This document shows, in pieces, positions 1 through 64,000 of a DNA stretch of 64,000 bases. The DNA comes from a virus: the IMG/VR virus record IMGVR_UViG_3300028392_000036, positions 78,902 through 142,901 of that record. One strand, written 5' to 3'. The position numbers were made by a program, and so were the translations under genes. Below the pieces are notes generated by a model that saw nothing but the letters and a program-made list of their open reading frames with translations, was not told the DNA's origin and did no database searches. How positions within the stretch are numbered: position 1 is the stretch's first letter; each line of letters starts with the position of its first letter.

Positions 1-730
1 GTTCAGACTTTGGAACCCAATCAGTACCCAGTTGAGGATACTTTTTGATTCTATCTTGTATCACAAAAGCCATCATTAGCCCAATCGACAATGCAATAAC
101 AATACCCATCACTCCCCATATGGCATTGGCCCAAATAGCATCCATACGTCGACGTCTCCTAACAGCACGAATGTGATCTTGTCGCATTTGTTTAGCAATA
201 AGAATCTTTTGTTGCTTGCCCATGACCAGCATCATGTCTTCTACTTCAGTATGCAATGCACCCAGTTCAGGAGGTGATTGGTACACCATTATCTCACGCA
301 ATTCTGTGCCCATCTGTTCCAGTTGCTTACGCATCAGCACACGTTGTAAGGCACGTTTACCTAGACTAGCATCACCTTCGTATATCTCGTGCTGACTATG
401 TTTTTCTTCTTCTTCAAAGATGGCCATACACTTGTAGTAGTTGTCGTAGTAGGTACCCAGATGCTCGCCGAGTTCAGTGTAGATGCCTGTGGTTTCGCCG
501 TCACGTTTGTTTAGTTCAATGATGCGATTTTTTTCTTTTACAAATTGATTACGTGCTTCTAAACTGGCTGGTTTTTCTGGAGGATGCAACTTGGCAAACT
601 GTTCGTCGAGATCCTTGAGAACGTCCTTGACTTCGCCTGCCGCACCTTTGATATCTTTGTAGAGTTTACAACCGGCCTTGACAGCAGACACCGCCCCATT
701 GGCCAAGGCAAAGAGGGTTATGGGATCCAT
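1..730 (-). CDS. Hypothetical helical protein with a transmembrane segment (runs off the window; not in ORF track)
   Basis: Own translation from ATG 730: MDPITLFALANGAVSAVKAGCKLYKDIK...AIWGVMGIVIALSIGLMMAFVI; open to position 1; TAATG-coupled to upstream gene. Confidence 0.85.
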   Translation of the reverse strand, partial: MDPITLFALANGAVSAVKAGCKLYKDIKGAAGEVKDVLKDLDEQFAKLHPPEKPASLEARNQFVKEKNRIIELNKRDGETTGIYTELGEHLGTYYDNYYKCMAIFEEEEKHSQHEIYEGDASLGKRALQRVLMRKQLEQMGTELREIMVYQSPPELGALHTEVEDMMLVMGKQQKILIAKQMRQDHIRAVRRRRRMDAIWANAIWGVMGIVIALSIGLMMAFVIQDRIKKYPQLGTDWVPKSE

Positions 731-981
731 TACTTGCCATCCTTCTTAACCGTACGCCATTCGACACAGATCACAGTTCTATTGTTGACGTCGCCGATCC
801 AGGCAGTTCTGACACATTCAGCTGTGCCTGTTGCTAGTTGTACTTGTTTAGGCGTGAATTCACGGGCAACACTGGGCCGATCGCCACCGTACATGGGCGA
901 ACTTGAAACCATCGCAGAACCGCACAGTATTAGCAATAATACTAGGATTACAGTTCTGTAGATGGCTCCATATTTTTTCAT
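730..981 (-). CDS. Small secreted or membrane-anchored hypothetical protein
   Basis: N-terminal hydrophobic helix; TAAATA at 1021-1016 and GGAG upstream. Confidence 0.7.
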   Translation of the reverse strand: MKKYGAIYRTVILVLLLILCGSAMVSSSPMYGGDRPSVAREFTPKQVQLATGTAECVRTAWIGDVNNRTVICVEWRTVKKDGK

Positions 982-1050
982 CGTACTCCGTGTCCTTGTT
1001 ATTCAGGACTTAGAGTATTTACAGGATCCTTGCGCTAGATTAAACTGGGT

Positions 1051-1596
1051 TTAAAACAATGTGGGAATCCAGAGCCAGATGGCCTGACTCATCAGCAACA
1101 TTGCAATACCGCCTACATATAAACTGGCGGTGTACAGTCGATTGTTCACTGCCAATATACTAGCCGATAATAGCACAATGGCAATCTGGAATAGACTTCC
1201 AGCAAACGTGTACCAAGGGCTACGTTGTTTTGCCACAGCACGATCTGCTTCTAAACCACGTGCCTTGGCCATGAGTTCTTTCTTGCCCTCACCTGTAGCA
1301 GGATCCGATTCATAACGTGCAATCTTCTTGCTGAGTGCGGCAACCTTGTTCACATCCTTGCGAGCCATGGCATCATCTAAGGCCATCTCGGCCAAGGTGC
1401 CTTTGATTGATTTGGCTTGATAAAATGCCCAAGTATTATTGGCCTCAATGGTGTCGTTTAGTATTCGGCCTGAGTTGCCGTTGCCCATATATGTGTTGAT
1501 AGCCAAGAATGCGGCAAATACAACGATTACCCATCCTGCTTTGTCTTTGATTAGTGCTTCACGCTCTGAGCGTGATAATTGTTTTTGTTCTGCCAT
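1051..1596 (-). CDS. DUF4337-like membrane protein
   Basis: N-terminal TM helix, ANNTWAFYQAKSIK motif, two C-terminal TM helices; AGGAG RBS. Confidence 0.75.
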   Translation of the reverse strand: MAEQKQLSRSEREALIKDKAGWVIVVFAAFLAINTYMGNGNSGRILNDTIEANNTWAFYQAKSIKGTLAEMALDDAMARKDVNKVAALSKKIARYESDPATGEGKKELMAKARGLEADRAVAKQRSPWYTFAGSLFQIAIVLLSASILAVNNRLYTASLYVGGIAMLLMSQAIWLWIPTLF

Positions 1597-1630
1597 GTTT
1601 AGCTCCTTTGTGTATTATTTATTGGTCAAT

Positions 1631-1652
1631 AAAAAAGCCCCTTGCGGGGCTT
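1631..1652 (-). terminator. Rho-independent terminator
   Basis: Minus strand AAGCCCC-GCAA-GGGGCTT followed by a T run. Confidence 0.8.
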
Positions 1653-1654
1653 GA

Positions 1655-1903
1655 TTAGTTTGCTGGGGTCTTCCGTGCTCGGGGCTTTCGGGCTGCCACT
1701 GCTGGTTTAACAGCAGGTGGTGCCTTGGGCTTGGCCGGTGCTTTTTTAGCAGGAGTAGTTGCTACTGCTGGAGCAGGTTCCGGGGCAATTTCACTTGCCT
1801 TGGGAAACGGCCAATCACTAGCAGGTGCCTCAACTTTGTAAGGCGCCTCAGGTGCCGGTGCGGCAGGCTTGCCGAGAAAGAATTCCTTGATTTTGTTTAA
1901 CAT
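1655..1903 (-). CDS. Pro/Ala/Lys-rich hypothetical protein
   Basis: TAAATA plus AGGAG upstream; basic low-complexity tail. Confidence 0.75.
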   Translation of the reverse strand: MLNKIKEFFLGKPAAPAPEAPYKVEAPASDWPFPKASEIAPEPAPAVATTPAKKAPAKPKAPPAVKPAVAARKPRARKTPAN

Positions 1904-1923
1904 AACGATCTCCTATAGAGTAT

Positions 1924-2544
1924 TTAACCCTGATCGGTGTTGCCCAAACGCTTCTTCATGAAGTTCAAAAGCAAGCCGTATGCTGGCAAGAACACAACAA
2001 AGCCAACTAAAATCTTCAATAGACTTTGGCTCAGGGCAATCTCGGGCCAGTTAGCGGCCATGTACTCGTCAGCACCACCCGAGAAGGCAATACTGAAGAA
2101 CACATAACTGTCGATGAAGTTGGCAACAACCATGCTGAGTGCAGGAGCCGCCCACCATTGCTGTGTGAACTTTTCGCGAACATATTGGAACACGTATACA
2201 TCTAACAAGCAACCAATTAGGTATGCTGTGGCTGATCCAAAACCAATACGTAAGGCAACTGATTGTGGTGCGCCTTCTAAGAGAACAACAGCAATACTAC
2301 CAATGATGGCAAGTGGATAGGCAGCCGCAATAGTGGCTCGAGCAATACCTTTACCAATCAATCGTACTGTCAAGTCTGTAGCCAAAATTACCAAGGGATA
2401 GGTAAATGCGGCCCATGTCAATTTCACACCCATGATCTCAACTGGAATTGAAACTAGAGCATTGCTGATTACGATCACGAAGATATGTAATGCAACCAAT
2501 TTGGCCATCATGACCCGATCTACGCCTTTGAAAATATCAAACAT
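1924..2544 (-). CDS. yhhQ: Queuosine precursor (preQ0/preQ1) transporter, YhhQ/Vut_1 family
   Basis: Multi-TM; ISNALV, TWAAFTYPLVILATDLTVR, RIGFGSATAY, LLDVYVF, DSYVFFSIAF motifs. Confidence 0.85.
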   Translation of the reverse strand: MFDIFKGVDRVMMAKLVALHIFVIVISNALVSIPVEIMGVKLTWAAFTYPLVILATDLTVRLIGKGIARATIAAAYPLAIIGSIAVVLLEGAPQSVALRIGFGSATAYLIGCLLDVYVFQYVREKFTQQWWAAPALSMVVANFIDSYVFFSIAFSGGADEYMAANWPEIALSQSLLKILVGFVVFLPAYGLLLNFMKKRLGNTDQG

Positions 2545-2699
2545 CTGTGTCTCCTTTGTATGTTGATCTAGTAGTTATGTTTCTAGTGACAGCTCACTAG
2601 AGAAATCGCTTGATTTCTGGTGTTTTTTTCATATATAATACTACATAGGACGCTGGATAGGCCGGGTCCTATAGTAAACTCGCTTTATAGGAGAACCAT

Positions 2700-2975
2700 A
2701 TGTTTACAGCAGACGCAATCATCGACACCGTTCAAACCGGTAAAAAAACTTTAGTTAACACATTCGTTACCAACGAAACAGCCAAAGAATCAATGATCAA
2801 GTTCATTGACGCACAAGCAGACTATACCAAACGAGCCGCCAAGGTTGGAATGGACACAGCAACTACATTGACCAGTGAAATGATCAAACAAGTGGAAGCA
2901 GTGGCAAAGTATGACTATGCCAAAGCAGGTCAAGACTTCCTAAAGGCATTCCAGCCCACAACTAGTAAAAAGTAA
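2700..2975 (+). CDS. Phasin-like amphipathic helical protein
   Basis: All-helical 91 aa (FIDAQADYTK); AGGAG RBS and structured leader; family call by resemblance only. Confidence 0.5.
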   Translation: MFTADAIIDTVQTGKKTLVNTFVTNETAKESMIKFIDAQADYTKRAAKVGMDTATTLTSEMIKQVEAVAKYDYAKAGQDFLKAFQPTTSKK

Positions 2976-2989
2976 TACCTTAGTATTAC
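2972..2989. promoter_or_regulatory. Palindromic operator GTAATAC-N4-GTATTAC (copy 1)
   Basis: GTAATACCTTAGTATTAC; recurs at 12522, 26561 and 30059. Confidence 0.7.
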
Positions 2990-2995
2990 CTTTCT

Positions 2996-3022
2996 GAAAG
3001 GCCCCAATTTTTGGGGCTTTCT
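2996..3022 (+). terminator. Rho-independent terminator
   Basis: GCCCCAA-TTT-TTGGGGC followed by TTTCT. Confidence 0.65.
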
Positions 3023-3023
3023 C

Positions 3024-3052
3024 TTGACCAATAAATGTCAAAGTGCTATAAT
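3024..3052 (+). promoter_or_regulatory. Sigma70-type early promoter, leaderless
   Basis: TTGACC-N17-TATAAT with TGn; ATG 7 nt downstream at 3059. Confidence 0.85.
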
Positions 3053-3058
3053 ACGGTT

Positions 3059-3478
3059 ATGAATACAAAACTTTACTTTGGCTACGGCATGAACACCAAT
3101 CTCAATGAGATGGCGTATCGGTGTCCTCGGGCACGAAGTCTTGGCCACGCACGACTATTAAATAGTGCGTTTCGCTTTGCTACTCACGCTGACGTGGTAG
3201 TGGTACCTGATTGCTATGTGGACGGAGTACTATGGTCTATCACTGAAGAATGTTTACAGAAACTGGATGCACTAGAAGGCTTCCCGCATTATTACAATCG
3301 CATTGAGATGGCTGTGGAACATGACGGTGAAATAAAAGATGCCATTGTTTACTTTATGAACCCTGGTCAGGCAGATGGCTTGCCCAGTCAAGGCTATTTT
3401 GATCTCCTGATGGAAGGCTACACCCAACATGGTGTGCCAACAGAACAATTACACAACGCATTGGAACTGTGGGTATGA
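3059..3478 (+). CDS. Gamma-glutamylcyclotransferase (AIG2/GGCT) family protein
   Basis: LYFGYGMN, VDGVLW, LDALEGFPHYY motifs; start moved to ATG 3059. Confidence 0.85.
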   Translation: MNTKLYFGYGMNTNLNEMAYRCPRARSLGHARLLNSAFRFATHADVVVVPDCYVDGVLWSITEECLQKLDALEGFPHYYNRIEMAVEHDGEIKDAIVYFMNPGQADGLPSQGYFDLLMEGYTQHGVPTEQLHNALELWV

Positions 3479-3720
3479 TCCGTCGACTGTTACCTGTACT
3501 ATTGTTGACTGGTTGTGCATCAACTGTGAGCTATGTACCACCACCCAGTGTCAATGCCATGCCTAATGATTGTGCAAATCAAACAGCAATGATCAATTGG
3601 TTAGAATCACAAGCTCGTATCCCGCGTCACTCAATGGAAAGGCAAGAAGACTATGAAATCAGCCGTGCATCGTTTCGCCATCGTATTTGGCACGTGCGTT
3701 ATATGTGCCGTCCTGTCTAG
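3475..3720 (+). CDS. Lipoprotein
   Basis: Lipobox LLTGC; ATGA-coupled. Confidence 0.75.
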   Translation: MIRRLLPVLLLTGCASTVSYVPPPSVNAMPNDCANQTAMINWLESQARIPRHSMERQEDYEISRASFRHRIWHVRYMCRPV

Positions 3721-3982
3721 TGGATGTGCAACACAGATCAATCCCAATCGTGTGCCTATGCATACTGTGGATCTTAACACTTATCAGATCAACTGTAGAC
3801 TAAAAGACCAACAGGTGGTATTTTTACAAAGTATGAGACAGTCACGTGAAGAACAGTTTGCCGCAAGGATGCGAAGCACTTTCCAACCGTTTAGTTGGAC
3901 ACACGACCACGATATTTCATACAACAACCCCAACAAGTTTATTGATTATCACCTTAACCAACTGAGCTATTGCATACAATGA
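3653..3982 (+). CDS. Putative lipoprotein
   Basis: Hydrophobic N-terminus with LSSGC lipobox. Confidence 0.65.
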   Translation: MKSAVHRFAIVFGTCVICAVLSSGCATQINPNRVPMHTVDLNTYQINCRLKDQQVVFLQSMRQSREEQFAARMRSTFQPFSWTHDHDISYNNPNKFIDYHLNQLSYCIQ

Positions 3983-4539
3983 AACGACTCTTGCTTGCTG
4001 TTCTAATCCCTGTGCTGGCGCAGGCCGAGTGTGTGATGACTGATCGTGTGACAACCGCGGCCACAGTTCGAATTGAAGAACGCAGTGATGTTCGAAAGGA
4101 CATTGTGCCTAGCCCCACAGCAGGTTATCGCAGATGCCAGGTCAGTTACAAAGCCCGTATTGGTGCTCAATGGTACTTGGCTATGGGTGTGTATGATTGG
4201 CCAGGTAATGCCCCAGATGCAGAAGCCTGTGCAGTGGCCATGAGTCGAGCAGATGCTAGTGTACGAACACACGTGGCTCCAGTAGGAGTTCGTGGAGAAA
4301 GCACAATGGTCTGTACCGATCGTCCCAATATGGATACCCTGAGAAAAACAGCAGTGGGCACACAAGGACGCCTGCACCAATTTAGGCCACATCCAGATTA
4401 TCCCCGAGAGTTTTGGCACAATGGTACTCGGTGCCGTTGGTTCTTGGATACCGAATGGGCCCAAACCGATGTACAAACACGCCAAGGCATTATCTGCAGA
4501 TTGGAAACGGATCAGTGGGTAGTGGTTGACAAAATATAA
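3979..4539 (+). CDS. Secreted Cys-containing hypothetical protein
   Basis: Signal peptide MKRLLLAVLIPVLAQA; ATGA-coupled. Confidence 0.75.
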   Translation: MKRLLLAVLIPVLAQAECVMTDRVTTAATVRIEERSDVRKDIVPSPTAGYRRCQVSYKARIGAQWYLAMGVYDWPGNAPDAEACAVAMSRADASVRTHVAPVGVRGESTMVCTDRPNMDTLRKTAVGTQGRLHQFRPHPDYPREFWHNGTRCRWFLDTEWAQTDVQTRQGIICRLETDQWVVVDKI

Positions 4540-4554
4540 TCAATCCTGTATAAT
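4526..4554 (+). promoter_or_regulatory. Sigma70-type promoter
   Basis: TTGACA-N17-TATAAT overlapping the end of the upstream CDS. Confidence 0.85.
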
Positions 4555-4587
4555 TGAACTATCGTTAAACTAACCTGAAAGGTATGT

Positions 4588-5388
4588 ATGTTAATCAAGC
4601 ATTTATCAATCGTGGCTGTGGCAGTGAGTCTTGTGGCCTGTGCCAGCGCACAAAAAGCAGAGATTCCTGCCACAGCACCTACTGCTCGAGTGGTTGAAAT
4701 TGCGCCACCAGCACATCCTTACGCCTTGCCCCAGACACAGGCTCGAGTAGTACCTCAAGCACCTGCTTGGTATGTGCGTATGCCAGAAGATACGCCAGAC
4801 ATGGTGTTTTCAGTAGGTACCGCAACATCAACAGATGAGCAGATGGCCTATGACAAAGCACGTATGGCCGCAGAGCGTAAACTGGTCGAACAGATGTACA
4901 GTCGGATCACAACACAGACCAACAGTTACAAAGCTGATCGTGGATCAGCCACAATTGAAAATTATCAACAAGTTACTCGTAAAAATGCACGTGGCGAGCT
5001 CAGTGGCGCACAACGAGTTGATAGTCAGGCCACATTTGATGGTCAGTTCTACAAGGTCTACGTGTTATTGCGTTTGCCAACAGGTGCCAACAACACAATG
5101 CAAACACGTCGTGATCAAGGCCGTTTGCAACGTGAAGCAGATATCCGTGGTCGTGCCGCAGAGCGTGACATGGATGCCAACGAGTCACGTGAGCAAAAGC
5201 AAGAACAGGAAAAAGAACAAGCACTTGAGCGAAGTTTAACTCCACAAAGCAAGGTTACTCCTGTAACTGTGCCCACAACATCAGGTGAAATCAAATTACT
5301 TGACGTGGACAACGCTGAATACAAGCAAAAACGGGACGAAGCACTGGCCAAACCTAATGCAGTGATTGGTCAAACTGTCGTAAGATAA
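4588..5388 (+). CDS. LPP20-like lipoprotein
   Basis: Lipobox LVAC; PAWY, GTATS.D.QMA.DKA motifs. Confidence 0.7.
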   Translation: MLIKHLSIVAVAVSLVACASAQKAEIPATAPTARVVEIAPPAHPYALPQTQARVVPQAPAWYVRMPEDTPDMVFSVGTATSTDEQMAYDKARMAAERKLVEQMYSRITTQTNSYKADRGSATIENYQQVTRKNARGELSGAQRVDSQATFDGQFYKVYVLLRLPTGANNTMQTRRDQGRLQREADIRGRAAERDMDANESREQKQEQEKEQALERSLTPQSKVTPVTVPTTSGEIKLLDVDNAEYKQKRDEALAKPNAVIGQTVVR

Positions 5389-5394
5389 ACGGCG

Positions 5395-5430
5395 TATAAA
5401 TAGAAGCGGTGCCAAAAACACCGCTTTTTC
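5395..5430 (+). promoter_or_regulatory. T4-type late promoter TATAAATA abutting a terminator-like hairpin
   Basis: TATAAATA 5395-5402; AAGCGGTG/CACCGCTT stem 5404-5426 followed by a T run. Confidence 0.65.
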
Positions 5431-5436
5431 TCTTTT

Positions 5437-6018
5437 ATGATCATGCCAATAATTGAAACTACCCAAACTGAACAAACTCACACTCAAGCACTTGCTGACA
5501 CTGGCATGTATGTTTTTATGGGAGACGTGGATGATGAAAGTATCAAGCCAGTTGTGGAATGGATGCTGTATGAAAACTATGTGAGCAAGAAAAAGAAAAA
5601 AGAATTGTTACTCATGATTTGCTCCAATGGTGGAGACATGGGTGCGGCCTTTGCCCTAATTGATGTAATGATGAGCAGCCAAATTCCAGTAAAAACTGTG
5701 GGCCTGGGAACCATTGCATCAGCAGGCTTGTTGATCTTTATCTCTGGCACTCACGGACGACGAGTTCTTACACCTAATACTTCAATTCTAAGCCATCAGT
5801 TCTCCTGGTACAACGAAGGCAAAGCACATGAGTTGTTTGCTACCATGCGTGAGTTTGAACTCACACAGGCTAGAATGATTGCACACTATGAATTGTGTAC
5901 AGGCCTGGGCCGGGAAGAAATACGCACGAACTTGTTGCCACCACAAGACGTTTGGTTATCAGCATCAGAAGCCCTGGCTCTGGGCATCTGCGATGACATC
6001 AGTGTGGTCAAGAGTTAA
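5437..6018 (+). CDS. Divergent ClpP-family serine protease
   Basis: ICSNGGD, IASAG (Ser), SHQ (His), QDVWL (Asp), EALALGICD. Confidence 0.85.
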   Translation: MIMPIIETTQTEQTHTQALADTGMYVFMGDVDDESIKPVVEWMLYENYVSKKKKKELLLMICSNGGDMGAAFALIDVMMSSQIPVKTVGLGTIASAGLLIFISGTHGRRVLTPNTSILSHQFSWYNEGKAHELFATMREFELTQARMIAHYELCTGLGREEIRTNLLPPQDVWLSASEALALGICDDISVVKS

Positions 6019-6052
6019 ATAGGTCTTAACCACCACGTGCGCTACGGTCTTG

Positions 6053-7126
6053 TTATTTTTTGTTTTGCTTCAGGTATTCCGCATAACTCATAGCCCTCTG
6101 TCCTGTTGCAATATCACGTGGTTGTTTTAGCCAGGCATCCACAGTATCGAGTTTTGTTGGTGCAGGTAATGCTTGTGCGGGTGCAGTTGTTGGCAATTGC
6201 TCTGGTTTGTTGTCTGTGTCAACTTGATTTATTTTATCCAATGCCTTTTTACCTAGTCCTGCTAGTCGTGCAATATCTCCTGGAGAGGTGGTGTTATTTG
6301 GATCAATACCAGCGTCCCACATTTTATACATTTTCTCGCGTACCTGGTCCGGGCTTAGAGCATTTGATAATTTGCTTGGATCGATATATTTCTCGCTGTC
6401 TATCTTTACAGGTTTACCACCGCTAGTGGCTGTGAATTTCGTATATTTGTGAAAACGACTACCCGAAGGCGAACCATCACTTCTTATTATACTTTTGAGT
6501 TCTTCAACTGGGTCAGTTTCACGATTATCTCTAACATAGGTGTCCCCAATATTTCCATCAAAGTCGGTTTTGTAAATTACAATTTTGTTTTCTTCTGGTG
6601 TATTACTAGCATAATAATCATAAGGTTCACTGTCGTCTGGTTCCTTTAGTTTATTTTGATAACGCCAGTCGCTCGGGTCATCGGCTCTTGACCTGAATGA
6701 TGATTTTACTTTTGCAGGATTGATAGCGACACTTTGAAGATGTTTGATCAGTTGGGCAGCCGCCAGTTCGGGATTTTGTCGATACAAATCTAGTAAATCA
6801 AACATTTGATCTGTAGCAGATATGTCATCCCCCCTATCCTCATCGTCATAGTCAGGCTCTATATCTTCAAAACCCAAGGCGCCGGCCATGTCTTCCTGGG
6901 CATCAAACAGATCATCGTCGTCCTCTGCGTCCCATTGATCGAGATGATCTTGAATGCCTTTTAACAATGCAATTCCGGCTGGGATAGGCATAGCGGCAAC
7001 ACCTGCTGGTGTTGACAGCAGTTTAACTACAGGTGCAGGCACAGCCGCACTAGCCGCAAAACTTGCTAGACTTTTAAGGAACCCTCTACGAGTTGATTCG
7101 TTGATGTATTCTTTTAGGGTTTTCAT
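6053..7126 (-). CDS. Putative virion-internal protein: capsid-targeting-like leader followed by a twin-arginine motif
   Basis: Start moved to ATG 7126 (AAGGA RBS): MKTLKEYINE-STRRGFLKSLASFAASAAV. Confidence 0.75.
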   Translation of the reverse strand: MKTLKEYINESTRRGFLKSLASFAASAAVPAPVVKLLSTPAGVAAMPIPAGIALLKGIQDHLDQWDAEDDDDLFDAQEDMAGALGFEDIEPDYDDEDRGDDISATDQMFDLLDLYRQNPELAAAQLIKHLQSVAINPAKVKSSFRSRADDPSDWRYQNKLKEPDDSEPYDYYASNTPEENKIVIYKTDFDGNIGDTYVRDNRETDPVEELKSIIRSDGSPSGSRFHKYTKFTATSGGKPVKIDSEKYIDPSKLSNALSPDQVREKMYKMWDAGIDPNNTTSPGDIARLAGLGKKALDKINQVDTDNKPEQLPTTAPAQALPAPTKLDTVDAWLKQPRDIATGQRAMSYAEYLKQNKK

Positions 7127-7130
7127 TTTA

Positions 7131-8861
7131 TTATCCTTTTTTCTTGCGCCCTGTAGTCTTTTCATCAAAGTCGGCATCCTGAGCCTGTCTGGCTGCCTTG
7201 GCTCCCGGCCCAGTTAGTCTAGGTGCTTGTCCCACTTGATTGAGCTTTTCAATGTCCCCAATATCACTAGCATCTGCTGATGCTTCTTTAGAATCGCTAG
7301 GCTTGTTGGTTTTCTTTTTCTTCTTGCCCACGTCACCTGCATTGGGCGGCACTATCATGAAGCCCGGACGATTGTTACCTGCTATGTGGCTGGGTGCGTG
7401 ATAGTCAAATTCAAAGTCCAAGTTACCAAACGGCTTGCTGGTAATAACCAGTTGTCCTTCATTGTCAATGTCCACGTGACCCAGCTGGCAATTCAACTGT
7501 TTGATCATGTCGTTCATGATATCTTTGTATTGCTGTTGGTTAGGTCCACGGCGAATCATATACTCTATGCCCTTGCCTAAACTGTAGGCGATAATGTTGG
7601 CAGCACCATCCACATGATCATTGTCGTAACTGTATTTTCCTGCAATACCGGGTTTGGGCTTGTTGGCAGTGAGTCCCAGATAATAGTTTGAATCTTGTGG
7701 CATACCCACATTGCTACCCCATTGGCCGGCCTGTGTGGCAGGAAGTATCATTTGTAAAAATCCCTTGTAATCTAATTTTTCAACCAAGGGTTTTAATAGT
7801 TTTTTTAGTTCTGCCCAACTGTTGAATTCGCCGCCCAAGATGTCCACATAGCTGATATATTCGGGAGTTTGATTTCGATTGGCAGCCAAACAGATACGGT
7901 CAGTGACTGATCCTTCTTTTTTGGTGCTGGCCCAGATCTTGATAGCATCACGAAACATTTTTTGTTTGCCTTCGTCGGTCAAGGTCTGGTCGTATTCTTC
8001 TAGTAGGCTACCCAGACTGTTCATGCTGGTTCCTGAGCCGCCCAGCGCCTTGACACTGTAGCGTGTGTTGCCGCCCACAGTGACGTCGATCAACTTTTCG
8101 TTTCCCACTGGAAAACTAATTTCTTCGCTTTCGTTGGCTAATGCGATCGGAGCCAAGATCTCACCAAAGTCTTGACTGATCATGCCCAGGAATGGTTTTA
8201 CATATTCTAGGCTTTCGGGACTCAATTGTCCAGAGCCACGATTTTCAGCCAGCTCGACTAGCTCGGTCAGCGCCTTGGCCAAGTTTTCATTTTTGATTTT
8301 TGATTTGATAGCTTCTTTAGTGGCAGTGGCTAATTCTTTTCGGTCTGAGTACTCTCCGGCCAGGCCCAACTTGACTGGGGTAAGATCTTTGCGGTTCAAC
8401 ACTAGATCAACAGCGGCACCGGCATAGCTGGCAGCAGTCTTGACTCCACGTAGAACAAAGGTAAAAGTCTTGCCTTGACCGGTGTAACTGTAAATACTAA
8501 ATTGTCCACTAGATATGGCCTGATGGTCAGTTACAGGTGCTGAAACCAGCCCTAGCCCTTCTGCAGATTGCTCCAGTTGTGCTGGTGTTACGTCGCTGAT
8601 ACGCAGTACTGGTAATCGTCCAGATTTTTTGCTGTATTCTATTTTGTTTTTGGCATTTTCAACTCCGGCCTGCTCTAACCATTCTGACAATGCTGGAATC
8701 ATACTTTCGTAATCTGCTTTTTCGGCATAAACGGGCTGGGCAGGTTCTGCACCTGGGGGCTGTGCCGCAACTGCGGCATCTAATTCAGCTTCAAGTATCA
8801 TCATCTGTACCTTTGGTCCTTTGTCTGTAATTGATTCGAATAATTTTAGAGTATCGTGCAT
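7131..8861 (-). CDS. Large protein with a PD-(D/E)XK nuclease-like motif, possibly virion-internal
   Basis: DFGE...FP...LID...YSVK pattern; N-terminus MHDTLKLFE; TAAGTA upstream. Confidence 0.55.
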
Positions 8862-8890
8862 TTGCTTTTTTCCAAGAATAATGTTATACT
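8862..8890 (+). promoter_or_regulatory. Sigma70-type promoter for clpP
   Basis: TTGCTT-N17-TATACT with TGn. Confidence 0.6.
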
Positions 8891-8913
8891 TATCACATCA
8901 ACAAGGAGACCCC

Positions 8914-9504
8914 ATGCCAAACTTAGTACCTATTGTACTTGAACAAACAGCCAAAGGCGAACGCAGTTACGACATCTATAGCCGATTGCTAAAAGACCGT
9001 GTGATCATGCTGGACACAGAAGTGTCGGAACACACAGCCAGTTTACTGGTGGCACAGATGCTGTTTTTAGAAAGCGAAAATCCCGACAAGGATATCTCCC
9101 TATATATCAACTCGCCGGGCGGATCAGTAACAGCCGGTATGGCCATCTATGATACCATGCAGTTTATCCGGTGTGATGTGCAGACCATTGTGATGGGACA
9201 GGCCTGCTCCATGGGAAGTCTGCTAAGTACAGCAGGAGCCGCGGGCAAGCGTATGATTTTGCCCAATGCCCGACACATGATTCACCAACCATCAGGTGGT
9301 GCTCATGGACAAGCCACAGACATCCAAATCCAAGCAAGAGAAATTCAAAAGATGAAAGAGTATCTTACCAACATCTATGTCAAGCATAATTCAGCAGGTA
9401 AAACCTTTGGGCAGTTATCAGCAGATATGGAACGTGATTTCTTTATGTCAGCACAAGAAGCCTTGGACTATGGATTGGTAGACAAGATACTCGATAAACG
9501 TTAA
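8914..9504 (+). CDS. clpP: ATP-dependent Clp protease proteolytic subunit
   Basis: [44 protein letters not shown]; AAGGAG RBS. Confidence 0.97.
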
Positions 9505-10769
9505 TGAGCCTAAAAGATAATTTTTGCCCAAGTCCTTGGTTCCATATGCGTATTACCAATAATGGTGGTATGACCTATTGCCGTTGGGCAGACAAAAATG
9601 CAACAGAAGCCAACATTCGAGATGTTGATCCTCAAAGTTTTTTCCAACAACACATGGCCGGTGTACGCAAAAAAATATTGCAAGGCGAACCAGTTGATGG
9701 ATGTAAGAGTTGTTATCTCATGGAATGCCACAACAAGGTCAGTGGTAGACAAAAACAACTGCTCAAAATTGGTGTGCGTGTTGAACAGTTCGAAAAGACT
9801 CTGGCTTCGAGTCCTTGGGTTGATACATTTGCATCGCAGGAATTCTCACAGTCGCCACAAGATTGGCAAATAGACCTTGGCAATCACTGTAACAGTGCTT
9901 GTATTTTTTGTCACCCAAATGCCAGTTCAAGATTGGCCACGGAGTGGCAACGTATAGGTTTTATTGATCAACTGCCAGCACCAAATTGGACCGATGATCC
10001 AGCTCTAGTTGATCAATTTATTACCATGCTTGAAGCAAGCCCGCACATTCAATACTTACACTTTATTGGTGGAGAGACCTTGATCACTCCGGCATTTCAA
10101 ACCATACTAGAAGCATTGATCAGGTCAGGATTAAATCACACAGCCACAATAGGATTTACTACCAATCTTATCACTTGGAATCAGCAGGTAGTTGATTTGC
10201 TATCACAATTTGCCGGCGTTAATCTTGGCATGAGTATTGAATCATTTGACTCTGTAAACGATTATGTACGTTGGCCTGCTACGGTATCAAGGACACACAA
10301 AACTCTAGACCAATGGATTGCCATAGCACAAGATCACAATTGGTTAATGCAGTTCCGTACCACTCCCACGGCACTGACCATTGACTCTTTATTGAGTGTG
10401 TACCGGTATGCCTGGGATCGATCAATAGCGATCGAAAGTTGTAATTTTTTAGATCAACCTGAGTGCATGCGTCCATCGGTGTTGCCCTTGAGTTATCGTC
10501 AATCCATAATTGATCGCATGGAATCTTGGATTGCCGAACATGGTACTGATGCTGATATCATTGTAAATACTCGAGATCCAAATGTGGCCCAACAGCAGAT
10601 ATTACAAGATCTGCAGAGCTATGTAAACTACTTGAAACATGCGCCTGATGAAAGTTTTAGATTACCTGAATTAGTAGCATATCTAAAACGCATTGAATCC
10701 AGCCGTGGCAATAGTATATTGACCTATCTACCCCAATATGAAGAACTTTTCAGAACTGCTGGCTACTGA
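9504..10769 (+). CDS. Radical SAM enzyme with N-terminal twitch/SPASM-like domain
   Basis: CNSACIFC, FIGGE, FTTN; N-terminal CPSPW...CKSC. Confidence 0.9.
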   Translation: MSLKDNFCPSPWFHMRITNNGGMTYCRWADKNATEANIRDVDPQSFFQQHMAGVRKKILQGEPVDGCKSCYLMECHNKVSGRQKQLLKIGVRVEQFEKTLASSPWVDTFASQEFSQSPQDWQIDLGNHCNSACIFCHPNASSRLATEWQRIGFIDQLPAPNWTDDPALVDQFITMLEASPHIQYLHFIGGETLITPAFQTILEALIRSGLNHTATIGFTTNLITWNQQVVDLLSQFAGVNLGMSIESFDSVNDYVRWPATVSRTHKTLDQWIAIAQDHNWLMQFRTTPTALTIDSLLSVYRYAWDRSIAIESCNFLDQPECMRPSVLPLSYRQSIIDRMESWIAEHGTDADIIVNTRDPNVAQQQILQDLQSYVNYLKHAPDESFRLPELVAYLKRIESSRGNSILTYLPQYEELFRTAGY

Positions 10770-10992
10770 GTTAAAACTAAATGTTGTTGTAAATGGTGTT
10801 GCAACCACGGCCAATTTGCATGACCGAATGATTTTTAATGCAGACGATATTGTTGCAGTTGATACTATTAAGGTATTACCACAATATCGTTATTTGGCCA
10901 CTGACGGACAGTTGACTATCGACGAGCCATTCTATAATTGGTATCACAGAATTTCAGGGCAGGGGTGGCTATTAACGCCGCATCAAGGATGA
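10738..10992 (+). CDS. Hypothetical protein
   Basis: Overlaps the radical SAM end; EPFYNWYH..SGQGWLL. Confidence 0.6.
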   Translation: MKNFSELLATELKLNVVVNGVATTANLHDRMIFNADDIVAVDTIKVLPQYRYLATDGQLTIDEPFYNWYHRISGQGWLLTPHQG

Positions 10993-11045
10993 ACTTCCCC
11001 GCCTTCACGAGCCCAGCGAAACAATGTTACGAGAGCGTCAATCAT
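10983..11045 (-). CDS. Micro-ORF, 20 aa (MIDALVTLFRWAREGGEVHP)
   Basis: Own translation; AGGA RBS; last in a small-ORF operon. Confidence 0.4.
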   Translation of the reverse strand: MIDALVTLFRWAREGGEVHP

Positions 11046-11050
11046 TGATG

Positions 11051-11140
11051 TTATCCTGCAATTACCAAATAAACAATCATGGCCGCGATGGCACAGGCTG
11101 TGAATAAAGTGTTATCAGAAACAGGCGGTTTATCGAACAT
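11051..11140 (-). CDS. Micro-ORF, 29 aa, single TM (MFDKPPVSDNTLFTACAIAAMIVYLVIAG)
   Basis: Own translation; starts 3 nt after the preceding stop. Confidence 0.55.
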   Translation of the reverse strand: MFDKPPVSDNTLFTACAIAAMIVYLVIAG

Positions 11141-11143
11141 GTT

Positions 11144-11233
11144 TTACATCCATCCATATTTGATGCGATTGCTTGCTCGCATTTGTCCGTATGCCTCTAG
11201 GTATCGCCAAATGGCTTTTAAAACTTGTTTCAT
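11144..11233 (-). CDS. Micro-ORF, 29 aa, basic amphipathic (MKQVLKAIWRYLEAYGQMRASNRIKYGWM)
   Basis: Own translation; ATGA-coupled, AGGA RBS. Confidence 0.6.
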   Translation of the reverse strand: MKQVLKAIWRYLEAYGQMRASNRIKYGWM

Positions 11234-11400
11234 ACAAAATTCCTATCTGAATTTTTATCATACTGGCGTGACCAGTATTCCACATCTGATGCGCTGGTTA
11301 TGCATTTTGTGCTTAAATACTGTTCCAAGCGTGATTGATAACCTTGCTTGGGGAACATCTCAGCAAGACGTTCGATAAATTGAATAAACATTTGTGACAT
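11230..11400 (-). CDS. Small protein, 56 aa, DUF3563-like
   Basis: Own translation MSQMFIQFIERLAEMFPKQGYQSRLEQYLSTKCITSASDVEYWSRQYD; TAAATA plus AAGGAG upstream. Confidence 0.75.
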   Translation of the reverse strand: MSQMFIQFIERLAEMFPKQGYQSRLEQYLSTKCITSASDVEYWSRQYDKNSDRNFV

Positions 11401-11451
11401 TTACTTTTCTCCTTTGCAGTATTTACCACTAAGTAGAAACCATTATATATT

Positions 11452-12525
11452 ATGAAAATCAGACTAATTGGGCACAGAAATAACCTGGGAATAGGCGTAC
11501 ATTATAAAAATTTCGCCGATGCGCTAAAACGCATGAGTTACCTGGGTGATCTAGTGGAAGAAGTCAACTGTGACAATCAAGATGATGTGTGGGACGCGGC
11601 CAAACGTAGTCGGCCTGAAGACGTCAACATAAGTTTTGTAAGCATGCCCATACACGGGCATTATCAAGGTGCTAATATACAATGGGTAGTTTTTGAAAGT
11701 ACTCGAGTACCGCCCACAATAATGAGCACAATGCTAGCCGCTGACCAAGTGTGGGTTCCTAGCGAGTGGGGCAGAAAAGTCTTGATTGACAACGGTGCTG
11801 AAGCTGATCGATGCTGGATCATGCCCGAGGGTGTTGATGCACACAAGTACCATCCTTACAACCCGCGAGTTGAATCCTCTGTCATGAGCTATCTCATTAC
11901 CGGCAAATACGAACTGAGAAAAAGCATTATAGAAACAATAGTTGCCTGGGTTCAAGAATTTGGCAACGACCCTGGAGTGGAACTGATTGTCAAAAGCAAT
12001 CATTTTGCCAACCAAGTAGAAAAGTACAACGAACTCTCCAACTGGTTGGGGTCTACAGGCATCAACAATGTTCGTGTGTTATGGGGTGCGATCCCCGAAG
12101 CTGACTTGGTGGACCTGTATCAACAGAGTCATGTGTTTGTTCTACCCAGCAAAGGTGAAGGTTGGGGCTTGCCCTTGATCGAAGCCGCCGCAGTGGGACT
12201 GCCCATTATCACAACCATGTACAGTGCCCAAACAGAATTTCTACAACATATTACTTCAAGTGTGATCGCCGTGGAATATGATCCGATTCCTATTGCCTGT
12301 GCAGAATATCAATACTTCTATCCCACCGAGGATGGCAACTGGGGGCAGTGGGTGCAACCCAGAGTTGACAGCATACGAACCGCTTTGAGAACTGTCCGCG
12401 ACAACTACAGCATACTCAGTGAACAGGCTCGGATCAACAGCGAAATCATACGCAGGGATTTTAGTTGGGACCAATGTGCATTTCGTGTTGTGCAAACACT
12501 ACACAAACAGGGCTTGATAAAGTAA
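11452..12525 (+). CDS. Glycosyltransferase family 4 (GT-B)
   Basis: VWVPSEW, RKS, FVLPSKGEGWGLPLIEAAAVGLPII. Confidence 0.92.
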   Translation: MKIRLIGHRNNLGIGVHYKNFADALKRMSYLGDLVEEVNCDNQDDVWDAAKRSRPEDVNISFVSMPIHGHYQGANIQWVVFESTRVPPTIMSTMLAADQVWVPSEWGRKVLIDNGAEADRCWIMPEGVDAHKYHPYNPRVESSVMSYLITGKYELRKSIIETIVAWVQEFGNDPGVELIVKSNHFANQVEKYNELSNWLGSTGINNVRVLWGAIPEADLVDLYQQSHVFVLPSKGEGWGLPLIEAAAVGLPIITTMYSAQTEFLQHITSSVIAVEYDPIPIACAEYQYFYPTEDGNWGQWVQPRVDSIRTALRTVRDNYSILSEQARINSEIIRRDFSWDQCAFRVVQTLHKQGLIK

Positions 12526-12553
12526 TACTCAAGTATTACATAAAAAGTACTAC
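12522..12553. promoter_or_regulatory. Palindromic operator (copy 2) plus an extra half-site
   Basis: GTAATACTCAAGTATTAC 12522-12539; GTACTAC 12547-12553. Confidence 0.7.
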
Positions 12554-12563
12554 TTTTTGCTGG

Positions 12564-12592
12564 TTGACCAGAAATGCCCATTTTGCTATAAT
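12564..12592 (+). promoter_or_regulatory. Sigma70-type early promoter
   Basis: TTGACC-N17-TATAAT with TGn. Confidence 0.9.
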
Positions 12593-12624
12593 ATAGACAT
12601 AGAGTAACAAAACAGGAGTCCCAA

Positions 12625-12876
12625 ATGCGCCACGTAGCAGGATTTAGTAACAGCACCAAAATTCGTTTTATTGTCAACGGTTTTGGCATGTACGGCACCA
12701 TCAATGACATCTACACAAAAACAGCCACAGCGAGCCATGGTGCGGCTCTGCGATTGGCCATCCAAAAACTGGCTTACGATCGTCGCCACAGTAGTTTTAC
12801 TGGTGACGGCCGCCCAGTGGGTGTCGGCATCACCCACGAGGGACATGACGTTCAAATCACCTTGATGGCCAATTGA
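12625..12876 (+). CDS. Hypothetical early protein
   Basis: Own promoter and AGGAG RBS. Confidence 0.8.
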   Translation: MRHVAGFSNSTKIRFIVNGFGMYGTINDIYTKTATASHGAALRLAIQKLAYDRRHSSFTGDGRPVGVGITHEGHDVQITLMAN

Positions 12877-12882
12877 TTTTGG

Positions 12883-12911
12883 TTGACCAATATTTCCCGA
12901 TCGGTTATAAT
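12883..12911 (+). promoter_or_regulatory. Sigma70-type early promoter
   Basis: TTGACC-N17-TATAAT. Confidence 0.9.
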
Positions 12912-12940
12912 ACTTGTATAGAAACTAAAAGGAGCCCAAA

Positions 12941-13225
12941 ATGAGTCACAGTTATTATGTCGTCAGCAAAGGTTCAGGTCTTATTGTCAACGACGGTCCT
13001 AACAAAACTCGTGCATACAAAACTTTCGGTGCCGCAATGGCCACCCGTACTCGTCTTTGCCGCAAGTCAGGTTGGAACATATCTGAACTTGCTATCATAG
13101 ATACCAAAAGTTACAAACCCCGGATGGTTACCCGCACTAACATAATGACTGGCCAGGAATATCAAGAGGACGTGAATACTCCTAGATCTTGCTCGCCTAG
13201 TTCAGAACTTTTTTGGACAATGTAA
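12941..13225 (+). CDS. Hypothetical early protein
   Basis: AAGGAG RBS; C-terminal NIMTGQEY.EDVNTP.SCSPSSE.FW.M. Confidence 0.8.
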   Translation: MSHSYYVVSKGSGLIVNDGPNKTRAYKTFGAAMATRTRLCRKSGWNISELAIIDTKSYKPRMVTRTNIMTGQEYQEDVNTPRSCSPSSELFWTM

Positions 13226-13374
13226 TGGTAGATCCCAAGGACTACTGGTTTAAAATGTCGTGGACACAGCCCTATCTGGGCTGGCCCGAACCCAAACAAA
13301 AAGAAACTCCGGAACCCGAGATTACAGATCTTGCTCAGGCCCGCAAAGTGTTGGCAAGGATTATGTCACTATGA
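13225..13374 (+). CDS. Small hypothetical protein, 49 aa (not in ORF track)
   Basis: MVDPKDYWFKMSWTQPYLGWPEPK...; coupled at both ends. Confidence 0.6.
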   Translation: MVDPKDYWFKMSWTQPYLGWPEPKQKETPEPEITDLAQARKVLARIMSL

Positions 13375-13718
13375 AATGGTTTGCCGAAACTACTGATTAC
13401 AAAGATAACACACCTAATGGTGTGTACTTGTTGGATGATGGCAAGAGCAAGATGTATGCGTTCCGACCATTCGGCACAGGCACAATCAAAGTGTTCAAGA
13501 ACCCAATCCGCATTGATCTGCGTGGTCGTAAGTTTGCCATTAACTCTGTTCAATTCAAGACTGAGTTAACAGAACCTGAACCTGAAGGCCGTGTGTTTAC
13601 TGTGACCGGATCTAAAGGTGACACATATACAGTAAACGAGGTGCGTGGCTCATGGTCTTGCACCTGTTCAGGATTTCGATTTAGAGGTGAGTGTAAACAT
13701 ATTCGGGAGTTGTCATGA
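13371..13718 (+). CDS. SWIM zinc-finger protein
   Basis: V.GSKGDTYTV...WSCTCSGF.FRGECKH. Confidence 0.8.
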   Translation: MKWFAETTDYKDNTPNGVYLLDDGKSKMYAFRPFGTGTIKVFKNPIRIDLRGRKFAINSVQFKTELTEPEPEGRVFTVTGSKGDTYTVNEVRGSWSCTCSGFRFRGECKHIRELS

Positions 13719-14023
13719 AATCTATTTTGGCCATTGCATTGTTAGCACTGAGTGGCTGTGCTACCAGTCAAACACCCAATCCTGCTTACAATATTCAATT
13801 TGAAGCACAACCCAACCTGCCGGAAAAAAGCATACGCTGGGTGGTGATAGAAGACGTCAGTAGATTTTGTCAGGCCAAAATGCCCTTGCTAGGCAACCAA
13901 CGGGTGTTGGCCTGTTCAGAATACAACAACCGTTCCTGTACAATATACACCGGACGTGTCACTGACATGGCCATCGTGGGACACGAAATACGGCATTGCT
14001 TTGAAGGTGCGTGGCACCGATAA
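13715..14023 (+). CDS. Lipoprotein with HExxH motif (mini-zincin-like)
   Basis: Lipobox LSGC; GHEIRHCFEGAWH. Confidence 0.7.
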   Translation: MKSILAIALLALSGCATSQTPNPAYNIQFEAQPNLPEKSIRWVVIEDVSRFCQAKMPLLGNQRVLACSEYNNRSCTIYTGRVTDMAIVGHEIRHCFEGAWHR

Positions 14024-14024
14024 T

Positions 14025-15314
14025 TTAGAAAACTTGTTTCCAGCCGTCAACAGTTTTAGTCCACACTTTGTTGACTGTGGTCCATGTGTTTGCGGAGGTT
14101 TTGATTTTGATACTTTGAACTGGACTCCAGGTATTGCTTGCTGTTTTGACTCGTAAACCTGCAGTTGTAACTGCTTGATAGGTTTGTACACCATTGGCTT
14201 GTGATCCAAGCCCGGTTACAGGATCCCAGCCTGCGGTAGCGGCGTATCCATCCGGAATTTCATACGCATTATTACCATAAATTATATCATAAAAAGAACT
14301 GTAATTAGAATAAAATATTTTGGCTAGTGAGTTAGGGGGTGGTCGACGACCCCCATTTTTTGATATAAATCTAGCCATCATACCAGCCATAATGGGCGTA
14401 GCCGCACTGGTTCCTGCTATTCCAGACACTACAGCACCATTAAGATAAAATGCATATGATTGATATGGAGCGGCTATGTCAGGAATTCCGCGCCTAGGTA
14501 GTGCGGTTACTGGGCCAGTTATCCCAGTTGAACTATTATATGTTTGATATTTTTTTCCTATTTGTTGAGAAGGTATATTGATAATAGAACTTATGCCACC
14601 TCCAGACGGTGCGGCAGCCACCTCCGGATTAATTCTTGCATTATACTGATTTACATTTAATATTGTTCCGCCTACTGCTATCACATTGGCATTTGATGAT
14701 GGGTAGTTTACACCTTCAACATTAGTAAATTTTTGTTTTGACCCAGCATCACCAGTTGAGTTAAACACAGATATTCCTTGGGCGACTGCATTGGCTATTG
14801 GTACTGAAAGAAAGTCGCCAAGTCCTCCGTAGTTCTCATTGACTGACCAACTTTGGGTTATTACATCGCACCCGTCTGCTATAGCCGCATTGTAAATATT
14901 TGCCCACCTGTTTGCGAACTCGGAGTATGTTGATGCACTCAGCGGAGTTCCTATATAGATGTTTATAGTAGCATTTGGTACCATACCTGCTATACAGAAA
15001 ATATCTAAAGTATTTTCTGTACTAGCACCATCATTTGGATCAAAATTATTAGTTGCACCATTAACTGATTTAAAATTAATAGTAGGCGCGGTAATTCCTA
15101 AATCGGCCATTGATTTGTTTATGTCACTTTGTAGAAAACCGCCACCTAGACTCAGTATGCCAATCTTAACCCCTGCACCAGTGCTTGTGGGTATGTTGTA
15201 TGCTGTAGCAATCTGAGAAGGAATAAAATTCCCTGGCGCCGGAAGACTAGTTACATCAGGATCATATGATCCAAACTCCGTAATGTCTGGCTTAGGTAAA
15301 AATTCTAATTCCAT
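14025..15314 (-). CDS. S53 (sedolisin/kumamolisin) serine peptidase with a virion-type C-terminal module
   Basis: ENTLD, QSWS, STGDAG, AVGGT, RGIPD, GTSAATP, GWDPVTGLGS; no prodomain. Confidence 0.9.
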   Translation of the reverse strand: MELEFLPKPDITEFGSYDPDVTSLPAPGNFIPSQIATAYNIPTSTGAGVKIGILSLGGGFLQSDINKSMADLGITAPTINFKSVNGATNNFDPNDGASTENTLDIFCIAGMVPNATINIYIGTPLSASTYSEFANRWANIYNAAIADGCDVITQSWSVNENYGGLGDFLSVPIANAVAQGISVFNSTGDAGSKQKFTNVEGVNYPSSNANVIAVGGTILNVNQYNARINPEVAAAPSGGGISSIINIPSQQIGKKYQTYNSSTGITGPVTALPRRGIPDIAAPYQSYAFYLNGAVVSGIAGTSAATPIMAGMMARFISKNGGRRPPPNSLAKIFYSNYSSFYDIIYGNNAYEIPDGYAATAGWDPVTGLGSQANGVQTYQAVTTAGLRVKTASNTWSPVQSIKIKTSANTWTTVNKVWTKTVDGWKQVF

Positions 15315-15316
15315 AA

Positions 15317-16270
15317 TCAGAACGTCTGATACCAGATATCACCAATGTTACCTTGATTATCAAGTGGCGCCGCACTTGCTACCCAAATTTGCCTAGCAAC
15401 ATTGCTCATTACTGCTTTATTGGTTCCAGTTTGAAATTGACTCGCGGTCATTGCACCCAACGCAGACACAGTGCTCGAAGTTACAATGTTACCAGTGACA
15501 TTTAAATTTCCACCTGTGGTTATGTTGTTGGCAGTTACTAGAGCGGCAAATACAGTACCAGTAGTGCTAAAATTTCCACCTGACACATTGCCTCCAACAC
15601 TAACTGTATTAGGTGTAAAGGTACCTGATATTGATAAATTTTGTGCGGCTATATTACCGCCTGCCGATATTGATCCAGCAGTCCGCAAGTTGCCACCTGA
15701 AACATTTCCGGTAACTGAAGCATTACTACCCACATTCAAATTAGTAGTTACTATTGAATTACCTTGTACAGTACCCGACGTTAAAATTGTGCCAGTTGTA
15801 GTAATATTACCCGCGGTTATATTGCCTGATGCGGTAATAGTTGATGGAGATAAGACGCCAGTATAAGTTGGCAAGTAAGCCGCAACATTAGAGTTGGTAT
15901 AAGAACTACCAGCACTGATACCAGTCAGTTGTGAGCCATTGCCAAAAAAGTAGGTGCCCGTAACTGTTCCTGCTGATGATATTAGTCCTCTAGAAATTAA
16001 GTTACCACCAGTGACATTTCCAGTGGTTGAAACAACTGAAGGAGTATAACTTCCCCCGTTTATGTTACCACCAACTGTTATGTTGCCTGAAGCACTGATA
16101 TTTTGGATTGTTAGGTTTCTACTTCCAACTATGTTTCCGCCCGAAGTGAAAGATTGGGTAGCAGTGATATTTCCACCATATACTTCCGCTCCTGACACAT
16201 AAGTTCGAGCACTAACGAATGTAGCGGCAGTAACAGAGCTTTGGGATTGTACATTGGGAAATGATGACAT
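15317..16270 (-). CDS. Tail-fibre-like Gly/Asn/Thr repeat protein
   Basis: GNITGGN-type repeats, GNGSQLTG, C-terminal GNIGDIWYQ; TAAATA plus AAGGA. Confidence 0.75.
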   Translation of the reverse strand: MSSFPNVQSQSSVTAATFVSARTYVSGAEVYGGNITATQSFTSGGNIVGSRNLTIQNISASGNITVGGNINGGSYTPSVVSTTGNVTGGNLISRGLISSAGTVTGTYFFGNGSQLTGISAGSSYTNSNVAAYLPTYTGVLSPSTITASGNITAGNITTTGTILTSGTVQGNSIVTTNLNVGSNASVTGNVSGGNLRTAGSISAGGNIAAQNLSISGTFTPNTVSVGGNVSGGNFSTTGTVFAALVTANNITTGGNLNVTGNIVTSSTVSALGAMTASQFQTGTNKAVMSNVARQIWVASAAPLDNQGNIGDIWYQTF

Positions 16271-16300
16271 ACGCGGTCCTTTATTATATTTATGCGGCCA

Positions 16301-16325
16301 CAAGAAAGCCCCTTTCGGGGCTTTC
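16301..16325 (-). terminator. Rho-independent terminator
   Basis: Minus strand GAAAGCCCC-GAAA-GGGGCTTTC-TT. Confidence 0.75.
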
Positions 16326-16330
16326 ATTTT

Positions 16331-16558
16331 TTACGCTTGGTCTACAAACTTTTTGAGTTCTTCGGCCTTGCTCACAATGTCCGTGCTAGTGGGAAAACTA
16401 GGCATGGTCGGGTAAGGTAGCGTACCGCGATTGGCATCGTTCAGCTTGGAATGATATTCGTCGCTTAGTGCTACTCGGGTTTGGTGTACTGGCGTAACTA
16501 GAATTTCGTTAGCCATTTTGAGAAGTTCGAGACGGATCTCGTAAGGTGTTTTGCTCAT
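16331..16558 (-). CDS. Small conserved phage protein (TPYEIRLELLKMA family)
   Basis: AGGAG RBS, structured leader, downstream terminator. Confidence 0.8.
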   Translation of the reverse strand: MSKTPYEIRLELLKMANEILVTPVHQTRVALSDEYHSKLNDANRGTLPYPTMPSFPTSTDIVSKAEELKKFVDQA

Positions 16559-16629
16559 GTTTTTCTCCTGTGTATGTGTGTGTCGTTCAAGTCCCGCCCT
16601 ATGCAGGACAAGATTGCTACACGAGCGTA

Positions 16630-17061
16630 TTACTTATAGATGTAGTTGACAGTATCAGAATTTTCGCGGTAGATGCCGGCACCATTTTTCAAATGGAAAC
16701 GCTTGGCCATCTCGGTCTTGGGACTGAGTGTAACGTAGGTATCAATGTCCGGAAATTCCGCTTTGATTGATTCTTGAGCCCGAACAATCAGTTCGCGCCC
16801 TGCGCCTGCGGCATATGACCAAATGGTGTAGAATACCGCGGTTTTGGCACTGCCCACCAACTCCACCAAGTCGTCCACAGCCGCTGGAATCCCATCCAAA
16901 AACTTCACACAAGTGATTGCTCGGGTTTGGTCACCGTCTTTGAGCATGTATATTCGGCTGTTGGAGTTGACTCTTTGGTCAGCAGGTATCTCAGGGCGCA
17001 CTGGGTCGTCCTTTAGGAGATTAACAATTTCGTCAGTAATACTTGTGATGGTGTGTAACAT
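16630..17061 (-). CDS. GNAT-fold protein resembling the malonyl-CoA decarboxylase core
   Basis: TAVFYTIWS..GAGRELI...EFPDIDTYVTLSP. Confidence 0.55.
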   Translation of the reverse strand: MLHTITSITDEIVNLLKDDPVRPEIPADQRVNSNSRIYMLKDGDQTRAITCVKFLDGIPAAVDDLVELVGSAKTAVFYTIWSYAAGAGRELIVRAQESIKAEFPDIDTYVTLSPKTEMAKRFHLKNGAGIYRENSDTVNYIYK

Positions 17062-17129
17062 ATCTACGCTCTTTATATGCTGGCAACGATGTTGCAAACC
17101 TATTTATCAAAACTGCGTAGAAAATAAAA

Positions 17130-17471
17130 TTAGGCGTGTATCGCTCGGTACCGTGCCATGGCTCTGGCTCGGGCCACTGCCAATCTCACCTGAATATACT
17201 CAGACAACTCATCATCGGGTTGGTCGGTCGGTGGCGCCACCCGGGGTCTTCGGGGGGTACTACTACAAAGAAATTCATCATCGGGTGCATCATAAGGATC
17301 AGTTCCTTGCAACCGAATGGTAGTAAACCTATATGGATTGCTTCTCAACAGTTTGACTTTTGGCACCCGCGGTCCATGTGCTCGTAATACTGTGTGGTCA
17401 GGTGCCACAACAGGTACGTGAGCCCAGACGCCCGTGGCAACCAAAGCCACAATGATTAAAAAATATCGCAT
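17130..17471 (-). CDS. Secreted hypothetical protein
   Basis: Signal peptide MRYFLIIVALVATGVWA. Confidence 0.6.
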   Translation of the reverse strand: MRYFLIIVALVATGVWAHVPVVAPDHTVLRAHGPRVPKVKLLRSNPYRFTTIRLQGTDPYDAPDDEFLCSSTPRRPRVAPPTDQPDDELSEYIQVRLAVARARAMARYRAIHA

Positions 17472-17535
17472 ACTAGTATATAACGCCTTAGTCCTGCAAA
17501 AGGTTGACTTAGTCTGGGAATGTTGCCAAAATGTG

Positions 17536-17564
17536 TTGCGATTGTGTTACAGTTGTACTATAAT
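17536..17564 (+). promoter_or_regulatory. Sigma70-type promoter
   Basis: TTGCGA-N17-TATAAT. Confidence 0.6.
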
Positions 17565-17610
17565 ACTTAGATGCTGTACGCAACGGCTACACTTAAGAAA
17601 GGTAAAAATT

Positions 17611-17877
17611 ATGCGTTTTAATGAAGACACCAAGACTTACAAAGTCTTTTCCGCACTGCAATCTGGCGAGACATTGACTCCTGCCCAAGCTCAACACCGT
17701 TTTGGTGTTAAGAACCTCAGCGCCGAGGTCAGCCGCGTTCGCCAGGCTGGTTTCTGTGTTTATGCCAACAGCCGTGTTGCTGGTAATGGCGTGAAAGTTA
17801 CCGAGTATCAAATCGGCAAACCATCACGTAAACTTATTGCCGCAGGCTATCGCGCAATGGCACTTGGTTTGGTTTAA
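17611..17877 (+). CDS. Winged helix-turn-helix DNA-binding protein
   Basis: LQSGETLTPAQAQHRFGVKNLSAEVSRVRQAGF; GAAAGG RBS. Confidence 0.8.
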   Translation: MRFNEDTKTYKVFSALQSGETLTPAQAQHRFGVKNLSAEVSRVRQAGFCVYANSRVAGNGVKVTEYQIGKPSRKLIAAGYRAMALGLV

Positions 17878-17914
17878 TCCCGACTCGCTGTCCTAATCCC
17901 AAAGGACACTACAC

Positions 17915-17943
17915 AAAAAACCCTGCTCACGGCAGGGTTTTTT
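17915..17943. terminator. Bidirectional terminator
   Basis: A6-CCCTGC-loop-GCAGGG-T6 between convergent genes. Confidence 0.85.
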
Positions 17944-18535
17944 CTATCAAGTACTGTTTCAATTCCACGTTTGGATGCAAGCGATAGTAGAATATCTTTT
18001 GTGTCACATCCGACTCTACTCTAAACACCAAGGGGGTGTACAATGATTTCTCCTGTGCTTGTACTCGCCGAGCAGTGTGCAAGTCTTTGGTGTCACGCAC
18101 AAATTGTTTGATGATGTTGTCCACAGGCTGTTGATAAAACTGCTCAATTTTGCCATCTTGTATCAAGGCCTGATAGTTCCAGTACTGGCTCAAAAACTCA
18201 CTATCATGGTGGCTCAACTGATACTGCTGGGCCAACTCATGTGTGAACTCTAGTCCACAATCGCCCAGGATCGGCAAGCGACCAGCAAAATTTGCCAACC
18301 AAAGTGAATTTATCTTGCTGTCGTTGATCAACAGGTACACCTGGTCCACACCCAGATTCCGATACATCTCGCTCCAGACGTTTAGATTTCTGATATAAAC
18401 CGGCAAGAACGAGCTGTTGAATCTTGTGACGGAACAGATCAAAACACGGCGGTTTTGTGTTAGACTTTGCCAGGTAAAGGAATCAAAGCAATCCTTTTGA
18501 TACAACAAGAATTGCTTTGTGGGAGCGACTGTCAA
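17927..18535 (-). CDS. Degenerate peroxiredoxin/redoxin-fold protein
   Basis: RRVLICS, LGVDQVYLLIND, ILGD...EFT, ALIQDGKIEQ; lacks PxxxTxxC. Confidence 0.55.
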   Translation of the reverse strand: MTVAPTKQFLLYQKDCFDSFTWQSLTQNRRVLICSVTRFNSSFLPVYIRNLNVWSEMYRNLGVDQVYLLINDSKINSLWLANFAGRLPILGDCGLEFTHELAQQYQLSHHDSEFLSQYWNYQALIQDGKIEQFYQQPVDNIIKQFVRDTKDLHTARRVQAQEKSLYTPLVFRVESDVTQKIFYYRLHPNVELKQYLIEKTLP

Positions 18536-18543
18536 CTGGGTAG

Positions 18544-19494
18544 TTAGGCCTTGATCATATCGTCAACCAACTGTGGGCTGAAGATATCACGATACTTGTC
18601 GTATAGTGGTTGAGTCTTTTGTTTGAGCTTGGCAATTTCTGCTTCGGCAAAACGGTGATAGCTGATGCCTTTGCGCTCATGCAAATCAGTGTCAGCTTCA
18701 ATTTGGTCAGCTTCGTTCACAGTCCATGAACGCTCTAGTTTGGCCACGTGAGCCGACGCCTGAGTCATGGCCTGTTGTTGTTCTGGAGTCAAACTGTTGA
18801 AGAAGTCATTGTTGATCAAAATAGTTGTGAGGAACATGCTGTGATCAGTTCTGGCAATGTGTGTGAGACCTTGCTTGTAGGCTTCGACATCGTAGCGTGG
18901 CAGGGTGGTTTCCACAGTGCCTTTGGCCTTGACCAAGTTGTTGCGATCATCACTCATTGCGGCTGTGGCAGGAACAACTGTGCAACCTAATGCACGAGCA
19001 GTGTCCACACGCACAGGATTCAGAGTTGATACGCAGGTCAGTTTCACAAAGTCTTCACTGGTGGTAACTTCTTGATCCGAAGCAAACACACGGAAGCCAC
19101 CTGAGTAGGTGAATGCCAGACCGCGTACTGCAGATGTTTCTTGTATCTTGCTCAGCAACTTCTTGCCAATTGCGCCATCCAATACTCTGGAGGCGTGATC
19201 ATGATCTTTGAACAGGTAAGGCAGTTCAAGAGCAAAGAAATCTGGATTGTACCAAGAACCCACCCAGCGTGTTTCAACTTGGGTAACTTCGGCATCGCCA
19301 GCATTGATCATGGTCAACGGGTGTACTTTGGCAGTTGAAAACTTCTTGGAATACTCTTCCGAAGTGTAAATTTCAACTTGGATCGAGTCCTGTGTCAATT
19401 CACGAATCTTTTGGTTAAATGCCTGGGCTGTGCGAATAAAAAGCTCAACAGGTTCGTGATCTACTATCCAACGGATTGTGCGGGTTTGGCTCAT
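18544..19494 (-). CDS. TRAP transporter substrate-binding protein (DctP-like), no signal peptide
   Basis: LELPYLFKD.DHA.RVLDG.IG, GLAFTYSGGFR, FFNSLTPEQQ; AGGAG RBS before ATG 19494. Confidence 0.85.
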   Translation of the reverse strand: MSQTRTIRWIVDHEPVELFIRTAQAFNQKIRELTQDSIQVEIYTSEEYSKKFSTAKVHPLTMINAGDAEVTQVETRWVGSWYNPDFFALELPYLFKDHDHASRVLDGAIGKKLLSKIQETSAVRGLAFTYSGGFRVFASDQEVTTSEDFVKLTCVSTLNPVRVDTARALGCTVVPATAAMSDDRNNLVKAKGTVETTLPRYDVEAYKQGLTHIARTDHSMFLTTILINNDFFNSLTPEQQQAMTQASAHVAKLERSWTVNEADQIEADTDLHERKGISYHRFAEAEIAKLKQKTQPLYDKYRDIFSPQLVDDMIKA

Positions 19495-19564
19495 ATGGTT
19501 CTCCTGAGTTTGTGATATGATGTACACTTTATTTATGTTCGCAAGCAGATCACCCGTATTTCGC

Positions 19565-19593
19565 TTGACCAATAATTCCCAATTTGCTATAAT
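19565..19593 (+). promoter_or_regulatory. Sigma70-type promoter, leaderless
   Basis: TTGACC-N17-TATAAT-N6-ATG. Confidence 0.9.
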
Positions 19594-19599
19594 TAGGGC

Positions 19600-20733
19600 A
19601 TGAAACACATACTTGCACTGATTAGTACTTTGGTTTTAACTGCCTGCGGCGGCGGAGGTGGCGGAGGTGGCGGCGAGCCCAGTAGCGCCACAACAGTTAA
19701 GACGCAACCGTTTTCTTGTGTCGCTCCGCAATCGCAAAGCAATAGATATCGAGCGGCAACGTTTGATGTGCGTAGGGATGATATTGGCCGAACCGCAGAA
19801 GGTCACAATATCACCAGTTTTGCCGCAGTCAAACTCATGATAGATCGTGCCAAGTGTGTGGGTTTTGACACAGCAATTTTTGAAACCAATATCCCTATTG
19901 ATATTACAACGGGTCTGGTAAGAACCGATCAACCTATCCCGGTTGATTTTTGGCGATATGTTTCCTATGCCAAAAGTATAGGACTACGTGTGGCAGTACG
20001 GCCCATTCCTGTGAACTATGTTGATGACAACACTCTCACTGGTGATACAGTTGGGTTATCAGTTTCGCAGGCACTAAACAGTGTCAAAATCTTTGAACAA
20101 AATCTAGCGGTGCAGGCCCAAAATGCCGGCGTGGACATTTTCTACGTGGGGATTTTGAACTACGGAATTGATAATGCCACCTACAATACCGAATGGCAGG
20201 CAATTGTGGATGCAGTAAAATCTGTTTATACCGGCAAGTTAGCCTACACAACCTGTTTGCTTTGTACTGACACAGTTGTTTGGGGCAAAGTGGACATGGT
20301 AGGGATAGAAACCTCAACAGGTAATACTGTGGTCAGTGCCGCCGCTGTACCAAAAATACAAGCCCTGGCCCGCAGTTACAACAAACCTATTATGATAGAT
20401 AATGTGTACATTTATGCAACACCACCATCATATGCCAGTAACTCACTGTGGAACTCAGTAAACTCAGGTAGTGTCAGTAGTTTTCTACCAGATTATGTTG
20501 AACAGGCAAGAAAGTTCAACGAATTTTTTAGTTATATGACCTTGTTGAAATCTGATATTCAAGGCTTTGCGATCGGGCAATACATGCCATGGCTACAGAA
20601 TGCCAACATCCAATCACCGGTCACAAACATAGAAACTCAGTTCAAAATATTTGACACCATAGGCTTTTCGCTGTATAATAACATTCAAGCTCAAACTACC
20701 ATTCAATCATATTTGAGCAAACCGTGGAATTGA
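19600..20733 (+). CDS. Lipoprotein with GH113-like TIM-barrel domain
   Basis: Lipobox LTAC, poly-Gly linker; YAKSIGLRVAVRP, WQAIVDAVKSVYTGKLAY, YNKPIMI. Confidence 0.65.
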   Translation: MKHILALISTLVLTACGGGGGGGGGEPSSATTVKTQPFSCVAPQSQSNRYRAATFDVRRDDIGRTAEGHNITSFAAVKLMIDRAKCVGFDTAIFETNIPIDITTGLVRTDQPIPVDFWRYVSYAKSIGLRVAVRPIPVNYVDDNTLTGDTVGLSVSQALNSVKIFEQNLAVQAQNAGVDIFYVGILNYGIDNATYNTEWQAIVDAVKSVYTGKLAYTTCLLCTDTVVWGKVDMVGIETSTGNTVVSAAAVPKIQALARSYNKPIMIDNVYIYATPPSYASNSLWNSVNSGSVSSFLPDYVEQARKFNEFFSYMTLLKSDIQGFAIGQYMPWLQNANIQSPVTNIETQFKIFDTIGFSLYNNIQAQTTIQSYLSKPWN

Positions 20734-20734
20734 T

Positions 20735-21187
20735 ATGCTACTTAAACTGCTAGAGCGTTGGGGTCGTAAACGTATTGTTTATGATCGAGTTGAAAACGAA
20801 CCTTACCTAGAACGCTACTATTTGTTTCTCAAAGACCGAGAACGTTTTCCGTTTAACATATTCCTTCATAAGTTTTTAAAATCAGACCCGGATGATGTAC
20901 ATGATCACCCCTGGCCCTACTTTACAATTATCTTGAAGGGTGGATACTGGGAATGGATTCCGCATTTTGATTTGCGAGGTCAAAAGATTTGCGAAATACA
21001 AAAATGGCGAGGCCCGGGACATTTCCGTTTTAATCGAGCCACCAGTTATCATCGCATTGAACTAGATCCCAAAGTCACTGCCTGGACCTTGTTCTGCCCT
21101 GGACCCAAGCAACGTGATTGGGGTTTCTTGGTCCGGAATAAGTGGATACAGTGGGAACAATATTTGAAACAAAGGAAAACAGTATGA
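20735..21187 (+). CDS. Cupin-fold protein
   Basis: FLHKF, DDVHDHPW, GGYWE, YHRIEL. Confidence 0.75.
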   Translation: MLLKLLERWGRKRIVYDRVENEPYLERYYLFLKDRERFPFNIFLHKFLKSDPDDVHDHPWPYFTIILKGGYWEWIPHFDLRGQKICEIQKWRGPGHFRFNRATSYHRIELDPKVTAWTLFCPGPKQRDWGFLVRNKWIQWEQYLKQRKTV

Positions 21188-21480
21188 AGTGGTTAAAACG
21201 TTGGTTGGCCCGAGCAGTGGTGGAAGGCCATAATGACGCAGAACGTGTAGAACGTATATACGCAACTGCTGGGCCCAAGTTATCCGCTGGAAGAGACGTT
21301 GAAAGCGATGATGGACTCAATATCACAGTACGCAAGGCCATTGGTGGTAAAATTGTGACGTTTAGGCACTATGATCCCAAATCTGACCGCCACAGTCACC
21401 GGCTGTATGTGATTCCAGACGAACTAGATTTTGAGCGAGAGTTAGGCAAGATGATCACTCTAGAATCAATGAGAGGCTGA
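21184..21480 (+). CDS. Hypothetical protein
   Basis: ATGA-coupled; AIGGKIVTFRHYD, LYVIP. Confidence 0.75.
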   Translation: MKWLKRWLARAVVEGHNDAERVERIYATAGPKLSAGRDVESDDGLNITVRKAIGGKIVTFRHYDPKSDRHSHRLYVIPDELDFERELGKMITLESMRG

Positions 21481-21493
21481 AAGTAAATACATT

Positions 21494-21871
21494 ATGCATA
21501 CCTTAATTGATTTTGTAAGTTTTGTAGTCAACAGTATACTTGTTGGCGCCCTGGTATGGTTTGTTTTTACCTGGGCAGTGAGTCGTTATTTGGAACGCCA
21601 AATTGGTTCGGTGGTACGAGACCTTGATCAGGAACGCCTGATCCCACTCACAATAGAGGTTGACTTAGATCAGTATTTCTGCTATAATAGCATTACCAAA
21701 GCATTTGTATGCCAAGGTCGCAATTTGAAGGAAATTGTGGAACGTTTTAAACAACGCTATCCGGACAAGTCTGCCGCTATCTATGATGGTGATGAGACTG
21801 CGGTGCGTACTCTTAAAAGTCAATTGAAAGAACTCGGTGAAAATTTCTCTAGTATCAGACGTGCATCTTGA
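21494..21871 (+). CDS. Membrane-anchored hypothetical protein
   Basis: N-terminal TM; TAAATA-N4-ATG. Confidence 0.75.
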   Translation: MHTLIDFVSFVVNSILVGALVWFVFTWAVSRYLERQIGSVVRDLDQERLIPLTIEVDLDQYFCYNSITKAFVCQGRNLKEIVERFKQRYPDKSAAIYDGDETAVRTLKSQLKELGENFSSIRRAS

Positions 21872-22691
21872 ATTTGGAGACCTTGATTTTGAAAATGATC
21901 AAGGTGCCGAAGTCTTGATTCTTGGCGGCGACATCTGTGTTGCTCACGACATTGCCCAACGTGATCCATATGGCGTTATGGGTCCAGAGTATCGTAGCAA
22001 TCGCTTTCACGATTTCTTCCAACGCTGTCATGATCGTTTTCCACACGTGATCTACATTGTGGGCAATCACGAATACTACAATGGTGACTTTGCCACTAGT
22101 TTTGCACACCTAAAGGATGTGCTGGGCTATTTGCCCAATTTGCACATTCTAGAAAAAGAGTCAATCATGATTGGTGACACCACATTCTTGTGTGGTACGC
22201 TATGGACCGACATGAATCGCGAAGATCCAGATACCTTGTATCGCATTCGCAGTTACATGAATGATTTTAAAATCATCCGGGACAGTCGTTATCCTGTGCA
22301 TTACAAAGACTCGGAAGGCAAACGACACACACGTGAGGGCCGATTCAGTCCTGAAGCCAGTGTGGAAGAGCACCGTGCCATGTTGAAATTTGTTGAAGAG
22401 TCAATTGCGTCCAATCCCACTGCTAAGTATGTGGTAGTTGGTCATCACTCGCCCAGCAGATCAAGTACTCACCCGCAGTATGCAGATCAAACCATGGTGA
22501 ATGGTGCTTACAGTAGCAACTTGGATGAATTTATAATGGATCGTCCACAGATTAAACTTTGGACACATGGACATACTCACCATGAGTTTGACTACATGAT
22601 TGGCTCGTGCCGCGTGATGTGTAACCCACGCGGCTACGACGGATACGAGGAACAGGCAAGACAATGGAAACTGAAAACAGTAGATATTTGA
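21837..22691 (+). CDS. Calcineurin-like metallophosphoesterase
   Basis: SDVHLE, GGDI, GNHEYY, GHHSP, HGHTH, NPRGY. Confidence 0.92.
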   Translation: MKISLVSDVHLEFGDLDFENDQGAEVLILGGDICVAHDIAQRDPYGVMGPEYRSNRFHDFFQRCHDRFPHVIYIVGNHEYYNGDFATSFAHLKDVLGYLPNLHILEKESIMIGDTTFLCGTLWTDMNREDPDTLYRIRSYMNDFKIIRDSRYPVHYKDSEGKRHTREGRFSPEASVEEHRAMLKFVEESIASNPTAKYVVVGHHSPSRSSTHPQYADQTMVNGAYSSNLDEFIMDRPQIKLWTHGHTHHEFDYMIGSCRVMCNPRGYDGYEEQARQWKLKTVDI

Positions 22692-22870
22692 ATTGGTTCC
22701 GGTACAGTGGGATCAGTGTTATTTTTACACTGAACCCACTGCATTGGCGCTTGGTACCCGGTGCTAGACGTGAGCCCAACGATGGATGGCCCAGTCCCAA
22801 TGAACGCACTTGGAGCGTGAGTTGGTTGTTCTTGACCATACGTGGATGGATTGACAATGGAGATTGGTAA
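22664..22870 (+). CDS. Trp-rich hypothetical protein
   Basis: In operon; ends WIDNGDW. Confidence 0.6.
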   Translation: METENSRYLNWFRYSGISVIFTLNPLHWRLVPGARREPNDGWPSPNERTWSVSWLFLTIRGWIDNGDW

Positions 22871-23022
22871 TGCGAGAGTATGCAGAGTTGATCATACTTG
22901 CGGTGCTGATTGCATTGGCTGTGATCAACAACTGTGTAATGGGCCAAGACGGTGAACGTGCGGCACTGGATCAAATACGCAATTCAAGTGGATACTTAAT
23001 ACGATATGGACAAACAAACTAA
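22870..23022 (+). CDS. Small membrane protein, 50 aa (not in ORF track)
   Basis: MREYAELIILAVLIALAVINN...; TAATG-coupled. Confidence 0.55.
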   Translation: MREYAELIILAVLIALAVINNCVMGQDGERAALDQIRNSSGYLIRYGQTN

Positions 23023-23278
23023 ACAACTAGCCGAACAAGCAGGTTTTGTACTGGATGAATTACCAGATACAGTATTACTTCCATTGGAGGAATTTGCCAA
23101 ATTGTTACGAGGTGCTAATACTCGTGAAGTGATTGCATTGTGTGCCAACACAATCAACCGCAACCTCAATGAACAAAAACAAAAAACAAAACAACGTTGG
23201 GATATGGTAGAAGCCGCGGTAATAGTAACAGCATTAGTAGTCTGGGGTGCCTGGTGGTACACTCGGTTGCATAATTAA
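23006..23278 (+). CDS. Hypothetical protein with C-terminal TM
   Basis: In operon. Confidence 0.65.
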   Translation: MDKQTKQLAEQAGFVLDELPDTVLLPLEEFAKLLRGANTREVIALCANTINRNLNEQKQKTKQRWDMVEAAVIVTALVVWGAWWYTRLHN

Positions 23279-23288
23279 AGGGTCGGAC

Positions 23289-24002
23289 ATGAAAGTTTAT
23301 ATTTCGAAATATCGAGATCACTGGATCTCACCTTACACTATATTGGACTATGTGTTCTTTTGGACTGACTGGTCCAAGTGCAGTCGAGACAAACGTATTC
23401 GCAGTCTTGAAGAAGAACGCACGTATGTAGAACATCCGGCCTGGGTAGAACGCTGGAGCGACCGCCTGGAACCCATTAGTCGTGCTATTCAATGGATATT
23501 AGATCGTGTGCATCCAGCCATCAACCTTGTGAAAATTGATCGTTGGGATACCTGGAGCATGGACCATACCTTGAGTCCCATCATCTTGCCCATGCTCAAG
23601 CAACTGAAAACAACTCAGCACGGTGCAGGGTTTGTAGACGATGACGATGTACCAGAGGAACTAAAATCAACATCAGCCCCGCCAAAAGAGAACGAATGGG
23701 ACACTGATGCCAATCACTTTGCTCGTTGGGAATATGTGCTGGATGAAATGATCTTTGCATTTGAGTGCAAAACAGATGACTCTTGGCAGGATGAGTTCTG
23801 TTCAGGCGAGATTGACATGCTATGGGTTCCTGTGGACAAAGACGGCAACGAAGTGCCCAAAGGTGAACACCGATACCATCAAATGAAAGACGGCCCCAAC
23901 AACACCTACAAATGCGATTATGAAGGTATGAAAGTGGTAGAAACACGTATACAAAACGGCTTCCGCTTGTTCGGTAGATACTACCAAAATCTTTGGGATT
24001 GA
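23289..24002 (+). CDS. Conserved phage hypothetical protein
   Basis: IDRWDTWSMDHTL, LDEMIFAF, GFRLFGRYYQNLWD. Confidence 0.8.
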   Translation: MKVYISKYRDHWISPYTILDYVFFWTDWSKCSRDKRIRSLEEERTYVEHPAWVERWSDRLEPISRAIQWILDRVHPAINLVKIDRWDTWSMDHTLSPIILPMLKQLKTTQHGAGFVDDDDVPEELKSTSAPPKENEWDTDANHFARWEYVLDEMIFAFECKTDDSWQDEFCSGEIDMLWVPVDKDGNEVPKGEHRYHQMKDGPNNTYKCDYEGMKVVETRIQNGFRLFGRYYQNLWD

Positions 24003-24003
24003 T

Positions 24004-24258
24004 ATGTCATTTAAACATCTGGTTAGAGACATGATGACCTACTCTGAAAACTTAGGCGTAGAATTTACTCCCAACTCAATACCCAGGAGCGACTACGATG
24101 AGTGGCGAAAACAATACACCTGGGACGCTCTCCATGATCTACGCTATGGACAAAGTTTCTGCAACTACTTTGGCATCACAGATCAACGAATCTTCTTTGA
24201 GCGAAACTGGTTGGTTTGCGACACAGTAATTCAGCGAGAGTGGCTTGCAAGATCCTAA
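24004..24258 (+). CDS. Hypothetical protein
   Basis: LRYGQSFCNYF motif. Confidence 0.7.
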   Translation: MSFKHLVRDMMTYSENLGVEFTPNSIPRSDYDEWRKQYTWDALHDLRYGQSFCNYFGITDQRIFFERNWLVCDTVIQREWLARS

Positions 24259-24487
24259 ATTTCCACATGGTGCATGTATTGACTGGGGGTATCGTATGGA
24301 CACCCAGTCGCAATGGGATGATGTGGCCATGTGGGGATTTGAAACATTTGGTCTCCCTGGTGAACGATATGTGACTGACATAAACATACACGACATGACC
24401 TGGTGGTTTCGTAGTGAACAGGATCGCTTGGTGTTTGTACTACGCAATGGCCTGGCTCGATGTATACAGTTAGAGTTGACAACATAG
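24245..24487 (+). CDS. Small protein, F-x-F...F-x-L paralogue family
   Basis: FGLPGERY...WWFRSEQDRLVFVLR. Confidence 0.7.
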   Translation: MQDPKFPHGACIDWGYRMDTQSQWDDVAMWGFETFGLPGERYVTDINIHDMTWWFRSEQDRLVFVLRNGLARCIQLELTT

Positions 24488-24678
24488 AAGTTTTTGATGC
24501 TCTTGATCTAAAGAATCGATTGATCCAGGATGGCCTGGTTGCAGACCGAGATTTTGAGTGGGCTTGGATCACTGCCGAATATGATCAATTCACCGGATGG
24601 ACCAGACAAAAACATGCTGAATTTCGATTTACGGATCCATCCTTGGCCACCTTCTATCAGTTGAAATGGTTGAGATAA
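24460..24678 (+). CDS. Small protein, F-x-F...F-x-L-K-W paralogue family
   Basis: AEFRFTDPSLATFYQLKW. Confidence 0.7.
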   Translation: MYTVRVDNIEVFDALDLKNRLIQDGLVADRDFEWAWITAEYDQFTGWTRQKHAEFRFTDPSLATFYQLKWLR

Positions 24679-24684
24679 GTATTC

Positions 24685-25485
24685 TTGATGTTCAAGAAAA
24701 TACTAATCACAATTGCATTGTGTGTGACTGTATCAGCCTATGCCGATAGTGTGTTGCTGTACAACCTAAGCCAAGATCGAACAGTGATGAGTCGTGATGC
24801 TGATCGAGTACGTAGTATTGCATCAATAACCAAGATCATGACTGCCATGGTTGCATTGGATTATGACAAGGATCTCAGTCGACGACTGATGTTGAGCAAA
24901 GTAGTTCGTGGCCATTTGCCCCAACAGGCGTACACCCGTGAACAACTGCTGAAAGCCATGCTGATCAATTCCGACAATGCGGCTGCCGAAACCATTGCTG
25001 AAGATTATCCCGGTGGTCGTAGTGCCTTTGTAGCCAGAATGAATATACAGGCTGATATATGGGGTATGAAAGATACCAACTTTGTTGATCCAAGTGGTCT
25101 GGGAGTATTCAATGTTAGCACGGTTCGGGACGTGGCCAACATGATGTCTACTGCCGCAGGCTACTGGTTTATTACCGAAGTTAGCAGTCAAAAACACACG
25201 GCCATCGAAACCAGATACAAGAAGAAAATTAGAACCATACGTTTGCCGCATACATCAGGTCAATTGTTGTTTACATTTGATTCAGTGCTGGTCAGCAAAA
25301 CTGGACTAACTTCGTCAGCTGGTTGGTGTGTGGGTATGGTAGTGGAACAAAACAACCAAAAGTATGTAGTGGTCGTTCTAGGCAGCCGTGACAAACGCGA
25401 GCGATTGGAAACAGTCAAGAACATACGCTACAACCATATTGATGATGCAAATTTAAAGCACATACGATTTTCAACTAATTATTAG
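24685..25485 (+). CDS. D-Ala-D-Ala endo/carboxypeptidase (peptidase S11, PBP7-like)
   Basis: Signal peptide; SITK, SDN and KTG catalytic motifs. Confidence 0.92.
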   Translation: MMFKKILITIALCVTVSAYADSVLLYNLSQDRTVMSRDADRVRSIASITKIMTAMVALDYDKDLSRRLMLSKVVRGHLPQQAYTREQLLKAMLINSDNAAAETIAEDYPGGRSAFVARMNIQADIWGMKDTNFVDPSGLGVFNVSTVRDVANMMSTAAGYWFITEVSSQKHTAIETRYKKKIRTIRLPHTSGQLLFTFDSVLVSKTGLTSSAGWCVGMVVEQNNQKYVVVVLGSRDKRERLETVKNIRYNHIDDANLKHIRFSTNY

Positions 25486-25487
25486 TA

Positions 25488-25727
25488 ATGAAGCACACTC
25501 TTGATACGCCGTTTGAAATCCGACTGGGTGATAGTTTTAACTTTGCCCGAGAGATACACAAACCTTTTGGCGAATTAGATCGGGTACTGGCTTGGTGTAA
25601 GACCGAGCTGGTAGGCGAGTGGCGTTGGCAACTGGTAGATGTCAGCACAGACAAGCGTCCTGGCCGCTATATTTTCTACTTTGATTCAGAACGTGACTAC
25701 TTTGCTTTCACGCTGTATTGGCAGTAA
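25488..25727 (+). CDS. Small protein, F-x-F...F-x-L-x-W paralogue family
   Basis: YIFYFDSERDYFAFTLYW. Confidence 0.75.
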   Translation: MKHTLDTPFEIRLGDSFNFAREIHKPFGELDRVLAWCKTELVGEWRWQLVDVSTDKRPGRYIFYFDSERDYFAFTLYWQ

Positions 25728-25731
25728 TTTG

Positions 25732-26547
25732 TTATCGAACAGCGCCAGCGATGTCGGCTTTGCTGATGTTCCTAGCACCCATAACATCGTTGCCATATTC
25801 CGTCCAGTCCACTGCCTGCCAAGGTGCTAGATCACCCCGAACAAAAAAGAAACTGTTGGGATTGGCCAGTTCAAATCCTTGTGTGATGATTTGCCCAGCA
25901 CGTCGGCCCTTCATCCTGAATGCAAAGTCGGCATCAGCAGGATCACGCACAAACTCATATCGGCCACTGGGCTTGGGCGGCTGAATTTGAGGTCGCTTTA
26001 CTTCGGTCCTGCGCCAAATTTGTGCCACTGCCGGAACATCGTATCCGCGTCGTGGGCCCTCACTGGGCAGGTAAAAACTATTGCGTGGTAGCACGTATTC
26101 GTCCATGAGTTCAAAGTCGTCGTCCAATCTATTTTGTATGCTGGGTCTGCGAAATGTGCGCGGAACAATTTGTGCAATGAAATCTGCAAAGGTTGAGGCC
26201 TTGTTGAAGAACCGGATGGCCAGATCTGATCCACGACCAAACGGAGGATTTTGTATGACCATGAGCCCTGGTTGACGTTGGTGTTGTGCTGTGAAGAAGT
26301 CTTGTCGAGTAATCTTGGGACTCTTGGGATCCAAATCATACATTTCAATACCAGGAAAATAACGTGCCAGATCTTGATTGCCTGCGGCTGGTTCAATCAT
26401 GCGTGACACTGGCAAGCGGTGACTTTTGACCCAGTTGGCAAATTGTTCTGCCGCTTGCGGACGAGTAAAGAACTGATCGTGCTCTACACCAGCAGATTGT
26501 TTACGCTGTGCTTGGGTTTTTTCCGGGATAAATTCGTTGAAACGCAT
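25732..26547 (-). CDS. Amino (N6A/N4C) DNA methyltransferase with capsid-targeting-like leader
   Basis: DQFFT, IEPAAG, QNPPFG; start MRFNEFIPE at 26547, TAAATA-N4-ATG. Confidence 0.8.
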   Translation of the reverse strand: MRFNEFIPEKTQAQRKQSAGVEHDQFFTRPQAAEQFANWVKSHRLPVSRMIEPAAGNQDLARYFPGIEMYDLDPKSPKITRQDFFTAQHQRQPGLMVIQNPPFGRGSDLAIRFFNKASTFADFIAQIVPRTFRRPSIQNRLDDDFELMDEYVLPRNSFYLPSEGPRRGYDVPAVAQIWRRTEVKRPQIQPPKPSGRYEFVRDPADADFAFRMKGRRAGQIITQGFELANPNSFFFVRGDLAPWQAVDWTEYGNDVMGARNISKADIAGAVR

Positions 26548-26560
26548 AGAGTATTTATTT

Positions 26561-26607
26561 GTAATACTTGAGTAGTACTTGACAAAAATACCCAATACCT
26601 GTATAAT
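26561..26607 (+). promoter_or_regulatory. Operator (copy 3) abutting a sigma70 promoter
   Basis: GTAATAC-TTGA-GTAGTAC then TTGACA-N17-TATAAT. Confidence 0.85.
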
Positions 26608-26638
26608 GCAAGCATAGCAACTTTTAATAGGTGTCACT

Positions 26639-26875
26639 TTGAGCATAGAAATAAAAAATCTAACCCCCGAGCAAGTAGAAATGCTGGATGCTATGTGGGC
26701 CTGTGAATCAGCAGAAGAATACCTGGCATGGTATCACTTGCTGGACGCTGAAGATCAAGAACAGGCAGATCTACTGCAACGCATGATCATTCTTGAAACC
26801 ATGGATGAGATGTTGGAAGAAGTGAGTGATGGCTATGCTGAAATTAAAACCTATTTAAAAAAGTTTATGCTATGA
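26639..26875 (+). CDS. Acidic hypothetical protein
   Basis: TTG start with AGGT RBS. Confidence 0.7.
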   Translation: MSIEIKNLTPEQVEMLDAMWACESAEEYLAWYHLLDAEDQEQADLLQRMIILETMDEMLEEVSDGYAEIKTYLKKFML

Positions 26876-27204
26876 ACCATCACTTTGTTGTTGTGTGGGA
26901 TAACACTGGCCTAGAGTACATAGGTGACATTACTGCTGACGAAACGAATCGCAGTTGGTCGGCATTGCAAGGCAAACCTGTCGGTAGCGCCTTGCCAAAC
27001 CTCAATCACATGATACTTCGTGCTAGATACAATCCACAGCGCCACTATGAGATCTATCAGGTGGAAGCCACAGATGGTATCACTGCTGATGACATACGAG
27101 AAATGTTTACAGCCAGTCCACAAACAGCCGCGGACACAATCCGCAGACTCGGTCACTGCTACTTTAGTGACAGGGTCCAAGAAGACCGCGTGGTAATACG
27201 TTGA
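26872..27204 (+). CDS. Conserved phage hypothetical protein
   Basis: WDNTGLE, LRARYNPQRHYEIY. Confidence 0.75.
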   Translation: MNHHFVVVWDNTGLEYIGDITADETNRSWSALQGKPVGSALPNLNHMILRARYNPQRHYEIYQVEATDGITADDIREMFTASPQTAADTIRRLGHCYFSDRVQEDRVVIR

Positions 27205-27353
27205 TGGACGAACTTAAAATACGGTTTGACGAGGATGAATGTAAGTACTATGTGTATTTCAACGGACCTTGGGGACAATGTGCCTATCAAAGCGATCCGT
27301 TTGACACACTAGAAGAAGCTGAAGCCTTCAAACAAGAACAGGAAAAACAATGA
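27204..27353 (+). CDS. Small protein, 49 aa (not in ORF track)
   Basis: MDELKIRFDEDECKYYVYF...PFDTLEEAEAF; coupled at both ends. Confidence 0.65.
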   Translation: MDELKIRFDEDECKYYVYFNGPWGQCAYQSDPFDTLEEAEAFKQEQEKQ

Positions 27354-28288
27354 TTACAACAATTAATGGCGATATGTTAGAGGTAGCGGATCAAATTACA
27401 GACGGATCCATTGACCTACTGCTGACAGATCCACCTTACAACATCAGTGAGGACGGAGCCCAGCCAGTGTGGATTGACAAGGCCACTGGCAAAAACAAAA
27501 CAAACATACACAATCAAAAATTCAGCGAGAGTTTTGACCAGAACTGGGATGAAGTGGGACACGATGAGTTCTTGCAACAGATCAATGGCTGGGCTGAGGT
27601 TTGGTTCAAGAAAATCCGCAAAGGTGGAAGTTTTGCCATCTTTATCAGCGACCAGTATGTGAGCTATCTCTGGACTGCCATGGAGAACGCAGGATTTGAA
27701 CCCAAGCGTGTGTGGACCTGGAAGAAGCCAGCGGCAGTACCGTTCAACCGTCAGGTCAATCCTGTGAGTGCCTGTGAGTATGTGCTTTTTGGCATCAAGC
27801 CCAAGGGCCCTAGAACTTTTAATGCAAATGCCACCAAGGGTTCAATTGTGGAACGCTATGCATCAGCAGACAAGGTCAGTAGTATTGTTTACAAAATGGT
27901 CAAGGATGCCGACAGTCTCGATAACCTTGACAAGATCTTTGATGAGGCCAAGAAAGAAGCCAAACGTATGTTGGCTGATCGCAAGACTGAAGAAGGTTTA
28001 ATACAATGTGTGATTCCAAACACCATCACCTACAGTGGTGGTCTGGGCAAGGGCAAGATACATCCTACACAAAAGCCCACTGAGATCTTGGAGTACTTTA
28101 TTGAGTTGTTGAGCAACCCAGGCAACACAGTACTAGATACATTTGCAGGCAGTGGCTCCACTGGTATCGCGTGTGAGAACCGAAATAGAAACTGTATTTT
28201 GATTGAACGTGATCCGGGTATGTTTGCAAAGATGCAAGCTCGAGTTGATGAAAAAACCGCACAATCCAACATAGTTGAGTTCATTTGA
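27350..28288 (+). CDS. Beta-class N4C/N6A DNA methyltransferase
   Basis: TDPPY, HPTQKP, LDTFAGSGSTG. Confidence 0.93.
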   Translation: MITTINGDMLEVADQITDGSIDLLLTDPPYNISEDGAQPVWIDKATGKNKTNIHNQKFSESFDQNWDEVGHDEFLQQINGWAEVWFKKIRKGGSFAIFISDQYVSYLWTAMENAGFEPKRVWTWKKPAAVPFNRQVNPVSACEYVLFGIKPKGPRTFNANATKGSIVERYASADKVSSIVYKMVKDADSLDNLDKIFDEAKKEAKRMLADRKTEEGLIQCVIPNTITYSGGLGKGKIHPTQKPTEILEYFIELLSNPGNTVLDTFAGSGSTGIACENRNRNCILIERDPGMFAKMQARVDEKTAQSNIVEFI

Positions 28289-28313
28289 CCTAATTCAATA
28301 AATTTGTTATAAT
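28285..28313 (+). promoter_or_regulatory. Sigma70-type promoter
   Basis: TTGACC-N17-TATAAT. Confidence 0.8.
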
Positions 28314-28342
28314 ACACTTATGTTTAATTTTTGGAGTACCGT

Positions 28343-29476
28343 ATGACCAAGGCTGTGACATCTAACCTAGTAGTAAATCCCTTTGCGCCACCACCTAAGA
28401 TTGTGCAAACCCCGTTGGTGTCAACTGGGAATATCTATGATCCATTGGTTCCCCGTGCAATGGCCATTGCCAATGAAGATGTGGTTCAAGAGGCTATAGA
28501 TGCTTTGCGTACCCGACTTCAAGGAACTCCATACCGTCAAGAACATTTTGGACGGCTTGAAGAGTTAGAATCCAATTTGATCGATATCAATATTGATATT
28601 CAACGTCTATTAGAAACGCCACATATTGCAAAAAATATTATTGAGCTGTTTGATCCTCGAATCATGCAACCACTCAATGTTATTTTTATTAAAGAAACCG
28701 GACGCTACAGTGCCTGGGAGGGCCAACAAAGTGGCACAGCCTTTGCATTGATGATGCATTTTGGATTGATTACTCCTGACACCTTAATTCAATGTAAAGT
28801 GGTAGATGATGATCTTGTGGTACCTGGCTCAGACTTGGCTGGTGAGGCTGTGGGCAATTACGGATTTCGTTGTATCAATTACAAAGGGCGCAAGGAACCT
28901 GATTTATTTTGGATCTTTAGAAGTATGGTCAATGGTGTTCGGCTCTATAAAAGTACACTGACGGAAGATTTACAGGCCAACGAAATTCAAAATATGTTGC
29001 AAACTCACAGTATGTTTTCAGCACCCGGACTTGAAGCTCGCGGGCAAAAAGCCAAACCGGGTATGGTCACTCACATCAGCAGTATGTTAAACATAGCCGG
29101 ACACGGTACCGAGTCAGAAAAATTTGATATAACCAAAGCAGATTTAGATTGGGTGCTAGGTTGGCACAATCGCTACTACGCCAGCGAAAAGGGTGTGAAC
29201 GGTGGTTATTTAATTACATTCGGACGTTTTGCCGCATTGTGTCGTGAGCAAGATATAGCAATTACCAAAGAACACGAGCTTGAGTTTTTCCAGCATATGA
29301 AACGCTACGGATCGCCAAAAGCATTCCACGATGATTGCAAGCAACGATACAAAAAAGTATATGGTGGATGGTCAGACGCTTGCCTATTACCAATCTGGCA
29401 GAAAGATTATATGAAACGTGGCGGCACCTTGCCATTACCAACTATCAAGAATTACAATGAATACAAATCTCTCTGA
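28343..29476 (+). CDS. Hypothetical protein with ParB-like N-terminal region
   Basis: INIDIQR, FDPR.MQP, AWEGQQ; GGAG RBS. Confidence 0.5.
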   Translation: MTKAVTSNLVVNPFAPPPKIVQTPLVSTGNIYDPLVPRAMAIANEDVVQEAIDALRTRLQGTPYRQEHFGRLEELESNLIDINIDIQRLLETPHIAKNIIELFDPRIMQPLNVIFIKETGRYSAWEGQQSGTAFALMMHFGLITPDTLIQCKVVDDDLVVPGSDLAGEAVGNYGFRCINYKGRKEPDLFWIFRSMVNGVRLYKSTLTEDLQANEIQNMLQTHSMFSAPGLEARGQKAKPGMVTHISSMLNIAGHGTESEKFDITKADLDWVLGWHNRYYASEKGVNGGYLITFGRFAALCREQDIAITKEHELEFFQHMKRYGSPKAFHDDCKQRYKKVYGGWSDACLLPIWQKDYMKRGGTLPLPTIKNYNEYKSL

Positions 29477-29819
29477 TTCATATCACTTTTATCTTTGGCG
29501 TCATCGCTACATAGATGACGATACTGAGGCCACAGTGACTCGAACTTGTTTTGGAATAACCTCCAATCTTGACAAGAGACAAAACGGATATGAAGGGCAC
29601 GTGGGACATCCTATCCGCTGGGCAGCCGTTTGGCAAGGCCCTGAAAGACAGATACGTGAATTAGAGCATCGTCTCAAAGCCGCTTTTAGAGACTATCTAT
29701 TTGCCGGCCACAATGACTTTGTTTACGAGTGGGTGGACGAGACTGTACCTTACGAAAGTGTAAGAAATTGGGTAGAATGGGAAGTTGAAAATACATTTGC
29801 TGATATAGGAAAACTATGA
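29457..29819 (+). CDS. GIY-YIG/T5orf172-like protein
   Basis: FYLW...FGITSN..KR..GY...LE..LK. Confidence 0.5.
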   Translation: MNTNLSDSYHFYLWRHRYIDDDTEATVTRTCFGITSNLDKRQNGYEGHVGHPIRWAAVWQGPERQIRELEHRLKAAFRDYLFAGHNDFVYEWVDETVPYESVRNWVEWEVENTFADIGKL

Positions 29820-30070
29820 GCGTTTTACATTTCAAAGCCAGACCATGGACGGTGTTTGATCCTGCCAACAAAGAACACCGGCGTTGGTATAACCAGTTTG
29901 TAACACACGGTGGATGGGGGCAATGTCCTTACAGATTTATTGTGCCCGAAGACCACGGCGATTTGATTACCATGTGCCAACGCAGTCTAGTGCGGTTTTA
30001 TGTGGAGCACGAGTTTAAAATTGTTGTAAAAAAGCCACAAAAAAGAGCCCGGAAAAAAGTAATACGTTAG
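29816..30070 (+). CDS. Conserved phage hypothetical protein
   Basis: FDPANKEHR, WGQCPYRF. Confidence 0.75.
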   Translation: MSVLHFKARPWTVFDPANKEHRRWYNQFVTHGGWGQCPYRFIVPEDHGDLITMCQRSLVRFYVEHEFKIVVKKPQKRARKKVIR

Positions 30071-30139
30071 TACTACAAAAGCCCTACTAACACTAGGGCT
30101 TTTCTTTTGGTTGACCGAATATTCTCTTTTTGCTATAAT
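30059..30139 (+). promoter_or_regulatory. Operator (copy 4), terminator hairpin and sigma70 promoter
   Basis: GTAATAC-GTTA-GTACTAC; AAAAGCCCTA/TAGGGCTTTT; TTGACC 30111, N17, TATAAT 30134. Confidence 0.85.
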
Positions 30140-30169
30140 ACTTGTATAGAAACTAAAAAGGGGTTTGAA

Positions 30170-30640
30170 ATGGGTACACGTAGTCGCATCGCAGTAATGC
30201 ACGGAGAAGTTTGCAAATCAGTTTACTGTCATTGGGATGGCTATCTTGAGCATAACGGTGCCATTTTGTTGGAACATTATGACTCCTCCAAAGCCAATCA
30301 ATTGGTTGCACTAGGTGACTTGTCAAGCCTGCGCCCTGAGATTGGTATCAAGCATCCTTTCAGTTGTTTGGATCCTGAGGCTGGTAGCGACTACGAACAA
30401 CGCTATGGCAACATGTGTACCTTTTACGATCGCGATCGCGGTGAGACAGAATGCACTTGGTCGGTAGATCACACGTTTGAAGACTTCCTGGACCGTGCCA
30501 AAGGTTGTGCCGCTGAGTTTTACTATGTGATGAAAGATGGTACATGGTATGTAGGCGACACTTACGGCTCAACGGCATTAAGTAATAAGTTAACACTTCT
30601 TGCAGAGGCCTTGCAGGCTGTAGAAACGGTTGACCAATAA
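30170..30640 (+). CDS. Conserved phage early protein
   Basis: MGTRSRI, VYCHWDGY, LGDLSSL, YDRDRGE. Confidence 0.85.
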   Translation: MGTRSRIAVMHGEVCKSVYCHWDGYLEHNGAILLEHYDSSKANQLVALGDLSSLRPEIGIKHPFSCLDPEAGSDYEQRYGNMCTFYDRDRGETECTWSVDHTFEDFLDRAKGCAAEFYYVMKDGTWYVGDTYGSTALSNKLTLLAEALQAVETVDQ

Positions 30641-30658
30641 TCGCCAAACTGCTATAAT
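30630..30658 (+). promoter_or_regulatory. Sigma70-type early promoter
   Basis: TTGACC-N17-TATAAT. Confidence 0.9.
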
Positions 30659-30689
30659 ATACACATAGATTAACAAAACAGGAGCCAGT

Positions 30690-31466
30690 ATGCCAGGATT
30701 TGTAGACGTATCAAATATGACAGCCCGTGAAATTCGCATGATGGACCATGCGGCTGACGCTGACGAATCATATCAGCCACGCCAAACTTGGAAACCCAAG
30801 GCCCGGCCTGCAAGTGTTGCTCACTCTGTGGACAATGTTTGGGGCGCGGCAGTGGCGTCACAACGCATCAATGGCTCTTATGTTAAAGAGACTACTTATA
30901 TCTTGGACACGGACCAGAACGTCAGTGTGGTAGACAAACGTCGCAACCGCGATATCATTGCAGACATTCTCGCCAACCCTGCTCAACTCACTGTGGAAGA
31001 TATTGCACAGGGCCAGGAGTGCCGCAAGTTCCTGCAAAACGACATTACCTTCCGTGCGCTCAAAGGTCGACTCACAGAGTTTGACAGTGCCATAAGCAAG
31101 GTGATTGCTGTGACTGAAGAGTTTGATACTGTGAAACACAAATACGAATTGGCTGTGGTTGCGTGTCTGCCACAAAGCCATACTCGTGCCTTGGAGCGTC
31201 AGACCGTGCAAGATCGAGTGCGCCAAACATCAGGCGAGTTCGTAGGTAATCCAGGCGACAAGGTTCAACTAGACGTTGAGATTATCAAATCAAATTTCAG
31301 TCAGCAGTGGAACACTTGGTATTCCACTGCCGTTACTCAAGACAATAGTGCTGTGTTTTTTGCCTATCGCCAGCAATTGTCTGTGGGTTCCAAACACACT
31401 ATCGCAGGAACCGTCAAGGCTCACAGAGACGGCTCCACTCAACTCAACCGTGTGAGCATTATCTAA
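30690..31466 (+). CDS. Protein with C-terminal OB-fold
   Basis: VGNPGDKV...IAGTVKAH...TQLNRV. Confidence 0.65.
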   Translation: MPGFVDVSNMTAREIRMMDHAADADESYQPRQTWKPKARPASVAHSVDNVWGAAVASQRINGSYVKETTYILDTDQNVSVVDKRRNRDIIADILANPAQLTVEDIAQGQECRKFLQNDITFRALKGRLTEFDSAISKVIAVTEEFDTVKHKYELAVVACLPQSHTRALERQTVQDRVRQTSGEFVGNPGDKVQLDVEIIKSNFSQQWNTWYSTAVTQDNSAVFFAYRQQLSVGSKHTIAGTVKAHRDGSTQLNRVSII

Positions 31467-31475
31467 GGACACATC

Positions 31476-31604
31476 ATGAGCAAACTCATAATTGGATTCA
31501 TTTTAGGTTTGGTGGTCAGTGCTGTTGGATTTTCGGGCATTGCTCGAATGTTTGACAAAGGCGTACAGACCATCCAAACCCAAAGCAAGGAACTGGCCCA
31601 GTAA
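31476..31604 (+). CDS. Small membrane protein, 42 aa (not in ORF track)
   Basis: MSKLIIGFILGLVVSAVGFSGIARMFDKGV; AAGGA RBS. Confidence 0.7.
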   Translation: MSKLIIGFILGLVVSAVGFSGIARMFDKGVQTIQTQSKELAQ

Positions 31605-31640
31605 AACGGGCAAATCGAATCAAAATTATTGCAAAAGTGG

Positions 31641-31669
31641 TTGACCAATATACTATCTTTTGCTATAAT
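31641..31669 (+). promoter_or_regulatory. Sigma70-type early promoter
   Basis: TTGACC-N17-TATAAT. Confidence 0.9.
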
Positions 31670-31737
31670 ATTGATATGTTGAGCAGTAATGCAAAACATT
31701 TTTTAAACTTTAGGCAACTTTGAAAGGCAACTTTATT

Positions 31738-32100
31738 ATGTCAGCAGACAAAATGTTTACAGTAGCAGGTACCGCTACAAATCCCGATGGTACTACTAAG
31801 GCTCGCTTTGCGAACGACTTGGTAGCCCGCATCAAGATCCTTAACAAGGCTAAATGCACCAACATCAACCTGGTAGAATTGCCTCGTGCAATGACCAAGT
31901 TAGAAGCCCTCCAGTTCTTGACTGAGAATGGCATCACCGACGGCGACGCTGGCTATGCTATAGCCAACAAGCTGGCAGAGAAGACCAAGGTCGCCAAGAA
32001 AGGCGAAGTCAAGGTTGCTGGCAAAGGCGTCAAAGCCACAGCACCTAAGACCGCCAAGGCTACCGTGACTGCCGAGGCAGTTGCAAGCACTAACTCCTAA
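31738..32100 (+). CDS. Basic hypothetical protein with Lys/Ala tail
   Basis: FTVAG, KARFAND, LVELP..MTK; own promoter and terminator. Confidence 0.8.
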   Translation: MSADKMFTVAGTATNPDGTTKARFANDLVARIKILNKAKCTNINLVELPRAMTKLEALQFLTENGITDGDAGYAIANKLAEKTKVAKKGEVKVAGKGVKATAPKTAKATVTAEAVASTNS

Positions 32101-32116
32101 TCAGAGTCAGAGTGCC

Positions 32117-32143
32117 AAAAAGGCGGCTTTAGGGCCGCTTTTC
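32117..32143 (+). terminator. Rho-independent terminator
   Basis: GCGGC/GCCGC stem followed by TTTT. Confidence 0.7.
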
Positions 32144-32176
32144 TACGACTTTTTGGTTTGGTACATAATTAATACT

Positions 32177-32428
32177 ATGCTCAAACCAGATGAATACTTA
32201 CACGAGCGCATCCAAAGTGTTATGCTTGAGGTCATGGGTGTGCTATATGGCAACAACATTACCTTGGTACATATGGGTGCCATGATGAGATTGTTGGGAG
32301 TGCCAGATCACAAGGCCGCCGAGCATGATGACGAGATGCTAGAGCTAGATGAAAAGTTTGGCGCTATGCTACTGGAATTAAATAAAAGCACACCAAAACA
32401 AGTCCCTAAGGACGCTACTATCCATTAA
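32177..32428 (+). CDS. Hypothetical protein
   Basis: HMGAMMRLLGV; TAATTA-N5-ATG. Confidence 0.7.
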   Translation: MLKPDEYLHERIQSVMLEVMGVLYGNNITLVHMGAMMRLLGVPDHKAAEHDDEMLELDEKFGAMLLELNKSTPKQVPKDATIH

Positions 32429-32673
32429 TGACCATACCTAACTATCGTGCAGTGGAACCTCTGTACATTGTGATCTTGCGTAATACCAATCAAGCCGAAT
32501 CGTTATTTCGAACCTGGATCAAAGAGAATCGAATCGAACACGCTAACATCAACGGCAATCGCATGATGCTTCACGACCAACGTGCATTCGAACAGTTCCG
32601 TGTGACTTGGACACATTCTTGGGACGCTATTTCAGTGTGGGACACCTGGCTCAAGAGACCTGTTTATCTTTGA
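32428..32673 (+). CDS. Hypothetical protein
   Basis: TAATG-coupled. Confidence 0.7.
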   Translation: MTIPNYRAVEPLYIVILRNTNQAESLFRTWIKENRIEHANINGNRMMLHDQRAFEQFRVTWTHSWDAISVWDTWLKRPVYL

Positions 32674-32674
32674 T

Positions 32675-33295
32675 ATGGATCCTGTAGTGGTTGCTTACCC
32701 GCCGGGATCGTGTGGTACACGATTAACCAAAAAACTAGCCAATAGTGAGTCTTGGAATCGATACCCAAAACAACACCAACACTTTAGTACTTTACCCACA
32801 ATAAAATATAATGGGTATAACAAATATCCAGAGTCAAAAAATATAGATAATTTGTTACCAATTGAAATCGAACAACCGATAATTGCAGTACATTCCTTGC
32901 ACGGCCAAACAATTTCTAAAGTGTTTCCAGGGCGACAAATCGTCAAGGTGCAGGCAAGTTTTTACAAATCCTTGCGACGATGGTGGTATGTATATGGTAA
33001 TCAGTGGTATCAAAAACGGTCGCCGCCCCTGGACCTTTTTTTTCGGCCGTTGCAAAGACATCTAACACCGTGTCAACAAGTCATTGCATATCATGCAACC
33101 TACTACGAAACTAATGTAGATACTGTTGCTGATCAATGTTGGAAAATTGAACCAGGACAATCGGATTTTGCTGACTTTGTACTGGAAGAATTTGAATTCC
33201 CACATGATTCAGAATTTGATGATGCTTGGAATTACATCAAAGAGATTGCTGATTTTACTGCAATGAAATCAGATCAATTGATCTGTTCAAAATAA
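32675..33295 (+). CDS. Sulfotransferase/P-loop-like protein
   Basis: N-terminal VVVAYPPGSCGT loop; weak resemblance. Confidence 0.4.
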   Translation: MDPVVVAYPPGSCGTRLTKKLANSESWNRYPKQHQHFSTLPTIKYNGYNKYPESKNIDNLLPIEIEQPIIAVHSLHGQTISKVFPGRQIVKVQASFYKSLRRWWYVYGNQWYQKRSPPLDLFFRPLQRHLTPCQQVIAYHATYYETNVDTVADQCWKIEPGQSDFADFVLEEFEFPHDSEFDDAWNYIKEIADFTAMKSDQLICSK

Positions 33296-33362
33296 TTGCA
33301 TCCAGTGCAACTAATGTGTATAATTAACTGGTGCGAAATGCACTTATTATAAAGGAAATACT

Positions 33363-33548
33363 ATGACACAACACGAACAAATCGTGGCCGCTTATGAAAC
33401 TTACTTGGCCGAGAATGCCAAGTTCGCCGACAAGGGCGTTAAAGCCAGCGCCGCTCGTGCTAGAAAAGCTCTGCAAGAAATGAGCAAGGGCATTAAAGAG
33501 CGTCGCAAAGAGATCACTACAGAAAAAGAAGCCTTGGCCGCCAAATAA
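33363..33548 (+). CDS. Histone H1-like (Hc1-type) basic protein
   Basis: KGVKASAARARKALQE...RRKEI; promoter TTGCAT-N17-TATAAT 33296-33324. Confidence 0.75.
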   Translation: MTQHEQIVAAYETYLAENAKFADKGVKASAARARKALQEMSKGIKERRKEITTEKEALAAK

Positions 33549-33745
33549 TGCCAATTGTTCAAGTAGTAGAAGATCCAGATAATCCAGGAGAACTACTGTT
33601 GGATTTGGGTCTTGAACTGTGTGCTGAAATCGGATTGAAAGTAGGCGACACAGTAGAATGGATAGATCAAAAGGACGGCTCATGGCTGTTACAGAAATCA
33701 AAGACCTCAGCGAGTTGCTCGACCAACTCAACACAAAATCTTTAG
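33548..33745 (+). CDS. AbrB/MazE-like protein
   Basis: GELLLDL...GLKVGDTVEW...DGSWLL. Confidence 0.65.
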   Translation: MPIVQVVEDPDNPGELLLDLGLELCAEIGLKVGDTVEWIDQKDGSWLLQKSKTSASCSTNSTQNL

Positions 33746-34209
33746 AAGACACGCACTTCAAGTGGACTGCCGATACTATTGAGCCACAGACAACTTACAG
33801 TATATCTAGTGGTGGGACATTTAGTCCCTCATATGGTGCTGTGCCTAATGTGGCTATTAGTGGTAGCACTATGAGTGCCACCGGTATCAATGTTACCAGT
33901 CCTGTTTGGACAACTAACACCACTGCTGGCAGTTACAGTTTTACTGGCCTGAACGTTCAACCCAACAACACAGTCCATATCAAAGGTGAAGACGCTGATC
34001 TCTTGATCAACGACAAGAGTCTCAAGACCTGGATGGAAAAGGTAGAAGAGCGGCTCAACATCTTGACACCCAATCCTGAACTTGAGAAAGAGTGGGATGA
34101 TTTGCGTAGACTAGGCGAGCGTTATCGCAAACTAGAGAAGAAATGTCGAGAAAAAGCAGACGTGTGGAAGAAATTAAAAAGTATGCCTAAACCCAATATT
34201 AACATATGA
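33682..34209 (+). CDS. Hypothetical protein with coiled-coil C-terminus
   Basis: AAGGA RBS; ERLNILTPNPELE. Confidence 0.7.
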   Translation: MAVTEIKDLSELLDQLNTKSLEDTHFKWTADTIEPQTTYSISSGGTFSPSYGAVPNVAISGSTMSATGINVTSPVWTTNTTAGSYSFTGLNVQPNNTVHIKGEDADLLINDKSLKTWMEKVEERLNILTPNPELEKEWDDLRRLGERYRKLEKKCREKADVWKKLKSMPKPNINI

Positions 34210-34982
34210 ATAGTAAACAAAGAATCAAACACATAACCAAGTGGATCAAGTCCTATGCCCGGAGTGCCAAAATTGACACTTTGGTAGTGGGAATTTCAGG
34301 CGGCATTGACTCCAGTGTGGTATCCACGCTGTGCGCTGAAACAGGACTCAAAACCATTGTGGTCCAAATGCCCATCCGTCAGAATCGAAAACTGGACAAT
34401 CGCAGTAGTATGCAGGCTGGGTGGTTGCTGGAACGCTACAAAAATGTCACACACGTGAGCATGGATCTAACTTCAGTGTTCACAGCATTTGAAAAGAAAC
34501 TTGAACCAGTGTGCCGAGACAGCAATGACATAACGCTGGCATTTGCCAACAGCCGTGCTAGACTACGCATGATGACCTTGTACCAAATTGCACAAAGTTA
34601 TAGTGGTATTGTTGTGGGCACAGGCAATCGGGTTGAAGACTTTGGCGTGGGCTTTTTTACCAAGTACGGTGACGGCGGGGTTGACATCAGCCCCATTGGC
34701 GACTGCATGAAAACTGCTGTTTGGGACATGGGCAGAGAGTTTGGATTGCCCCAAGAAATCATTGATGCCGAACCTACTGACGGACTCTGGGACGATGACC
34801 GCACCGACGAAGGACAACTGGGCATGACCTACCCCGAGTTAGAAACGGCTATGGTCCAAGCAGAAACAAATTCTGGTGTGGACAACAAAACTGAAAAAGA
34901 TAATCTCAAGAAGTATCGAGCAATTCGAGCCAGAAACCTGCACAAGATGGAACCAATTCCTGTGTGCCAAATCTCTGAATAA
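34206..34982 (+). CDS. nadE: NH3-dependent NAD+ synthetase
   Basis: GISGGIDS, NSRARLRM, GTGN, GFFTKYGDGG, PTDGL. Confidence 0.95.
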   Translation: MNSKQRIKHITKWIKSYARSAKIDTLVVGISGGIDSSVVSTLCAETGLKTIVVQMPIRQNRKLDNRSSMQAGWLLERYKNVTHVSMDLTSVFTAFEKKLEPVCRDSNDITLAFANSRARLRMMTLYQIAQSYSGIVVGTGNRVEDFGVGFFTKYGDGGVDISPIGDCMKTAVWDMGREFGLPQEIIDAEPTDGLWDDDRTDEGQLGMTYPELETAMVQAETNSGVDNKTEKDNLKKYRAIRARNLHKMEPIPVCQISE

Positions 34983-35064
34983 AGTAAGCCGTTTACTCCA
35001 AAACGGCACCTTTTTCACCCGGTCTGAGCCCGGTTCTGCAATCAACTGAGTAAGTAAAACTACC

Positions 35065-35640
35065 ATGAAAGCACAAGTAAACTACATCAGCGATCAACTC
35101 GCAATTTGGAGTTCAAGAGCCTTCCGAGTCGCAGGACTTTGGATTGTTGCCCTAGCTGTGATCGCTGTATGCAATCACAAGTTAAATGATCTCCGTGCAG
35201 GCATTGAATCAATGCCTGCTGGTTATGTGTCAGCTACAGAAAAAATTCGATCCTTGGATTGTTTGACACGCAACATCTACTGGGAAGCCGCATCAGAGCC
35301 TTTTGAAGGCAAAGTTGCTGTGGCCCAAGTCACAATGAATAGACTAGCATCAGGACGCTTTGGCGACAGTGTCTGCGGTGTAATCTATCAGAAAAACGTA
35401 TTCTACGAACGAGTAATCTGCCAGTTTAGTTGGGTGTGTGAAAGCACTCACAAAACTCGGCCAGTGCATCAACCCTTGTGGGCAGAGTCAGAATTGGTAG
35501 CCAAAAAAGTGCTACTGGAAAACTTTAGACTGCCCAGTTTAAAAGGCGCACTTTATTATCACGCAGACTATGTTAGCCCGGGTTGGCAAAAACCCAAAAT
35601 TGATAAAATCGGTCGTCACATCTTTTACGGAGAGCGTTAA
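35065..35640 (+). CDS. SleB/Hydrolase_2 cell wall hydrolase with N-terminal anchor
   Basis: CLTRNIYWEA, AVAQVTMNR, CQFSW, YYHADYV, IGRHIFY. Confidence 0.92.
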   Translation: MKAQVNYISDQLAIWSSRAFRVAGLWIVALAVIAVCNHKLNDLRAGIESMPAGYVSATEKIRSLDCLTRNIYWEAASEPFEGKVAVAQVTMNRLASGRFGDSVCGVIYQKNVFYERVICQFSWVCESTHKTRPVHQPLWAESELVAKKVLLENFRLPSLKGALYYHADYVSPGWQKPKIDKIGRHIFYGER

Positions 35641-35954
35641 TGCCTTTCAATCTTCCTGTTGCAATCATTGCTGTTCGTGATTACATTACTAACAGCCTGG
35701 CACGACTTTCGGCAGATACACTGGGCTGGTTGGCGGCCATCGTATTACATTGTGCAACCCTGCCCAGTTTCCTGGCCTTGATGACCGGGCTTTCGGACAA
35801 GACCCCGAGTTTGGACATCATCCTGTTTCTCTGGGGCGGTTTGATCCTGTTGTTCTTGCGGGCGGTAGTACTGAAAGATATGCTAAACATTGTGACCATT
35901 GGCGTTGGGTTTATGCTACAGGCTGGATTCTTGGCCTTGATCCTGTTTAAGTAA
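35640..35954 (+). CDS. Small multi-TM membrane protein (holin candidate)
   Basis: About three hydrophobic helices; TAATG-coupled to SleB. Confidence 0.55.
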   Translation: MPFNLPVAIIAVRDYITNSLARLSADTLGWLAAIVLHCATLPSFLALMTGLSDKTPSLDIILFLWGGLILLFLRAVVLKDMLNIVTIGVGFMLQAGFLALILFK

Positions 35955-35957
35955 AAA

Positions 35958-35993
35958 GTATTACTTGACCACAAACTCTGAATATGCTATAAT
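35958..35993 (+). promoter_or_regulatory. Operator half-site plus leaderless sigma70 promoter
   Basis: GTATTAC-TTGACC-N17-TATAAT-N6-ATG. Confidence 0.85.
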
Positions 35994-35999
35994 ATAGGC

Positions 36000-36239
36000 A
36001 TGTTTAAGACAGCCAAACACACTTACCGAACGCTCAAGCAAAGTGATCCTAACTTTAGTTTCAGCCCTGACGGCATTACTCTGGTGCCACGTGCCGGTTT
36101 TGAGATTTCGTCTGGGTGCCCCGGCAACTATGCAGACATCATTCGTGAGTGTATCAACCACGGTTGGCTCAAACCGGTTGCCCATATGCGTGACGAAGAA
36201 CTAACTTGGGAATTATTGAAATATGAAACTCTGCCCTAA
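36000..36239 (+). CDS. Hypothetical protein
   Basis: PRAGFEI...CP...GWLKPVA. Confidence 0.75.
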   Translation: MFKTAKHTYRTLKQSDPNFSFSPDGITLVPRAGFEISSGCPGNYADIIRECINHGWLKPVAHMRDEELTWELLKYETLP

Positions 36240-36444
36240 ATGCGATGATCGAGCCCTGTGCTGTGATCACTGTGCCTACTTCAACTTCAACGGAGATGCA
36301 GACGGTGCCTACACTGGCGACGGTTGGTGCCGCTTGCACAAGCGAGCAGAAGACCCCGGCAGTCTCTGTGACGAGTACGTTTGTTTTGAACTCTTAGCAA
36401 AGGACGCACCCAATGTCGATGCATCTACACCATCCCAGTCTTAG
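36223..36444 (+). CDS. Cys-rich metal-binding small protein
   Basis: CPKC, CCDHC, GWC..H, C...C. Confidence 0.65.
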   Translation: MKLCPKCDDRALCCDHCAYFNFNGDADGAYTGDGWCRLHKRAEDPGSLCDEYVCFELLAKDAPNVDASTPSQS

Positions 36445-36802
36445 TCTCAACGGTCGTAAAAAAGGCAAGGTCAAGTTTCGTAATGCAGACGAGGCTCGCA
36501 AGGCACGTGAATTAGATACCTCGTGGAAAGAATTAAAAAAGAAGTGGGACGTGGATGCTGAAGAAAAGCGTCGTAATCGTGCCTTGAAGGCCGAACCGCT
36601 TGATTATAAACTGACCACTCCTGCTGGTCGTAGCACCGCGCATATACCCAGTCTGTCAACTCCTGGTGGATCTACAGCACCTGTTTACAAAGTTTATACA
36701 GGTACCAAGGTCAAAGGTATTGCTACCATGCACAAGTCAAATGCTGTGCCTGTGTTCTCAAACGAAGAGGCTGTGGAGATTTCCAGAATGCGACGTGGAT
36801 GA
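36413..36802 (+). CDS. Conserved T4-like phage protein
   Basis: YTGTKVKGIATMHKSNAVPV. Confidence 0.8.
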   Translation: MSMHLHHPSLSLNGRKKGKVKFRNADEARKARELDTSWKELKKKWDVDAEEKRRNRALKAEPLDYKLTTPAGRSTAHIPSLSTPGGSTAPVYKVYTGTKVKGIATMHKSNAVPVFSNEEAVEISRMRRG

Positions 36803-37059
36803 AAGATCTGTATTCCACACCCGAAGCCAGACTGGACACTATACTGGGCGAGGTTAGTTTCTGGGCACAGATGCAACGATGCAGACTATCTGAAGAGGGT
36901 GAGAAGAATTGTCGCACAGGCGCAGACACAATCACATGGTTTAGAGACACTTGGGGCATACAACTGTTACCCTCAGATGATACCATATTTGGATTTCAGC
37001 GTGGAGTCAACATTGTGGATGAGCAAAAGTACATGATATTTTTATTGAAGTGGTCATGA
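36799..37059 (+). CDS. Small protein, ...F-L-L-K-W paralogue family
   Basis: IVDEQKYMIFLLKW. Confidence 0.7.
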   Translation: MKDLYSTPEARLDTILGEVSFWAQMQRCRLSEEGEKNCRTGADTITWFRDTWGIQLLPSDDTIFGFQRGVNIVDEQKYMIFLLKWS

Positions 37060-37097
37060 TTAAAAAACGTTTATTAACCTATAAGGGAGATTTTGTA

Positions 37098-37481
37098 ATG
37101 GGTGGTATGTGGGAAAAAGATGAAGTGGTGCGCCTGCTCAAAGGCGTGCCGGGCACACAATATCAAGAAGCAGACGATCAAGTCAAAGAACAGATGCGTG
37201 AGTGGATCCGTGGTCTGTTACAGAACAGCGCAATCAATGTAACATTCACCAAAGCCGACGGAACCGATCGTGACATGCTGTGTACTCTAGATCACAGTAG
37301 GATTCCGGTTAGCATAGCAAAACCAGTGCAGTCAGTAGATGGTATTGTGCGTGAAAGTCGGAAGCCTCGCAAAGAACCTGACCCACATAGTATTCGGGTG
37401 TTTGATTTGCAAAAACAAGAGTGGCGCAGTTTCCGTTTTGACAGACTCCGAAAGGTCACAGCCACCTTGGATTTCCAATAA
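37098..37481 (+). CDS. WYL_2-like SH3 beta-barrel protein
   Basis: VTFTKADGTDRDMLCTL, VFDLQKQEWRSFR. Confidence 0.8.
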   Translation: MGGMWEKDEVVRLLKGVPGTQYQEADDQVKEQMREWIRGLLQNSAINVTFTKADGTDRDMLCTLDHSRIPVSIAKPVQSVDGIVRESRKPRKEPDPHSIRVFDLQKQEWRSFRFDRLRKVTATLDFQ

Positions 37482-37491
37482 GTAATACTCA

Positions 37492-37710
37492 ATGGCAAAA
37501 GAAGATATTATAAACATGGAGGGTCGAGTAGAAGAAGTACTACCAGCCGCCATGTTCCGGGTAAAAATAGACAACATCAACAACGTGGTACTAGCACACT
37601 TATCCGGGCGTATGCGCAAGAACAACATCAAAGTCCTCTTGGGAGATCGGGTAGAAATGGAATTTAGCCCATATGATCTTACCAAGGGACGTATTACTCG
37701 TCGCAAATAA
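37492..37710 (+). CDS. infA: Translation initiation factor IF-1
   Basis: [43 protein letters not shown]. Confidence 0.97.
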
Positions 37711-37717
37711 ATACAAG

Positions 37718-38266
37718 ATGGAATTACGCAACCACATCAATCTTGTAGAAGCAAGCACCCGTCCAGCAAAACTGGAAACTACCCCTCTCCCTTACGGTGT
37801 CAAAGACCTTGAGCCTGTGATGAGCAGAGCCACTATCGACTATCATTTTGAACACCTAGCCAAAGGCTATGCAAAGCGTTACAACGCAGGAGAAGGCAAT
37901 GCGGATTTTAATCGTGCTGGCAGTTTTCTACACAATAAATTTTTCCCTCAGCTTCGGGCTCCCAAGGGCGCAAACAAGCCCCGCGGTGCAGTACTCGCGC
38001 TGATAGAAGAAAACTTCAAGACTTGGGAAGATTTCAAGGAGCAGTTTAAAGAAACTGCAATGAAGATCCAGGGGTCTGGTTGGGTTTACTTGAGCACTGG
38101 TGGTACAATCAAAACAATCCCCAATCATCAAGTTCGCACTGATATCTGCTGTTTAGTAGACTGGTGGGAACACGCCTGGAGTTTAGACTACCAGTGGGAC
38201 AAAGAAAAATACCTAGACAATATCTGGAAGATTATTGACTGGGACGTTTGTAACGAAAGACTATAA
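37718..38266 (+). CDS. Fe/Mn superoxide dismutase with capsid-targeting-like leader
   Basis: LPY...LEP, IDYH, LHNKFF, QGSGW, DWWEHA; TAAATA-N4-ATG at 37718. Confidence 0.88.
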
Positions 38267-38586
38267 TGATATTAGAAACTGGTGCTGTGGCTAAATTACG
38301 TGACCTAGTTGCTGAAGAGGGCAATCCTGGACTCATGTTACGAGTGTTTGTTCAAGGTGGAGGATGCTCAGGAATGAGCTATGGTTTCACATTTGAAGAA
38401 GTGCAAAACGAGGACGACTTTGACTTTGCGTATGAAGATGTACGGGTTGTAGTAGATAGCATGAGCATGCAATATCTACAAGGTGCCTCAATTGACTACA
38501 AAGAAGATTTGATGGGTGCCAGTTTTGTGATCAACAATCCACAGGCGCAAACCACTTGTGGTTGCGGAAGCAGTTTCTCAATTTAA
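38266..38586 (+). CDS. erpA: A-type Fe-S carrier (ErpA/IscA)
   Basis: [20 protein letters not shown]. Confidence 0.9.
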
Positions 38587-39686
38587 CTGTAGTAAGCGAT
38601 TGTAAAGTCTCTCCAACTACCGCTTTGATAAACCTGCGGTAAATTACTAGTAGTATTGTAAACCATATCCCCATTGCTTGGAGACAACGCATCAATTTGA
38701 GATTGTGTTAAGTTAGGCAATCTAAATGCACTAGTAGTTCCGGTGCTAATCACAGTGTTAGCAATCACCACATCAGCAATAATAGTGTTAGATGTAGTAA
38801 TATTACCAGTAGCAGATATACTGCCAGTGGACGAAATATTGCCACCACTCACATTACCAGTTGTTGAAACAGGACTACCAGCAGGAATAGTTACATTACC
38901 AACAAAGTTTGCCCCGTAAACATTACCAATTGCACTTACTGTTCCACTGGTTAAAAGATTGCCCCCGGTGATATTGCCGGTGGTGCTCATTGCGCCACCT
39001 GCTGGTGGGATCACATTGCCAACAAAGTTTGCACCATATACATTGCCACCTGCGGACAATATTCCTGTGGTTACTACATTACCAACAACATTACCAACAA
39101 TATTACCAACAACATTACCAACAAAGTTTATGCCGGTGATGTTGCCACCTGCTGATATTGTGCCGACACTGGTAATATTACCTCCTGTAATATTACCCCC
39201 TGACGTGACCGATCCACCAGCACTTACTATACCAGCTGTGAGTAAATTACCGCCGGTGATGTTGCCAACTGAAACAATTGAATTGGAACCTCCCAGTTGA
39301 TTTAGAACAAATGCTGTGGTAGCAATTTGAGTTGTAGAAGTGCCATTTGCGGCAGTGGGTGCTGTGGGTGTACCAGTAAATGCAGGACTGGCTTTTTGTG
39401 CCTGAACATAATCTTGACTGGCCAATGCTGACCAGGCATTGGCGCTGTTGTATGCAGAAAGAACGTCTGTGGAACTGTTGTACCAAAGTTGTCCTAGAAT
39501 TGGTTGCAATGGTGCAGTTGAGTTGGCAAAATTTTCCAACAAATACACGTAGTTTTCGTTTTCGTAGGTACCGTAATCTGTTACTGCCCGGCCTACTAGG
39601 GCCAAGTCTGTGGCGGTGGTGTTAACAGTACCGTCTGCAACGATTGCAATTACATTTCCACGGCTGTTGTTGATAATATATGACAT
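38583..39686 (-). CDS. Tail-fibre/baseplate-associated structural protein
   Basis: [11 protein letters not shown]...[24 protein letters not shown] repeats. Confidence 0.8.
39076..39124. repeat. 12-nt tandem repeat (VGNV/I)
   Basis: ACATTACCAACA-like unit x4. Confidence 0.8.
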
Positions 39687-39777
39687 TGATAGCTCCGAAT
39701 GCTTGTATTTAGCGATAGATTGGGTTCGCAAGCCTGTGTACAAAGTTTGGTAAATACAGCACTAGGACTGCAAATTT

Positions 39778-40056
39778 ATGACACAGCAAATAATCAATGT
39801 AGGAAACGTGGCCAACGATGGACAAGGTACTCCGCTACGCACAGCGTTTCAGTATATAAACAGCAACTTTACTGAACTTTATAATAGTGTATCCACACCA
39901 ACAGCATTAGCCAATTTAACTGCTGTAGCAGGTGCTCGTGCATTTGTTAACAATGGTAATTTAGTAGCAACAGGTAATTTTGGAGCTCAAATTGGCAGTG
40001 GTGGTTCAAATGTTGTACCTGTGTGGAGCAACGGCACCAACTGGTACGTGGGATAA
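39778..40056 (+). CDS. Short baseplate protein with gp9/gp10-like N-terminus
   Basis: QQIINVG..ANDGQGTPLRTAF..INSNF.ELY. Confidence 0.7.
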   Translation: MTQQIINVGNVANDGQGTPLRTAFQYINSNFTELYNSVSTPTALANLTAVAGARAFVNNGNLVATGNFGAQIGSGGSNVVPVWSNGTNWYVG

Positions 40057-40059
40057 TCG

Positions 40060-43000
40060 ATGAGTCAACCAGTTTGGATTACCCCTGTAGGTAGTTTGGG
40101 AACCATACCCGAAGGTATATTTTATCAAAATACACTGTTGGTAGTTGCGGGCGCACTGCCCAACACCCCTACCTGTACGGCTACCACAGCAGGCACCAAC
40201 ATCATCACCTGTACCAGTACTGAAGGGCTGTATCCAGACCTCAATGTTGTGTTTAGCGGCAATGTATTTGGTGGTGTTGATCCTGCCATAAGATATTTTG
40301 TATTAGATGTGATCAGCGACACAGAGTTTAGAATCACCGACACAGAGTTTAGTGCTATTCCTGTTGCATTAACAACTGACACTGGCACAATGACCGCAGA
40401 ATTCAGACAGCACGTTTACTACACCCTGATTGCTGGTAATTTACCACCGGGTATCCAAGTTTCAGACAATGGATTGATTGTGGGTGTTCCTAGTGCATTG
40501 GCAAGTATACAAGGCGTACCGTTTGATGTCAATAGAGATGTAACCAGCAAATTTACCATTAGAGCGTACACACAAACTGCCACTGGCACAGTTGATCGCA
40601 TTAGAGATCGAACATTCACACTCACTGTAATCAACACCAATGCGCCAGTGTTTACTTCCCCCGGTGACCTTGGAACATATTATGATGGTGACAGATTAGA
40701 TATTCAACTTGGCATTACCAACGTTGGACCAAACAATCCTGCTGTGGTCAGTTTGATAGGCGGTCAATTGCCAGGTGGAGTTTATCTTAGTCCCACAGGA
40801 TTAATATCGGGCTACATTCAACCGTTTGCCAACGTCGATCGACCGCCCGGTTACGATCTCACTCCCGAAGATGTATATCCGTATGACTTTGTTACCAGTG
40901 CTATAAACAAAAACTATCAGTTTACTCTGCAAGTTACAGATGGCACCTCAACTGATATAAAAACATTTAGCTTTTTTGTATATGACCGTTCTACACTCAA
41001 TGCCAGTACCACACAAATCACAGCAGACAATAGTGTGATCACAGCCGACGAAGGTGAAGAACGCAAACCGTTTATTGTAAATTCATTACCATCAAACTTG
41101 GGTACTGTGCGTAGTGACAACTACTATGCACATCAGTTTATTGCCAATGACTACGACACTCCTGATCTCAAATTTGCCATCAGTGTGAACGTGGGATCAG
41201 GACTTCCTCCGGGACTAGGAATTGATCCCAATTCAGGTTGGTACTATGGTTATATCCCCGATCAAGGTGTGACTGAAGTTGAATACAGTTTCAATATTGT
41301 TACCTACCAGGCTGACTTTGTAGGAACACCGATTACTTGTACCGCTACTGCATTCAATACCAATATTATTACCTGCGATAGCACATCACAGATCAATCCA
41401 GGGCAACCGATTGTGTTCACTGGCACCAGCTTTGGAGGTATCACTGCTTCACCAACGCAGGTGTATTATGTTCTCTCAGTAGAAAGCGACACAGAGTTTA
41501 CTATAACCAACAACCTTGGTAGCAATAGTGCGGTAACATTAACAACATCAACTGGTTCCTTGGCAGCCAACTTGATCGTTGCAAGTAGCCCATATCCATT
41601 TACGCTAACAGTTAATGGGGCCGTCAATGCCGAAGTAATTTGGTCTACACCTGCTGATCTCGGGTACATCGAAAACGGTGCCACAAGTATGTTGGTAATA
41701 CAGGCAGAGAACACAGGAGGCCGTGCTCTAAAGTATCGTCTCAAGCCAGGGGCCGGTCCTGCACAATTACCATATCCCTATGTGCCTGGAGTATACAATC
41801 TACTACCACAAGGGCTGAAATTATTAGACTCTGGAGAAATATCTGGGCGAGTAACCTTTAATACCTTTGCCATTGACCTAGGGTCAACAACATTTGATGC
41901 CACGCAATCTGTAGTAAGAAATATTTCTATTCAAGAAACCACATTTGATAGTACTTTTACATTTACCGTGAATGCCTACGCAGAAGATTCTCAACAGGTA
42001 CTTTACAAAGTAAATTCAGTTGAGGTGCTTGATGGCGGATCAGGATACAGTGCAGTAACCACTCCAGTGTTGACATTTAACACACCAATAGGAGCAACAG
42101 CAATTCAGGCACAAGCAGGCACTGTCACTGTGAGTGGTGGTAAGATAACTGCTGTAGCAGTCGAAAATGGTGGTAATGGATACACTAGTCCTGCTATCTT
42201 GACAGTCACTGAAGGGTTCGGCGGATCAGGGGCAGTACTACAATCCATAATGAAACCTACCGGTACCCGAGACGTTGTGAGTGTGGACAAAACATTTACC
42301 GTACAGGTTCGACGTGTTTACAACAAGCCTTATCAGAACCTGTTGATTGAAGCCATGCCACCGGCTAATGATCGTGCCACAATAACAGAGTTGTTGAACA
42401 ACCAAGAAATCTTTGTGCCAGATTATATCTACAGAATAGATGATCCATACTTTGGCAAGAGTGAACGAGTGATATACCAACACGCATTTGGTCTTGCCCC
42501 CGATACGTTAGAAACTTATGTACTCAGTTTGTATGAAAATCACTACTGGAAAAATCTTGTGTTGGGCGAAATTGATACTGCTCAGGCTATAGATCCTATC
42601 ACAGGCGAAGTGGTATATGAAGTTGTATACAGCAAAATCATAGATGACCTTGTGAATGCATCGGGGGTCAGCGTGAGCAAGATTGTAAATCTTCCTTATT
42701 CCATCACGGATCCAGGTGATGGCAGCACACAACTCACACAGGTGTATCCTAATAGCCTAGTTGACATGAGAGATCAAGTGATTGACGTGGTTGGACAAAT
42801 ATCAACCAAACTTCCACTGTGGATGACTTCAAAACAAACCAATGGAAGAGTGTTAGGCTTTACTCCAGCCTGGGTCATGTGTTACACCAAACCTGGAAGA
42901 AGCCGACAAATTGCTTACTATGTACAAACACAATTCCAAGGACAATTAAACACAGTAGACTTCAAGGTTGATCGATATATTCTAGATCATACACTAAGTC

Positions 43001-44226
43001 GTAACTGGGATACTGTAACTCAAAACTGGACACCAAAACCTAGTTTGACCACATTTGATAGATACGGATCAGGATTACTTCCATTCATTGGATATGTTGA
43101 TATAGCCACACGTTTGGCCTACTCTGATGTTAATCAACAGACATTGGATTATATTACTAGCCTTGGCGGACTTGATGGAATACTATCTAACATCAACGGA
43201 AACACTTTAATCTTTACCAAGCAGGAATACTACACTGACTACGCCACTGCCGATGATGCTTGGCAAGACTATACTACTCTTTATGACGGTGGATTATATG
43301 ATCAAGGTGATGCAACAGATCCATCTGCACCGCCACCACAAAATATCGACTACCCTGTTGAGTCATTTGACGACAGTTATACTATTCCAGGTGGATACAC
43401 TTATGACTGTACTAACACTTATACCAGCACTGATTATATCAAAGCTTCAACTACTGCGGGTATGCAGGTAAATGATCCTGTGTGGTTTACTGGTAGCACC
43501 TTTGGTGGAATACTTACTACCAATGCCGCTAATGGACTGACTCAAATATACTATATTACCGAAGTGGTCAAAACTACTTGTACTATTACTGCGGCAGGAA
43601 CAAACTTAATAACTTGTGCTAGTGCCACATATTTAAATACCAATGATGTGGTGTGGTTTACCGGTACTACATTTGGAGGTGTAGAAGCATTGACCGCAAG
43701 CAACACTATTCAACAATATTACGTGACCAAAATATCATCTACAACATTCAAGATTTCACTAACACAAGGTGGAGGATTTGTTACTTTATCAAATGCAACA
43801 GGATCAATGAATGTAAACACGTCATACTTTACTGTAAGCGAAACACAAGGTGGTACTAATACCACCTTGACCACAGCATCGGGTGGTATGCTTGTGAACT
43901 TTGGCAACACAAGAATGGCCGTCTACACCATATCGGTGGACCCTGTGACTACACTTGTGACTCTTACTCCCACAACACTTACTGCACAAACCCAATATGT
44001 ACAAATCACTCGCGGACGCAGATATAAAGGCGCTCAATTGTATTACCCGACAAGCCCGGCACAAGGATATACATTGATCAACTGGCTCCCAGTACCAGAA
44101 TCTAGCTCAAGTGAAACCACATTTGACGCGGCAAGCATGGCGTTTGAACAACCAGTTGATATGTACGATCCCACCGATCGGGATGATAAATATCTGGTAT
44201 TTCCCAAAGCCAATATATTGGTATAA
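40060..44226 (+). CDS. Large baseplate/tail structural protein with Ig-like domains
   Basis: 1388 aa; repeated GxLPxGL...G.I.G motifs, GSGY modules. Confidence 0.75.
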   Translation: MSQPVWITPVGSLGTIPEGIFYQNTLLVVAGALPNTPTCTATTAGTNIITCTSTEGLYPDLNVVFSGNVFGGVDPAIRYFVLDVISDTEFRITDTEFSAIPVALTTDTGTMTAEFRQHVYYTLIAGNLPPGIQVSDNGLIVGVPSALASIQGVPFDVNRDVTSKFTIRAYTQTATGTVDRIRDRTFTLTVINTNAPVFTSPGDLGTYYDGDRLDIQLGITNVGPNNPAVVSLIGGQLPGGVYLSPTGLISGYIQPFANVDRPPGYDLTPEDVYPYDFVTSAINKNYQFTLQVTDGTSTDIKTFSFFVYDRSTLNASTTQITADNSVITADEGEERKPFIVNSLPSNLGTVRSDNYYAHQFIANDYDTPDLKFAISVNVGSGLPPGLGIDPNSGWYYGYIPDQGVTEVEYSFNIVTYQADFVGTPITCTATAFNTNIITCDSTSQINPGQPIVFTGTSFGGITASPTQVYYVLSVESDTEFTITNNLGSNSAVTLTTSTGSLAANLIVASSPYPFTLTVNGAVNAEVIWSTPADLGYIENGATSMLVIQAENTGGRALKYRLKPGAGPAQLPYPYVPGVYNLLPQGLKLLDSGEISGRVTFNTFAIDLGSTTFDATQSVVRNISIQETTFDSTFTFTVNAYAEDSQQVLYKVNSVEVLDGGSGYSAVTTPVLTFNTPIGATAIQAQAGTVTVSGGKITAVAVENGGNGYTSPAILTVTEGFGGSGAVLQSIMKPTGTRDVVSVDKTFTVQVRRVYNKPYQNLLIEAMPPANDRATITELLNNQEIFVPDYIYRIDDPYFGKSERVIYQHAFGLAPDTLETYVLSLYENHYWKNLVLGEIDTAQAIDPITGEVVYEVVYSKIIDDLVNASGVSVSKIVNLPYSITDPGDGSTQLTQVYPNSLVDMRDQVIDVVGQISTKLPLWMTSKQTNGRVLGFTPAWVMCYTKPGRSRQIAYYVQTQFQGQLNTVDFKVDRYILDHTLSRNWDTVTQNWTPKPSLTTFDRYGSGLLPFIGYVDIATRLAYSDVNQQTLDYITSLGGLDGILSNINGNTLIFTKQEYYTDYATADDAWQDYTTLYDGGLYDQGDATDPSAPPPQNIDYPVESFDDSYTIPGGYTYDCTNTYTSTDYIKASTTAGMQVNDPVWFTGSTFGGILTTNAANGLTQIYYITEVVKTTCTITAAGTNLITCASATYLNTNDVVWFTGTTFGGVEALTASNTIQQYYVTKISSTTFKISLTQGGGFVTLSNATGSMNVNTSYFTVSETQGGTNTTLTTASGGMLVNFGNTRMAVYTISVDPVTTLVTLTPTTLTAQTQYVQITRGRRYKGAQLYYPTSPAQGYTLINWLPVPESSSSETTFDAASMAFEQPVDMYDPTDRDDKYLVFPKANILV

Positions 44227-44241
44227 CTAGGACAAAAAAGA

Positions 44242-45153
44242 ATGGCAAGTCAAATTAACCCAAACGACATCGACGGAGCATATCCGGTTGCTGGACAAGA
44301 CAATAACTCACAAGGTTTTCGTGATAATTTCACCAACACCAAAACAAATTTTACTTTTGCGGCAAACGAAATTACCGACTTGCAAAATAACGCAGTATTA
44401 AAGTCTGCACTAAACGGAACCACGCTGGACAACAACATGGGTGGAAGTTTGCTATATGATGCTACTATACAGGACTTTGGGGCCACACGAGTAGCATTAG
44501 GCTCAGTATCTGGATCAACTACCGTTAACTACGCTTCTGGACATTATCAAACGCTCACAACTGGTGGCAATGTAACGTTGACATTCAGCAACTTCCCTGC
44601 ATCGGGAATACAGGCCTGGGTAATTGTAAGAGTTACTGTGGCAAGTGTTGCCCACATATTAACATTGTCTTCGGCAGTGGGCACAGGTGCTAGTTCTGCT
44701 TCAGTTTTGGGTATTCAAGGTATCAGCAGTAATGTTATTACCTTTAACGAAACAGGCACATACGAATTCCAGTTCCATACAGAAGACGGTGGAACCACAA
44801 TCTATCTTAGCGAACTAACTCGTCCAAGAAACAGATTTACTAATCCATTGCTTTTAACCGGAAGTGAAGACCTGGCTGCCAGTGGCGCCGCTAGTCTTGC
44901 ACTTACAACCAGCTACTTCACAACCGCCGCCGCAGAAACAGCCACCTTGGCTGCAGGCACAACCGGACAAATCAAGGTGTTCAGTGCCGTAAGTATTGCC
45001 GCAGGCAACATGGTCATCACAGTGACCAATGCTGGATGGAAGAGTTCAGGTACAGGCACTATTACGTTTGGTACAATCGGTGCAGGTTGTACTTTACAGT
45101 ACACCAACAGCAAATGGTTCTGCATTGGCAACAACGGTTGCACCTTCGGCTAA
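44242..45153 (+). CDS. Baseplate/tail structural protein
   Basis: YPVAGQDNNSQGFRDNF; beta-rich C-terminus. Confidence 0.7.
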   Translation: MASQINPNDIDGAYPVAGQDNNSQGFRDNFTNTKTNFTFAANEITDLQNNAVLKSALNGTTLDNNMGGSLLYDATIQDFGATRVALGSVSGSTTVNYASGHYQTLTTGGNVTLTFSNFPASGIQAWVIVRVTVASVAHILTLSSAVGTGASSASVLGIQGISSNVITFNETGTYEFQFHTEDGGTTIYLSELTRPRNRFTNPLLLTGSEDLAASGAASLALTTSYFTTAAAETATLAAGTTGQIKVFSAVSIAAGNMVITVTNAGWKSSGTGTITFGTIGAGCTLQYTNSKWFCIGNNGCTFG

Positions 45154-45160
45154 CAAACAC

Positions 45161-45189
45161 TTGACAACCCAGTTGTTCTAGTGTAAACT
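45161..45189 (+). promoter_or_regulatory. Sigma70-type promoter, leaderless
   Basis: TTGACA-N17-TAAACT-N6-ATG. Confidence 0.75.
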
Positions 45190-45195
45190 AACAAC

Positions 45196-45438
45196 ATGGA
45201 ACATCCTTTAATCGGCGACATAAATGACTTGACCATTGATGAACTCAGTGCCCGGGTCAGCGAACTTTCCAACAAACTCAATATAGCCGCAGGAACGGGT
45301 AATGCCCATTTATGCGATCAAATTAGAATGGCTCTGGAAACTTTTCGAAACAAGTACCAAGATAAATTAAGAGATTCTTACAAGAAACAAGAAGAAATCA
45401 ACCACATCAACTTTGACGACAAAATCAATATCAAATGA
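45196..45438 (+). CDS. Helical hypothetical protein
   Basis: MEHPL start; ATGA-coupled to next gene. Confidence 0.75.
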   Translation: MEHPLIGDINDLTIDELSARVSELSNKLNIAAGTGNAHLCDQIRMALETFRNKYQDKLRDSYKKQEEINHINFDDKINIK

Positions 45439-46034
45439 ACGTTAGACTACAATACGATTTAGAATTTCTTGCAGGTGTCTACTACGAAGATCAACTGCAA
45501 ATGAACAGTTACACAGTGAGCCTCAACTTGCTGACCAAGACCAAAGATTCTGCCAGCACCAATATTGCCCTGGATCGAGCCAAGGCATTTGTGCATGGTG
45601 CATTAGAAAGTTCGGTCTTTATAAATCAAGATAATATGGAACGTGCCGAGTTCATGCAAATGATAGGCATCAATGTTACCACGTTGCCTGAAGAACCAGT
45701 TGACCAAATCATTGGAATGATGTTATACTACAAACTTAATGCTGTGATGGAAGGGCGCATGATTGTAACTGGATTAGATATTTCTAGCACACTAGGTGAC
45801 TCAGTTTGGTATCAACACGACGAGGATGATGCGGCTGGACCGTTTACTGCCGATGGTTGGTGGAACCGCGCCAGTATGCAACACGAAACAATAGAGCGCG
45901 ATCCTGAACCGGGCAATATTGTCAAAGTAATGTCAACAGGTTGGTATGAATTGAATCTAGAGTGGCCCGAGAACACCGCAACAGTCAGTGACAACACGGT
46001 AGTATTTGCAAACTTTCCAAAAAATGAGAAGTAA
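45435..46034 (+). CDS. Conserved hypothetical protein
   Basis: LPEEPVDQIIG...KLNA; coupled to the DnaE fragment. Confidence 0.75.
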   Translation: MNVRLQYDLEFLAGVYYEDQLQMNSYTVSLNLLTKTKDSASTNIALDRAKAFVHGALESSVFINQDNMERAEFMQMIGINVTTLPEEPVDQIIGMMLYYKLNAVMEGRMIVTGLDISSTLGDSVWYQHDEDDAAGPFTADGWWNRASMQHETIERDPEPGNIVKVMSTGWYELNLEWPENTATVSDNTVVFANFPKNEK

Positions 46035-46542
46035 CCAGTACGGAGAAATAGTACTTGACGAAACTGATCTTTGTGATTTAATCATGCAAGGTCGCGATCT
46101 CTCACAAATGAAATGTGTAGTTGATTCAAATGTAGATATAGAATCAGCAATTCAGTTGTTGGAAGATCCAGGACAATTAGTGTTATGGACATTCCCATAC
46201 AACAGCGATATTAGTGTGCCTGACTGGGATCACATACAACAACGCAACTGGCACATGCCCGATGAATACAAACAACTGGATGTGGCTGAACACGTGGTTG
46301 GGTTATGTGACACACCCGAAAAACTGCAACGTGTGGGGCACGAATTATTATTGTATCAAGAGCGTGGTCTGTTTGATTTACTGCGTTACTTGAAGTATCT
46401 AGTGGATGTCATGCGAGACAATCATGTGATTTGGGGTGTAGGCCGTGGATCTAGTGTGGCCAGTTATGTGCTATACCTGTTGGGTGTACACAGAATAGAT
46501 TCGATGTATTACGATTTAGACGCAGAAGAGTTTTTGCGTTAA
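46024..46542 (+). CDS. DNA polymerase III alpha (DnaE) fragment
   Basis: RV..EL, WGVGRGSSVASYVLYLLGVHRID...EFLR; lacks the PDxD catalytic motif. Confidence 0.85.
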   Translation: MRSNQYGEIVLDETDLCDLIMQGRDLSQMKCVVDSNVDIESAIQLLEDPGQLVLWTFPYNSDISVPDWDHIQQRNWHMPDEYKQLDVAEHVVGLCDTPEKLQRVGHELLLYQERGLFDLLRYLKYLVDVMRDNHVIWGVGRGSSVASYVLYLLGVHRIDSMYYDLDAEEFLR

Positions 46543-46563
46543 ATATTATTTTAGGAGATAGCA

Positions 46564-46788
46564 ATGACAAATGAAGTATATAAATCAGCTGGTGGTAAAA
46601 CTGTAGATATGGGTGCATTACGTTTACAAAACGAAAAAGTTCGTGCTGTGGGCAATATGCGTGTGAACGCTCGCGGTGATGAAATCAACGACAACAACGA
46701 AGTAATTCGCACAAGAAACGAGCAAGTTAACAAACAGTACAAGGCACAAACTCGTATGCCACTTCCTAGCTCAAAGGATACACAATGA
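46564..46788 (+). CDS. Conserved phage protein
   Basis: GKTVDM..L, AVGNMRVNARGD; TAAATA plus AGGAG. Confidence 0.8.
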   Translation: MTNEVYKSAGGKTVDMGALRLQNEKVRAVGNMRVNARGDEINDNNEVIRTRNEQVNKQYKAQTRMPLPSSKDTQ

Positions 46789-47186
46789 CCAAACTTGCTT
46801 TTGAAGCACATAGGTTCAACCGTGATCAACTGAAACCACTCAACGATGTGGTTATTGTAGGCGAGATGACTTTTACCGAACGCTTTACCAATACTGGTAT
46901 TGTGTTGCTCAGTGACAATGGCAAAACTGCAGGTATTCGACCACGTTGGGGGCAGGTATATGCTGTGGGTCCAGATCAAAAGGATGTGCAGGTGGGCGAG
47001 TGGGTTTGTATTGCACACGGGCGTTGGACACGTGGGATTGATATCGAAGACGAAAACGGCAAACAAACTCTGCGCCGGGTTGATCCCAAAGACATCTTGA
47101 TGTCAGCTGATGAACAGCCAGATGACTTAACATTTTCAGATGCAGTACAAGCAGAAGCCGCACCTAGCCATATGCAACACTCATGA
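46785..47186 (+). CDS. groES: GroES-like co-chaperonin
   Basis: LKPLND.VIV, TGIVL, GQVYAVGP, VQVGEWV. Confidence 0.8.
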   Translation: MTKLAFEAHRFNRDQLKPLNDVVIVGEMTFTERFTNTGIVLLSDNGKTAGIRPRWGQVYAVGPDQKDVQVGEWVCIAHGRWTRGIDIEDENGKQTLRRVDPKDILMSADEQPDDLTFSDAVQAEAAPSHMQHS

Positions 47187-47419
47187 AGATAGACTGGAAT
47201 GTCAACCAAGTTATCAGTGAGTGTCGCAAAATGTATGCCGGGGCAAATGATCCTTATGTAACAGGTTATGTCAATTGGCCTTGCAAACAAGACTTGTATC
47301 GTGTAAAATTTGCTATAGACGAGATGTTGAAAAACACTAGTGGATTTGCTGGTGAAGCGGAATGGCTAGAGCAACTGGAAAAAGAACAAATGTGGAAAGC
47401 ATTAAAAAATGGAAATTGA
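47183..47419 (+). CDS. Hypothetical protein
   Basis: ATGA-coupled. Confidence 0.7.
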   Translation: MKIDWNVNQVISECRKMYAGANDPYVTGYVNWPCKQDLYRVKFAIDEMLKNTSGFAGEAEWLEQLEKEQMWKALKNGN

Positions 47420-47582
47420 AGTACAACCTAAAGACCCAAGCAAGGGACATTTTTATGTGAGCCTTGTAAAGAGTGGTGTACGTATTATAGCAGGTGGATG
47501 TTTGATTACAGGTAACTTGCTAATGGCAGGTGTTTGTTTTATAATGGCAGAAGTATTAGGTATTGTAGAGGAATTGGTATGA
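47409..47582 (+). CDS. Small membrane protein, 57 aa (not in ORF track)
   Basis: MEIEVQPKDPSKGHFYVSLVKSGVRI...AEVLGIVEELV. Confidence 0.7.
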   Translation: MEIEVQPKDPSKGHFYVSLVKSGVRIIAGGCLITGNLLMAGVCFIMAEVLGIVEELV

Positions 47583-47764
47583 GCAAGGGTTCAAGACCAC
47601 GTCCATATTCAGTGGATCAGGAAACATTTGGCAACAACTATGATGCTATATTCAAAAAGAAATCAACATTCAAAGATCTAGAAGAAGATGCCGACGAGCG
47701 TGCAAGATTAGCAGAACTTGAGAACTTGAAACAAAAGGAAAATAATGAAAGAACTATGGGTTGA
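47579..47764 (+). CDS. Small conserved phage protein
   Basis: MSKGSRPRP...F..NYDAIF; GAGG RBS. Confidence 0.7.
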   Translation: MSKGSRPRPYSVDQETFGNNYDAIFKKKSTFKDLEEDADERARLAELENLKQKENNERTMG

Positions 47765-48668
47765 AAAATATCGTCCCAGGACTGTGGACGGTTATGTGTT
47801 TGTGGATGCTGGTCAACGAGAACAAGTGCAACAATGGATACAAGATGGGACTATTCCACACTTGATGTTGAGCGGTTCGGCAGGCACAGGTAAAACAACT
47901 CTAGCCAAACTCTTGATCAACGAACTGGGCGTGGACGAGTATGATGTGATGTATGCCAACGGATCCAAGGAAGCACGTAAGGTTGAGTGGGTCGATAAAC
48001 TGATCTCATTCTGTCAAACAATGCCGTTTGGCAAGTTCAAAGTTGTGCTGATTGACGAAGCAGACTATATGAACCCAAACTCTGTACAACCTGCACTTCG
48101 TAACCTCATGGAAGACTACAGCCAAACAGTGAGATTTATTCTTACCTGTAACTATCCTTCAAAGATTATCCCGCCACTGCACTCACGCTGTCAAGGATTC
48201 CAGATTAACAAAACTGATCACACAGAGTTCACTGCCCGTGCCGCAACTGTGTTGGTCACAGAAGGCGTGGAGTTTGACTTGGATATGTTGGACACTTATG
48301 TCAAAGCCACATATCCAGACTTGCGTAAGTGTTTGAACTTGTTGCAACCCAACTCACAGTCGGGCACACTTGCACCACCCAGTGCGGCTGACAGAAGCGC
48401 AAGGGACTGGAAGTTGGAATGTGTGGACCTGTTCAAACAAGGGCACATTAAACAGGCAAGAACATTGTTGTGTCAAAGTGCCACACCAGAAGAATCAGAT
48501 GCCATATTCCGTTGGATGTATGACAACTTGGACTTGTTTGGGCGGACTCCGGAGCAACAAGATCAGGCTATTGTAATCATACGCAATGGCGCGGCCAATA
48601 TACCTTTGGTTACAGATCAGGAAATTAACTTGAGTGCTACTTTAATTGAACTTGGCAACATCACTTGA
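47745..48668 (+). CDS. Clamp loader subunit (T4 gp44 / RFC small subunit-like)
   Basis: LWVEKYRP, GSAGTGKTT, IDEAD, LHSRC. Confidence 0.95.
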   Translation: MKELWVEKYRPRTVDGYVFVDAGQREQVQQWIQDGTIPHLMLSGSAGTGKTTLAKLLINELGVDEYDVMYANGSKEARKVEWVDKLISFCQTMPFGKFKVVLIDEADYMNPNSVQPALRNLMEDYSQTVRFILTCNYPSKIIPPLHSRCQGFQINKTDHTEFTARAATVLVTEGVEFDLDMLDTYVKATYPDLRKCLNLLQPNSQSGTLAPPSAADRSARDWKLECVDLFKQGHIKQARTLLCQSATPEESDAIFRWMYDNLDLFGRTPEQQDQAIVIIRNGAANIPLVTDQEINLSATLIELGNIT

Positions 48669-49761
48669 ACCCAAGATAGATACTGCTAACAGGATCACAT
48701 TCCTGTTGGACTGGGAACTCACAATGAAGTGCAACTTGGATTGCAGTTATTGCGAAACAGGTATCTATGGCGGACACGATAACTCACAACGCCATCCTCC
48801 ATTAAAAGACTGTTTAGAGACCATTGACTTTATGTTTGAGTATGTGGACATTTACATGGCCACTAAACCTCGAGGCATTCGCTATGTAGTACTGAATGTA
48901 TATGGTGGAGAGGCCCTGCATCATCCTGATATTATAGATATTCTAAATACAGTACGTGAACGTTATCTTCCTTATCAAGACCGATGGCACTTGACAATCA
49001 CCACGACCACAAACGCTATCATAGCGCCACATAGACTGGATCAAATCATACCCTTGATTGATGAGTTTACTGTGAGTTATCACACTGATAATACTGCAGA
49101 TCAAAAACAACAGTTTCGTGAAAATTTGTTAAGAATCAAAGACGCAGAACGCAGACAAAAATGTATAGTGCTCATGCACTCCGAACCTGACAAATTTGCA
49201 GATGCCCAGCTCATGATTGAATGGTTGAAACAAAATGATATCAAACACTTGCCAAGACAATTGGATCATTATCGAGAAGACGACTTCAACTATAATCAAC
49301 AACAGGTGGTTTGGTTTGAAGGTCTTTACAAAAAATCTCTAGATCATTCCGCAATGAAAGATGGCAAGGCAGATTTGGCCAACACCGGGCGATCCTGTTG
49401 TGGTGGCAGAGAATTGTGCGAAAATCAAAATCGTCAATCGCCACAAACTTTTGTGGCCAACAAGTTTCCTGGATGGTACTGTAGTGTAAATCACTTTTTT
49501 GTTTATATCAAACAGGTCAACGGCGAAGTTTATGTGAACAAAGATTGCAAAATGAATTATAATGGTAAAGTAGGACCAATTGGAAACTTAAACCATACTC
49601 AACCTATATTAGAACAGGCTCGAAACCCACCAATAATTCAATGTGCTCGATGGCGATGTTTCTGCGGACTTTGTGCGCCCAAGGCCGCTGACTTAGATAC
49701 ATACAAATCCATTATGAGGAAATATGAGATACCTAATTCTAACTTACTACCAAAAGGCTAA
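48646..49761 (+). CDS. Radical SAM enzyme
   Basis: CNLDCSYC, YGGE, TTN, VSYH; C-terminal Cys cluster. Confidence 0.9.
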   Translation: MNLATSLEPKIDTANRITFLLDWELTMKCNLDCSYCETGIYGGHDNSQRHPPLKDCLETIDFMFEYVDIYMATKPRGIRYVVLNVYGGEALHHPDIIDILNTVRERYLPYQDRWHLTITTTTNAIIAPHRLDQIIPLIDEFTVSYHTDNTADQKQQFRENLLRIKDAERRQKCIVLMHSEPDKFADAQLMIEWLKQNDIKHLPRQLDHYREDDFNYNQQQVVWFEGLYKKSLDHSAMKDGKADLANTGRSCCGGRELCENQNRQSPQTFVANKFPGWYCSVNHFFVYIKQVNGEVYVNKDCKMNYNGKVGPIGNLNHTQPILEQARNPPIIQCARWRCFCGLCAPKAADLDTYKSIMRKYEIPNSNLLPKG

Positions 49762-50035
49762 CGGCCAAATTGACGAAGTAATGGCTGTGGCCAAAAGTTT
49801 AAAGCGTCGCGATCACCAAACGGCAAATGTGATACTTGACTTCCGAACCCTTTCTGTGTTAAAATGTAGCATGAGCGGTGTTAATGTTCCTAGAGACTTT
49901 GACCGCATTGCGGAATACTACCACCAACACTATGAATCAACCATCTCAAGGTTGCTTAAAGAAAATGGATATGAAATTGTCAAGCCAGAACCCACAAAAG
50001 AAGAAGTACAACCCCAACCAGCTGATCCTAGTTGA
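49724..50035 (+). CDS. Hypothetical protein
   Basis: MRYLILTY...GQIDE...NVILDF; GAGGA RBS. Confidence 0.75.
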   Translation: MRYLILTYYQKANGQIDEVMAVAKSLKRRDHQTANVILDFRTLSVLKCSMSGVNVPRDFDRIAEYYHQHYESTISRLLKENGYEIVKPEPTKEEVQPQPADPS

Positions 50036-50594
50036 TGCAGATGGTGTTCTCCTAAACTGGGAGTATGCCTTTGCCATCTGGATGGAACAGCACGGACACG
50101 AAAAGCAACCTGGATCTGAGTTCATATACGACATCGGTGAGCGTTACGGAATCTCTAAAGACCAAGGTCGCAAGCTGATCAAACTGTTTAATGAATCAGC
50201 CGCAATTGGCTTCTTGCCTCCGCTACGTGATGCCATGTACTATGTGAAACGTCTACACGAAGAACACGGCTATGTGTTTCATTGCATCACAAGTTTATCA
50301 ACAGATGTCAATGCACAACGCCTGCGTGAAATGAATCTCGCCAAACTGTTTGGTAAAACTGCTTTTGAACAGATTGTTTGTTTGGAAACTGGTGCAGATA
50401 AGGACGAAGCACTAGAGCCTTATCGAAACTCAGGATGCTGGTGGGTAGAAGACAAACCGGAAAATGCTGAAGTTGGACACGAACTTGGTTTAAAAAGTAT
50501 CCTAATGGAACATGGTCATAATATGAGTCATGCCAACGAGCAAATTCCGGTTGTAAAAAATTGGCGGGAAATCTACGAAATTATCACCTCCTAA
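49971..50594 (+). CDS. HAD-family 5'(3')-deoxyribonucleotidase-like protein
   Basis: LVDADGVLL, CITS, K, WVEDK. Confidence 0.85.
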   Translation: MKLSSQNPQKKKYNPNQLILVDADGVLLNWEYAFAIWMEQHGHEKQPGSEFIYDIGERYGISKDQGRKLIKLFNESAAIGFLPPLRDAMYYVKRLHEEHGYVFHCITSLSTDVNAQRLREMNLAKLFGKTAFEQIVCLETGADKDEALEPYRNSGCWWVEDKPENAEVGHELGLKSILMEHGHNMSHANEQIPVVKNWREIYEIITS

Positions 50595-51325
50595 ACTGCG
50601 TAGAGTTTCAACACTGACCCAATGATCCGGTGACGTTGTACGTCCCGGGCCTCTAATGCACAAACAGCAATACCTTCCACAGGTGTACTCTGTAAGCGTT
50701 CACAAAGATCCAGCAAGCCGTTGTCTCCGCTATGTCGGTCGGCTTGCTCCACATCTCCTGTGATCACTATCTTTGAATTCGTCCCTATTCGAGTCATCAA
50801 CATCTTGGCCTGTGCCGGGGTTGCATTTTGCATTTCGTCGGCAATAATCCATGAGTTTTTAAAGGTACGGCCGCGCATGAATGCCAGAGGCGCAATTTCC
50901 ACTACCTGATCTTCTATAAGGGCTACAATGTCCTGGGCACGATAATATTCGCGCATGACATCCAATAGCGGACGAGTCCACGGTTCCATTTTGGCAACCA
51001 AGTTGCCCGGGAGGAAACCATGTTGTTCTCCCTCTACACCCACTGCTGGGCGTGTCATTACGATCCTGTCACAATCACCTTCTCTCAGTGCCTTTACGGC
51101 CGCCTGCATGGCTAGATAAGTTTTGCCCGTGCCTGCGGGACCTACTGTAACTACTATGTGGGCGTCAGGGTCCTGTAGTGCCATAACCAAGCGTTCTTGA
51201 TTTCGTGTGCGAGGGATCAAGTCTATGCGGCGCTGGGCCGTACTAGGTGCTGGGTTAAAGCTGATGGTGTTTTCTACTGCCTGATTCATTCTTTTTTGTG
51301 CTTTCGCTGATCGCTGTCTACTCAA
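50591..51325 (-). CDS. phoH: PhoH-like ATPase
   Basis: GPAGTGKT, GFLPG, MRGRTF, DEMQN, TGD..Q.D. Confidence 0.95.
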   Translation of the reverse strand: MSRQRSAKAQKRMNQAVENTISFNPAPSTAQRRIDLIPRTRNQERLVMALQDPDAHIVVTVGPAGTGKTYLAMQAAVKALREGDCDRIVMTRPAVGVEGEQHGFLPGNLVAKMEPWTRPLLDVMREYYRAQDIVALIEDQVVEIAPLAFMRGRTFKNSWIIADEMQNATPAQAKMLMTRIGTNSKIVITGDVEQADRHSGDNGLLDLCERLQSTPVEGIAVCALEARDVQRHRIIGSVLKLYAV

Positions 51326-51519
51326 GTGCTATTCTCCTGGTAAAAGTCCTCTCGGACCAACCTATTTACGGAGTGTGCCAACACAATAACCTGGTGTTAT
51401 TTTTGTCAGATCTGGCCACTAAATACTGACCTGGCATAGTATTTCTCCACATTTGACTTCCCCCTGCTTCTGAATAAATACCTAGTGAGATAAAAATCTA
51501 ACTATTTTAAGGGCGGCCA

Positions 51520-54426
51520 ATGTCATCAAACATCGTAACCATAAGCGATTTTGCAATAAATTTAAATTCTGGGGCAAATACCCTGGTAGTTACCGGTGCA
51601 GTCAGTGCCACAGGTAACCTAATAACCACTGGATATTTGATAGGCAACGGCTCACAATTAACTGGTATTATTACTGCCGCTGGTAACCCAACAATTGCCA
51701 ATGGCACATCAAATATATTTGTTGCAAATTCCAGCAACATTACCTTGGGTGTGGCCGGTAGCACAGTTGGTGTATTTGCATCAACAGGCGAATATGTAAC
51801 TGGACTTATTTCAGCAAGTGGAAACGTAATCGCAGGCGGCGCATTAAGTGCCGCTGGCAATGTAAGTGTGGGCACCAGCGGTATAGTAATTATTGCCAAC
51901 GTGGCCAATGCAACTGGCGCCGGAACTGGTGCATTACAAGTACAAGGTGGTGCTTCTGTCAGCAAAGATTTATGGGTTGTGGGCAACATTTATGCCAGCA
52001 ATATTGTGGGTACAACTGCCAACGTGATCACTATCGAAGACCCACTGGCATATTTTTCCAGCTCCAGCACATATCCATACAATTACGACATTGGCTTTTA
52101 CAGCCATTTTACAGGTGGCACAGGCAACACATATCAACACACAGGTATTGTGAGAGATTTCAATGATGCCACTTGGAAAGTATTCAGCAACGCAGGCGAA
52201 CCCTCAGGCAGTGTGGTTACCTTCAACAGTGACACAATATATGATGCTTTGTTGGCAGGCAACATTACCTCTGTAGGTATTGTGAGTGCCTCGGGCAACG
52301 TGGTTGGCAACAATGTCACGGGCGGTAATGTATTAACTGGCGGGATAATGAGCTCCACCGGTAATGCCATTCATGGCAACATATTAACTGGGGGTTTAAT
52401 ATCCAGCACTGGTAATGCAATTGGTGGCAACATATTAACTGGTGGGGTAATATCCAGTACTGGTAATGCCATTCATGGCAACATATTAACTGGTGGCATT
52501 GTGTCCAGCACCGGTAATGCCATTCATGGCAACATATTAACTGGGGGTTTAATATCCAGCACCGGTAATGCAATTGGTGGCAACATATTGACTGGTGGCG
52601 CAGTTTCGGCTGTTGGCAATGTAACTGGTGCTTACCTTATTGGCAACGGCAGCCAAATAACCAATGTATTCATTGCTGGCTCAACCGGTGGCGCTATTAT
52701 TAGCGGAACATCAAATGTAATCACAGCATACAGTAGCAATGTTACTGTGAGTGTGGGTGGCACATCAAACGTCGCTACCTGGGCAACCACTGGCGAATAC
52801 ATCGCTGGGGTCATAAGTGCTTCAGGCAATATTACCGGCAACTATATCTTAGGCAATGGCTCACAACTGTCTGGAGTTATTACAAGTGTGGCCAATATCA
52901 ACTCAGGAACCTCAAATGTAACTGTGGTAAGTTCAGGTGGTAATATTGCTATCAGTGTGGGTGGCACATCAAATGTTGCTTATTTTGCCACCACTGGCGA
53001 ATACATCACAGGATTGTTAAGTGTCAGCGGTAATGTGATTCCTGGTAACGTGACCACAGGCGGATTGGTCACAGCAACTGGTAACATAACTGGTGGCAAT
53101 GTATTGACAGGTGGGCTGATTTCAGCAGGCGGTACTGTAACTGGCACAAGTCACTTGGGTGCAGTCGTTTCGGTAACAGCCAACATCACTGGTGGTAATG
53201 TATTGACTGGCGGTATTGTAAGTGCCACAGGCAACATTGCTGGTAACTATATTTTAGGTAATGGTAGTCAGCTGACTGGATTAGCGGCAACATATGGCAA
53301 CGCCAACGTTGTGGCCAACCTGGCAGCACTGGGTTCAAACCCAGTATCAACTACAGGTAACATAACAAGCGGTAACATACTAACCAGTGGCCTGATAAGT
53401 GCTACTAGTACTATCACAAGTACGGCAAACATCACAGGTGGTAATGTATTGACTGCTGGATTGATCAGTGCTACAGGCAATATATATGGTGGCAATGTAA
53501 TCAATTCGGGTATTAGCAGTGTTACTGGTAATATCATAGGTGGCAATATTATTACTGCTGGATTGATATCAGCCGCTGGCACAGTATCTGCATCAAGTTA
53601 TTTGGGTGCTGTGGTAAGTGTTACTGGTAACGTAACCGGTGGCAACATTTTGAACAATGGATTAATTTCTAGCACTGGTAACAGTACCGCAGGAAACTAT
53701 CTAACTGGCGGATTGATATCCGCAACTGGCACAGTAACTGGATCAAGTCATTTGGGTGCTGTGGTAAGTGTAACAGCAAACATTACAGGTGGTAACGTAT
53801 TAACTGGCGGAATAGTCAGCGCCAGCGGTAACATTGCAGGCAACTACATCAGCGCCGCTGGTAACATTGCAGGTGGCTATATCAGCGCCAGTGGCAGTAT
53901 TGTTGCTACCGGCCTAACAGTATCAACGGGCAACGTTACACTGGGCAACATCATCAACGCCAACGGCAATGCTGTGGGCAACATTGGTAGCTCAAGTGCA
54001 TATTTCAATACCATATTTGGCAAAGCAACCACAGCACAATATGCTGACGTTGCTGAAATGTACACAGCCGATGCGGCCTACGCTCCTGGCACAGTGGTAG
54101 TGTTTGGTGGCTCACAAGAAGTCACACTCAGCACACAAAGTCACGATGTTTGCATAGCAGGTGTGATATCTACAAACCCTGCTCATTTGATGAACTCCAC
54201 ACTTGTGGCCGAACACACAGTGGCAGTGGCGTTGCTGGGACGAGTACCGTGTCAAGTGACAGGACCTGTGCAAGCCGGCGACCGAATGGTATCAAGTGAT
54301 ATTCCGGGTGTTGCAGAACGTATGGATATTGCTCGATATCAACCTGGCACAATTATCGGCAAAGCACTAGAAAACTACTCAGGCCCGGGCACAGGCACAA
54401 TAGAGATAGTGGTAGGTAGACTATAA
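51520..54426 (+). CDS. Long tail-fibre-like protein with C-terminal chaperone-like domain
   Basis: GNITGGN repeats; C-terminal YADVAE...GTVV...GRVP...IGKAL. Confidence 0.8.
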   Translation: MSSNIVTISDFAINLNSGANTLVVTGAVSATGNLITTGYLIGNGSQLTGIITAAGNPTIANGTSNIFVANSSNITLGVAGSTVGVFASTGEYVTGLISASGNVIAGGALSAAGNVSVGTSGIVIIANVANATGAGTGALQVQGGASVSKDLWVVGNIYASNIVGTTANVITIEDPLAYFSSSSTYPYNYDIGFYSHFTGGTGNTYQHTGIVRDFNDATWKVFSNAGEPSGSVVTFNSDTIYDALLAGNITSVGIVSASGNVVGNNVTGGNVLTGGIMSSTGNAIHGNILTGGLISSTGNAIGGNILTGGVISSTGNAIHGNILTGGIVSSTGNAIHGNILTGGLISSTGNAIGGNILTGGAVSAVGNVTGAYLIGNGSQITNVFIAGSTGGAIISGTSNVITAYSSNVTVSVGGTSNVATWATTGEYIAGVISASGNITGNYILGNGSQLSGVITSVANINSGTSNVTVVSSGGNIAISVGGTSNVAYFATTGEYITGLLSVSGNVIPGNVTTGGLVTATGNITGGNVLTGGLISAGGTVTGTSHLGAVVSVTANITGGNVLTGGIVSATGNIAGNYILGNGSQLTGLAATYGNANVVANLAALGSNPVSTTGNITSGNILTSGLISATSTITSTANITGGNVLTAGLISATGNIYGGNVINSGISSVTGNIIGGNIITAGLISAAGTVSASSYLGAVVSVTGNVTGGNILNNGLISSTGNSTAGNYLTGGLISATGTVTGSSHLGAVVSVTANITGGNVLTGGIVSASGNIAGNYISAAGNIAGGYISASGSIVATGLTVSTGNVTLGNIINANGNAVGNIGSSSAYFNTIFGKATTAQYADVAEMYTADAAYAPGTVVVFGGSQEVTLSTQSHDVCIAGVISTNPAHLMNSTLVAEHTVAVALLGRVPCQVTGPVQAGDRMVSSDIPGVAERMDIARYQPGTIIGKALENYSGPGTGTIEIVVGRL
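52360..52599 (+). repeat. 51-nt (17-aa) tandem repeat, about 5 copies
   Basis: Units start at 52360, 52411, 52462, 52513, 52564 (GNAI(H/G)GNILTGGxxSST). Confidence 0.9.
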
Positions 54427-54570
54427 ATGTCAACGATTGTAATAGAAGGCGGAATCACCATTGAGACCGGTATCTACATTGGTGTTGACGTGGATCTCTC
54501 TGTGTTTTTTACAACAGAGGACAGCAATCAACTGATCAGTGAAACAGGTGATAGTTTCATCGAGGAATAA
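54427..54570 (+). CDS. Small acidic structural protein, 47 aa (not in ORF track)
   Basis: MSTIVIEGGITIETGIYIG...FTTEDSNQLISETGDSFIEE; fills the gap between fibre genes. Confidence 0.7.
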   Translation: MSTIVIEGGITIETGIYIGVDVDLSVFFTTEDSNQLISETGDSFIEE

Positions 54571-54572
54571 TA

Positions 54573-55712
54573 ATGAGTAGTAATATTAAATTTAGTCAAC
54601 TGCCCAATCTAGGCACTATCACAGCCAACACCACAGTACCGGTGGTTGCTGCCGGTACCAACTACACCATCACAGCGGCCAATTTACAAAGTTATGTAAA
54701 CAGCAGTACTGGCAACGTAACTGCCAACTATTTCATTGGTAACGGATCACAACTCACAGGATTACCGGCAACATATGGCAACGCCAACGTTGTGGCCAAT
54801 TTGGCTGCGTTAGGTTCTAACCCTGTATCAACAACAGGAAACATAACCGGCGGCAACATCCTTGGTGTTAATAATATCAGCACTGGAACTATCACACTCA
54901 CAAACGGTGCAGTGATTCTAGACACAGCTGATGGCGCAGTGGCCTTTGGTAGCGGTGCTGGCATTAGCCCACAAGGCGAATACGCAGTGGCCATGGGCTT
55001 TAGTGCTGGACAAGGTTCACAGGGCAATGCCGCAGTGGCTATCGGTGGTGGGGCTGGTGAAACCTCACAAGGCGACTCAGCGGTGGCCATTGGTTATCAG
55101 GCTGGTGGAACCAATCAGGGCAACAATTCAATCATCATCAATGCTACTGGCACGACATTAGATCAAACCACAGCCAACACATTCACAGTGGCCCCGGTCC
55201 GCAATGATGTGGCCAATACGAGTCAAGTCATGTTCTACAACACCACTTCAAAAGAAATCACATATGGCAATACTATAAGTGTAGCTGGCAACATCACAGC
55301 CGCTAATTTTGTCGGTAATGGTAATACCTTATCTAATGTTGCTACTCAGGTAACCGGATCCTGGACAGTGCCTACAGGCAACAGCACTCAGAGTTTTACT
55401 GTGGCGGCCAGCAAGACCTACCTCATGTGGGTTGATTGCAATATCCCCAATGGTATCTTGGCTTGGAACGCCACGGCTACTGTTACCAATACCAATGTGC
55501 CTGTGGTGGGTGCTCAGTATGCCTGGGTCTACAACGGTGGTGGATCGCCCATTGACTTTACCAGCATACCCAATCAGTTCGTAGGCACAGCAAACTCCAT
55601 AGTTCGTAGCAGTACGGCACCTAGCGCAACTACCAATAGATTTGACTTTGGTATCAACAACACCAGCGGCGGTAATGTCACTGTGCGTTACGGTTGGACC
55701 AAAATAAGTTAA
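54573..55712 (+). CDS. Tail-fibre-like protein with YadA-head-like repeats
   Basis: IKFSQLP N-terminus; QG.xAVAIG..AG repeats. Confidence 0.75.
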   Translation: MSSNIKFSQLPNLGTITANTTVPVVAAGTNYTITAANLQSYVNSSTGNVTANYFIGNGSQLTGLPATYGNANVVANLAALGSNPVSTTGNITGGNILGVNNISTGTITLTNGAVILDTADGAVAFGSGAGISPQGEYAVAMGFSAGQGSQGNAAVAIGGGAGETSQGDSAVAIGYQAGGTNQGNNSIIINATGTTLDQTTANTFTVAPVRNDVANTSQVMFYNTTSKEITYGNTISVAGNITAANFVGNGNTLSNVATQVTGSWTVPTGNSTQSFTVAASKTYLMWVDCNIPNGILAWNATATVTNTNVPVVGAQYAWVYNGGGSPIDFTSIPNQFVGTANSIVRSSTAPSATTNRFDFGINNTSGGNVTVRYGWTKIS

Positions 55713-55793
55713 TGTATAAATCATGGTCAACTCACCGGCCGCCCTGCAGATCGTGAAATAACGCTTGAACTAAAATGTACTAAATAAACTATC

Positions 55794-56408
55794 ATGCAAA
55801 CACACAACAAACATGGCGTCCGCGATCGAGATCTATTCAAAGATCACACCGACTACTGGCAGGTAGCCGACAACATTCGCGACATTTACATGAGTGAGGG
55901 CAGTTTAACTACCCTGCTGGACTTTGAGCGTGTGCTGGACGAAGTAGATATCTACGCATTCAAGAACTGGGACATTGGGGAACTGGTGGACGGTCCCGAA
56001 ATTGGCAAATACCGTGTGACCTGTACCTTTATGTGGCCGGAAAAGCTCATGCCCGATCCCCGTGGTGGGCGTAGACTTTTAGCATTTGACTGCGAAGTTG
56101 AATACCAACGCAAAGAAATAAAGATCCCCATTAAAATTACAGACCCCTCAGATTATCGCCCGGGCACACACAAAGCCAAGCTGACCACACGTGATGTGTG
56201 GCTAGTAACAATCACCATGCCCAAAGCACTCATGAACGACATCCGCACAGGATCAATCGAAATGGAAGATCAGGACATTGATCTAGACGAACTGGATCAG
56301 GCCTACGAAAACGATTTGGACAAAGAGGAAAATCAAAGCGATGAACAAGCCAACGATGCTCAACAATCCCTTCAACAGCAATCAGCCGCTACCGGCCCTG
56401 CTGTCTGA
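55794..56408 (+). CDS. Conserved late protein
   Basis: LLDFERVLD, NW..GELVDGP, MPDPRGG; TAAATA-N7-ATG. Confidence 0.8.
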   Translation: MQTHNKHGVRDRDLFKDHTDYWQVADNIRDIYMSEGSLTTLLDFERVLDEVDIYAFKNWDIGELVDGPEIGKYRVTCTFMWPEKLMPDPRGGRRLLAFDCEVEYQRKEIKIPIKITDPSDYRPGTHKAKLTTRDVWLVTITMPKALMNDIRTGSIEMEDQDIDLDELDQAYENDLDKEENQSDEQANDAQQSLQQQSAATGPAV

Positions 56409-56931
56409 GGGTCTGCAATATAAAGACCTAGAGGGCATGATGAAGCCCACGCTTCACGTGGACGAATTTGCGGCCAAAATGGGTGATGACGATGATATCA
56501 TTGTGCTATCATTCTTTGTGCGTGATTTAACAGCCGCCAAAGACCTAGTGGGATGGTTTGAAAAGGGCTATGACTTTGTGTTGGATGCCGATCGTAGCCC
56601 AGGTGAAATCAAGCCCAGCCGTTATCTAGTGTACTTAGAACTGCGTCGCCGTAGATCAGCACCACAGCACGTACAAACGCTGTTGGATGATTTATCGACA
56701 CTGACAGAATTTGCCCCAGAAGAATGGCGATTCAAATACGATGGTCGAGACCATGAATGGTCTGAAAAGACCTTTAGTGAACTGGTGCCATTAACTCCGG
56801 ATTCTTATAGAGCCACGCACGAAGATGACCTAAATGATGTGCGCACAGCGGCGGGTATTGCACCCAAAAAGATTCACGAAAAACTGCCGGATGATGTTAA
56901 ATCATTGCAGAGCATGGCCGGGATACGATAA
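56356..56931 (+). CDS. Conserved late protein
   Basis: LLSEGL, VDEF..KMG, FEKGY.FVLDAD; ends LQSMAGIR. Confidence 0.75.
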   Translation: MLNNPFNSNQPLPALLSEGLQYKDLEGMMKPTLHVDEFAAKMGDDDDIIVLSFFVRDLTAAKDLVGWFEKGYDFVLDADRSPGEIKPSRYLVYLELRRRRSAPQHVQTLLDDLSTLTEFAPEEWRFKYDGRDHEWSEKTFSELVPLTPDSYRATHEDDLNDVRTAAGIAPKKIHEKLPDDVKSLQSMAGIR

Positions 56932-58739
56932 TGAAGATAAACGACGTACTAGTAGAATTTGCACCCGCAGGTGGCGGAGGTTCAGGCAACTACTTTCAAG
57001 CCTTGGCCTCGGCCTGGTACAATGGTACCTTTGACACAGGCAGCCTGCAAAAAGGCATCAAGAGTCAAGAAGACGTGGAACGCTTGTTGAATCGCGGCAT
57101 TGTGTGCCCAGACGGCAAGACTCGTAAACTGCATATTGATTACAACTCAGACTTTGACGGTGTGGAAATCTACAGTGATGACTACTATGAATACGGTGAT
57201 CACGATGACACCATAGACAGTCGCACAGGCCAAAAATGGGGGCCATATGACTTTATGGCATTCTCAGATGATGAATTAAGCGAAGGTATTAATGAAAAGT
57301 TGGGTGCCAACAGACCCAGTCTAGGCAACCGACGCGATCAATTCCGGAACCTGCACAAGATGCGTAAACAACGTGGGCTAAATGAATTCTCAGCCGATGG
57401 TGGCGACAGTGGTGGCGACAGTGGTGGCGAAGACGATGCACTACGCAAATACGCTCAAATGTGGTGGACCGGAGACGAAGCAACGCAAATGCAAATTGAA
57501 GCCGCACTGGCCCGTATGGGCTGGGAAATCGGTGAGGACGAAGGCGGCTACGACAACGGCGGTGTGTTTGTGGTACGTGCTGGCGATGAAAATGGCAAAA
57601 GTTATACATCATGGCCCGCAGAAGATTTGTCAGAAGGTGTGGCGGAAGGCTCGTTAGATGAAAAGTCAACAAGCCAGGCACAGTTCCGCACAATGGCGGC
57701 AGCCGCACACAATCCTGAATTTGCTCGTAAAGTAGGCATCAAACAGAGTGTGGCACGAGAGTTTAATCAGGCCGATCGAGGGCAAGACTACAAGTCATTG
57801 CCAAAAAAGGCCACCGAAGGCGCTCCGGTCACAGCAACTCCGGGATCCATTGAATCCGGTGGAGCGGTGGACAATTTCAAACAACAAATGACCAACAATA
57901 CTGAAATTGCTTACAAAAAAGGCATGGCGGAAGCCGCTTTTATGCACAGCGGACAAAGTGCTCCATTCAGTGGTGTTGGTGGCACTGCAAAATACGGGTA
58001 TGGCCTAAACGATATACGAAATGCAAGGGCAAAAAAACCAGAAATTGATGCCAATCTGAGAAAATTTAAAGCATGGATCAACGGTGGCCCAAAGCCAGTA
58101 GATATAAATGATGTAATTCAATCTGTTGAAGTATATTTTACAAATATCAAACCGCCGTCAGATGCTAGAGTTTCAACGGCATTTAATCAAATATTAAATT
58201 CACAAGGCCAAGGTTGGGTCGCTAATAAAAATCAAGCCATGCTATTAAATCCATCATTAGACGCAGCCATTAGAGAACCATTGCCCAATCAACGTGCTGG
58301 AAATAATCAAAACGCAGATGGGTACCCTATCGCTCCTTCAAGGCCAATGGCTGGACAAGCGGCACAACCAGCACAAGCGGCACAACCAGCACAACCAGCA
58401 CAAGCGGCACAACCAGCACAACCAGCACAAGCGACATCAGCACAAGCACCAGCGGCAGCGGCAAATTCAGCAAATCCTGTAGGTAAGAAATTTAATACTG
58501 CAAATGCTACAACTGTTACTCCGAAACCAATAACAAGACCAGCATTACCAATGCGAGAACAAGATACTGTAGAAAGCAAAAGCAAGCCCGCAGAAAAAGA
58601 AGCCGACTATGGTGATGATTATCAGCAAATGGTTTTGCGCTTGAAAAAACTGGCCGGTGCAGGTCCATTAAAGACTGTGTACGATCCGCAAAAGCGTGTG
58701 TATCGAAACATGCCCACAGCACAACAGCCCAAAAAATGA
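56931..58739 (+). CDS. Modular putative virion-internal polyprotein
   Basis: MKINDVLVE leader; unrelated blocks joined at LSE/INE/LNE/VAE/LDE/ATE/MAE. Confidence 0.7.
   Translation: MKINDVLVEFAPAGGGGSGNYFQALASAWYNGTFDTGSLQKGIKSQEDVERLLNRGIVCPDGKTRKLHIDYNSDFDGVEIYSDDYYEYGDHDDTIDSRTGQKWGPYDFMAFSDDELSEGINEKLGANRPSLGNRRDQFRNLHKMRKQRGLNEFSADGGDSGGDSGGEDDALRKYAQMWWTGDEATQMQIEAALARMGWEIGEDEGGYDNGGVFVVRAGDENGKSYTSWPAEDLSEGVAEGSLDEKSTSQAQFRTMAAAAHNPEFARKVGIKQSVAREFNQADRGQDYKSLPKKATEGAPVTATPGSIESGGAVDNFKQQMTNNTEIAYKKGMAEAAFMHSGQSAPFSGVGGTAKYGYGLNDIRNARAKKPEIDANLRKFKAWINGGPKPVDINDVIQSVEVYFTNIKPPSDARVSTAFNQILNSQGQGWVANKNQAMLLNPSLDAAIREPLPNQRAGNNQNADGYPIAPSRPMAGQAAQPAQAAQPAQPAQAAQPAQPAQATSAQAPAAAANSANPVGKKFNTANATTVTPKPITRPALPMREQDTVESKSKPAEKEADYGDDYQQMVLRLKKLAGAGPLKTVYDPQKRVYRNMPTAQQPKK
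58355..58433 (+). repeat. 9-nt tandem repeat (AQP/AQA)
   Basis: GCACAACCA and GCACAAGCG units. Confidence 0.9.
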
Positions 58740-58903
58740 CAAGACGCACAGCAAACGGTCGACCAGTTCCTGTGCTACAAGGCTCAGCAGGACCTGTAGC
58801 ACCCAACCCACATGTACCACCACCCATGCCCGCACAGCAGGCAATGACACGATTACCACAGCCTGTGATCAACATGGGACTGGGCCTGAAACTAAACCCA
58901 TGA
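58736..58903 (+). CDS. Pro-rich small protein, 55 aa (not in ORF track)
   Basis: MTRRTANGRPVPVL...; ATGA overlaps at both ends. Confidence 0.5.
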   Translation: MTRRTANGRPVPVLQGSAGPVAPNPHVPPPMPAQQAMTRLPQPVINMGLGLKLNP

Positions 58904-59103
58904 GAGCTAACGAATTCGTCACTGAGAAAAAGCGCATGAAGCGACTGAAAGAACTTACTTTTATGGGCCTGAGTCCTTGCACCAAAGACTGTTCAGGACA
59001 CCGTGCAGGCTACCGATGGTCAAAAGCACGTGGTGGTGTTAGCACAGCAAGCCCAAGCAACAGTTTTAACCGGGGTGCTGAAATAGCCAAGGCTGGCTAC
59101 TAA
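58900..59103 (+). CDS. Small protein with capsid-targeting-like leader
   Basis: MRANEFVTE; CTKDCSGHRAGY.W...SNSF..G. Confidence 0.7.
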   Translation: MRANEFVTEKKRMKRLKELTFMGLSPCTKDCSGHRAGYRWSKARGGVSTASPSNSFNRGAEIAKAGY

Positions 59104-59819
59104 TTTTTCGTATAAACAAAATACAATCTATCATTGGCATCCTTTTTGTAGGTGTCTAAATGCAAGTTGTATTTCATTTCAAATTCTTTAACTACTTCAA
59201 AAGTCCAATTAAAAATGTCCACATACGGCCCTGTTCGGTGTGTGATTCCAGGATTGGCACGTAGATAAAACTTACCACCTGTGTCTAGTATATCCACACA
59301 TTTTTTAAAACGACTTTCTATTTCGTCGCGGCTATTAAAGTTAATTGATCCTAGTGCAATGATAACATCGTGACTGCCAACATAATCAAGTATATCAACC
59401 ATGTAGTCGGCACAATTATTGTAAGGATCAATACCAACCAAGTTACGGATTCGTCCTTTAAAGGGGTGATACCCACATCCAACATCAAGTACGCTACGAG
59501 GATTAACAGCGTTAATCTCGTCAGCAAGTTGCCAACCAGTGTAGTCATAGTCTCCGGTCCTGGGTTTCCAGATTTCTCCAAAGAAGCGATTGATATAACG
59601 CTCACTCAAGTCGTCTGTGATATATTTAAGCGAGCCCACGTAATCGCAGGGAAGGCTTAGTTCTGCTTCCACAGCATCTTTGAACTTTCTATAGCGAGCA
59701 GGCGTCCAGGGCAAGTCCTGTACTTGTGTATCAGCCGTGATAGAAATATCAGCATACTTGGGCAAATTAAACGCAGAGTGCAAATTTTTTTGTAAAAGGT
59801 TAAAAATTTTGGTGTTCAT
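59100..59819 (-). CDS. Class I SAM-dependent methyltransferase
   Basis: VLDVGCG, GIDP, LGSINF. Confidence 0.85.
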   Translation of the reverse strand: MNTKIFNLLQKNLHSAFNLPKYADISITADTQVQDLPWTPARYRKFKDAVEAELSLPCDYVGSLKYITDDLSERYINRFFGEIWKPRTGDYDYTGWQLADEINAVNPRSVLDVGCGYHPFKGRIRNLVGIDPYNNCADYMVDILDYVGSHDVIIALGSINFNSRDEIESRFKKCVDILDTGGKFYLRANPGITHRTGPYVDIFNWTFEVVKEFEMKYNLHLDTYKKDANDRLYFVYTKN

Positions 59820-59870
59820 AAAAAATTTTGATATATAAGTTAGATTTTCAACAGTATTTAAGGAGTTTAC

Positions 59871-60848
59871 ATGTCAATCAAAAAATTATTAATTGCCGCA
59901 TTGCTAGTGCCTGTGTTAGCATTTGCCTGGGAGCCTGCTAAACCTGTCACAGTTGTTATTGGCAACACACCCGGGGCTGGAAATGAAATGGCCTTTAGAA
60001 AACTTGCAGAAATTGTGCAGAAACGGAATCCCAATTTTGTGTATGTTGTGCAAAACATTCCTGGTGCCGATTCAGTTGTTGCCAACAACAAGTTTTTAGA
60101 AGCAGCCGCAGATGGCTTGACCATTAATTTGCCCAGCCACATGAGTTCATATGTAACAAATGATATCTGGGAAAAGTCAATAAAGAAATACAACTACGAC
60201 TCATTTGTTGATGTGCTAACAATGGGTAAAAGTCCTTTAGCACTAGTAGCGTCAGTCAAAAGCGGAATTGAAACCCCACAAGACTTTGTGAAGTACATAC
60301 AGTCCGGCAAAACAATCAACGTGGCCATTGGCGGCGGCGCACACCGTACTGCTTTTGAATACTTGATGGATCGAGCCCGTGGCAATCGAGACGCTGTTCG
60401 ATCCATCAAGTTCAATGGCCCTGTTCCTGCTGTGCAAAGCGTGGGCCAATGGGATGGCAAGACCGGCACTGAATTTGGTATCATGCCCATTGCTGTGGCC
60501 AAAAGCCTGATAGATGCAGGCCGGGTCAAACCTATTGGATTCACAGGCACAAGAAAGATGCCACAGTTTCCCAACGTTCCGTTGCTAAACACTGTGGCGC
60601 CAGGCATAAACGTATATGCCGCGTGGTCAATTCAATTGCCCCCAGGTACCGGCAAGGACATTACGGAATGGTATCAACGTGAATTTTCAGCCGCTGTACG
60701 TTCAACAGAATATCGAGAATACACAGATGCCAATGTTATCTTTTATGCTGAAGATGAATTGACTCCTGCAGGACTAAAGCGGCACATGGAAGAATTACGT
60801 GCCGCCTTTTTACCTGTGCTGAGCAAGATTGATTTAAGTAAAGAATGA
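59871..60848 (+). CDS. Tripartite tricarboxylate transporter substrate-binding protein (TctC/Bug)
   Basis: Signal peptide; P.KPVTVVI..TPGAG, NIPGA, R.PQFPNVP. Confidence 0.88.
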   Translation: MSIKKLLIAALLVPVLAFAWEPAKPVTVVIGNTPGAGNEMAFRKLAEIVQKRNPNFVYVVQNIPGADSVVANNKFLEAAADGLTINLPSHMSSYVTNDIWEKSIKKYNYDSFVDVLTMGKSPLALVASVKSGIETPQDFVKYIQSGKTINVAIGGGAHRTAFEYLMDRARGNRDAVRSIKFNGPVPAVQSVGQWDGKTGTEFGIMPIAVAKSLIDAGRVKPIGFTGTRKMPQFPNVPLLNTVAPGINVYAAWSIQLPPGTGKDITEWYQREFSAAVRSTEYREYTDANVIFYAEDELTPAGLKRHMEELRAAFLPVLSKIDLSKE

Positions 60849-61513
60849 AATATATCTTTGATATGAAATCAAATTGGGAAACGAGTCGAGCACGTAGCAC
60901 ATATCATTTTAATTCCAAGCAAATTGATCAGCCTGCTGAAGTAATGACATACTTGGGACACATAGAACCCACGTGGTTGGCAGATTTAAATGACGTAATT
61001 GCCACGGCACGGCCAGCAACCTGGGCCACACGAGGCTACAAAGGCGAGGGCATTGAAGCACCACCAGAAGAATTGGCTGCGGAAGAATATGATTTAACAA
61101 GTCACGGCATGAGTCCGGACTTGTCTATCTCGCATTTAAACTGGCGCTTGCCCGAGAGTCTGCGACGCATTAGTGATGCATTTGCTCTGGCAGACTGTAT
61201 GGATCGCATACACGTACAACAGCCCGGACAAGTGTGGAACTTGCACATAGACAAGTTATACAAATGGGATCCAGACCACCCCGAACAGGTCATGCGAATA
61301 ATGATACAACTTACAGACTGGCAACCCGGGCAGTTCTGGAGTTACGGCAACTACAACTACAGCCAATGGCGTGCCGGCGATGTCACTACATTTGACTGGG
61401 CCAATGTCCCGCACTCTACTGCCAATGCTGGATTTGAACCCAGGGCAACATTACAATTAACCGGCATACGAACTGCCGCAACCATGGACTACCTAGCGGC
61501 AATACCCCGATGA
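60845..61513 (+). CDS. 2OG-Fe(II)/cupin oxygenase (Asp/Asn beta-hydroxylase-like)
   Basis: QQPGQVWNLHID, WRAGD, PHSTAN...R.TLQ. Confidence 0.75.
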   Translation: MKYIFDMKSNWETSRARSTYHFNSKQIDQPAEVMTYLGHIEPTWLADLNDVIATARPATWATRGYKGEGIEAPPEELAAEEYDLTSHGMSPDLSISHLNWRLPESLRRISDAFALADCMDRIHVQQPGQVWNLHIDKLYKWDPDHPEQVMRIMIQLTDWQPGQFWSYGNYNYSQWRAGDVTTFDWANVPHSTANAGFEPRATLQLTGIRTAATMDYLAAIPR

Positions 61514-62130
61514 AAACAATCTTAATCTTAACAGGGCCGCAAGGCTCGGGCAATCATTTATGGTCAAAAATATTTGCGCTACATCCGCAGGTTTGGGGTT
61601 GGTCAGCACTGTTAAATGATTACTGGATAGGGCACGATCAAGAGCCATTTGCCCAGTACTGGCAGGATCCAGAACAGTTAAAATACTTTAAATGGGCGCA
61701 AAGCGACTGGTATGTGACTTCAATGAGTGTGCCTTATATGAATAATGGTGAACCCACTGTGCCTGATTTTAAATCATTTGTGACTAGATTACAAGTGTCA
61801 GGCCTACGTGTGAAGTTTGCTGTGCTGGGACGGGACAGAAACATTGTCCAAATGCAACAAACCCGTGTGCGTGGCGCACCCACCCTGGCCACAGCACTGT
61901 CAGAGTTTGATCAATTGGCTGCCCCTGTGTATTTGAGTTATGAAATGTTGCATCTTTATGGCACAAAGTATCTAGAAAACGTACAACAACAATTGGCCTT
62001 TCCTATTGCTGTCAACGACGCTAGATTAACGGATATACTAGCAACAGACGCAAATGCCAAGTATTTTCAACCCATCAAGCATCATGCCACAGATGATCTT
62101 GCACGTCACACTTCAAGGAAACACCGATGA
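61510..62130 (+). CDS. Sulfotransferase-like P-loop protein
   Basis: ILTGPQGSGNHLW, GRD, LSYE. Confidence 0.55.
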   Translation: MKTILILTGPQGSGNHLWSKIFALHPQVWGWSALLNDYWIGHDQEPFAQYWQDPEQLKYFKWAQSDWYVTSMSVPYMNNGEPTVPDFKSFVTRLQVSGLRVKFAVLGRDRNIVQMQQTRVRGAPTLATALSEFDQLAAPVYLSYEMLHLYGTKYLENVQQQLAFPIAVNDARLTDILATDANAKYFQPIKHHATDDLARHTSRKHR

Positions 62131-62969
62131 AACAACCACAACGTATATTGATAATGGGCCTGCCAGGCTCGGGCAAAACCTATCTTGCTGAAAGATTAAA
62201 ACGCTATTTAGAAGCACACATGAATCCCATCAATGAGCATAGTCTTAGACCCATTGCTGATGCACAAGTCACAGTGGCTTGGCTCAATGCCGACGAAGTT
62301 CGCAAACACTACAATGACTGGGACTTCTCTGTAGAAGGTCGCATTAGACAAAGTAAACGCATGCGAGACCTAGCTGATGAAGCCAACACTGACTATTGTA
62401 TTGTGGACTTTGTTGCTCCCCTGGTTGAAATGCGCAACAACTTCAAAGCGGACTGGTGCATCTGGGTAGACACAATTGATCGGGGTCGCTTTGAAGACAC
62501 AAATCGAGCATTTGTTCCTCCCGAAGTGTATGACTTCCGCATTACAGAACAAAACGCGGAGAAATGGGCAGAGTTCATTGGACAACACATTGTTGACAAT
62601 CAGCGTAGACCTACCTTCAACTGGCAGAAAGAAACTGTTCAAATGTTAGGAAGATGGCAACCCTGGCATGAGGGCCATCGTGCGTTGTTTGAACGTGCTA
62701 TTGCAAAAACAGGACAAGTTGTGATACAAATACGCGACTGTCAGGGCTGGCAAGGAACTAATCCTTTTGCTATAGAGCAAGTGAAACATTATATACGCAG
62801 AGATCTAGACCCCATTTATCAAGGCCAATATGAAATACAAGTTGTTCCTAATATTGTTAATATCACTTATGGTCGCGACGTGGGCTATCGAATCGAGCAA
62901 GAGTCCTTTGACGACGCGATTACCGATATCTCTGCGACCAAGATAAGAAAGTCAATGGGATTAGAATAA
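62127..62969 (+). CDS. Adenylylsulfate kinase (CysC-like) fused to an HxGH nucleotidyltransferase
   Basis: GLPGSGKT, NADEVR, DFS.EGR, FVAP; GRWQPWHEGH, ISATKIR. Confidence 0.85.
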   Translation: MKQPQRILIMGLPGSGKTYLAERLKRYLEAHMNPINEHSLRPIADAQVTVAWLNADEVRKHYNDWDFSVEGRIRQSKRMRDLADEANTDYCIVDFVAPLVEMRNNFKADWCIWVDTIDRGRFEDTNRAFVPPEVYDFRITEQNAEKWAEFIGQHIVDNQRRPTFNWQKETVQMLGRWQPWHEGHRALFERAIAKTGQVVIQIRDCQGWQGTNPFAIEQVKHYIRRDLDPIYQGQYEIQVVPNIVNITYGRDVGYRIEQESFDDAITDISATKIRKSMGLE

Positions 62970-62996
62970 GATAATTCCACGCTAAATATTAGCACT

Positions 62997-63440
62997 ATGT
63001 GGATCTTACACTTTCTTCCTGACAGCATTATTCTTGCATTCTGTAACACTCTGTTATTCGCGGGCATTTTAGCCACCGCGGCAGGCTTTGTTGCGCATCG
63101 TATCCCAGGATTGTGGTCATATCAATTGGGTTTTAAACTGGGTGGTATTGCATTGCTAGTACTAGGCGTGTACTTTCGCGGTGGACTGGCTGTGGAAGAA
63201 ACCTGGCGTGAGCGTGTGGCTGCTGTAGAAGCAAGACTTGCTCAGGCTGAAAAGGCTTCAGCAGATGCCAATACAAAAATAGACACAAAGTCACAAAAGA
63301 AAACAACGCAACTACGCGAACGCACCACATACATCCGACAGTATGTGGACCGTGAAGTTGTCAAGTACGATAACACTTGTACAATTCCTGAACCATTTAT
63401 TCGGGCGCATAATGACGCCGCGGAGGCACCTAAAAAATGA
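62997..63440 (+). CDS. Rz-like inner-membrane spanin candidate
   Basis: N-terminal TMs, coiled coil, C-terminal C.IP..F...HN.AA. Confidence 0.65.
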   Translation: MWILHFLPDSIILAFCNTLLFAGILATAAGFVAHRIPGLWSYQLGFKLGGIALLVLGVYFRGGLAVEETWRERVAAVEARLAQAEKASADANTKIDTKSQKKTTQLRERTTYIRQYVDREVVKYDNTCTIPEPFIRAHNDAAEAPKK

Positions 63441-64000
63441 AAATAAATGATATTTTAAATGAACAGTGGAGTCAAAAATACAAGAGCAGTATCAACTGCT
63501 CACACCCCAAAGGGTTTAGTCAACGAGCACATTGTGCCGGCAAAAAGAAACACAACGAAAGTGTTGAAATGGAAATGGTCTGCGAAGACTGTGGCATGTG
63601 TGAAACACACGGTAATGTAATGGAGATTCGGAAGGGTCAGAAAGACTCAAACGGATATACACGTTGTTGGCCGGGCAAACACGCCGAAGGCACCAAAAAA
63701 GGCAAGAATGGTGGACAGGTGCGTAACTGTGTGCCCAATGAAAGCGTTAACGAAGATGGCAAGCGATGCATGCAATGCGGTATGATCAATTGCAAGTGCC
63801 CTGGCGATAGTTGCAAGTGCAAGCCGGTCAAGGGTTGGGTGCCTGGCAAAGGATTCCGCAAAGCCATGGACGATGCTGCCAGTCGAGAACTGGCTGAAGA
63901 GTTTGATCTAATAGAAAACATCATTGAAGGTATTGCCGCACAAAATGGTGTAGACGCCGAAGCAGTATGGGCGGACCTAGAAAGTCTCACAGAAGATGAA
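63437..64000 (+). CDS. Modular Cys-rich putative virion-internal polyprotein (runs off the window; not in ORF track)
   Basis: Own translation MKINDILNE-QWSQKYKSSINCSHPKGFSQRAHC...CWPGK...RNCVPNE-SVNE-DGKRCMQC... Confidence 0.8.
   Translation, partial: MKINDILNEQWSQKYKSSINCSHPKGFSQRAHCAGKKKHNESVEMEMVCEDCGMCETHGNVMEIRKGQKDSNGYTRCWPGKHAEGTKKGKNGGQVRNCVPNESVNEDGKRCMQCGMINCKCPGDSCKCKPVKGWVPGKGFRKAMDDAASRELAEEFDLIENIIEGIAAQNGVDAEAVWADLESLTEDE

What the first reader, a model, noticed from the sequence alone, without database searches (positions are those of the whole stretch)
6053..7126. Tat signal hidden behind a capsid-targeting propeptide
Seen: the N-terminus is MKTLKEYINE followed directly by STRRGFLK and a hydrophobic Ala-rich stretch. 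Known: the T4 IPIII capsid-targeting sequence is MKTYQEFIAE, cut after E by gp21, and the Tat consensus is (S/T)RRxFLK. Inference: a two-address protein, packed into the head, matured to expose a Tat signal, injected, then exported to the periplasm or used to block TatBC. I know of no description of such routing.
Basis: partly seen in the sequence, partly recalled or inferred. Interest (0 to 1): 0.8.

Follow-up and report, generated by a model that had tools for sequence, protein, structure and literature searches.

The report
Tat export signal behind capsid leader
An uncultured giant lake phage encodes a protein whose T4-style "pack me into the head" leader ends in a protease-type cut site two residues before a bacterial Tat export signal; the same layout recurs, often in mid-protein, in dozens of related phage protein families, which suggests (untested) that proteins injected with the DNA are sent on to the host periplasm.

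Summary
Window 6053-7126 (minus strand) encodes a 357-aa acidic protein. Residues 1-10 match the T4 capsid-targeting sequence at 6 of 10 positions and end in I-x-E. Residues 12-18 fit the Tat consensus and are followed by 16 uncharged Ala-rich residues and a Lys.

The leader type heads 7 of 186 genes of this 143-kb fragment of a giant phage of about 350 kb (0.2 expected). RRGFL is invariant in 108 homologues, always 2-8 residues after a hydrophobic-x-E.

A profile search found 57 clusters, each under 50% identical to the others, with this layout. In 26 the signal is internal (residues 46-644). Four polyproteins carry two signals. Several internal sites pass Pfam's TAT_signal cut-off. One relative fuses the domain to LysM+GH19; another has LysM+SLT as the next gene.

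Best reading, confidence 0.4: head cargo is cut by a gp21-type protease, which exposes a Tat signal that acts after injection.

Not shown: packaging, cleavage, export, or an S77 protease in this lineage (the nearest cultured relative, PA5oct, has one). The target's own Tat HMM scores are below cut-off. "Hidden" is unsupported, because a 12-residue n-region is normal for Tat signals.

This scan noted the same layout before on other phage DNA. I found no paper on it.

The parts
6053..7126 (-). ORF of 357 aa (P0001), pI 4.7; the protein under study
   Evidence: 111 metagenomic homologues; no Pfam or PHROG family
7097..7126 (-). Residues 1-10: capsid-targeting-type leader ending in I-N-E
   Evidence: 6/10 identical to the T4 CTS; the same leader class heads 7 of 186 genes of the record against 0.2 expected
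7073..7093 (-). Residues 12-18: twin-arginine consensus (T-R-R-G-F-L-K)
   Evidence: RRGFL invariant in 108 homologues; TIGR01409 11.5 bits for this protein (cut-off 16.7), relatives up to 31.8 bits on PF10518
7025..7072 (-). Residues 19-34: weakly hydrophobic Ala-rich h-region of 16 uncharged residues
   Evidence: mean Kyte-Doolittle 1.52; its sequence drifts in distant clusters while staying uncharged and Ala/Gly-rich
6992..7024 (-). Residues 35-45: c-region-like stretch with Lys35, Pro40 and small residues at 42 and 44; a possible signal-peptidase site after Ala44 or Ala45
   Evidence: read from the sequence; Lys kept even in the most distant homologues P0111 and P0112; cleavage is inferred only
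6692..6985 (-). Residues 48-145: amphipathic helix, Asp-rich acidic run and helical NPE..AA.QL unit; a module that also occurs alone
   Evidence: found without the RR signal, between GVAE-type joints, in P0138, P0140, P0142, P0145, P0146 and P0148; pLDDT 76-93
6242..6619 (-). Residues 170-295: alpha/beta insert domain present in only part of the family
   Evidence: alignment A1; pLDDT 81-95; no fold match, best Z 3.9
6152..6277 (-). Residues 284-325: C-terminal ARLAGL...ALPAPT motif shared with more than 100 other phage protein clusters
   Evidence: profile positions about 180-345 matched in most of the 150 listed representatives; function unknown
7131..8861 (-). Upstream partner gene, 576 aa, with its own leader ending in L-F-E; its stop lies 4 nt before the target ATG. 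It sits directly upstream in all five relatives examined.
   Evidence: no Pfam, PHROG, NCBIfam or PDB match
8887..8892 (-). TAAGTA motif starting 31 nt before the partner gene's ATG; candidate promoter element of the two-gene unit
   Evidence: TAAGTA lies upstream of 13 genes against 1.6 expected, TAAATA upstream of 32 against 3.2; sequence; expression class not determined

Best explanation
The protein is a head-cargo protein with two addresses in series. Step 1 (inferred): the 10-residue leader loads it into the prohead, as the T4 CTS does. Step 2 (inferred): a gp21-type (S77) prohead protease cuts after Glu10. The new N-terminus is then Ser-Thr followed by the twin-arginine motif, a weakly hydrophobic h-region and a basic c-region. 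Step 3 (inferred): the matured protein enters the next host with the DNA, where the host Tat system exports it to the periplasm or anchors it in the inner membrane. Shown here: the sequence anatomy; the strict coupling of a hydrophobic-x-E site to a Tat-type signal in many divergent phage proteins, including internal and doubled signals; and the repeated association of this domain family with peptidoglycan hydrolases, which act in the periplasm. The passenger's own activity is unknown. My guess is a periplasmic adaptor or regulator acting with a cell-wall hydrolase.
For: The leader is 6/10 identical to the T4 CTS, which loads any fused protein and is cut once by the head protease. The same leader class heads 7 of 186 genes here against 0.2 expected, on unrelated proteins without RR motifs. 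In 106 of 108 homologues a hydrophobic-x-E lies 2-8 residues before the invariant RRGFL. Different leader types sit on nearly identical downstream modules. A profile search found 57 clusters, each under 50% identical to the others, with the same layout. In 26 of them the signal is internal, at residues 46-644. 37 of the 57 hit PF10518 at E<=0.01. Sites that pass Pfam's cut-off of 22.7 bits include internal ones: P0150 641-661 (27.1), P0151 532-551 (26.7), P0174 (25.9), P0172 (23.9) and P0226 712-732 (23.0). Four polyproteins carry two such signals, each after its own site. As one uncut chain this is topologically inconsistent; as cut pieces it makes sense. P0122 joins a Pol-beta-type nucleotidyltransferase-like module (by motif only), presumably cytoplasmic, to the Tat-signal module across a GVAEGSLNE joint. 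P0124 carries the signal, this domain, LysM and GH19 in one piece, and in L002 the next gene is LysM+SLT. The nearest cultured relative by clamp loader (51.6%), PA5oct, has a T4-type head module with an S77 protease at 85 bits.
Against: There are no data on virions, cleavage or export. No S77 protease, gp23 or portal was found in this 41%-complete record or in five IMG/VR relatives. Two complete S77-bearing giant phage genomes lack the family. The target's own HMM scores are below cut-off: TIGR01409 11.5 against 16.7, and no PF10518 hit at E<=0.01. Within the close family the h-region is almost invariant in sequence, which is unusual for signal peptides, and AlphaFold models residues 20-60 as confident helices. 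The protein is acidic (pI 4.7), unlike the basic T4 internal proteins. A 12-residue n-region would not mask a Tat signal, so export of the uncut protein late in infection would compete with packaging. Why a phage would send a pre-made wall hydrolase partner from the cytoplasm to the periplasm is unexplained.
Confidence: 0.4

Rival explanations
1. It is an ordinary Tat-exported or Tat-anchored envelope protein made during infection and never packaged. The first 12 residues are simply the n-region of the signal, and look like the leader because these phages shuffle N-terminal pieces. It may act late, with a wall hydrolase, in lysis or envelope remodelling.
For: RR at residues 13-14 with a 12-residue n-region is normal for Tat signals (established knowledge). 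Neighbouring genes encode a lipoprotein and a Sec-signal protein, in this window and in relatives. The family is linked to LysM+SLT and LysM+GH19. Bacterial wall amidases AmiA and AmiC are Tat substrates (established knowledge). The protein is acidic, unlike T4 internal proteins. There is no virion evidence.
Against: The leader class is 35-fold enriched and sits on unrelated proteins without RR motifs, so it has a role of its own. 26 of 57 clusters have the signal 46-644 residues inside a chain, and four chains have two signals, which needs cutting. Every signal is preceded by a hydrophobic-x-E.
Confidence: 0.3
2. The RR-plus-Ala-rich stretch is not a Tat signal. It is a conserved helix of a folded domain, or a membrane-inserting segment of an ejected protein that enters the inner membrane without Tat (as the T7 core proteins do). 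The RRGFLK match reflects a different binding constraint.
For: The target's own Tat HMM scores are below cut-off. Residues 19-60 are nearly invariant in sequence across the close family. AlphaFold gives pLDDT 87-93 helices there. One variant, P0170, lacks the RR yet keeps the rest of the domain.
Against: In distant clusters only RRGFLK stays fixed, while the h-region changes sequence but keeps length, lack of charge and a following Pro/Gly and basic residue. Several end in textbook A-x-A sites. Several members pass Pfam's TAT_signal cut-off, up to 31.8 bits. In P0170 the RR and the hydrophobicity are lost together. The hydrophobicity (1.52) is low for a Sec or YidC anchor.
Confidence: 0.15
3. 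It is a decoy that binds and blocks the host TatBC receptor, shutting down host export after injection.
For: Only the presence of a consensus Tat motif.
Against: The passengers are diverse and include wall hydrolase domains, which fits transport rather than blockage. A blocker would not need many different passengers or signal-peptidase-type sites.
Confidence: 0.05

Closest known systems
Phage T4 internal proteins IPI, IPII, IPIII and Alt: capsid-targeting sequence removed by the gp21 (S77) prohead protease
   Same: A 10-residue N-terminal leader of the same pattern (6/10 identical) ends in I-x-E. The leader is shared by several unrelated genes of one phage. The nearest cultured relative has a T4-type head module with an S77 protease.
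   Different: T4 cargo is basic and stays in the cytoplasm; none is known to carry an export signal. Here the cut would expose a Tat signal, the protein is acidic, and relatives are long polyproteins. Packaging and the protease are not shown for this lineage.
Bacterial Tat signal peptides (PF10518, TIGR01409), e.g. on TorA and SufI and on the wall amidases AmiA and AmiC
   Same: It has the S/T-R-R-x-F-L-K motif, a weakly hydrophobic h-region and a basic c-region. Relatives pass the Pfam cut-off. Passengers linked to peptidoglycan hydrolysis parallel AmiA and AmiC.
   Different: It is phage-encoded. It is always preceded by a protease-type site. It is often internal or doubled in a polyprotein. 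This protein's own scores are below cut-off.
Bipartite transit peptides of thylakoid-lumen proteins (e.g. the 23-kDa and 17-kDa subunits of the oxygen-evolving complex). A stromal-targeting part is cut off by the stromal peptidase and leaves a twin-arginine lumen signal (from memory).
   Same: The logic is the same: two addresses in series, with the first removed by a protease in the first compartment so that a Tat signal takes over in the next step.
   Different: There is no homology. Here the first compartment would be a phage capsid, and the second step would take place in another cell. This is an analogy only.
Ejected internal core proteins of podophages (T7 gp14, gp15, gp16; gp16 carries an SLT domain)
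   Same: They are virion-carried proteins that end up in the host envelope and are linked to a lytic transglycosylase. A LysM+SLT gene follows the target's homologue in L002.
   Different: T7 proteins leave through the tail directly into the envelope and use no host export signal. There is no sequence similarity.
SAR (signal-arrest-release) endolysins such as P1 Lyz and phage 21 R
   Same: They have an N-terminal, Gly/Ala/Ser-rich, weakly hydrophobic segment on a phage protein tied to wall hydrolysis.
   Different: SAR domains use Sec and need no RR motif. Here RRGFL is invariant, and this protein has no catalytic domain.

Membership tests
T4-type capsid-targeting sequence / gp21-processed head cargo | N-terminal leader of about 10 residues ending in (L/I)-x-E, resembling the T4 CTS | tested here: met
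   Residues 1-10 against the CTS quoted in PMC8442874: 6/10 identical, both end in I-x-E
T4-type capsid-targeting sequence / gp21-processed head cargo | Same leader on several unrelated proteins of the same phage | tested here: met
   7 of 186 N-termini against 0.2 expected
T4-type capsid-targeting sequence / gp21-processed head cargo | S77 (gp21-type) prohead protease encoded by the same phage | tested here: inconclusive
   PF03420 is absent from the 41%-complete record and from five partial relatives. The record holds no head genes at all. The nearest cultured relative, PA5oct, has it at 85 bits.
T4-type capsid-targeting sequence / gp21-processed head cargo | Late expression together with head genes | tested here: inconclusive
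   TAAGTA lies 31 nt before the operon. This motif and TAAATA are enriched upstream of genes, but their timing class is unknown.
T4-type capsid-targeting sequence / gp21-processed head cargo | Presence in virions with the N-terminus cut after Glu | not testable with these tools
   No cultured phage carries a homologue
Tat signal peptide (PF10518 / TIGR01409) | Consensus S/T-R-R-x-F-L-K | tested here: met
   Residues 12-18; RRGFL invariant in 108 homologues
Tat signal peptide (PF10518 / TIGR01409) | Uncharged, weakly hydrophobic h-region of 13 or more residues after the motif, followed by a basic c-region | tested here: met
   16 uncharged residues, mean Kyte-Doolittle 1.52, then Lys35
Tat signal peptide (PF10518 / TIGR01409) | Score at or above the curated HMM cut-off | tested here: inconclusive
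   This protein scores 11.5 bits on TIGR01409 (cut-off 16.7) and has no PF10518 hit at E<=0.01. Close homologues score 17-22 bits. Divergent relatives pass at 23.0-31.8 bits against 22.7.
Tat signal peptide (PF10518 / TIGR01409) | Signal-peptidase site (small residues at -3 and -1) 20-35 residues after RR | tested here: inconclusive
   G-V-A|A at residues 42-45 is possible. Textbook A-x-A sites occur in relatives P0193, P0174, P0208 and P0226. No predictor was available.
Tat signal peptide (PF10518 / TIGR01409) | Tat- and RR-dependent export; host with TatABC | not testable with these tools
   The host is unknown. ClpP's best bacterial matches are Gamma- and Betaproteobacteria at 60-68%. No TatA in the record.
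SAR endolysin | Muralytic catalytic domain behind the weakly hydrophobic N-terminal segment | tested here: not met
   No catalytic domain by Pfam, PHROGs, NCBIfam, PDB sequence or fold search. Only the relative P0124 carries GH19.

The most novel reading that the evidence does not exclude
Uncultured T4-related giant phages run a two-step protein delivery route. Cargo and cargo polyproteins are loaded into the capsid by a leader and cut there at hydrophobic-x-E joints. The pieces that now start with a Tat signal, among them peptidoglycan hydrolases, are injected with the DNA and re-exported by the host's own Tat system to the periplasm. This would be a viral counterpart of bipartite thylakoid targeting, and the first case of injected phage proteins using a host export pathway.
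Probability: 0.35. Interest if true: 0.85.

Novelty: new variant of a known kind. Interest (0 to 1): 0.65.

Why it matters
T4 shows that phages can inject ready-made proteins, but every known case acts in the cytoplasm. If the route holds, phages can place pre-made effectors in the periplasm or inner membrane within moments of infection, before any phage gene is expressed. Possible uses are exclusion of rival phages, wall remodelling or countering envelope-based defences. It would also give a natural, portable two-address tag (leader, cut site, Tat signal) for phage engineering. It would explain why hundreds of uncultured phage polyproteins carry "buried" Tat signals that genome annotation pipelines cannot interpret. 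The claim can be tested directly with standard E. coli Tat reporters and the T4 CTS packaging system.

Tried and rejected
- The passenger has no assignable function. Pfam, PHROGs, NCBIfam, PDB sequence profile, Foldseek (PDB), VIA-align wide and ESM Atlas all gave nothing.
- No cultured phage has a homologue of the target or of two divergent relatives. The DNA of the locus has no near match in phages.
- I tried to show an S77 protease in the same record as the family, and failed:
  - It is absent from G000 and five IMG/VR relatives.
  - G000 has no homologues of PA5oct head or tail genes apart from a fibre-like piece.
  - Two complete S77-bearing giant phage genomes lack the family and any RRGFLK.
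  - Three IMG/VR contigs with the FNPxRRGFLK pattern lack S77 but are only 5-26% complete.
  - The flanks of the polyprotein genes P0226, P0164, P0151 and P0211 hold ferritin and DNA polymerase B, not head genes.
  - The long JGI contigs (331-358 kb) that carry P0059 could not be searched.
- Host prediction failed. The DctP gene found no bacterial relative, and the ClpP matches are not specific.
- The exact T4 late promoter TATAAATA is not enriched: 1 seen against 2.1 expected.
- PA5oct has no RRxFLK module beyond chance.
- Literature searches for Tat signals on phage cargo or endolysins found nothing relevant.
- A weak Hfq-like hit in the partner protein (E 0.01) was judged to be chance.
- I considered a spanin or holin role for the neighbouring genes but did not test it.

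Full report
THE GENE. The window is the right-hand 64 kb of a 142,901-bp IMG/VR virus record that CheckV rates 41% complete, so the phage is about 350 kb. The finding's ORF lies on the minus strand, from the ATG at 7126 to the stop at 6053-6055, and encodes 357 aa (P0001). An AGGA lies 9 nt upstream, and the stop of the preceding 576-aa gene is 4 nt before the ATG. The two leaders share 6 of 10 residues and the final I-x-E. After the motif come 16 uncharged residues (mean Kyte-Doolittle 1.52), then Lys35, Pro40 and small residues at 42 and 44. The whole protein is acidic, pI 4.7.

THE PHAGE. Neither the locus DNA nor the protein has a match in cultured phages. The record's clamp loader is 51.6% identical to that of Pseudomonas phage PA5oct, followed by Phosso, Atu_ph07 and SCTP-2. 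PA5oct is a T4-related jumbo phage (PMC7318152). It has a T4-type head module of portal, S77 protease (PF03420, 85 bits) and major head protein. The record itself contains no S77 protease, gp23 or other PA5oct head or tail homologue. Five partial IMG/VR relatives also lack the protease. So the protease that the model needs is inferred from relatives and is not shown for this lineage.

THE LEADER IS A REAL, PORTABLE ELEMENT. A pattern describing the leader (Met, a basic or Asn/His residue, 1-3 residues, a polar residue, two hydrophobic residues, x, Glu) matches 7 of 186 N-termini in the record. The rate of the same pattern at internal positions predicts 0.2. The other carriers are unrelated proteins without RR motifs: three tandem 125-aa paralogues, a 271-aa protein, a 602-aa polyprotein and a 67-aa ORF. 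A 54-residue module of that polyprotein is 57% identical to part of a gene annotated as virion structural protein in phages 121Q and PBECO4.

THE FAMILY. There are 111 homologues in metagenomes, on contigs of up to 358 kb. In all 108 that keep the N-terminus, RRGFL is invariant. In 106 of these, a hydrophobic-x-E lies 2-8 residues upstream; the other two are gene calls that begin at a Met just before RR. Leaders of at least five types sit in front of almost identical downstream sequence, so exchange happens exactly at this border. In several relatives the module is not N-terminal. It starts at residue 91-105 behind an 85-aa domain (P0094, P0096, P0106), at 282 (P0082) and at 541 (P0110), each time right after such a site. 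IMG/VR loci confirm intact ORFs of 834 and 1166 aa with the module inside or at the start.

THE WIDER PICTURE. A profile of the family, searched against 1.84 billion representative proteins, gave 469 hits. Among the best 150, 57 clusters (each under 50% identical to the others) carry RR-x-F-[LIVM] followed by at least 11 uncharged residues. All 57 have a hydrophobic-x-E within 2-11 residues upstream. In 26 the signal is internal, at residues 46-644. In these distant clusters the motif stays fixed. The h-region changes sequence but remains Ala/Gly-rich and uncharged, and is usually followed by Pro/Gly and a basic residue. Several end in textbook A-x-A sites. This is how signal peptides evolve.

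37 of the 57 match Pfam TAT_signal at E<=0.01. Scores above the curated cut-off of 22.7 bits occur at internal sites: P0150 641-661 (27.1), P0151 532-551 (26.7), P0174 (25.9), P0172 (23.9) and P0226 712-732 (23.0). They also occur near N-termini: P0133 (30.4) and P0167 (31.8). Four polyproteins have two such signals, each behind its own site. As one uncut chain, two N-in signals in series contradict each other topologically; as cut pieces they make sense. P0122 links a leader, a Pol-beta-type nucleotidyltransferase-like module (by motif only) and the Tat-signal module through GVAEG/LNE joints. That implies pieces bound for different compartments.

The target's own scores are below cut-off: TIGR01409 11.5 bits against 16.7, and no PF10518 hit at E<=0.01. 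Close homologues reach 16.6 bits on TIGR01409 and 17-22 bits on PF10518.

WHERE THE PASSENGER ACTS. No family, solved structure or fold matches the passenger. The AlphaFold model has mean pLDDT 70.8. Context helps. In a 331-kb contig the homologue is followed by a LysM+SLT gene, inside the same conserved block of radical-SAM gene, ClpP, partner gene, target and ClpP-like gene. P0124 carries the Tat-type signal, this domain, LysM and GH19 with no joint between residues 132 and 461. So two different wall-hydrolase types are tied to the family, which points to the periplasm. On the far side of the ClpP-like gene, in this window and in relatives, lie genes for a lipoprotein and a Sec-signal protein.

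READING. The anatomy and its recurrence are shown. Packaging, cutting and export are inferred. I give 0.4 to the serial-address model: leader into capsid, cut after Glu10, injection, Tat export or anchoring. I give 0.3 to an ordinary Tat substrate made during infection. For this particular gene that rival is hard to exclude, because a 12-residue n-region is normal and would not hide the signal. I give 0.15 to a non-Tat helix or membrane segment, and 0.05 to a TatBC blocker. The closest functional parallel is the bipartite transit peptide of thylakoid-lumen proteins, where removal of the first address exposes a twin-arginine signal (from memory, analogy only).

NOVELTY. Searches of the paper library for Tat signals on phage cargo, ejected proteins or endolysins found nothing relevant. 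Earlier notes of this scan describe the same layout in other uncultured T4-like phages. They agree with my reading but are unchecked AI notes, not independent evidence. I rate the finding a new variant of known kinds (T4 CTS cargo plus Tat signals), of real interest but unproven.

Noticed in passing
window 5437-6018 (+) and 8911-9504 (+): Two ClpP homologues, one divergent (99 bits) and one typical (270 bits), flank the two-gene unit. The arrangement is conserved in relatives L002, L005 and L006.
   Followed up: partly
window 7131-8861 (-): A 576-aa partner gene with its own leader (ending L-F-E) and a basic tail sits directly upstream of the target in all five relatives examined. No family, PDB or fold lead was found. 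It could be a protein carried along by the signal-bearing small partner (Tat 'hitchhiking'), which is pure speculation.
   Followed up: partly
P0001 residues 284-325 (window 6152-6277) and more than 100 clusters: A C-terminal motif (ARLAGL... ALPAPT... K.KEKVP, often followed by an ...ILKNAGLK tail) is shared by over a hundred otherwise different phage proteins. Its function is unknown.
   Followed up: no
homologues P0009, P0012, P0070, P0095-P0104: In the MRAREF-leader subfamily the residue right after the Glu is Met (…E-M-D/N-R-R…). An internal start there would make exactly the 'cut' form without a leader. Two gene calls, P0104 and P0107, start there.
   Followed up: no
P0170: One relative has lost the twin arginine (R-G-D in its place), and its former h-region now carries several charges. 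The motif and the hydrophobicity decayed together.
   Followed up: no
whole record G000; e.g. window 8887-8892 (-): TAAATA (32 genes against 3.2 expected) and TAAGTA (13 against 1.6) are strongly enriched within 60 nt upstream of start codons. The exact T4 late box TATAAATA is not.
   Followed up: partly
window 56931-58739 (+): Residues 245-298 of this leader-bearing 602-aa polyprotein are 57% identical to part of gp51, annotated as virion structural protein, of Escherichia phages 121Q and PBECO4.
   Followed up: partly
window 14025-16327 (-) and 40060-44226 (+): There is an S8/S53-type protease gene next to a bactofilin/FapA-like gene. A 1388-aa protein has an S8 peptidase region matching a protease of Atu_ph07 and Phosso. 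These are further phage proteases, and their targets are unknown.
   Followed up: no
window 18544-19608 (-): The phage encodes a DctP-type TRAP transporter solute-binding protein (109 bits). No close bacterial relative turned up in the genome collection scan.
   Followed up: partly
L092, L094, L180, L181: The polyproteins with one or two Tat-type signals sit in a conserved slot downstream of a ferritin-like gene (directly in three of the four loci, two genes away in L180). In L092 and L180 a DNA polymerase B gene lies a few genes further downstream. The contigs reach 281 kb.
   Followed up: no

Follow-up and report, generated by a model that had tools for sequence, protein, structure and literature searches.

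Short N-terminal leaders resembling the T4 capsid targeting sequence on unrelated proteins of an uncultured giant freshwater phage

Why do genes for proteins as different as a superoxide dismutase (SOD) and a predicted methyltransferase begin with nearly the same short peptide? The question is raised by a 64,000-nucleotide stretch of DNA (the window) from an uncultured giant freshwater (lake) phage, whose 143-kb contig is rated 41% complete. A megablast search with the window returned no match among phage records, and the nearest named phages are PA5oct, Atu_ph07 and Phosso, with a terminase identity of only ~52%. Four lake-phage genomes were compared, namely the source contig and three relatives (G001, G002 and G003); proteins common to the source phage and its relatives are 36-90% identical.

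An earlier note on this DNA had pointed to eight genes that start with a leader ending in hydrophobic-x-E, where x is any residue. All eight peptides are present as described, the fifth ("...ALLSE") beginning at 56395 inside a gene that starts at 56341, and the claim that the carrier proteins are unrelated holds, as the eight share no similarity outside the leader. They are listed here by coordinates and strand, each as a strict match to the pattern M-(K/R/H)-x(1-3)-(D/E)-hydrophobic-hydrophobic-x-E or as a looser case.

6053..7126, minus strand: 357-aa protein; 10-residue leader (7097-7126), then a twin-arginine-like RRGFLK block and after it a hydrophobic stretch; strict match
7131..8861, minus strand: 576-aa protein; diverged 9-residue leader (8835-8861); looser case
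25732..26547, minus strand: 271-aa SAM-dependent methyltransferase, probably adenine-N6; 9-residue leader (26521-26547), then ~15 residues of linker; strict match
37718..38266, plus strand: 182-aa Fe/Mn superoxide dismutase; 17-residue N-terminal extension in which a linker follows the 11-residue leader (37718-37750); looser case
56341..56931, plus strand: 196-aa virion-structural-type protein (phrog_13138, "virion structural protein"); putative 23-residue propeptide (56341-56409); looser case
56931..58739, plus strand: 602-aa modular, polyprotein-like protein; 9-residue leader (56931-56957); strict match
58900..59103, plus strand: 67-aa basic protein with a mature pI of 10.5; 9-residue leader (58900-58926); strict match
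63437..64000, plus strand: Cys-rich protein of at least 187 aa, cut by the contig end; 9-residue leader (63437-63463); strict match

Leader pattern and conservation

The strict pattern was fitted to the source contig alone, and the three relatives therefore provide an independent test. On the contig, the pattern matches eight of the 1,203 in-frame ATGs of called genes, all eight at or near the start of an open reading frame, compared with ~0.04 matches expected from amino-acid composition. These eight comprise five of the leaders noted earlier (7126, 26547, 56931, 58900 and 63437) and three tandem paralogues outside the window, which are the one exception to the lack of sequence similarity among leader proteins beyond the leader itself. 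The relatives contribute 12 further strict matches at gene starts. Thus, the four lake-phage genomes hold 20 start-zone matches, versus none at 4,317 deep-internal ATGs (Fisher p = 3e-9) and none at 15,318 ATGs of unchosen frames (p = 1e-17). For 201phi2-1, an unrelated jumbo phage that lacks a PF03420 match, the count is likewise 0 of 3,784. Synonymous codons vary among the leaders while the peptide stays alike; selection acts on the leader at the peptide level.

In phage T4, the capsid targeting sequence MKTYQEFIAE (Mullaney & Black 1996, as cited in PMC5694885) is carried by the internal proteins IPII and IPIII, and related propeptides are found on IPI, Alt and gp24, all of them removed by the gp21 prohead protease (PMC9026906; PMC8442874). 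Targeting depends on residues 4 and 7 of the T4 sequence, and processing on residues 8 and 10 (PMC9026906). Among 45 distinct leaders from related loci, the consensus is A-(N/R)-(E/D)-F-(I/V/L)-x-E. The final Glu is present in 45 of 45, the P3 position is I (17), V (13), L (13) or F (2), and the equivalent of T4 residue 7 is F (28), I (11), L (3), V (2) or Y (1). By this alignment, the leader keeps the equivalents of T4 F7, I8 and E10, residues that are important in T4. At the position of T4 residue 4 (Tyr), the 9-residue leaders mostly have Ala or Ile, and the 10-residue leaders of the 7126 family have Leu or Phe. The leaders run for 9-11 residues from the initiator Met, except for that of 56341 at 23, and homologues mostly share this Met.

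The strict pattern also picks out T4 IPII and IPIII, and a weight model trained on lake-phage leaders only additionally ranks T4 gp24, gp68 and gp2. The model returns seven matches at a score of at least 10 in the unrelated jumbo phage; it is unspecific below a score of ~15 and is a poor genome-wide detector in that range. In all, about ten unrelated proteins, SOD and the methyltransferase among them, carry an almost T4-identical short N-terminal tag.

Module boundaries and the head genes of relatives

If the leader is removed by a protease, its boundary with the mature protein should be distinctive. Hydrophobic-x-E stands before the first mature module of the 56931 protein (FAPxGGG) in 17 of 17 homologous contexts, both N-terminal and internal ones, and the same is true of the mature module KWSQKYKSS of the 63437 protein in 9 of 9 contexts, with differing leaders. 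Upstream of hydrophobic-x-E, the sequence is unrelated among the 17 and among the 9 contexts, being either a swapped leader or part of a longer protein. The leader is also an add-on, given that distant methyltransferase homologues and canonical SODs are without it. The leader is interchangeable ahead of conserved mature modules. These comparisons support the view that module boundaries behave like protease cleavage sites, in which case cargo modules would be swapped exactly at the predicted sites.

PF03420 has no match on the source contig, and no protease, scaffold or capsid gene lies there, an absence that is little informative because the contig is only 41% complete. With no head-module gene on the contig, the tie to a gp21-type enzyme depends on the relatives. 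G001 (374 kb, rated complete), G002, G003 and PA5oct each have a Peptidase_S77 match that exceeds the curated cut-off, and the head module of the relatives follows the T4 order of portal, small core protein, gp68-like protein, protease, scaffold and major capsid protein. The leader belongs to a lineage having a T4-type head module and a gp21-type prohead protease.

Virion data are available for PA5oct. Its small leader-bearing protein gp333, encoded between the portal and protease genes, and its SOD homologue gp223 both carry an ESI-MS/MS virion note in the annotation. The PA5oct paper reports 93 virion-linked proteins without mentioning the SOD homologue. Virion mass spectrometry of this phage also picked up enzymes that its authors called virion-unrelated, and detection is therefore no proof of packaging. 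Canonical leaders are scarce in PA5oct, and the virion note is missing for two of its three strict matches (annotations were checked for matches only, except two weight-model matches at 226960 and 257620 and one at 106605). The earlier reading of the peptides as T4-type leaders is supported by the retained key residues, the gp21-type protease of the relatives, the cleavage-like boundaries and the virion association of the two PA5oct homologues.

Proteins behind the leaders

The methyltransferase carries its leader in ~96 close homologues (39-98% identity), whereas distant homologues begin at a DQFYT motif. Searches of Pfam, NCBIfam and the PDB gave no sequence match. The AlphaFold model (pLDDT 88.5), in which the leader is disordered, gives Foldseek matches at probability 1.0 to Erm, KsgA, TrmN and M.TaqI. 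The protein has a class-I fold, SAM-binding motif I and a (D/N)PP(F/Y) motif, here NPPF; among homologues, N100, P102 and G104 are invariant, with conservation of at least 90% at P101 and F103. The earlier methyltransferase call stands at the level of fold and NPPF motif, and the modeled structure suggests that this is probably an amino (N6-adenine-type) SAM methyltransferase acting on DNA or RNA.

The SOD call is supported by Pfam matches (Sod_Fe_C, 77.3 bits with a cut-off of 20.9; Sod_Fe_N, 28.7 bits with a cut-off of 27) and by the presence of the metal ligands at the H, H, D and H positions. Residue 20 aligns with residue 3 of Fe-SOD 8avm, and the protein falls below the NCBIfam equivalog cut-offs, which marks it as divergent. 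To our knowledge, neither superoxide dismutase nor a methyltransferase is known as phage cargo. A "nuclease-like" cargo had also been proposed, and none was identified among the leader proteins.

Homologues back each of the three looser cases. For SOD, the homologues of G002 and PA5oct also begin with an extension of their own, and it ends in hydrophobic-x-E. In the 8861 family, 88 homologues start with the same leader class, canonical in distant members, and the start at 8861 is therefore favored over the 8804 of the gene caller. In the 56341 family, G001, G002 and L005-L008 all keep the hydrophobic-x-E|GL boundary, and the part upstream is variable.

Neither protein 6053-7126 nor protein 7131-8861 has a family match in Pfam, NCBIfam, PHROGs or a PDB sequence search. 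The 7126 gene has a Shine-Dalgarno sequence, and its start immediately follows the upstream stop at 7131. In this family, the RRGFL block is kept behind swapped leaders in 100 of 109 homologues, in which the (S/T)-R-R-x-F-L-K motif and the hydrophobic stretch are nearly invariant and become N-terminal only after leader removal. The block is far better conserved than is usual for signal peptides. In the 56931 protein, residues 246-296 match "virion structural" PHROGs. The 58900 protein has the highest weight-model score (19.7); its leader is retained in L006, L007 and L019, and its module is embedded in longer proteins of other relatives.

Possible roles of the leader

In our view, the leaders are likely to be capsid targeting sequences (propeptides) of the T4 type, with cleavage, packaging and ejection argued from T4. 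By this analogy, the leader would bind its protein to the prohead scaffolding core during head assembly. Once the shell closes, a gp21-family prohead protease would cut after the final Glu of hydrophobic-x-Glu, and the leader would exit the head while the mature protein remains inside with the DNA. We infer cleavage, packaging and copy number of the leader proteins on the same grounds. For SOD, the methyltransferase, the RRGFLK protein and the small proteins, either fate may apply, ejection into the host or degradation as a core component; delivery before any phage transcription, as the earlier note proposed, would be an extrapolation from T4. The mechanism is the known one, and what is new is the phage lineage and the cargo.

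The resemblance to T4 extends from the N-terminal 9-11 residues, with their E-F-(I/V)-x-E core ending in hydrophobic-x-Glu and their unrelated carrier proteins, to the gp21-family protease and T4-ordered head module of the lineage. The leader genes also lie in tandem clusters, as genes do in the T4 IP loci. Unlike T4, this is a freshwater jumbo phage of a different family, it has more leader genes per genome, and its leaders are known from sequence. Its typical leader has one residue fewer and no aromatic at position 4. Among the putative cargo are SOD, a methyltransferase, modular polyproteins and a protein that carries a twin-arginine-like block, and the small tandem leader proteins are not basic, unlike T4 internal proteins. 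A general cargo system, as inferred in the earlier note, has already been proposed for T4-like phages in the T4 literature (PMC9026906).

Other phages offer partial parallels. The phiKZ-like giant phages SPN3US and 201phi2-1 have long propeptides cut by a gp21-related protease; many of their internal or ejected head proteins are processed after Glu, and the propeptides are thought to target the prohead (PMC5694885). In contrast to the leaders described here, they are mostly >100 residues and share no short portable tag, and the strict pattern is absent in 201phi2-1. In phage P1, an N-terminal signal of <30 residues loads the large anti-restriction protein DarB, as well as a reporter fusion, into the capsid (PMC9024508). 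The DarB case sets a precedent for the packaging of a protein that protects DNA, although the signal sequence is another one, other Dar proteins are needed, and signal cleavage is not described in PMC9024508. Outside virions, a functional analogy is offered by the cargo-loading peptides of encapsulins, which are short and portable and bring enzymes, oxidative-stress enzymes among them, into a shell of the HK97 fold; these peptides are C-terminal and uncleaved, and the compartment is no virion.

The same biochemistry could serve another fate, in which the leader marks prohead-core, scaffold or shell proteins that are cut and then largely degraded or kept structurally. There would then be no payload, and "cargo delivery" would be wrong for some or most of the proteins. 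We give this reading a substantial minority chance. T4 proteins with similar N-termini include the vertex shell protein gp24 and the core and scaffold proteins gp68 and gp22, and a leader is therefore no proof of ejection; the 602-aa 56931 protein is built of modules and contains many hydrophobic-x-E sites internally, and gp333 of PA5oct occupies the gp67 position of T4. However, folded enzymes such as an SOD with intact ligands or a confidently modeled methyltransferase are unlikely as scaffold, and T4 internal proteins, Alt and capsid-targeting fusions are retained inside the head and then delivered (PMC9026906, PMC8442874).

Far less probable is a recognition tag for some other phage machine, such as ClpXP protease or radical-SAM (N_Twi_rSAM) enzymes. 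The contig does encode a genuine ClpP, which adjoins two leader genes, as well as a ClpX-like protein (judged by its N-terminal sequence only), and it has six radical-SAM matches, with two of six leader loci lying <3 kb from such a gene. In G001-G003, however, radical-SAM genes form separate clusters, and most strong-scoring leader genes lie ~8-60 kb from any match (one G001 gene at ~6 kb); PA5oct has leaders and no N_Twi_rSAM match. The distances and this absence led us to reject a radical-SAM tag. More generally, a tag would leave the invariant Glu boundary ahead of swapped modules unexplained, and the near-identical T4 signal is a capsid signal by experiment. An origin by chance, or through a nucleotide-level or translation-initiation bias at gene 5' ends that leaves the peptide functionless, is barely credible. 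AT-rich, Lys/Asn/Ile-rich N-termini are frequent among phage genes, and the weight model does find its seven matches in the unrelated jumbo phage. Against this stand the enrichment over the ~0.04 expected with zero at internal or off-frame ATGs, the conservation of the peptide despite synonymous variation, and its retention across the methyltransferase family, which effectively refute such a bias.

If the T4-type leader truly predicts head-packaged proteins, the virion-internal proteome of uncultured giant phages could be read from sequence, and a packaged methyltransferase could mark the entering nucleic acid or protect it. A broader and more speculative picture, which we hold to be doubtful, is a lineage-wide plug-in address that packs active enzymes (SOD and the adenine-type methyltransferase) along with proteins whose hidden twin-arginine-like second address is exposed after the leader is cut. 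The enzymes might then act in the host cytoplasm or, re-exported, in the periplasm, before phage gene expression.

The leader genes had also been placed in units headed by a TAA(A/G)TA motif, and the leader had not been noticed on early genes. Five leader genes fall in such units and none in sigma70 units, a link that is not significant (p = 0.33). TAA(A/G)TA motifs head 127 of 172 assignable genes, and the late-versus-early comparison is powerless because these units contain most genes. The motifs themselves are real and enriched between genes; intergenic DNA makes up 12% of the contig and holds 46 of the 100 copies.

A recurrent N-terminal leader and its distribution

The window is the final 64 kb of a 142.9-kb IMG/VR contig that is estimated by CheckV to be 41% complete, and no close relative of the window exists among the 50,697 phage records searched. 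The large terminase shares approximately 52% identity with its counterparts in the jumbo phages PA5oct, Phosso, and Atu_ph07; an SSB resembling gp32 and a recombinase resembling UvsX are also encoded. An earlier note had listed eight genes whose products begin with a short leader ending in hydrophobic-x-E, and all eight peptides were found where it had placed them. Five of these, along with three tandem paralogues outside the window (contig 2541–3684), fit the strict pattern M-(K/R/H)-x(1–3)-(D/E)-hydrophobic-hydrophobic-x-E. Only 8 of the 1,203 in-frame ATGs of the contig match this pattern, compared with about 0.04 expected from composition, and all eight are located at, or close to, an ORF start.

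Three related lake-phage records that played no part in defining the pattern, G001 (374 kb, rated complete), G002, and G003, were fetched whole and contribute 12 further matches. Across these three records and the contig, 20 matches fall in start zones and none among 4,317 deep-internal ATGs or 15,318 ATGs in unchosen frames. Likewise, none of the 3,784 ORFs of the unrelated jumbo phage 201phi2-1 conforms to the pattern. The peptide is kept while synonymous codons vary freely from leader to leader. The genes had been described as unrelated, and indeed, the proteins have no common sequence beyond the leader, the three paralogues excepted.

These three small tandem proteins and a 67-aa protein (window 58900–59103) also end in (F/K)(K/G/A)-G-Y, in one case with a trailing R, which may be a common C-terminal motif or a trace of distant paralogy. 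Elsewhere, four consecutive genes of G002 (140738–144452, minus strand; 480, 156, 88, and 505 aa) each begin with a leader. The T4 internal-protein loci similarly contain consecutive leader genes.

Correspondence with the T4 capsid targeting sequence

The capsid targeting sequence (CTS) of T4 is MKTYQEFIAE (PMC8442874), in which residues 4 and 7 serve targeting and residues 8 and 10 serve processing (PMC9026906). In the lake phages the consensus is A-(N/R)-(E/D)-F-(I/V/L)-x-E, which keeps the equivalents of residues 7, 8, and 10. Exchanging the Glu for Asp in the T4 leader leaves packaging intact but prevents cleavage. Of 1,580 T4 ORFs, the strict pattern picks out just three: IPII, IPIII, and gene 61.1, which is uncharacterised. 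A weight model trained solely on 45 distinct lake-phage leaders yields seven matches among 271 T4 genes, including 61.1, IPIII, IPII, gp24, gp2, and gp68. We consider it probable that the sequence is a T4-type capsid-targeting leader, operating in a new freshwater jumbo-phage lineage on new candidate cargo. The lineage and the candidate cargo are what is new here; the principle is known from T4, and capsid loading has already been proposed for T4-like phages (PMC9026906). The top T4 match of the weight model, gene 61.1 (NC_000866 18966–19130), is a 54-aa ORF of an early region whose N-terminal decapeptide has three substitutions relative to the IPII/IPIII CTS.

A search for Peptidase_S77, the family of the T4 prohead protease, gave no match on the 41%-complete contig, and one match above the curated cut-off in each of G001, G002 (gene at 23771–24418), G003, and PA5oct. 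The gene order surrounding the protease in these relatives is that of T4 (portal, small core protein, gp68-like protein, protease, scaffold, and MCP), and their MCPs start with two L-L-E sites. For the cultured relative PA5oct, 93 virion-linked products have been described (PMC7318152), and its sequence record marks proteins detected by ESI-MS/MS. One flagged protein is gp333, a leader-bearing product of 73 aa encoded between the portal and protease genes. Another is a homologue of the superoxide dismutase (SOD) encoded at window position 37718:

NC_071039 172979–173527, PA5oct gp223, annotated as 'hypothetical protein', 37% identical to the window Fe/Mn SOD

Two further strict-pattern matches in PA5oct carry no such flag, and the PA5oct paper (PMC7318152) makes no mention of propeptides or SOD. 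The gp223 protein was detected in virions, and its gene is surrounded by chaperone and Clp genes. Distant from the main head module, at NC_071039 179881–181020, the leader-like gene gp213 adjoins gp212, the second gene to bear the annotation 'head maturation protease', whose product is MS-detected.

Another role for the leader needs to be weighed against capsid targeting. The neighborhood raises recognition by a radical-SAM enzyme or by ClpXP, since window 8914–10769 (plus strand) encodes a genuine ClpP (NF001368, 313 bits) followed by a twitch-domain radical-SAM gene, and N_Twi_rSAM matches number 6 on the contig and 9 to 13 per related record, where they are mostly clustered. However, most leader genes of the relatives are about 8 to 60 kb away from the radical-SAM genes (about 6 kb in one case), and PA5oct has leaders but lacks a radical-SAM match of this type, making such a tag unlikely. 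A serious caveat is that leader proteins could enter the prohead and be cleaved there, yet have a fate other than delivery into the host. Because the shell and core proteins of T4 carry similar N-termini, a leader would imply, by analogy, prohead entry and cleavage, and is no proof of host delivery.

Leader boundaries and candidate cargo

Three of the listed leaders are looser, and each is supported by its homologues. For the 8861 protein, 88 homologues begin with the same leader class, with the canonical form in more distant ones and a leader-final Asp instead of Glu in some close ones. Compared with solved Fe-SODs, the SOD is extended by 17 residues; the homologues encoded by G002 and PA5oct carry different extensions, likewise ending in hydrophobic-x-E. 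The 56341 family keeps a hydrophobic-x-E|GL boundary behind propeptides of varying length.

Comparable boundaries recur elsewhere. In the 56931 protein the first mature module is FAPxGGG; hydrophobic-x-E precedes this module in 17 of 17 homologous contexts, whether the upstream sequence is a 5- to 9-residue leader or the interior of a longer protein. In the 63437 protein the module is KWSQKYKSS, and hydrophobic-x-E precedes it in 9 of 9 contexts. The leader of the 26547 protein is present on about 96 close homologues, whereas homologues at 31 to 38% identity begin at a DQFYT motif instead.

In the 7126 protein (window 6053–7126, minus strand), the leader is immediately followed by a twin-arginine-like block, RRGFLK and then an Ala-rich hydrophobic stretch. 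This block is near-invariant in 100 of 109 homologues, whose C-terminal halves are variable, and it stands behind at least five different leaders. It may act as a second address, uncovered once the leader is cleaved off. An otherwise unrelated G001 protein (103509–104144) has the identical leader-plus-RRGFL layout.

Of the cargo types named in the earlier note, two hold up. The confident 26547 protein model (pLDDT 88.5, leader disordered) resembles adenine-N6 RNA and DNA methyltransferases, and the protein carries a nearly invariant NPPFG motif. The SOD is divergent and looks complete by sequence, with its ligand positions intact. A "nuclease-like" protein was not identified among the leader proteins, none of which has an assignable function other than these two.

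Promoter classes

Upstream motifs of the contig are of two kinds: sigma70-like promoters, of which there are 27, and a motif of the TAAATA(C/T) type, enriched in intergenic DNA. The leader genes had all been placed in units headed by a TAA(A/G)TA motif. In the 210-gene set from a codon-usage caller, five lie in TAAATA units and none in sigma70 units, with three unassigned; this bias is not significant (p = 0.33) because TAAATA units hold 127 of the 172 assigned genes. The sigma70-like promoters (for example, at window 12590, 12910, 19590, 30140, and 30660) mostly precede small genes, and many are near-identical (TTGACC...TGCTATAAT). The TAAATA(C/T) motif frequently ends just 4 to 8 nt upstream of an ATG, which could reflect leaderless transcripts or merely the TAA stop of the preceding gene with an AT-rich spacer after it.

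Follow-up and report, generated by a model that had tools for sequence, protein, structure and literature searches.

The window, the whole stretch of 64,000 nucleotides that was analysed, is from an uncultured giant (jumbo) T4-like lake phage. An open reading frame at 56931-58739 on the plus strand encodes a protein of 602 aa and comes after tail-fibre-like genes. AlphaFold modelled the product as a nine-residue leader and five small confident domains. The leader and the joints had a pLDDT below 50; the joints were disordered and ended in hydrophobic-x-Glu. Several leader variants were present among family members, all ending in hydrophobic-x-E. The features of the locus and of two related genes downstream were as follows.

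55794-56931, plus strand: two upstream genes in one unit with the polyprotein gene, homologues of virion proteins (PHROG 12928 and PHROG 13138, 'virion structural protein')
56931-56957, plus strand: leader MKINDVLVE, aa 1-9, similar to a capsid-targeting sequence, last residues L-V-E; pLDDT below 50
56958-57296, plus strand: block A, aa 10-122, more widespread than any other module, with an LSE-GINE end; pLDDT 83-95
57297-57386, plus strand: small basic insert, aa 123-152, flanked by GINE and GLNE; low pLDDT
57387-57635, plus strand: block B, aa 153-235, with an F-S-A-D-G-G start after LNE and a DLSE end; pLDDT 88-96
57633-57650, plus strand: canonical linker DNA GAA GGT GTG GCG GAA GGC, encoding E-G-V-A-E-G, aa 235-240
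57648-57662, plus strand: second site G-S-L-D-E, aa 240-244, directly 5' of block C
57663-57821, plus strand: block C, aa 245-297, small and helical, with a KSTSQAQFR start and a KKATE end
57822-57905, plus strand: block c, aa 298-325, GAPVT...NNTE; short, and found as a lone module elsewhere
57918-57935, plus strand: variant linker DNA AAA GGC ATG GCG GAA GCC, encoding K-G-M-A-E-A, aa 330-335
57933-58559, plus strand: cassette D, aa 335-543, a rare insert with a helical domain, a Q/A/P-rich tail and a PMRE end
58575-58736, plus strand: block E, aa 549-602, the conserved C-terminal tail with motif L-K-K-L-A-G, a predicted helix and hairpin
58900-59103, plus strand: 67-aa gene with leader MRANEFVTE, whose body recurs elsewhere as a cassette at the C-terminus of polyproteins
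63437-64000, plus strand: gene with leader MKINDILNE, whose first module lies inside polyproteins of other phages

All xxE sites that the original prediction had listed between unrelated blocks were located in the translation. With a slash after the Glu, the sites of the protein were LVE/F (aa 9), LSE/G (118), INE/K (122) and LNE/F (152) in the first part of the protein, LSE/G (235), VAE/G (239), LDE/K (244) and ATE/G (297) in the middle, and NTE/I (325), MAE/A (334), MRE/Q (543) and TVE/S (548) in the last part. Ten of the 11 [LIVMF]-x-E sites lay at domain edges. The two blocks said to open with E-F-(A/S)-x-x-GG were found at aa 9-17 and aa 152-160. The block after the second linker had been described as looking more AT-rich, and its GC content (0.39 at 57933-58202) was lower than that of block B (0.55). 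However, it was close to the genome mean of 0.44, so that blocks B and C are GC-rich and cassette D is no anomaly.

No recognisable function or fold was found for any block, and their role as effectors is therefore an assumption. Searches of Pfam and NCBIfam with the whole protein and with each block returned no family; polyvalent-type conflict domains (metallopeptidase, ADP-ribosyltransferase, ParB-like) were thus not detected by these searches in the 602-aa protein. A likeness of block C to DUF3008 was considered and dropped, as Pfam did not report DUF3008. In PHROGs, searched in the same way, only block C matched, to PHROG 16759 (E 2.9e-16). Using tblastn against 50,697 phage records, only aa 237-298 matched, in 121Q-like phages, phiKZ-like phages and one Stenotrophomonas phage; Phabio and 201phi2-1 were among the phages matched by block C. 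In 121Q, the corresponding region is the N-terminal part of gp51, whose annotation is virion structural protein, and the homologue in 201phi2-1 is gp383, which carries no virion annotation. The same search yielded no T4 match, including IPI, IPII, IPIII and Alt, and blastn of the locus against the phage collection gave no match. Foldseek with the whole model against PDB returned nothing at E ≤ 0.001. The model of block A reached a best Z of 2.9 in the PDB search with nothing in BFVD, and the ESM Atlas search gave no usable match. Seven long relatives showed only Amidoligase_2, DUF5872 and weak TAT_signal matches. Elsewhere in the family, there were cassettes with Tat signals, cassettes with zinc-finger-like modules and one amidoligase-like domain.

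In about 1,600 relatives (50% cluster level), these blocks recurred in numerous combinations, with some permuted orders, and 32 block orders were counted among family members. Block A was also found internally in proteins of up to 1,648 aa, the order B-A was present in some relatives, and block E was C-terminal in most family members. Block c occurred elsewhere in the architectures A-c-B, c-A and B-c-E, with P0012 carrying it between A and B. Across relatives, every joint took inserts of 25 to 1,000 aa. These comprised 320 families, and 54 of the 85 recurring families were found between different partners. At the position of the canonical VAE/G linker, relatives held inserts of 50-560 aa with a linker copy on each side. 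The small basic insert was missing from close relatives in a MAFFT alignment, and DNA homology to four relatives ended exactly at 57296 and resumed at 57375 (blastn). Cassette D was missing from all four syntenic relatives and was present in P0209 alone (45% identity) among 257 family proteins compared, bounded there by QGVAE/ and RE/QGMAE/ and with different neighbours. The ends of blastn alignments fell on linkers in 28% of cases versus 4.5% expected. In L003 and L004, the flanking genes were 92-97% identical and the polyprotein gene was mosaic. As had been anticipated for other phages, order and partners differed: the homologues were not collinear, and modules were gained, lost and swapped at joints. 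Comparison showed that the addition, deletion and exchange of modules among related phages take place at the joints.

The sequence AAGGYRTGGCGGAAG, proposed to be common to two junctions, had exactly two matches in the window, 57634-57648 and 57919-57933; allowing two mismatches gave three matches versus 0.22 expected. Only one of the approximately 12 joints in the gene has the canonical DNA, GGT GTG GCG GAA (57636-57647). The second joint carries the variant GGC ATG GCG GAA, and the remaining joints are conserved as peptide only. In 258 family proteins, GVAE was the commonest xxxE tetrapeptide (308 vs 4.3 expected), and GMAE was found 106 times vs 1.9 expected. Together, the 414 G[VM]AE sites lay in 382 different contexts of 8+8 residues. 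The consensus linker of the family was CAA GGT GTG GCG GAA GGC, the DNA form of the commonest joint, Q-G-V/M-A-E-G, with third positions fixed. At 134 sites, none of which had been used to find the loci, GGT reached 92% (45% gene-wide), GTG accounted for 86% of Val codons (25% gene-wide) and the Ala codon was GCG in 84% (11% gene-wide). The DNA conservation was limited to about 18 nt. Two controls varied freely, namely the codons of LNE/FA joints and the conserved G/V/A/T/P columns of orthologous block A, in which the top third base averaged 0.70. Synonymous conservation of the linkers, which the original prediction had proposed to test, was accordingly seen at the G-V/M-A-E joint and not at L-N-E/F-A. 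Three outcomes had been named that would speak against the proposal, namely collinear homologues, freely varying linker codons and a protein that stays intact in virions; the findings on module order and on silent sites of the linker were the opposite of the first two.

The linker DNA is most likely kept fixed for short-homology recombination, and an RNA- or translation-level constraint may be the alternative cause. Only a few linker copies were present per genome, so exchange must be between genomes. Internal translation starts were considered, as the P3 codon of the linker is GTG or ATG. They were rejected, as the only Shine-Dalgarno-like bases lie directly against the codon and the codon at other joints is CTA, TTA or ATT. 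The 18-nt word might also actively direct sequence-specific exchange, much as an integron attachment site does but within coding sequence, and let giant T4-like phages trade ready-to-cut effector cassettes in frame. We regard this as unlikely. A dedicated phage enzyme or the phage recombination machinery may then use the word, and some cassettes may be injected and exported via the Tat pathway of the new host. Integron-like and other site-specific cassette systems have a symmetric recombination site with a recombinase gene beside it. A direct reading of the 18-nt word showed no inverted symmetry.

At the peptide level, the residues before module starts followed a common pattern. In distinct upstream contexts, P1 was Glu in 58 of 58 cases for block A, with L, V, I or F at P3, and in 41 of 41 for block B, with L, V or I at P3 throughout. 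Block C was preceded by [LI]-x-E in all 46 distinct contexts, and the WSQKYK module had Glu at P1 in all 15. Across module starts, P3 was L, I, V, M or F and P2 was free. V or M at P3 falls outside the strict L/I rule of T4. Block E was preceded by E-K-E or P-P-E, outside the L/I-x-E rule.

Leaders and linkers were found in equivalent positions. The first module of the gene at 63437 followed GVAE/, QLDE/, LNE/ or VKE/ in nine other polyproteins, in the same register. The body of the 67-aa gene aligned with P0242 and P0253 at 58-60% identity (blastp); L-N-E was visible before the counterpart in P0242, and the P0253 alignment contained no comparable site. Thirteen internal Tat-like signals started shortly after an internal x-x-E, mostly two residues on, the deepest at residue 986 of 1,104. 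Such internal signals imply that release from the chain is needed.

A T4-type head module was identified in relatives that share the gene order and comprised a Gp23 capsid protein (E 2e-97), Peptidase_S77 of the gp21 family (88 bits vs a cut-off of 27) and a T4 portal. Peptidase_S77 was above the cut-off beside Gp23 and the T4 portal in G001, G002, G003, G006 and G008, and the gene order around the polyprotein in G002 was the same as in the window. G007 and G009 matched neither protease nor capsid protein and are uninformative on co-occurrence. Peptidase_S77 and the head module were absent from the window's own 143-kb record, which is a 41% fragment, and we therefore infer the protease of this phage from its relatives. 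Their capsid protein matched T4 gp23 in BLASTP (E 4e-44); its I-L-E and L-K-E fall a few residues off the T4 maturation site, not at the site. PA5oct virion proteins homologous to the neighbouring genes were detected by mass spectrometry, gp189 by ESI-MS/MS. The T4 late promoter TATAAATA was not found upstream of the gene unit, and only CTAAATA lay just 5' of the start codon of its first gene.

Cleavage at the hydrophobic-x-E joints is predicted and well supported by comparison, namely by the T4-type protease in syntenic relatives, the [LIV]-x-E preceding every examined module start, the equivalence of leader and linker, and the internal Tat signals. We consider it fairly probable that the 602-aa protein is a cargo polyprotein that is packaged in the head and cut by the protease, with its modules released and delivered. 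The nine-residue leader, perhaps helped by the scaffold-like C-terminal tail, would take the chain into the prohead core, where a gp21-type prohead protease would cut after Glu at each [L/I/V/M]-x-E joint, so that the folded modules A, B, C, c, D and E come apart into individual small proteins. Retained in the head once freed, they would pass into the next host along with the DNA, and the Tat-bearing modules of relatives would be exported to the periplasm after release. Short-homology recombination between co-infecting or replicating genomes would cross over at the 18-nt joint.

Loading and cutting would also be expected of an accessory of the prohead core or scaffold, with the pieces acting as filler that leaves the head before DNA packaging and never reaches the host. 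The prohead core proteins of T4, among them gp22, gp67 and gp68, offer a precedent for this reading: they undergo cleavage at many L/I-x-E sites, and most of the fragments leave the head (PMC9026906). Block E shares K-[KR]-L-A-G with the extreme C-terminus of scaffold proteins in three relatives, (I/L)-K-R-L-A-G-L, and the acidic protein beside the protease in L166 contains QGMAE. The K-R-L-A-G-L tail was not found in T4 gp22 and is thus specific to the clade. Such a filler role is nevertheless improbable given the modules, which are compact, well-conserved folded domains, and the Tat, zinc-finger-like and amidoligase-like cassettes elsewhere in the family. The gene is also distant from the head module (in G002, about 171 kb vs about 21-27 kb, i.e. 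about 140 kb apart) and near tail-fibre-like and virion genes, and fast module turnover fits conflict genes, not scaffolds.

An uncleaved beads-on-a-string virion protein, with the joints as flexible spacers and the DNA word as a recombination joint or translation signal, would account for the disorder of the joints and for their DNA-level conservation, which protease recognition cannot explain. Packaging without processing is known for the N4 virion RNA polymerase and for some polyvalent proteins (PMC5512222). A spacer should tolerate Asp, yet Glu followed G[VM]A 758 times and Asp five times, and Glu at P1 and L/I/V at P3 were invariant at joints whose codons drift. Moreover, the first residues of a module were identical behind leader or linker, and Tat signals 700-980 residues deep would be unusable in an intact chain. 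Taken together, this makes an uncleaved protein very improbable. Least likely of all is cytoplasmic processing, in which a protease of phage or host would cut the polyprotein inside the producing cell and nothing would be packaged; the modules would act late in that infection, and those with Tat signals would be exported at that point. The internal Tat signals require only that cleavage takes place somewhere and so agree with it, but the site grammar is the rule of the lineage's capsid protease, the leader is like the T4 capsid-targeting sequence, the neighbouring genes are virion-protein homologues and gp21-type proteases are activated inside T4 proheads.

If the cargo-polyprotein reading is true, one short sequence solves two problems: the peptide is a cut mark and the DNA a common in-frame joint, so that a module from any related phage can join without a break in the reading frame. 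Fast diversification of injected phage arsenals would be explained, and a very large pool of first-acting small proteins, about 1,600 clusters (50% identity) and hundreds of cassette families of no known function, would be at hand. The reading would predict a path leading from the capsid into the periplasm of the host, and it would supply a natural rule for designing T4-type capsids that carry several foreign proteins.

Among known systems, the 602-aa protein is classed as putative T4-style capsid-targeted cargo in fused-module form. The capsid-targeting sequence of T4 IPIII comprises 10 residues and is removed by gp21, which cuts after L/I-x-E, and it has been suggested as an evolutionary device for loading varied proteins (PMC9026906). 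Shared with T4 IPI, IPII, IPIII and Alt are the short leader ending in hydrophobic-x-Glu (here MKINDVLVE/F), a gp21-family protease in the lineage and unrelated cargo behind similar leaders. In T4, these are separate genes with one leader each, whereas here the modules are fused in frame with internal cut-site motifs, and the main joint is frozen in DNA and marks exchange points. RNA viruses also encode several mature proteins in one ORF, cut by a viral protease at short consensus sites. Their polyproteins differ in a fixed gene order and in essential replication and structural proteins, and lack combinatorial cassettes, a joint conserved at the DNA level and capsid-internal processing.

The polyvalent proteins of phages and conjugative elements (Iyer et al. 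2017, PMC5512222) are likewise mosaic and multidomain, with quickly reshuffled domain sets; packaging and delivery along with the DNA are predicted for them, in some cases following proteolysis. They are recognised by known enzymatic domains, often with an embedded metallopeptidase for self-processing, in contrast to the modules of 30-200 aa here, which have no recognisable domain and a uniform joint matching the capsid protease. The word 'linker' is absent from the main text of that paper. A literature search on linker peptides returned only papers on alpha-synuclein and other unrelated subjects, and we found no paper describing the linker. Many internal head proteins of the giant phages phiKZ, 201phi2-1 and SPN3US are cut after Glu, behind a short motif, by a gp21-related protease (PMC9026906); they are paralogous families from separate genes, and we found no description of cassettes arrayed in frame or of joints conserved in DNA for these phages. 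Of all blocks, C alone has homologues in phiKZ-type giant phages.

The source record of 142.9 kb, whose final 64 kb make up the window, was rated 41% complete by CheckV and is therefore a fragment of a phage of about 350 kb. The polyprotein ORF at 56931-58739 (+) codes for 602 aa and overlaps the stop codon of the gene upstream. Two further genes belong to its unit. Both of their products match PHROGs with the annotation virion structural protein, and for one of them the homologue from Pseudomonas phage PA5oct was detected in virions by mass spectrometry. All the sites that the original prediction had listed in the gene, which it read as an in-frame cassette array, were present. Its 15-nt degenerate motif occurred in exactly two copies in the window, both within this gene. 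CTAAATA at 55770-55776, just 5' of the ATG of the unit's first gene, may be a late-promoter variant. The T4-form late promoter TATAAATA was present as a single copy in the window, at 5395.

An AlphaFold2 model of the 602-aa protein, built on an 81-sequence alignment, predicted five compact domains with confidence.

Compact domains of the polyprotein predicted by AlphaFold2
aa 17-122, domain A
aa 163-238, domain B
aa 248-285, domain C
aa 357-424, first part of domain D
aa 553-597, domain E

Model confidence was low for the leader (aa 1-15), for the joints and for D's tail, which is rich in Q, A and P. Of the 11 [LIVMF]-x-E tripeptides, ten were located at domain edges and one within a domain. 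No block matched a Pfam or NCBIfam family, a solved structure, a predicted viral structure or an Atlas cluster. Block C was the only block known elsewhere: it matches a 58-residue PHROG and makes up the N-terminal part of gp51 from phage 121Q, whose annotation is virion structural protein.

Relatives of the polyprotein numbered 626 in a word-indexed search and 1,579 when 1.8 billion cluster representatives were searched exhaustively with phmmer. Blocks were mapped on 257 sequences from both searches and on the window's own ORF. Blocks A, B, C, c and E were found in 32 different orders or subsets, with permutations among the relatives including B-A, A-c-B and c-A. Every joint carried inserts in relatives, ranging from 25 to about 1,000 residues, and block A was found as deep as residue 1,474 in a protein of 1,648 residues. 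Block masking left 320 insert families, comprising 235 singletons and 85 recurring families, 54 of which sat between different partners. Cassette D recurred in one of the 257 family sequences alone, P0209. There it was bounded by QGVAE↓ and RE↓QGMAE↓ (arrows mark predicted cut points), with neighbours entirely different from those in the window's gene.

In close relatives the gene order was kept and flanking genes showed 92-97% protein identity, with the polyprotein gene being mosaic. DNA homology to four relatives ran as far as 57296, where G-I-N-E ends, and restarted at 57375, where G-L-N-E begins. Further breaks fell at 57637-57663 (G-V-A-E-G-S-L-D-E) and 57906, with a restart at 58572-58593. 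Because of the block mosaics and these breaks at joints, the homologues are not collinear over their full length, in agreement with the original prediction. In insert-bearing relatives two joint copies flanked the insert, and the window's gene held a single copy there. Of the internal ends of blastn alignments, 28% lay at most 9 nt from a linker; the expected share was 4.5%. The evolutionary half of the original prediction, that modules are gained or swapped at linkers, was thereby borne out at the level of sequence comparison: modules are gained, lost and exchanged at joints.

GVAE was the commonest xxxE tetrapeptide of the family, with 308 occurrences observed and 4.3 expected. The 414 G[VM]AE sites were found in 382 distinct contexts with the consensus (E/K)-Q-G-V/M-A-E-G. 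Codon use was determined in the ORFs of 120 loci carrying the exact 18-nt word of this joint, counting only the further unique G[VM]AE sites in them, 134 in all. GGT was used at 92% of these sites (45% gene-wide), GTG made up 86% of the Val codons (25%) and GCG was used at 84% (11%). Loci retrieved by protein search gave the same picture. Information content dropped to background one codon outside the 18 nt on both sides. At the control joint L-N-E↓F-A, Leu and Asn codons were used freely. In conserved control columns of block A (Gly, Val, Ala, Thr and Pro; 13 orthologous copies, 80% identical), the top third base averaged 0.70, compared with 0.87-0.92 in the linker. Since both controls vary, the fixed codons of the main joint are unusual; the predicted constraint on linker codons holds for the G[VM]AE joint, with its fixed third positions.

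In the viral collection, at least 120 stretches contained the exact 18-mer and gave 119 distinct in-frame ORFs; in 596 Gb of prokaryote genomes 56 stretches contained it. Many of the prokaryote stretches were single matches in genomes of isolates from high-GC genera, for example Nonomuraea; the remainder were mostly single matches in metagenome-assembled genomes, with three on one contig of a Bacteroidetes MAG. The window's gene had the canonical linker codons at 57636-57647 only, the second joint reading GGC ATG GCG GAA. Linkers numbered only one to three copies per genome. T4-type replication depends on recombination, and the fixed DNA of the main joint is explained most economically by short-homology recombination between genomes. 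A dedicated enzyme, or a role at the RNA or translation level, is possible.

A T4-type head module was found in G002, a relative with the same gene order, and in other relatives.

Components of the head module
Portal protein, Portal_T4, E 2e-102
Acidic protein containing QGMAE
Peptidase_S77 (gp21 family prohead protease), above cut-off
Coiled-coil scaffold protein
Gp23 capsid protein, E 2e-97

The related records G007 (342,865 bp, rated 99% complete) and G009 (76%) had no match to Gp23 or S77; either these completeness estimates are misleading or the sequence examined is only part of the records. T4 gp21 cleaves after the Glu of L/I-x-E, residues 1-10 of IPIII, which end in such a site, are enough to load foreign proteins, and a change of Glu to Asp at this site blocks processing (PMC9026906). 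In the polyprotein family, the residue before the predicted cut (P1) was Glu in all distinct upstream contexts of block A (58/58), block B (41/41), block C (46/46) and a Cys/His-rich module (15/15). P3 of module starts was L, I or V, sometimes M or F, and P2 was free. This pattern was kept at joints with drifting codons, so selection acts on the peptide.

Two leader-bearing genes were also present in the window.

63437-64000 (+), gene with leader MKINDILNE, of the same type as the polyprotein's, extending past the window end; its first ~100 residues form the Cys/His-rich module starting WSQKYKSSINC
58900-59103 (+), 67-aa gene with leader MRANEFVTE

At least nine polyproteins from other phages contained the WSQKYKSSINC module after GVAE↓, QLDE↓, LNE↓ or VKE↓, in the same register. 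The body of the 67-aa gene (CTKDCSGHRAGY...) was the C-terminal cassette of family proteins P0242 and P0253, with 58-60% identity. Leader end and internal joint are thus interchangeable.

Thirteen different twin-arginine signals started shortly after an internal x-x-E, mostly two residues after, the deepest at residue 986 of 1,104. They combined the core RRGFLKG with a hydrophobic stretch, followed by a stretch usually rich in Ala; one was just under the Pfam TAT_signal cut-off. Complete signal peptides within polyproteins, directly after hydrophobic-x-E, were seen in L005:4995-6812 (+), P0055, P0085, P0092, P0111, P0157 and L019. In the window, the gene at 7126-6053 (-) opens with MKTLKEYINE, then STRRGFLKS. 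Such internal signals would be usable only with the chain cut upstream.

The P1/P3 grammar, the leader-linker equivalence and the internal Tat signals fit the gp21 L/I-x-E rule, and we infer from these sequence features that the chain is cleaved at joints and its modules released. The leader, possibly also the tail, would bring the chain into the core of the prohead, where the S77 protease would cleave it at each joint. The freed modules would stay in the head and later be ejected, and Tat-bearing modules would be exported in the new host. Less probably, the chain could be a prohead core filler that exits the head, be processed in the cytoplasm without packaging, or act as an uncleaved multidomain protein. 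The uncleaved reading is the one countered most strongly by three findings: Glu never varies and P3 stays hydrophobic at joints where codons drift, leaders and linkers are equivalent, and Tat signals lie inside the chains.

By analogy, cleavage and release from the polyprotein would work like the T-even internal proteins, but here many cargoes are fused in one frame with predicted internal cut sites. Mosaicism and predicted delivery are common to the polyvalent proteins (Iyer et al., PMC5512222), whose hallmark domains are absent from the window's polyprotein. Linkers are not mentioned in that paper, and a full-text literature search for the linker peptides returned nothing on phages. The family protein P0188 (1,348 aa) has an H-E-x-x-H motif at its start (residues 1-25) and an Amidoligase_2 match (E 2e-5, residues 825-914), and links the family to enzyme-bearing polyvalent proteins.

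Block E contains, within 58620-58660, L-K-K-L-A-G-A, the family consensus being V-K-K-L-A-G-L. Its K-K-L-A-G motif was the sole one among ORFs of at least 60 aa in the 143-kb record. The scaffold proteins of three relatives (L166:8661-9761 (-), L167 and L168) all terminate in (I/L)-K-R-L-A-G-L, and the K-[KR]-L-A-G motif was absent from T4 gp22. The block E motif and the scaffold C-termini may represent a common capsid- or core-binding tail.

Two large tail-fibre-like proteins made of G-N-(I/V)-x-G-G-N-(I/V)-L-T-G-G-type repeats are encoded at 51520-55712 (+), and a 1,272-aa relative of these adjoins the head module in L166. Upstream of the window, the source record holds long ORFs of 752 and 663 aa (G000:C1:7378-9633 and 36602-38590), each with a G-V/M-A-E site. 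The 752-aa ORF was homologous over several hundred residues (aa 1-626 across matches) to 18-mer-bearing polyproteins of the loci L094, L104 and L115.
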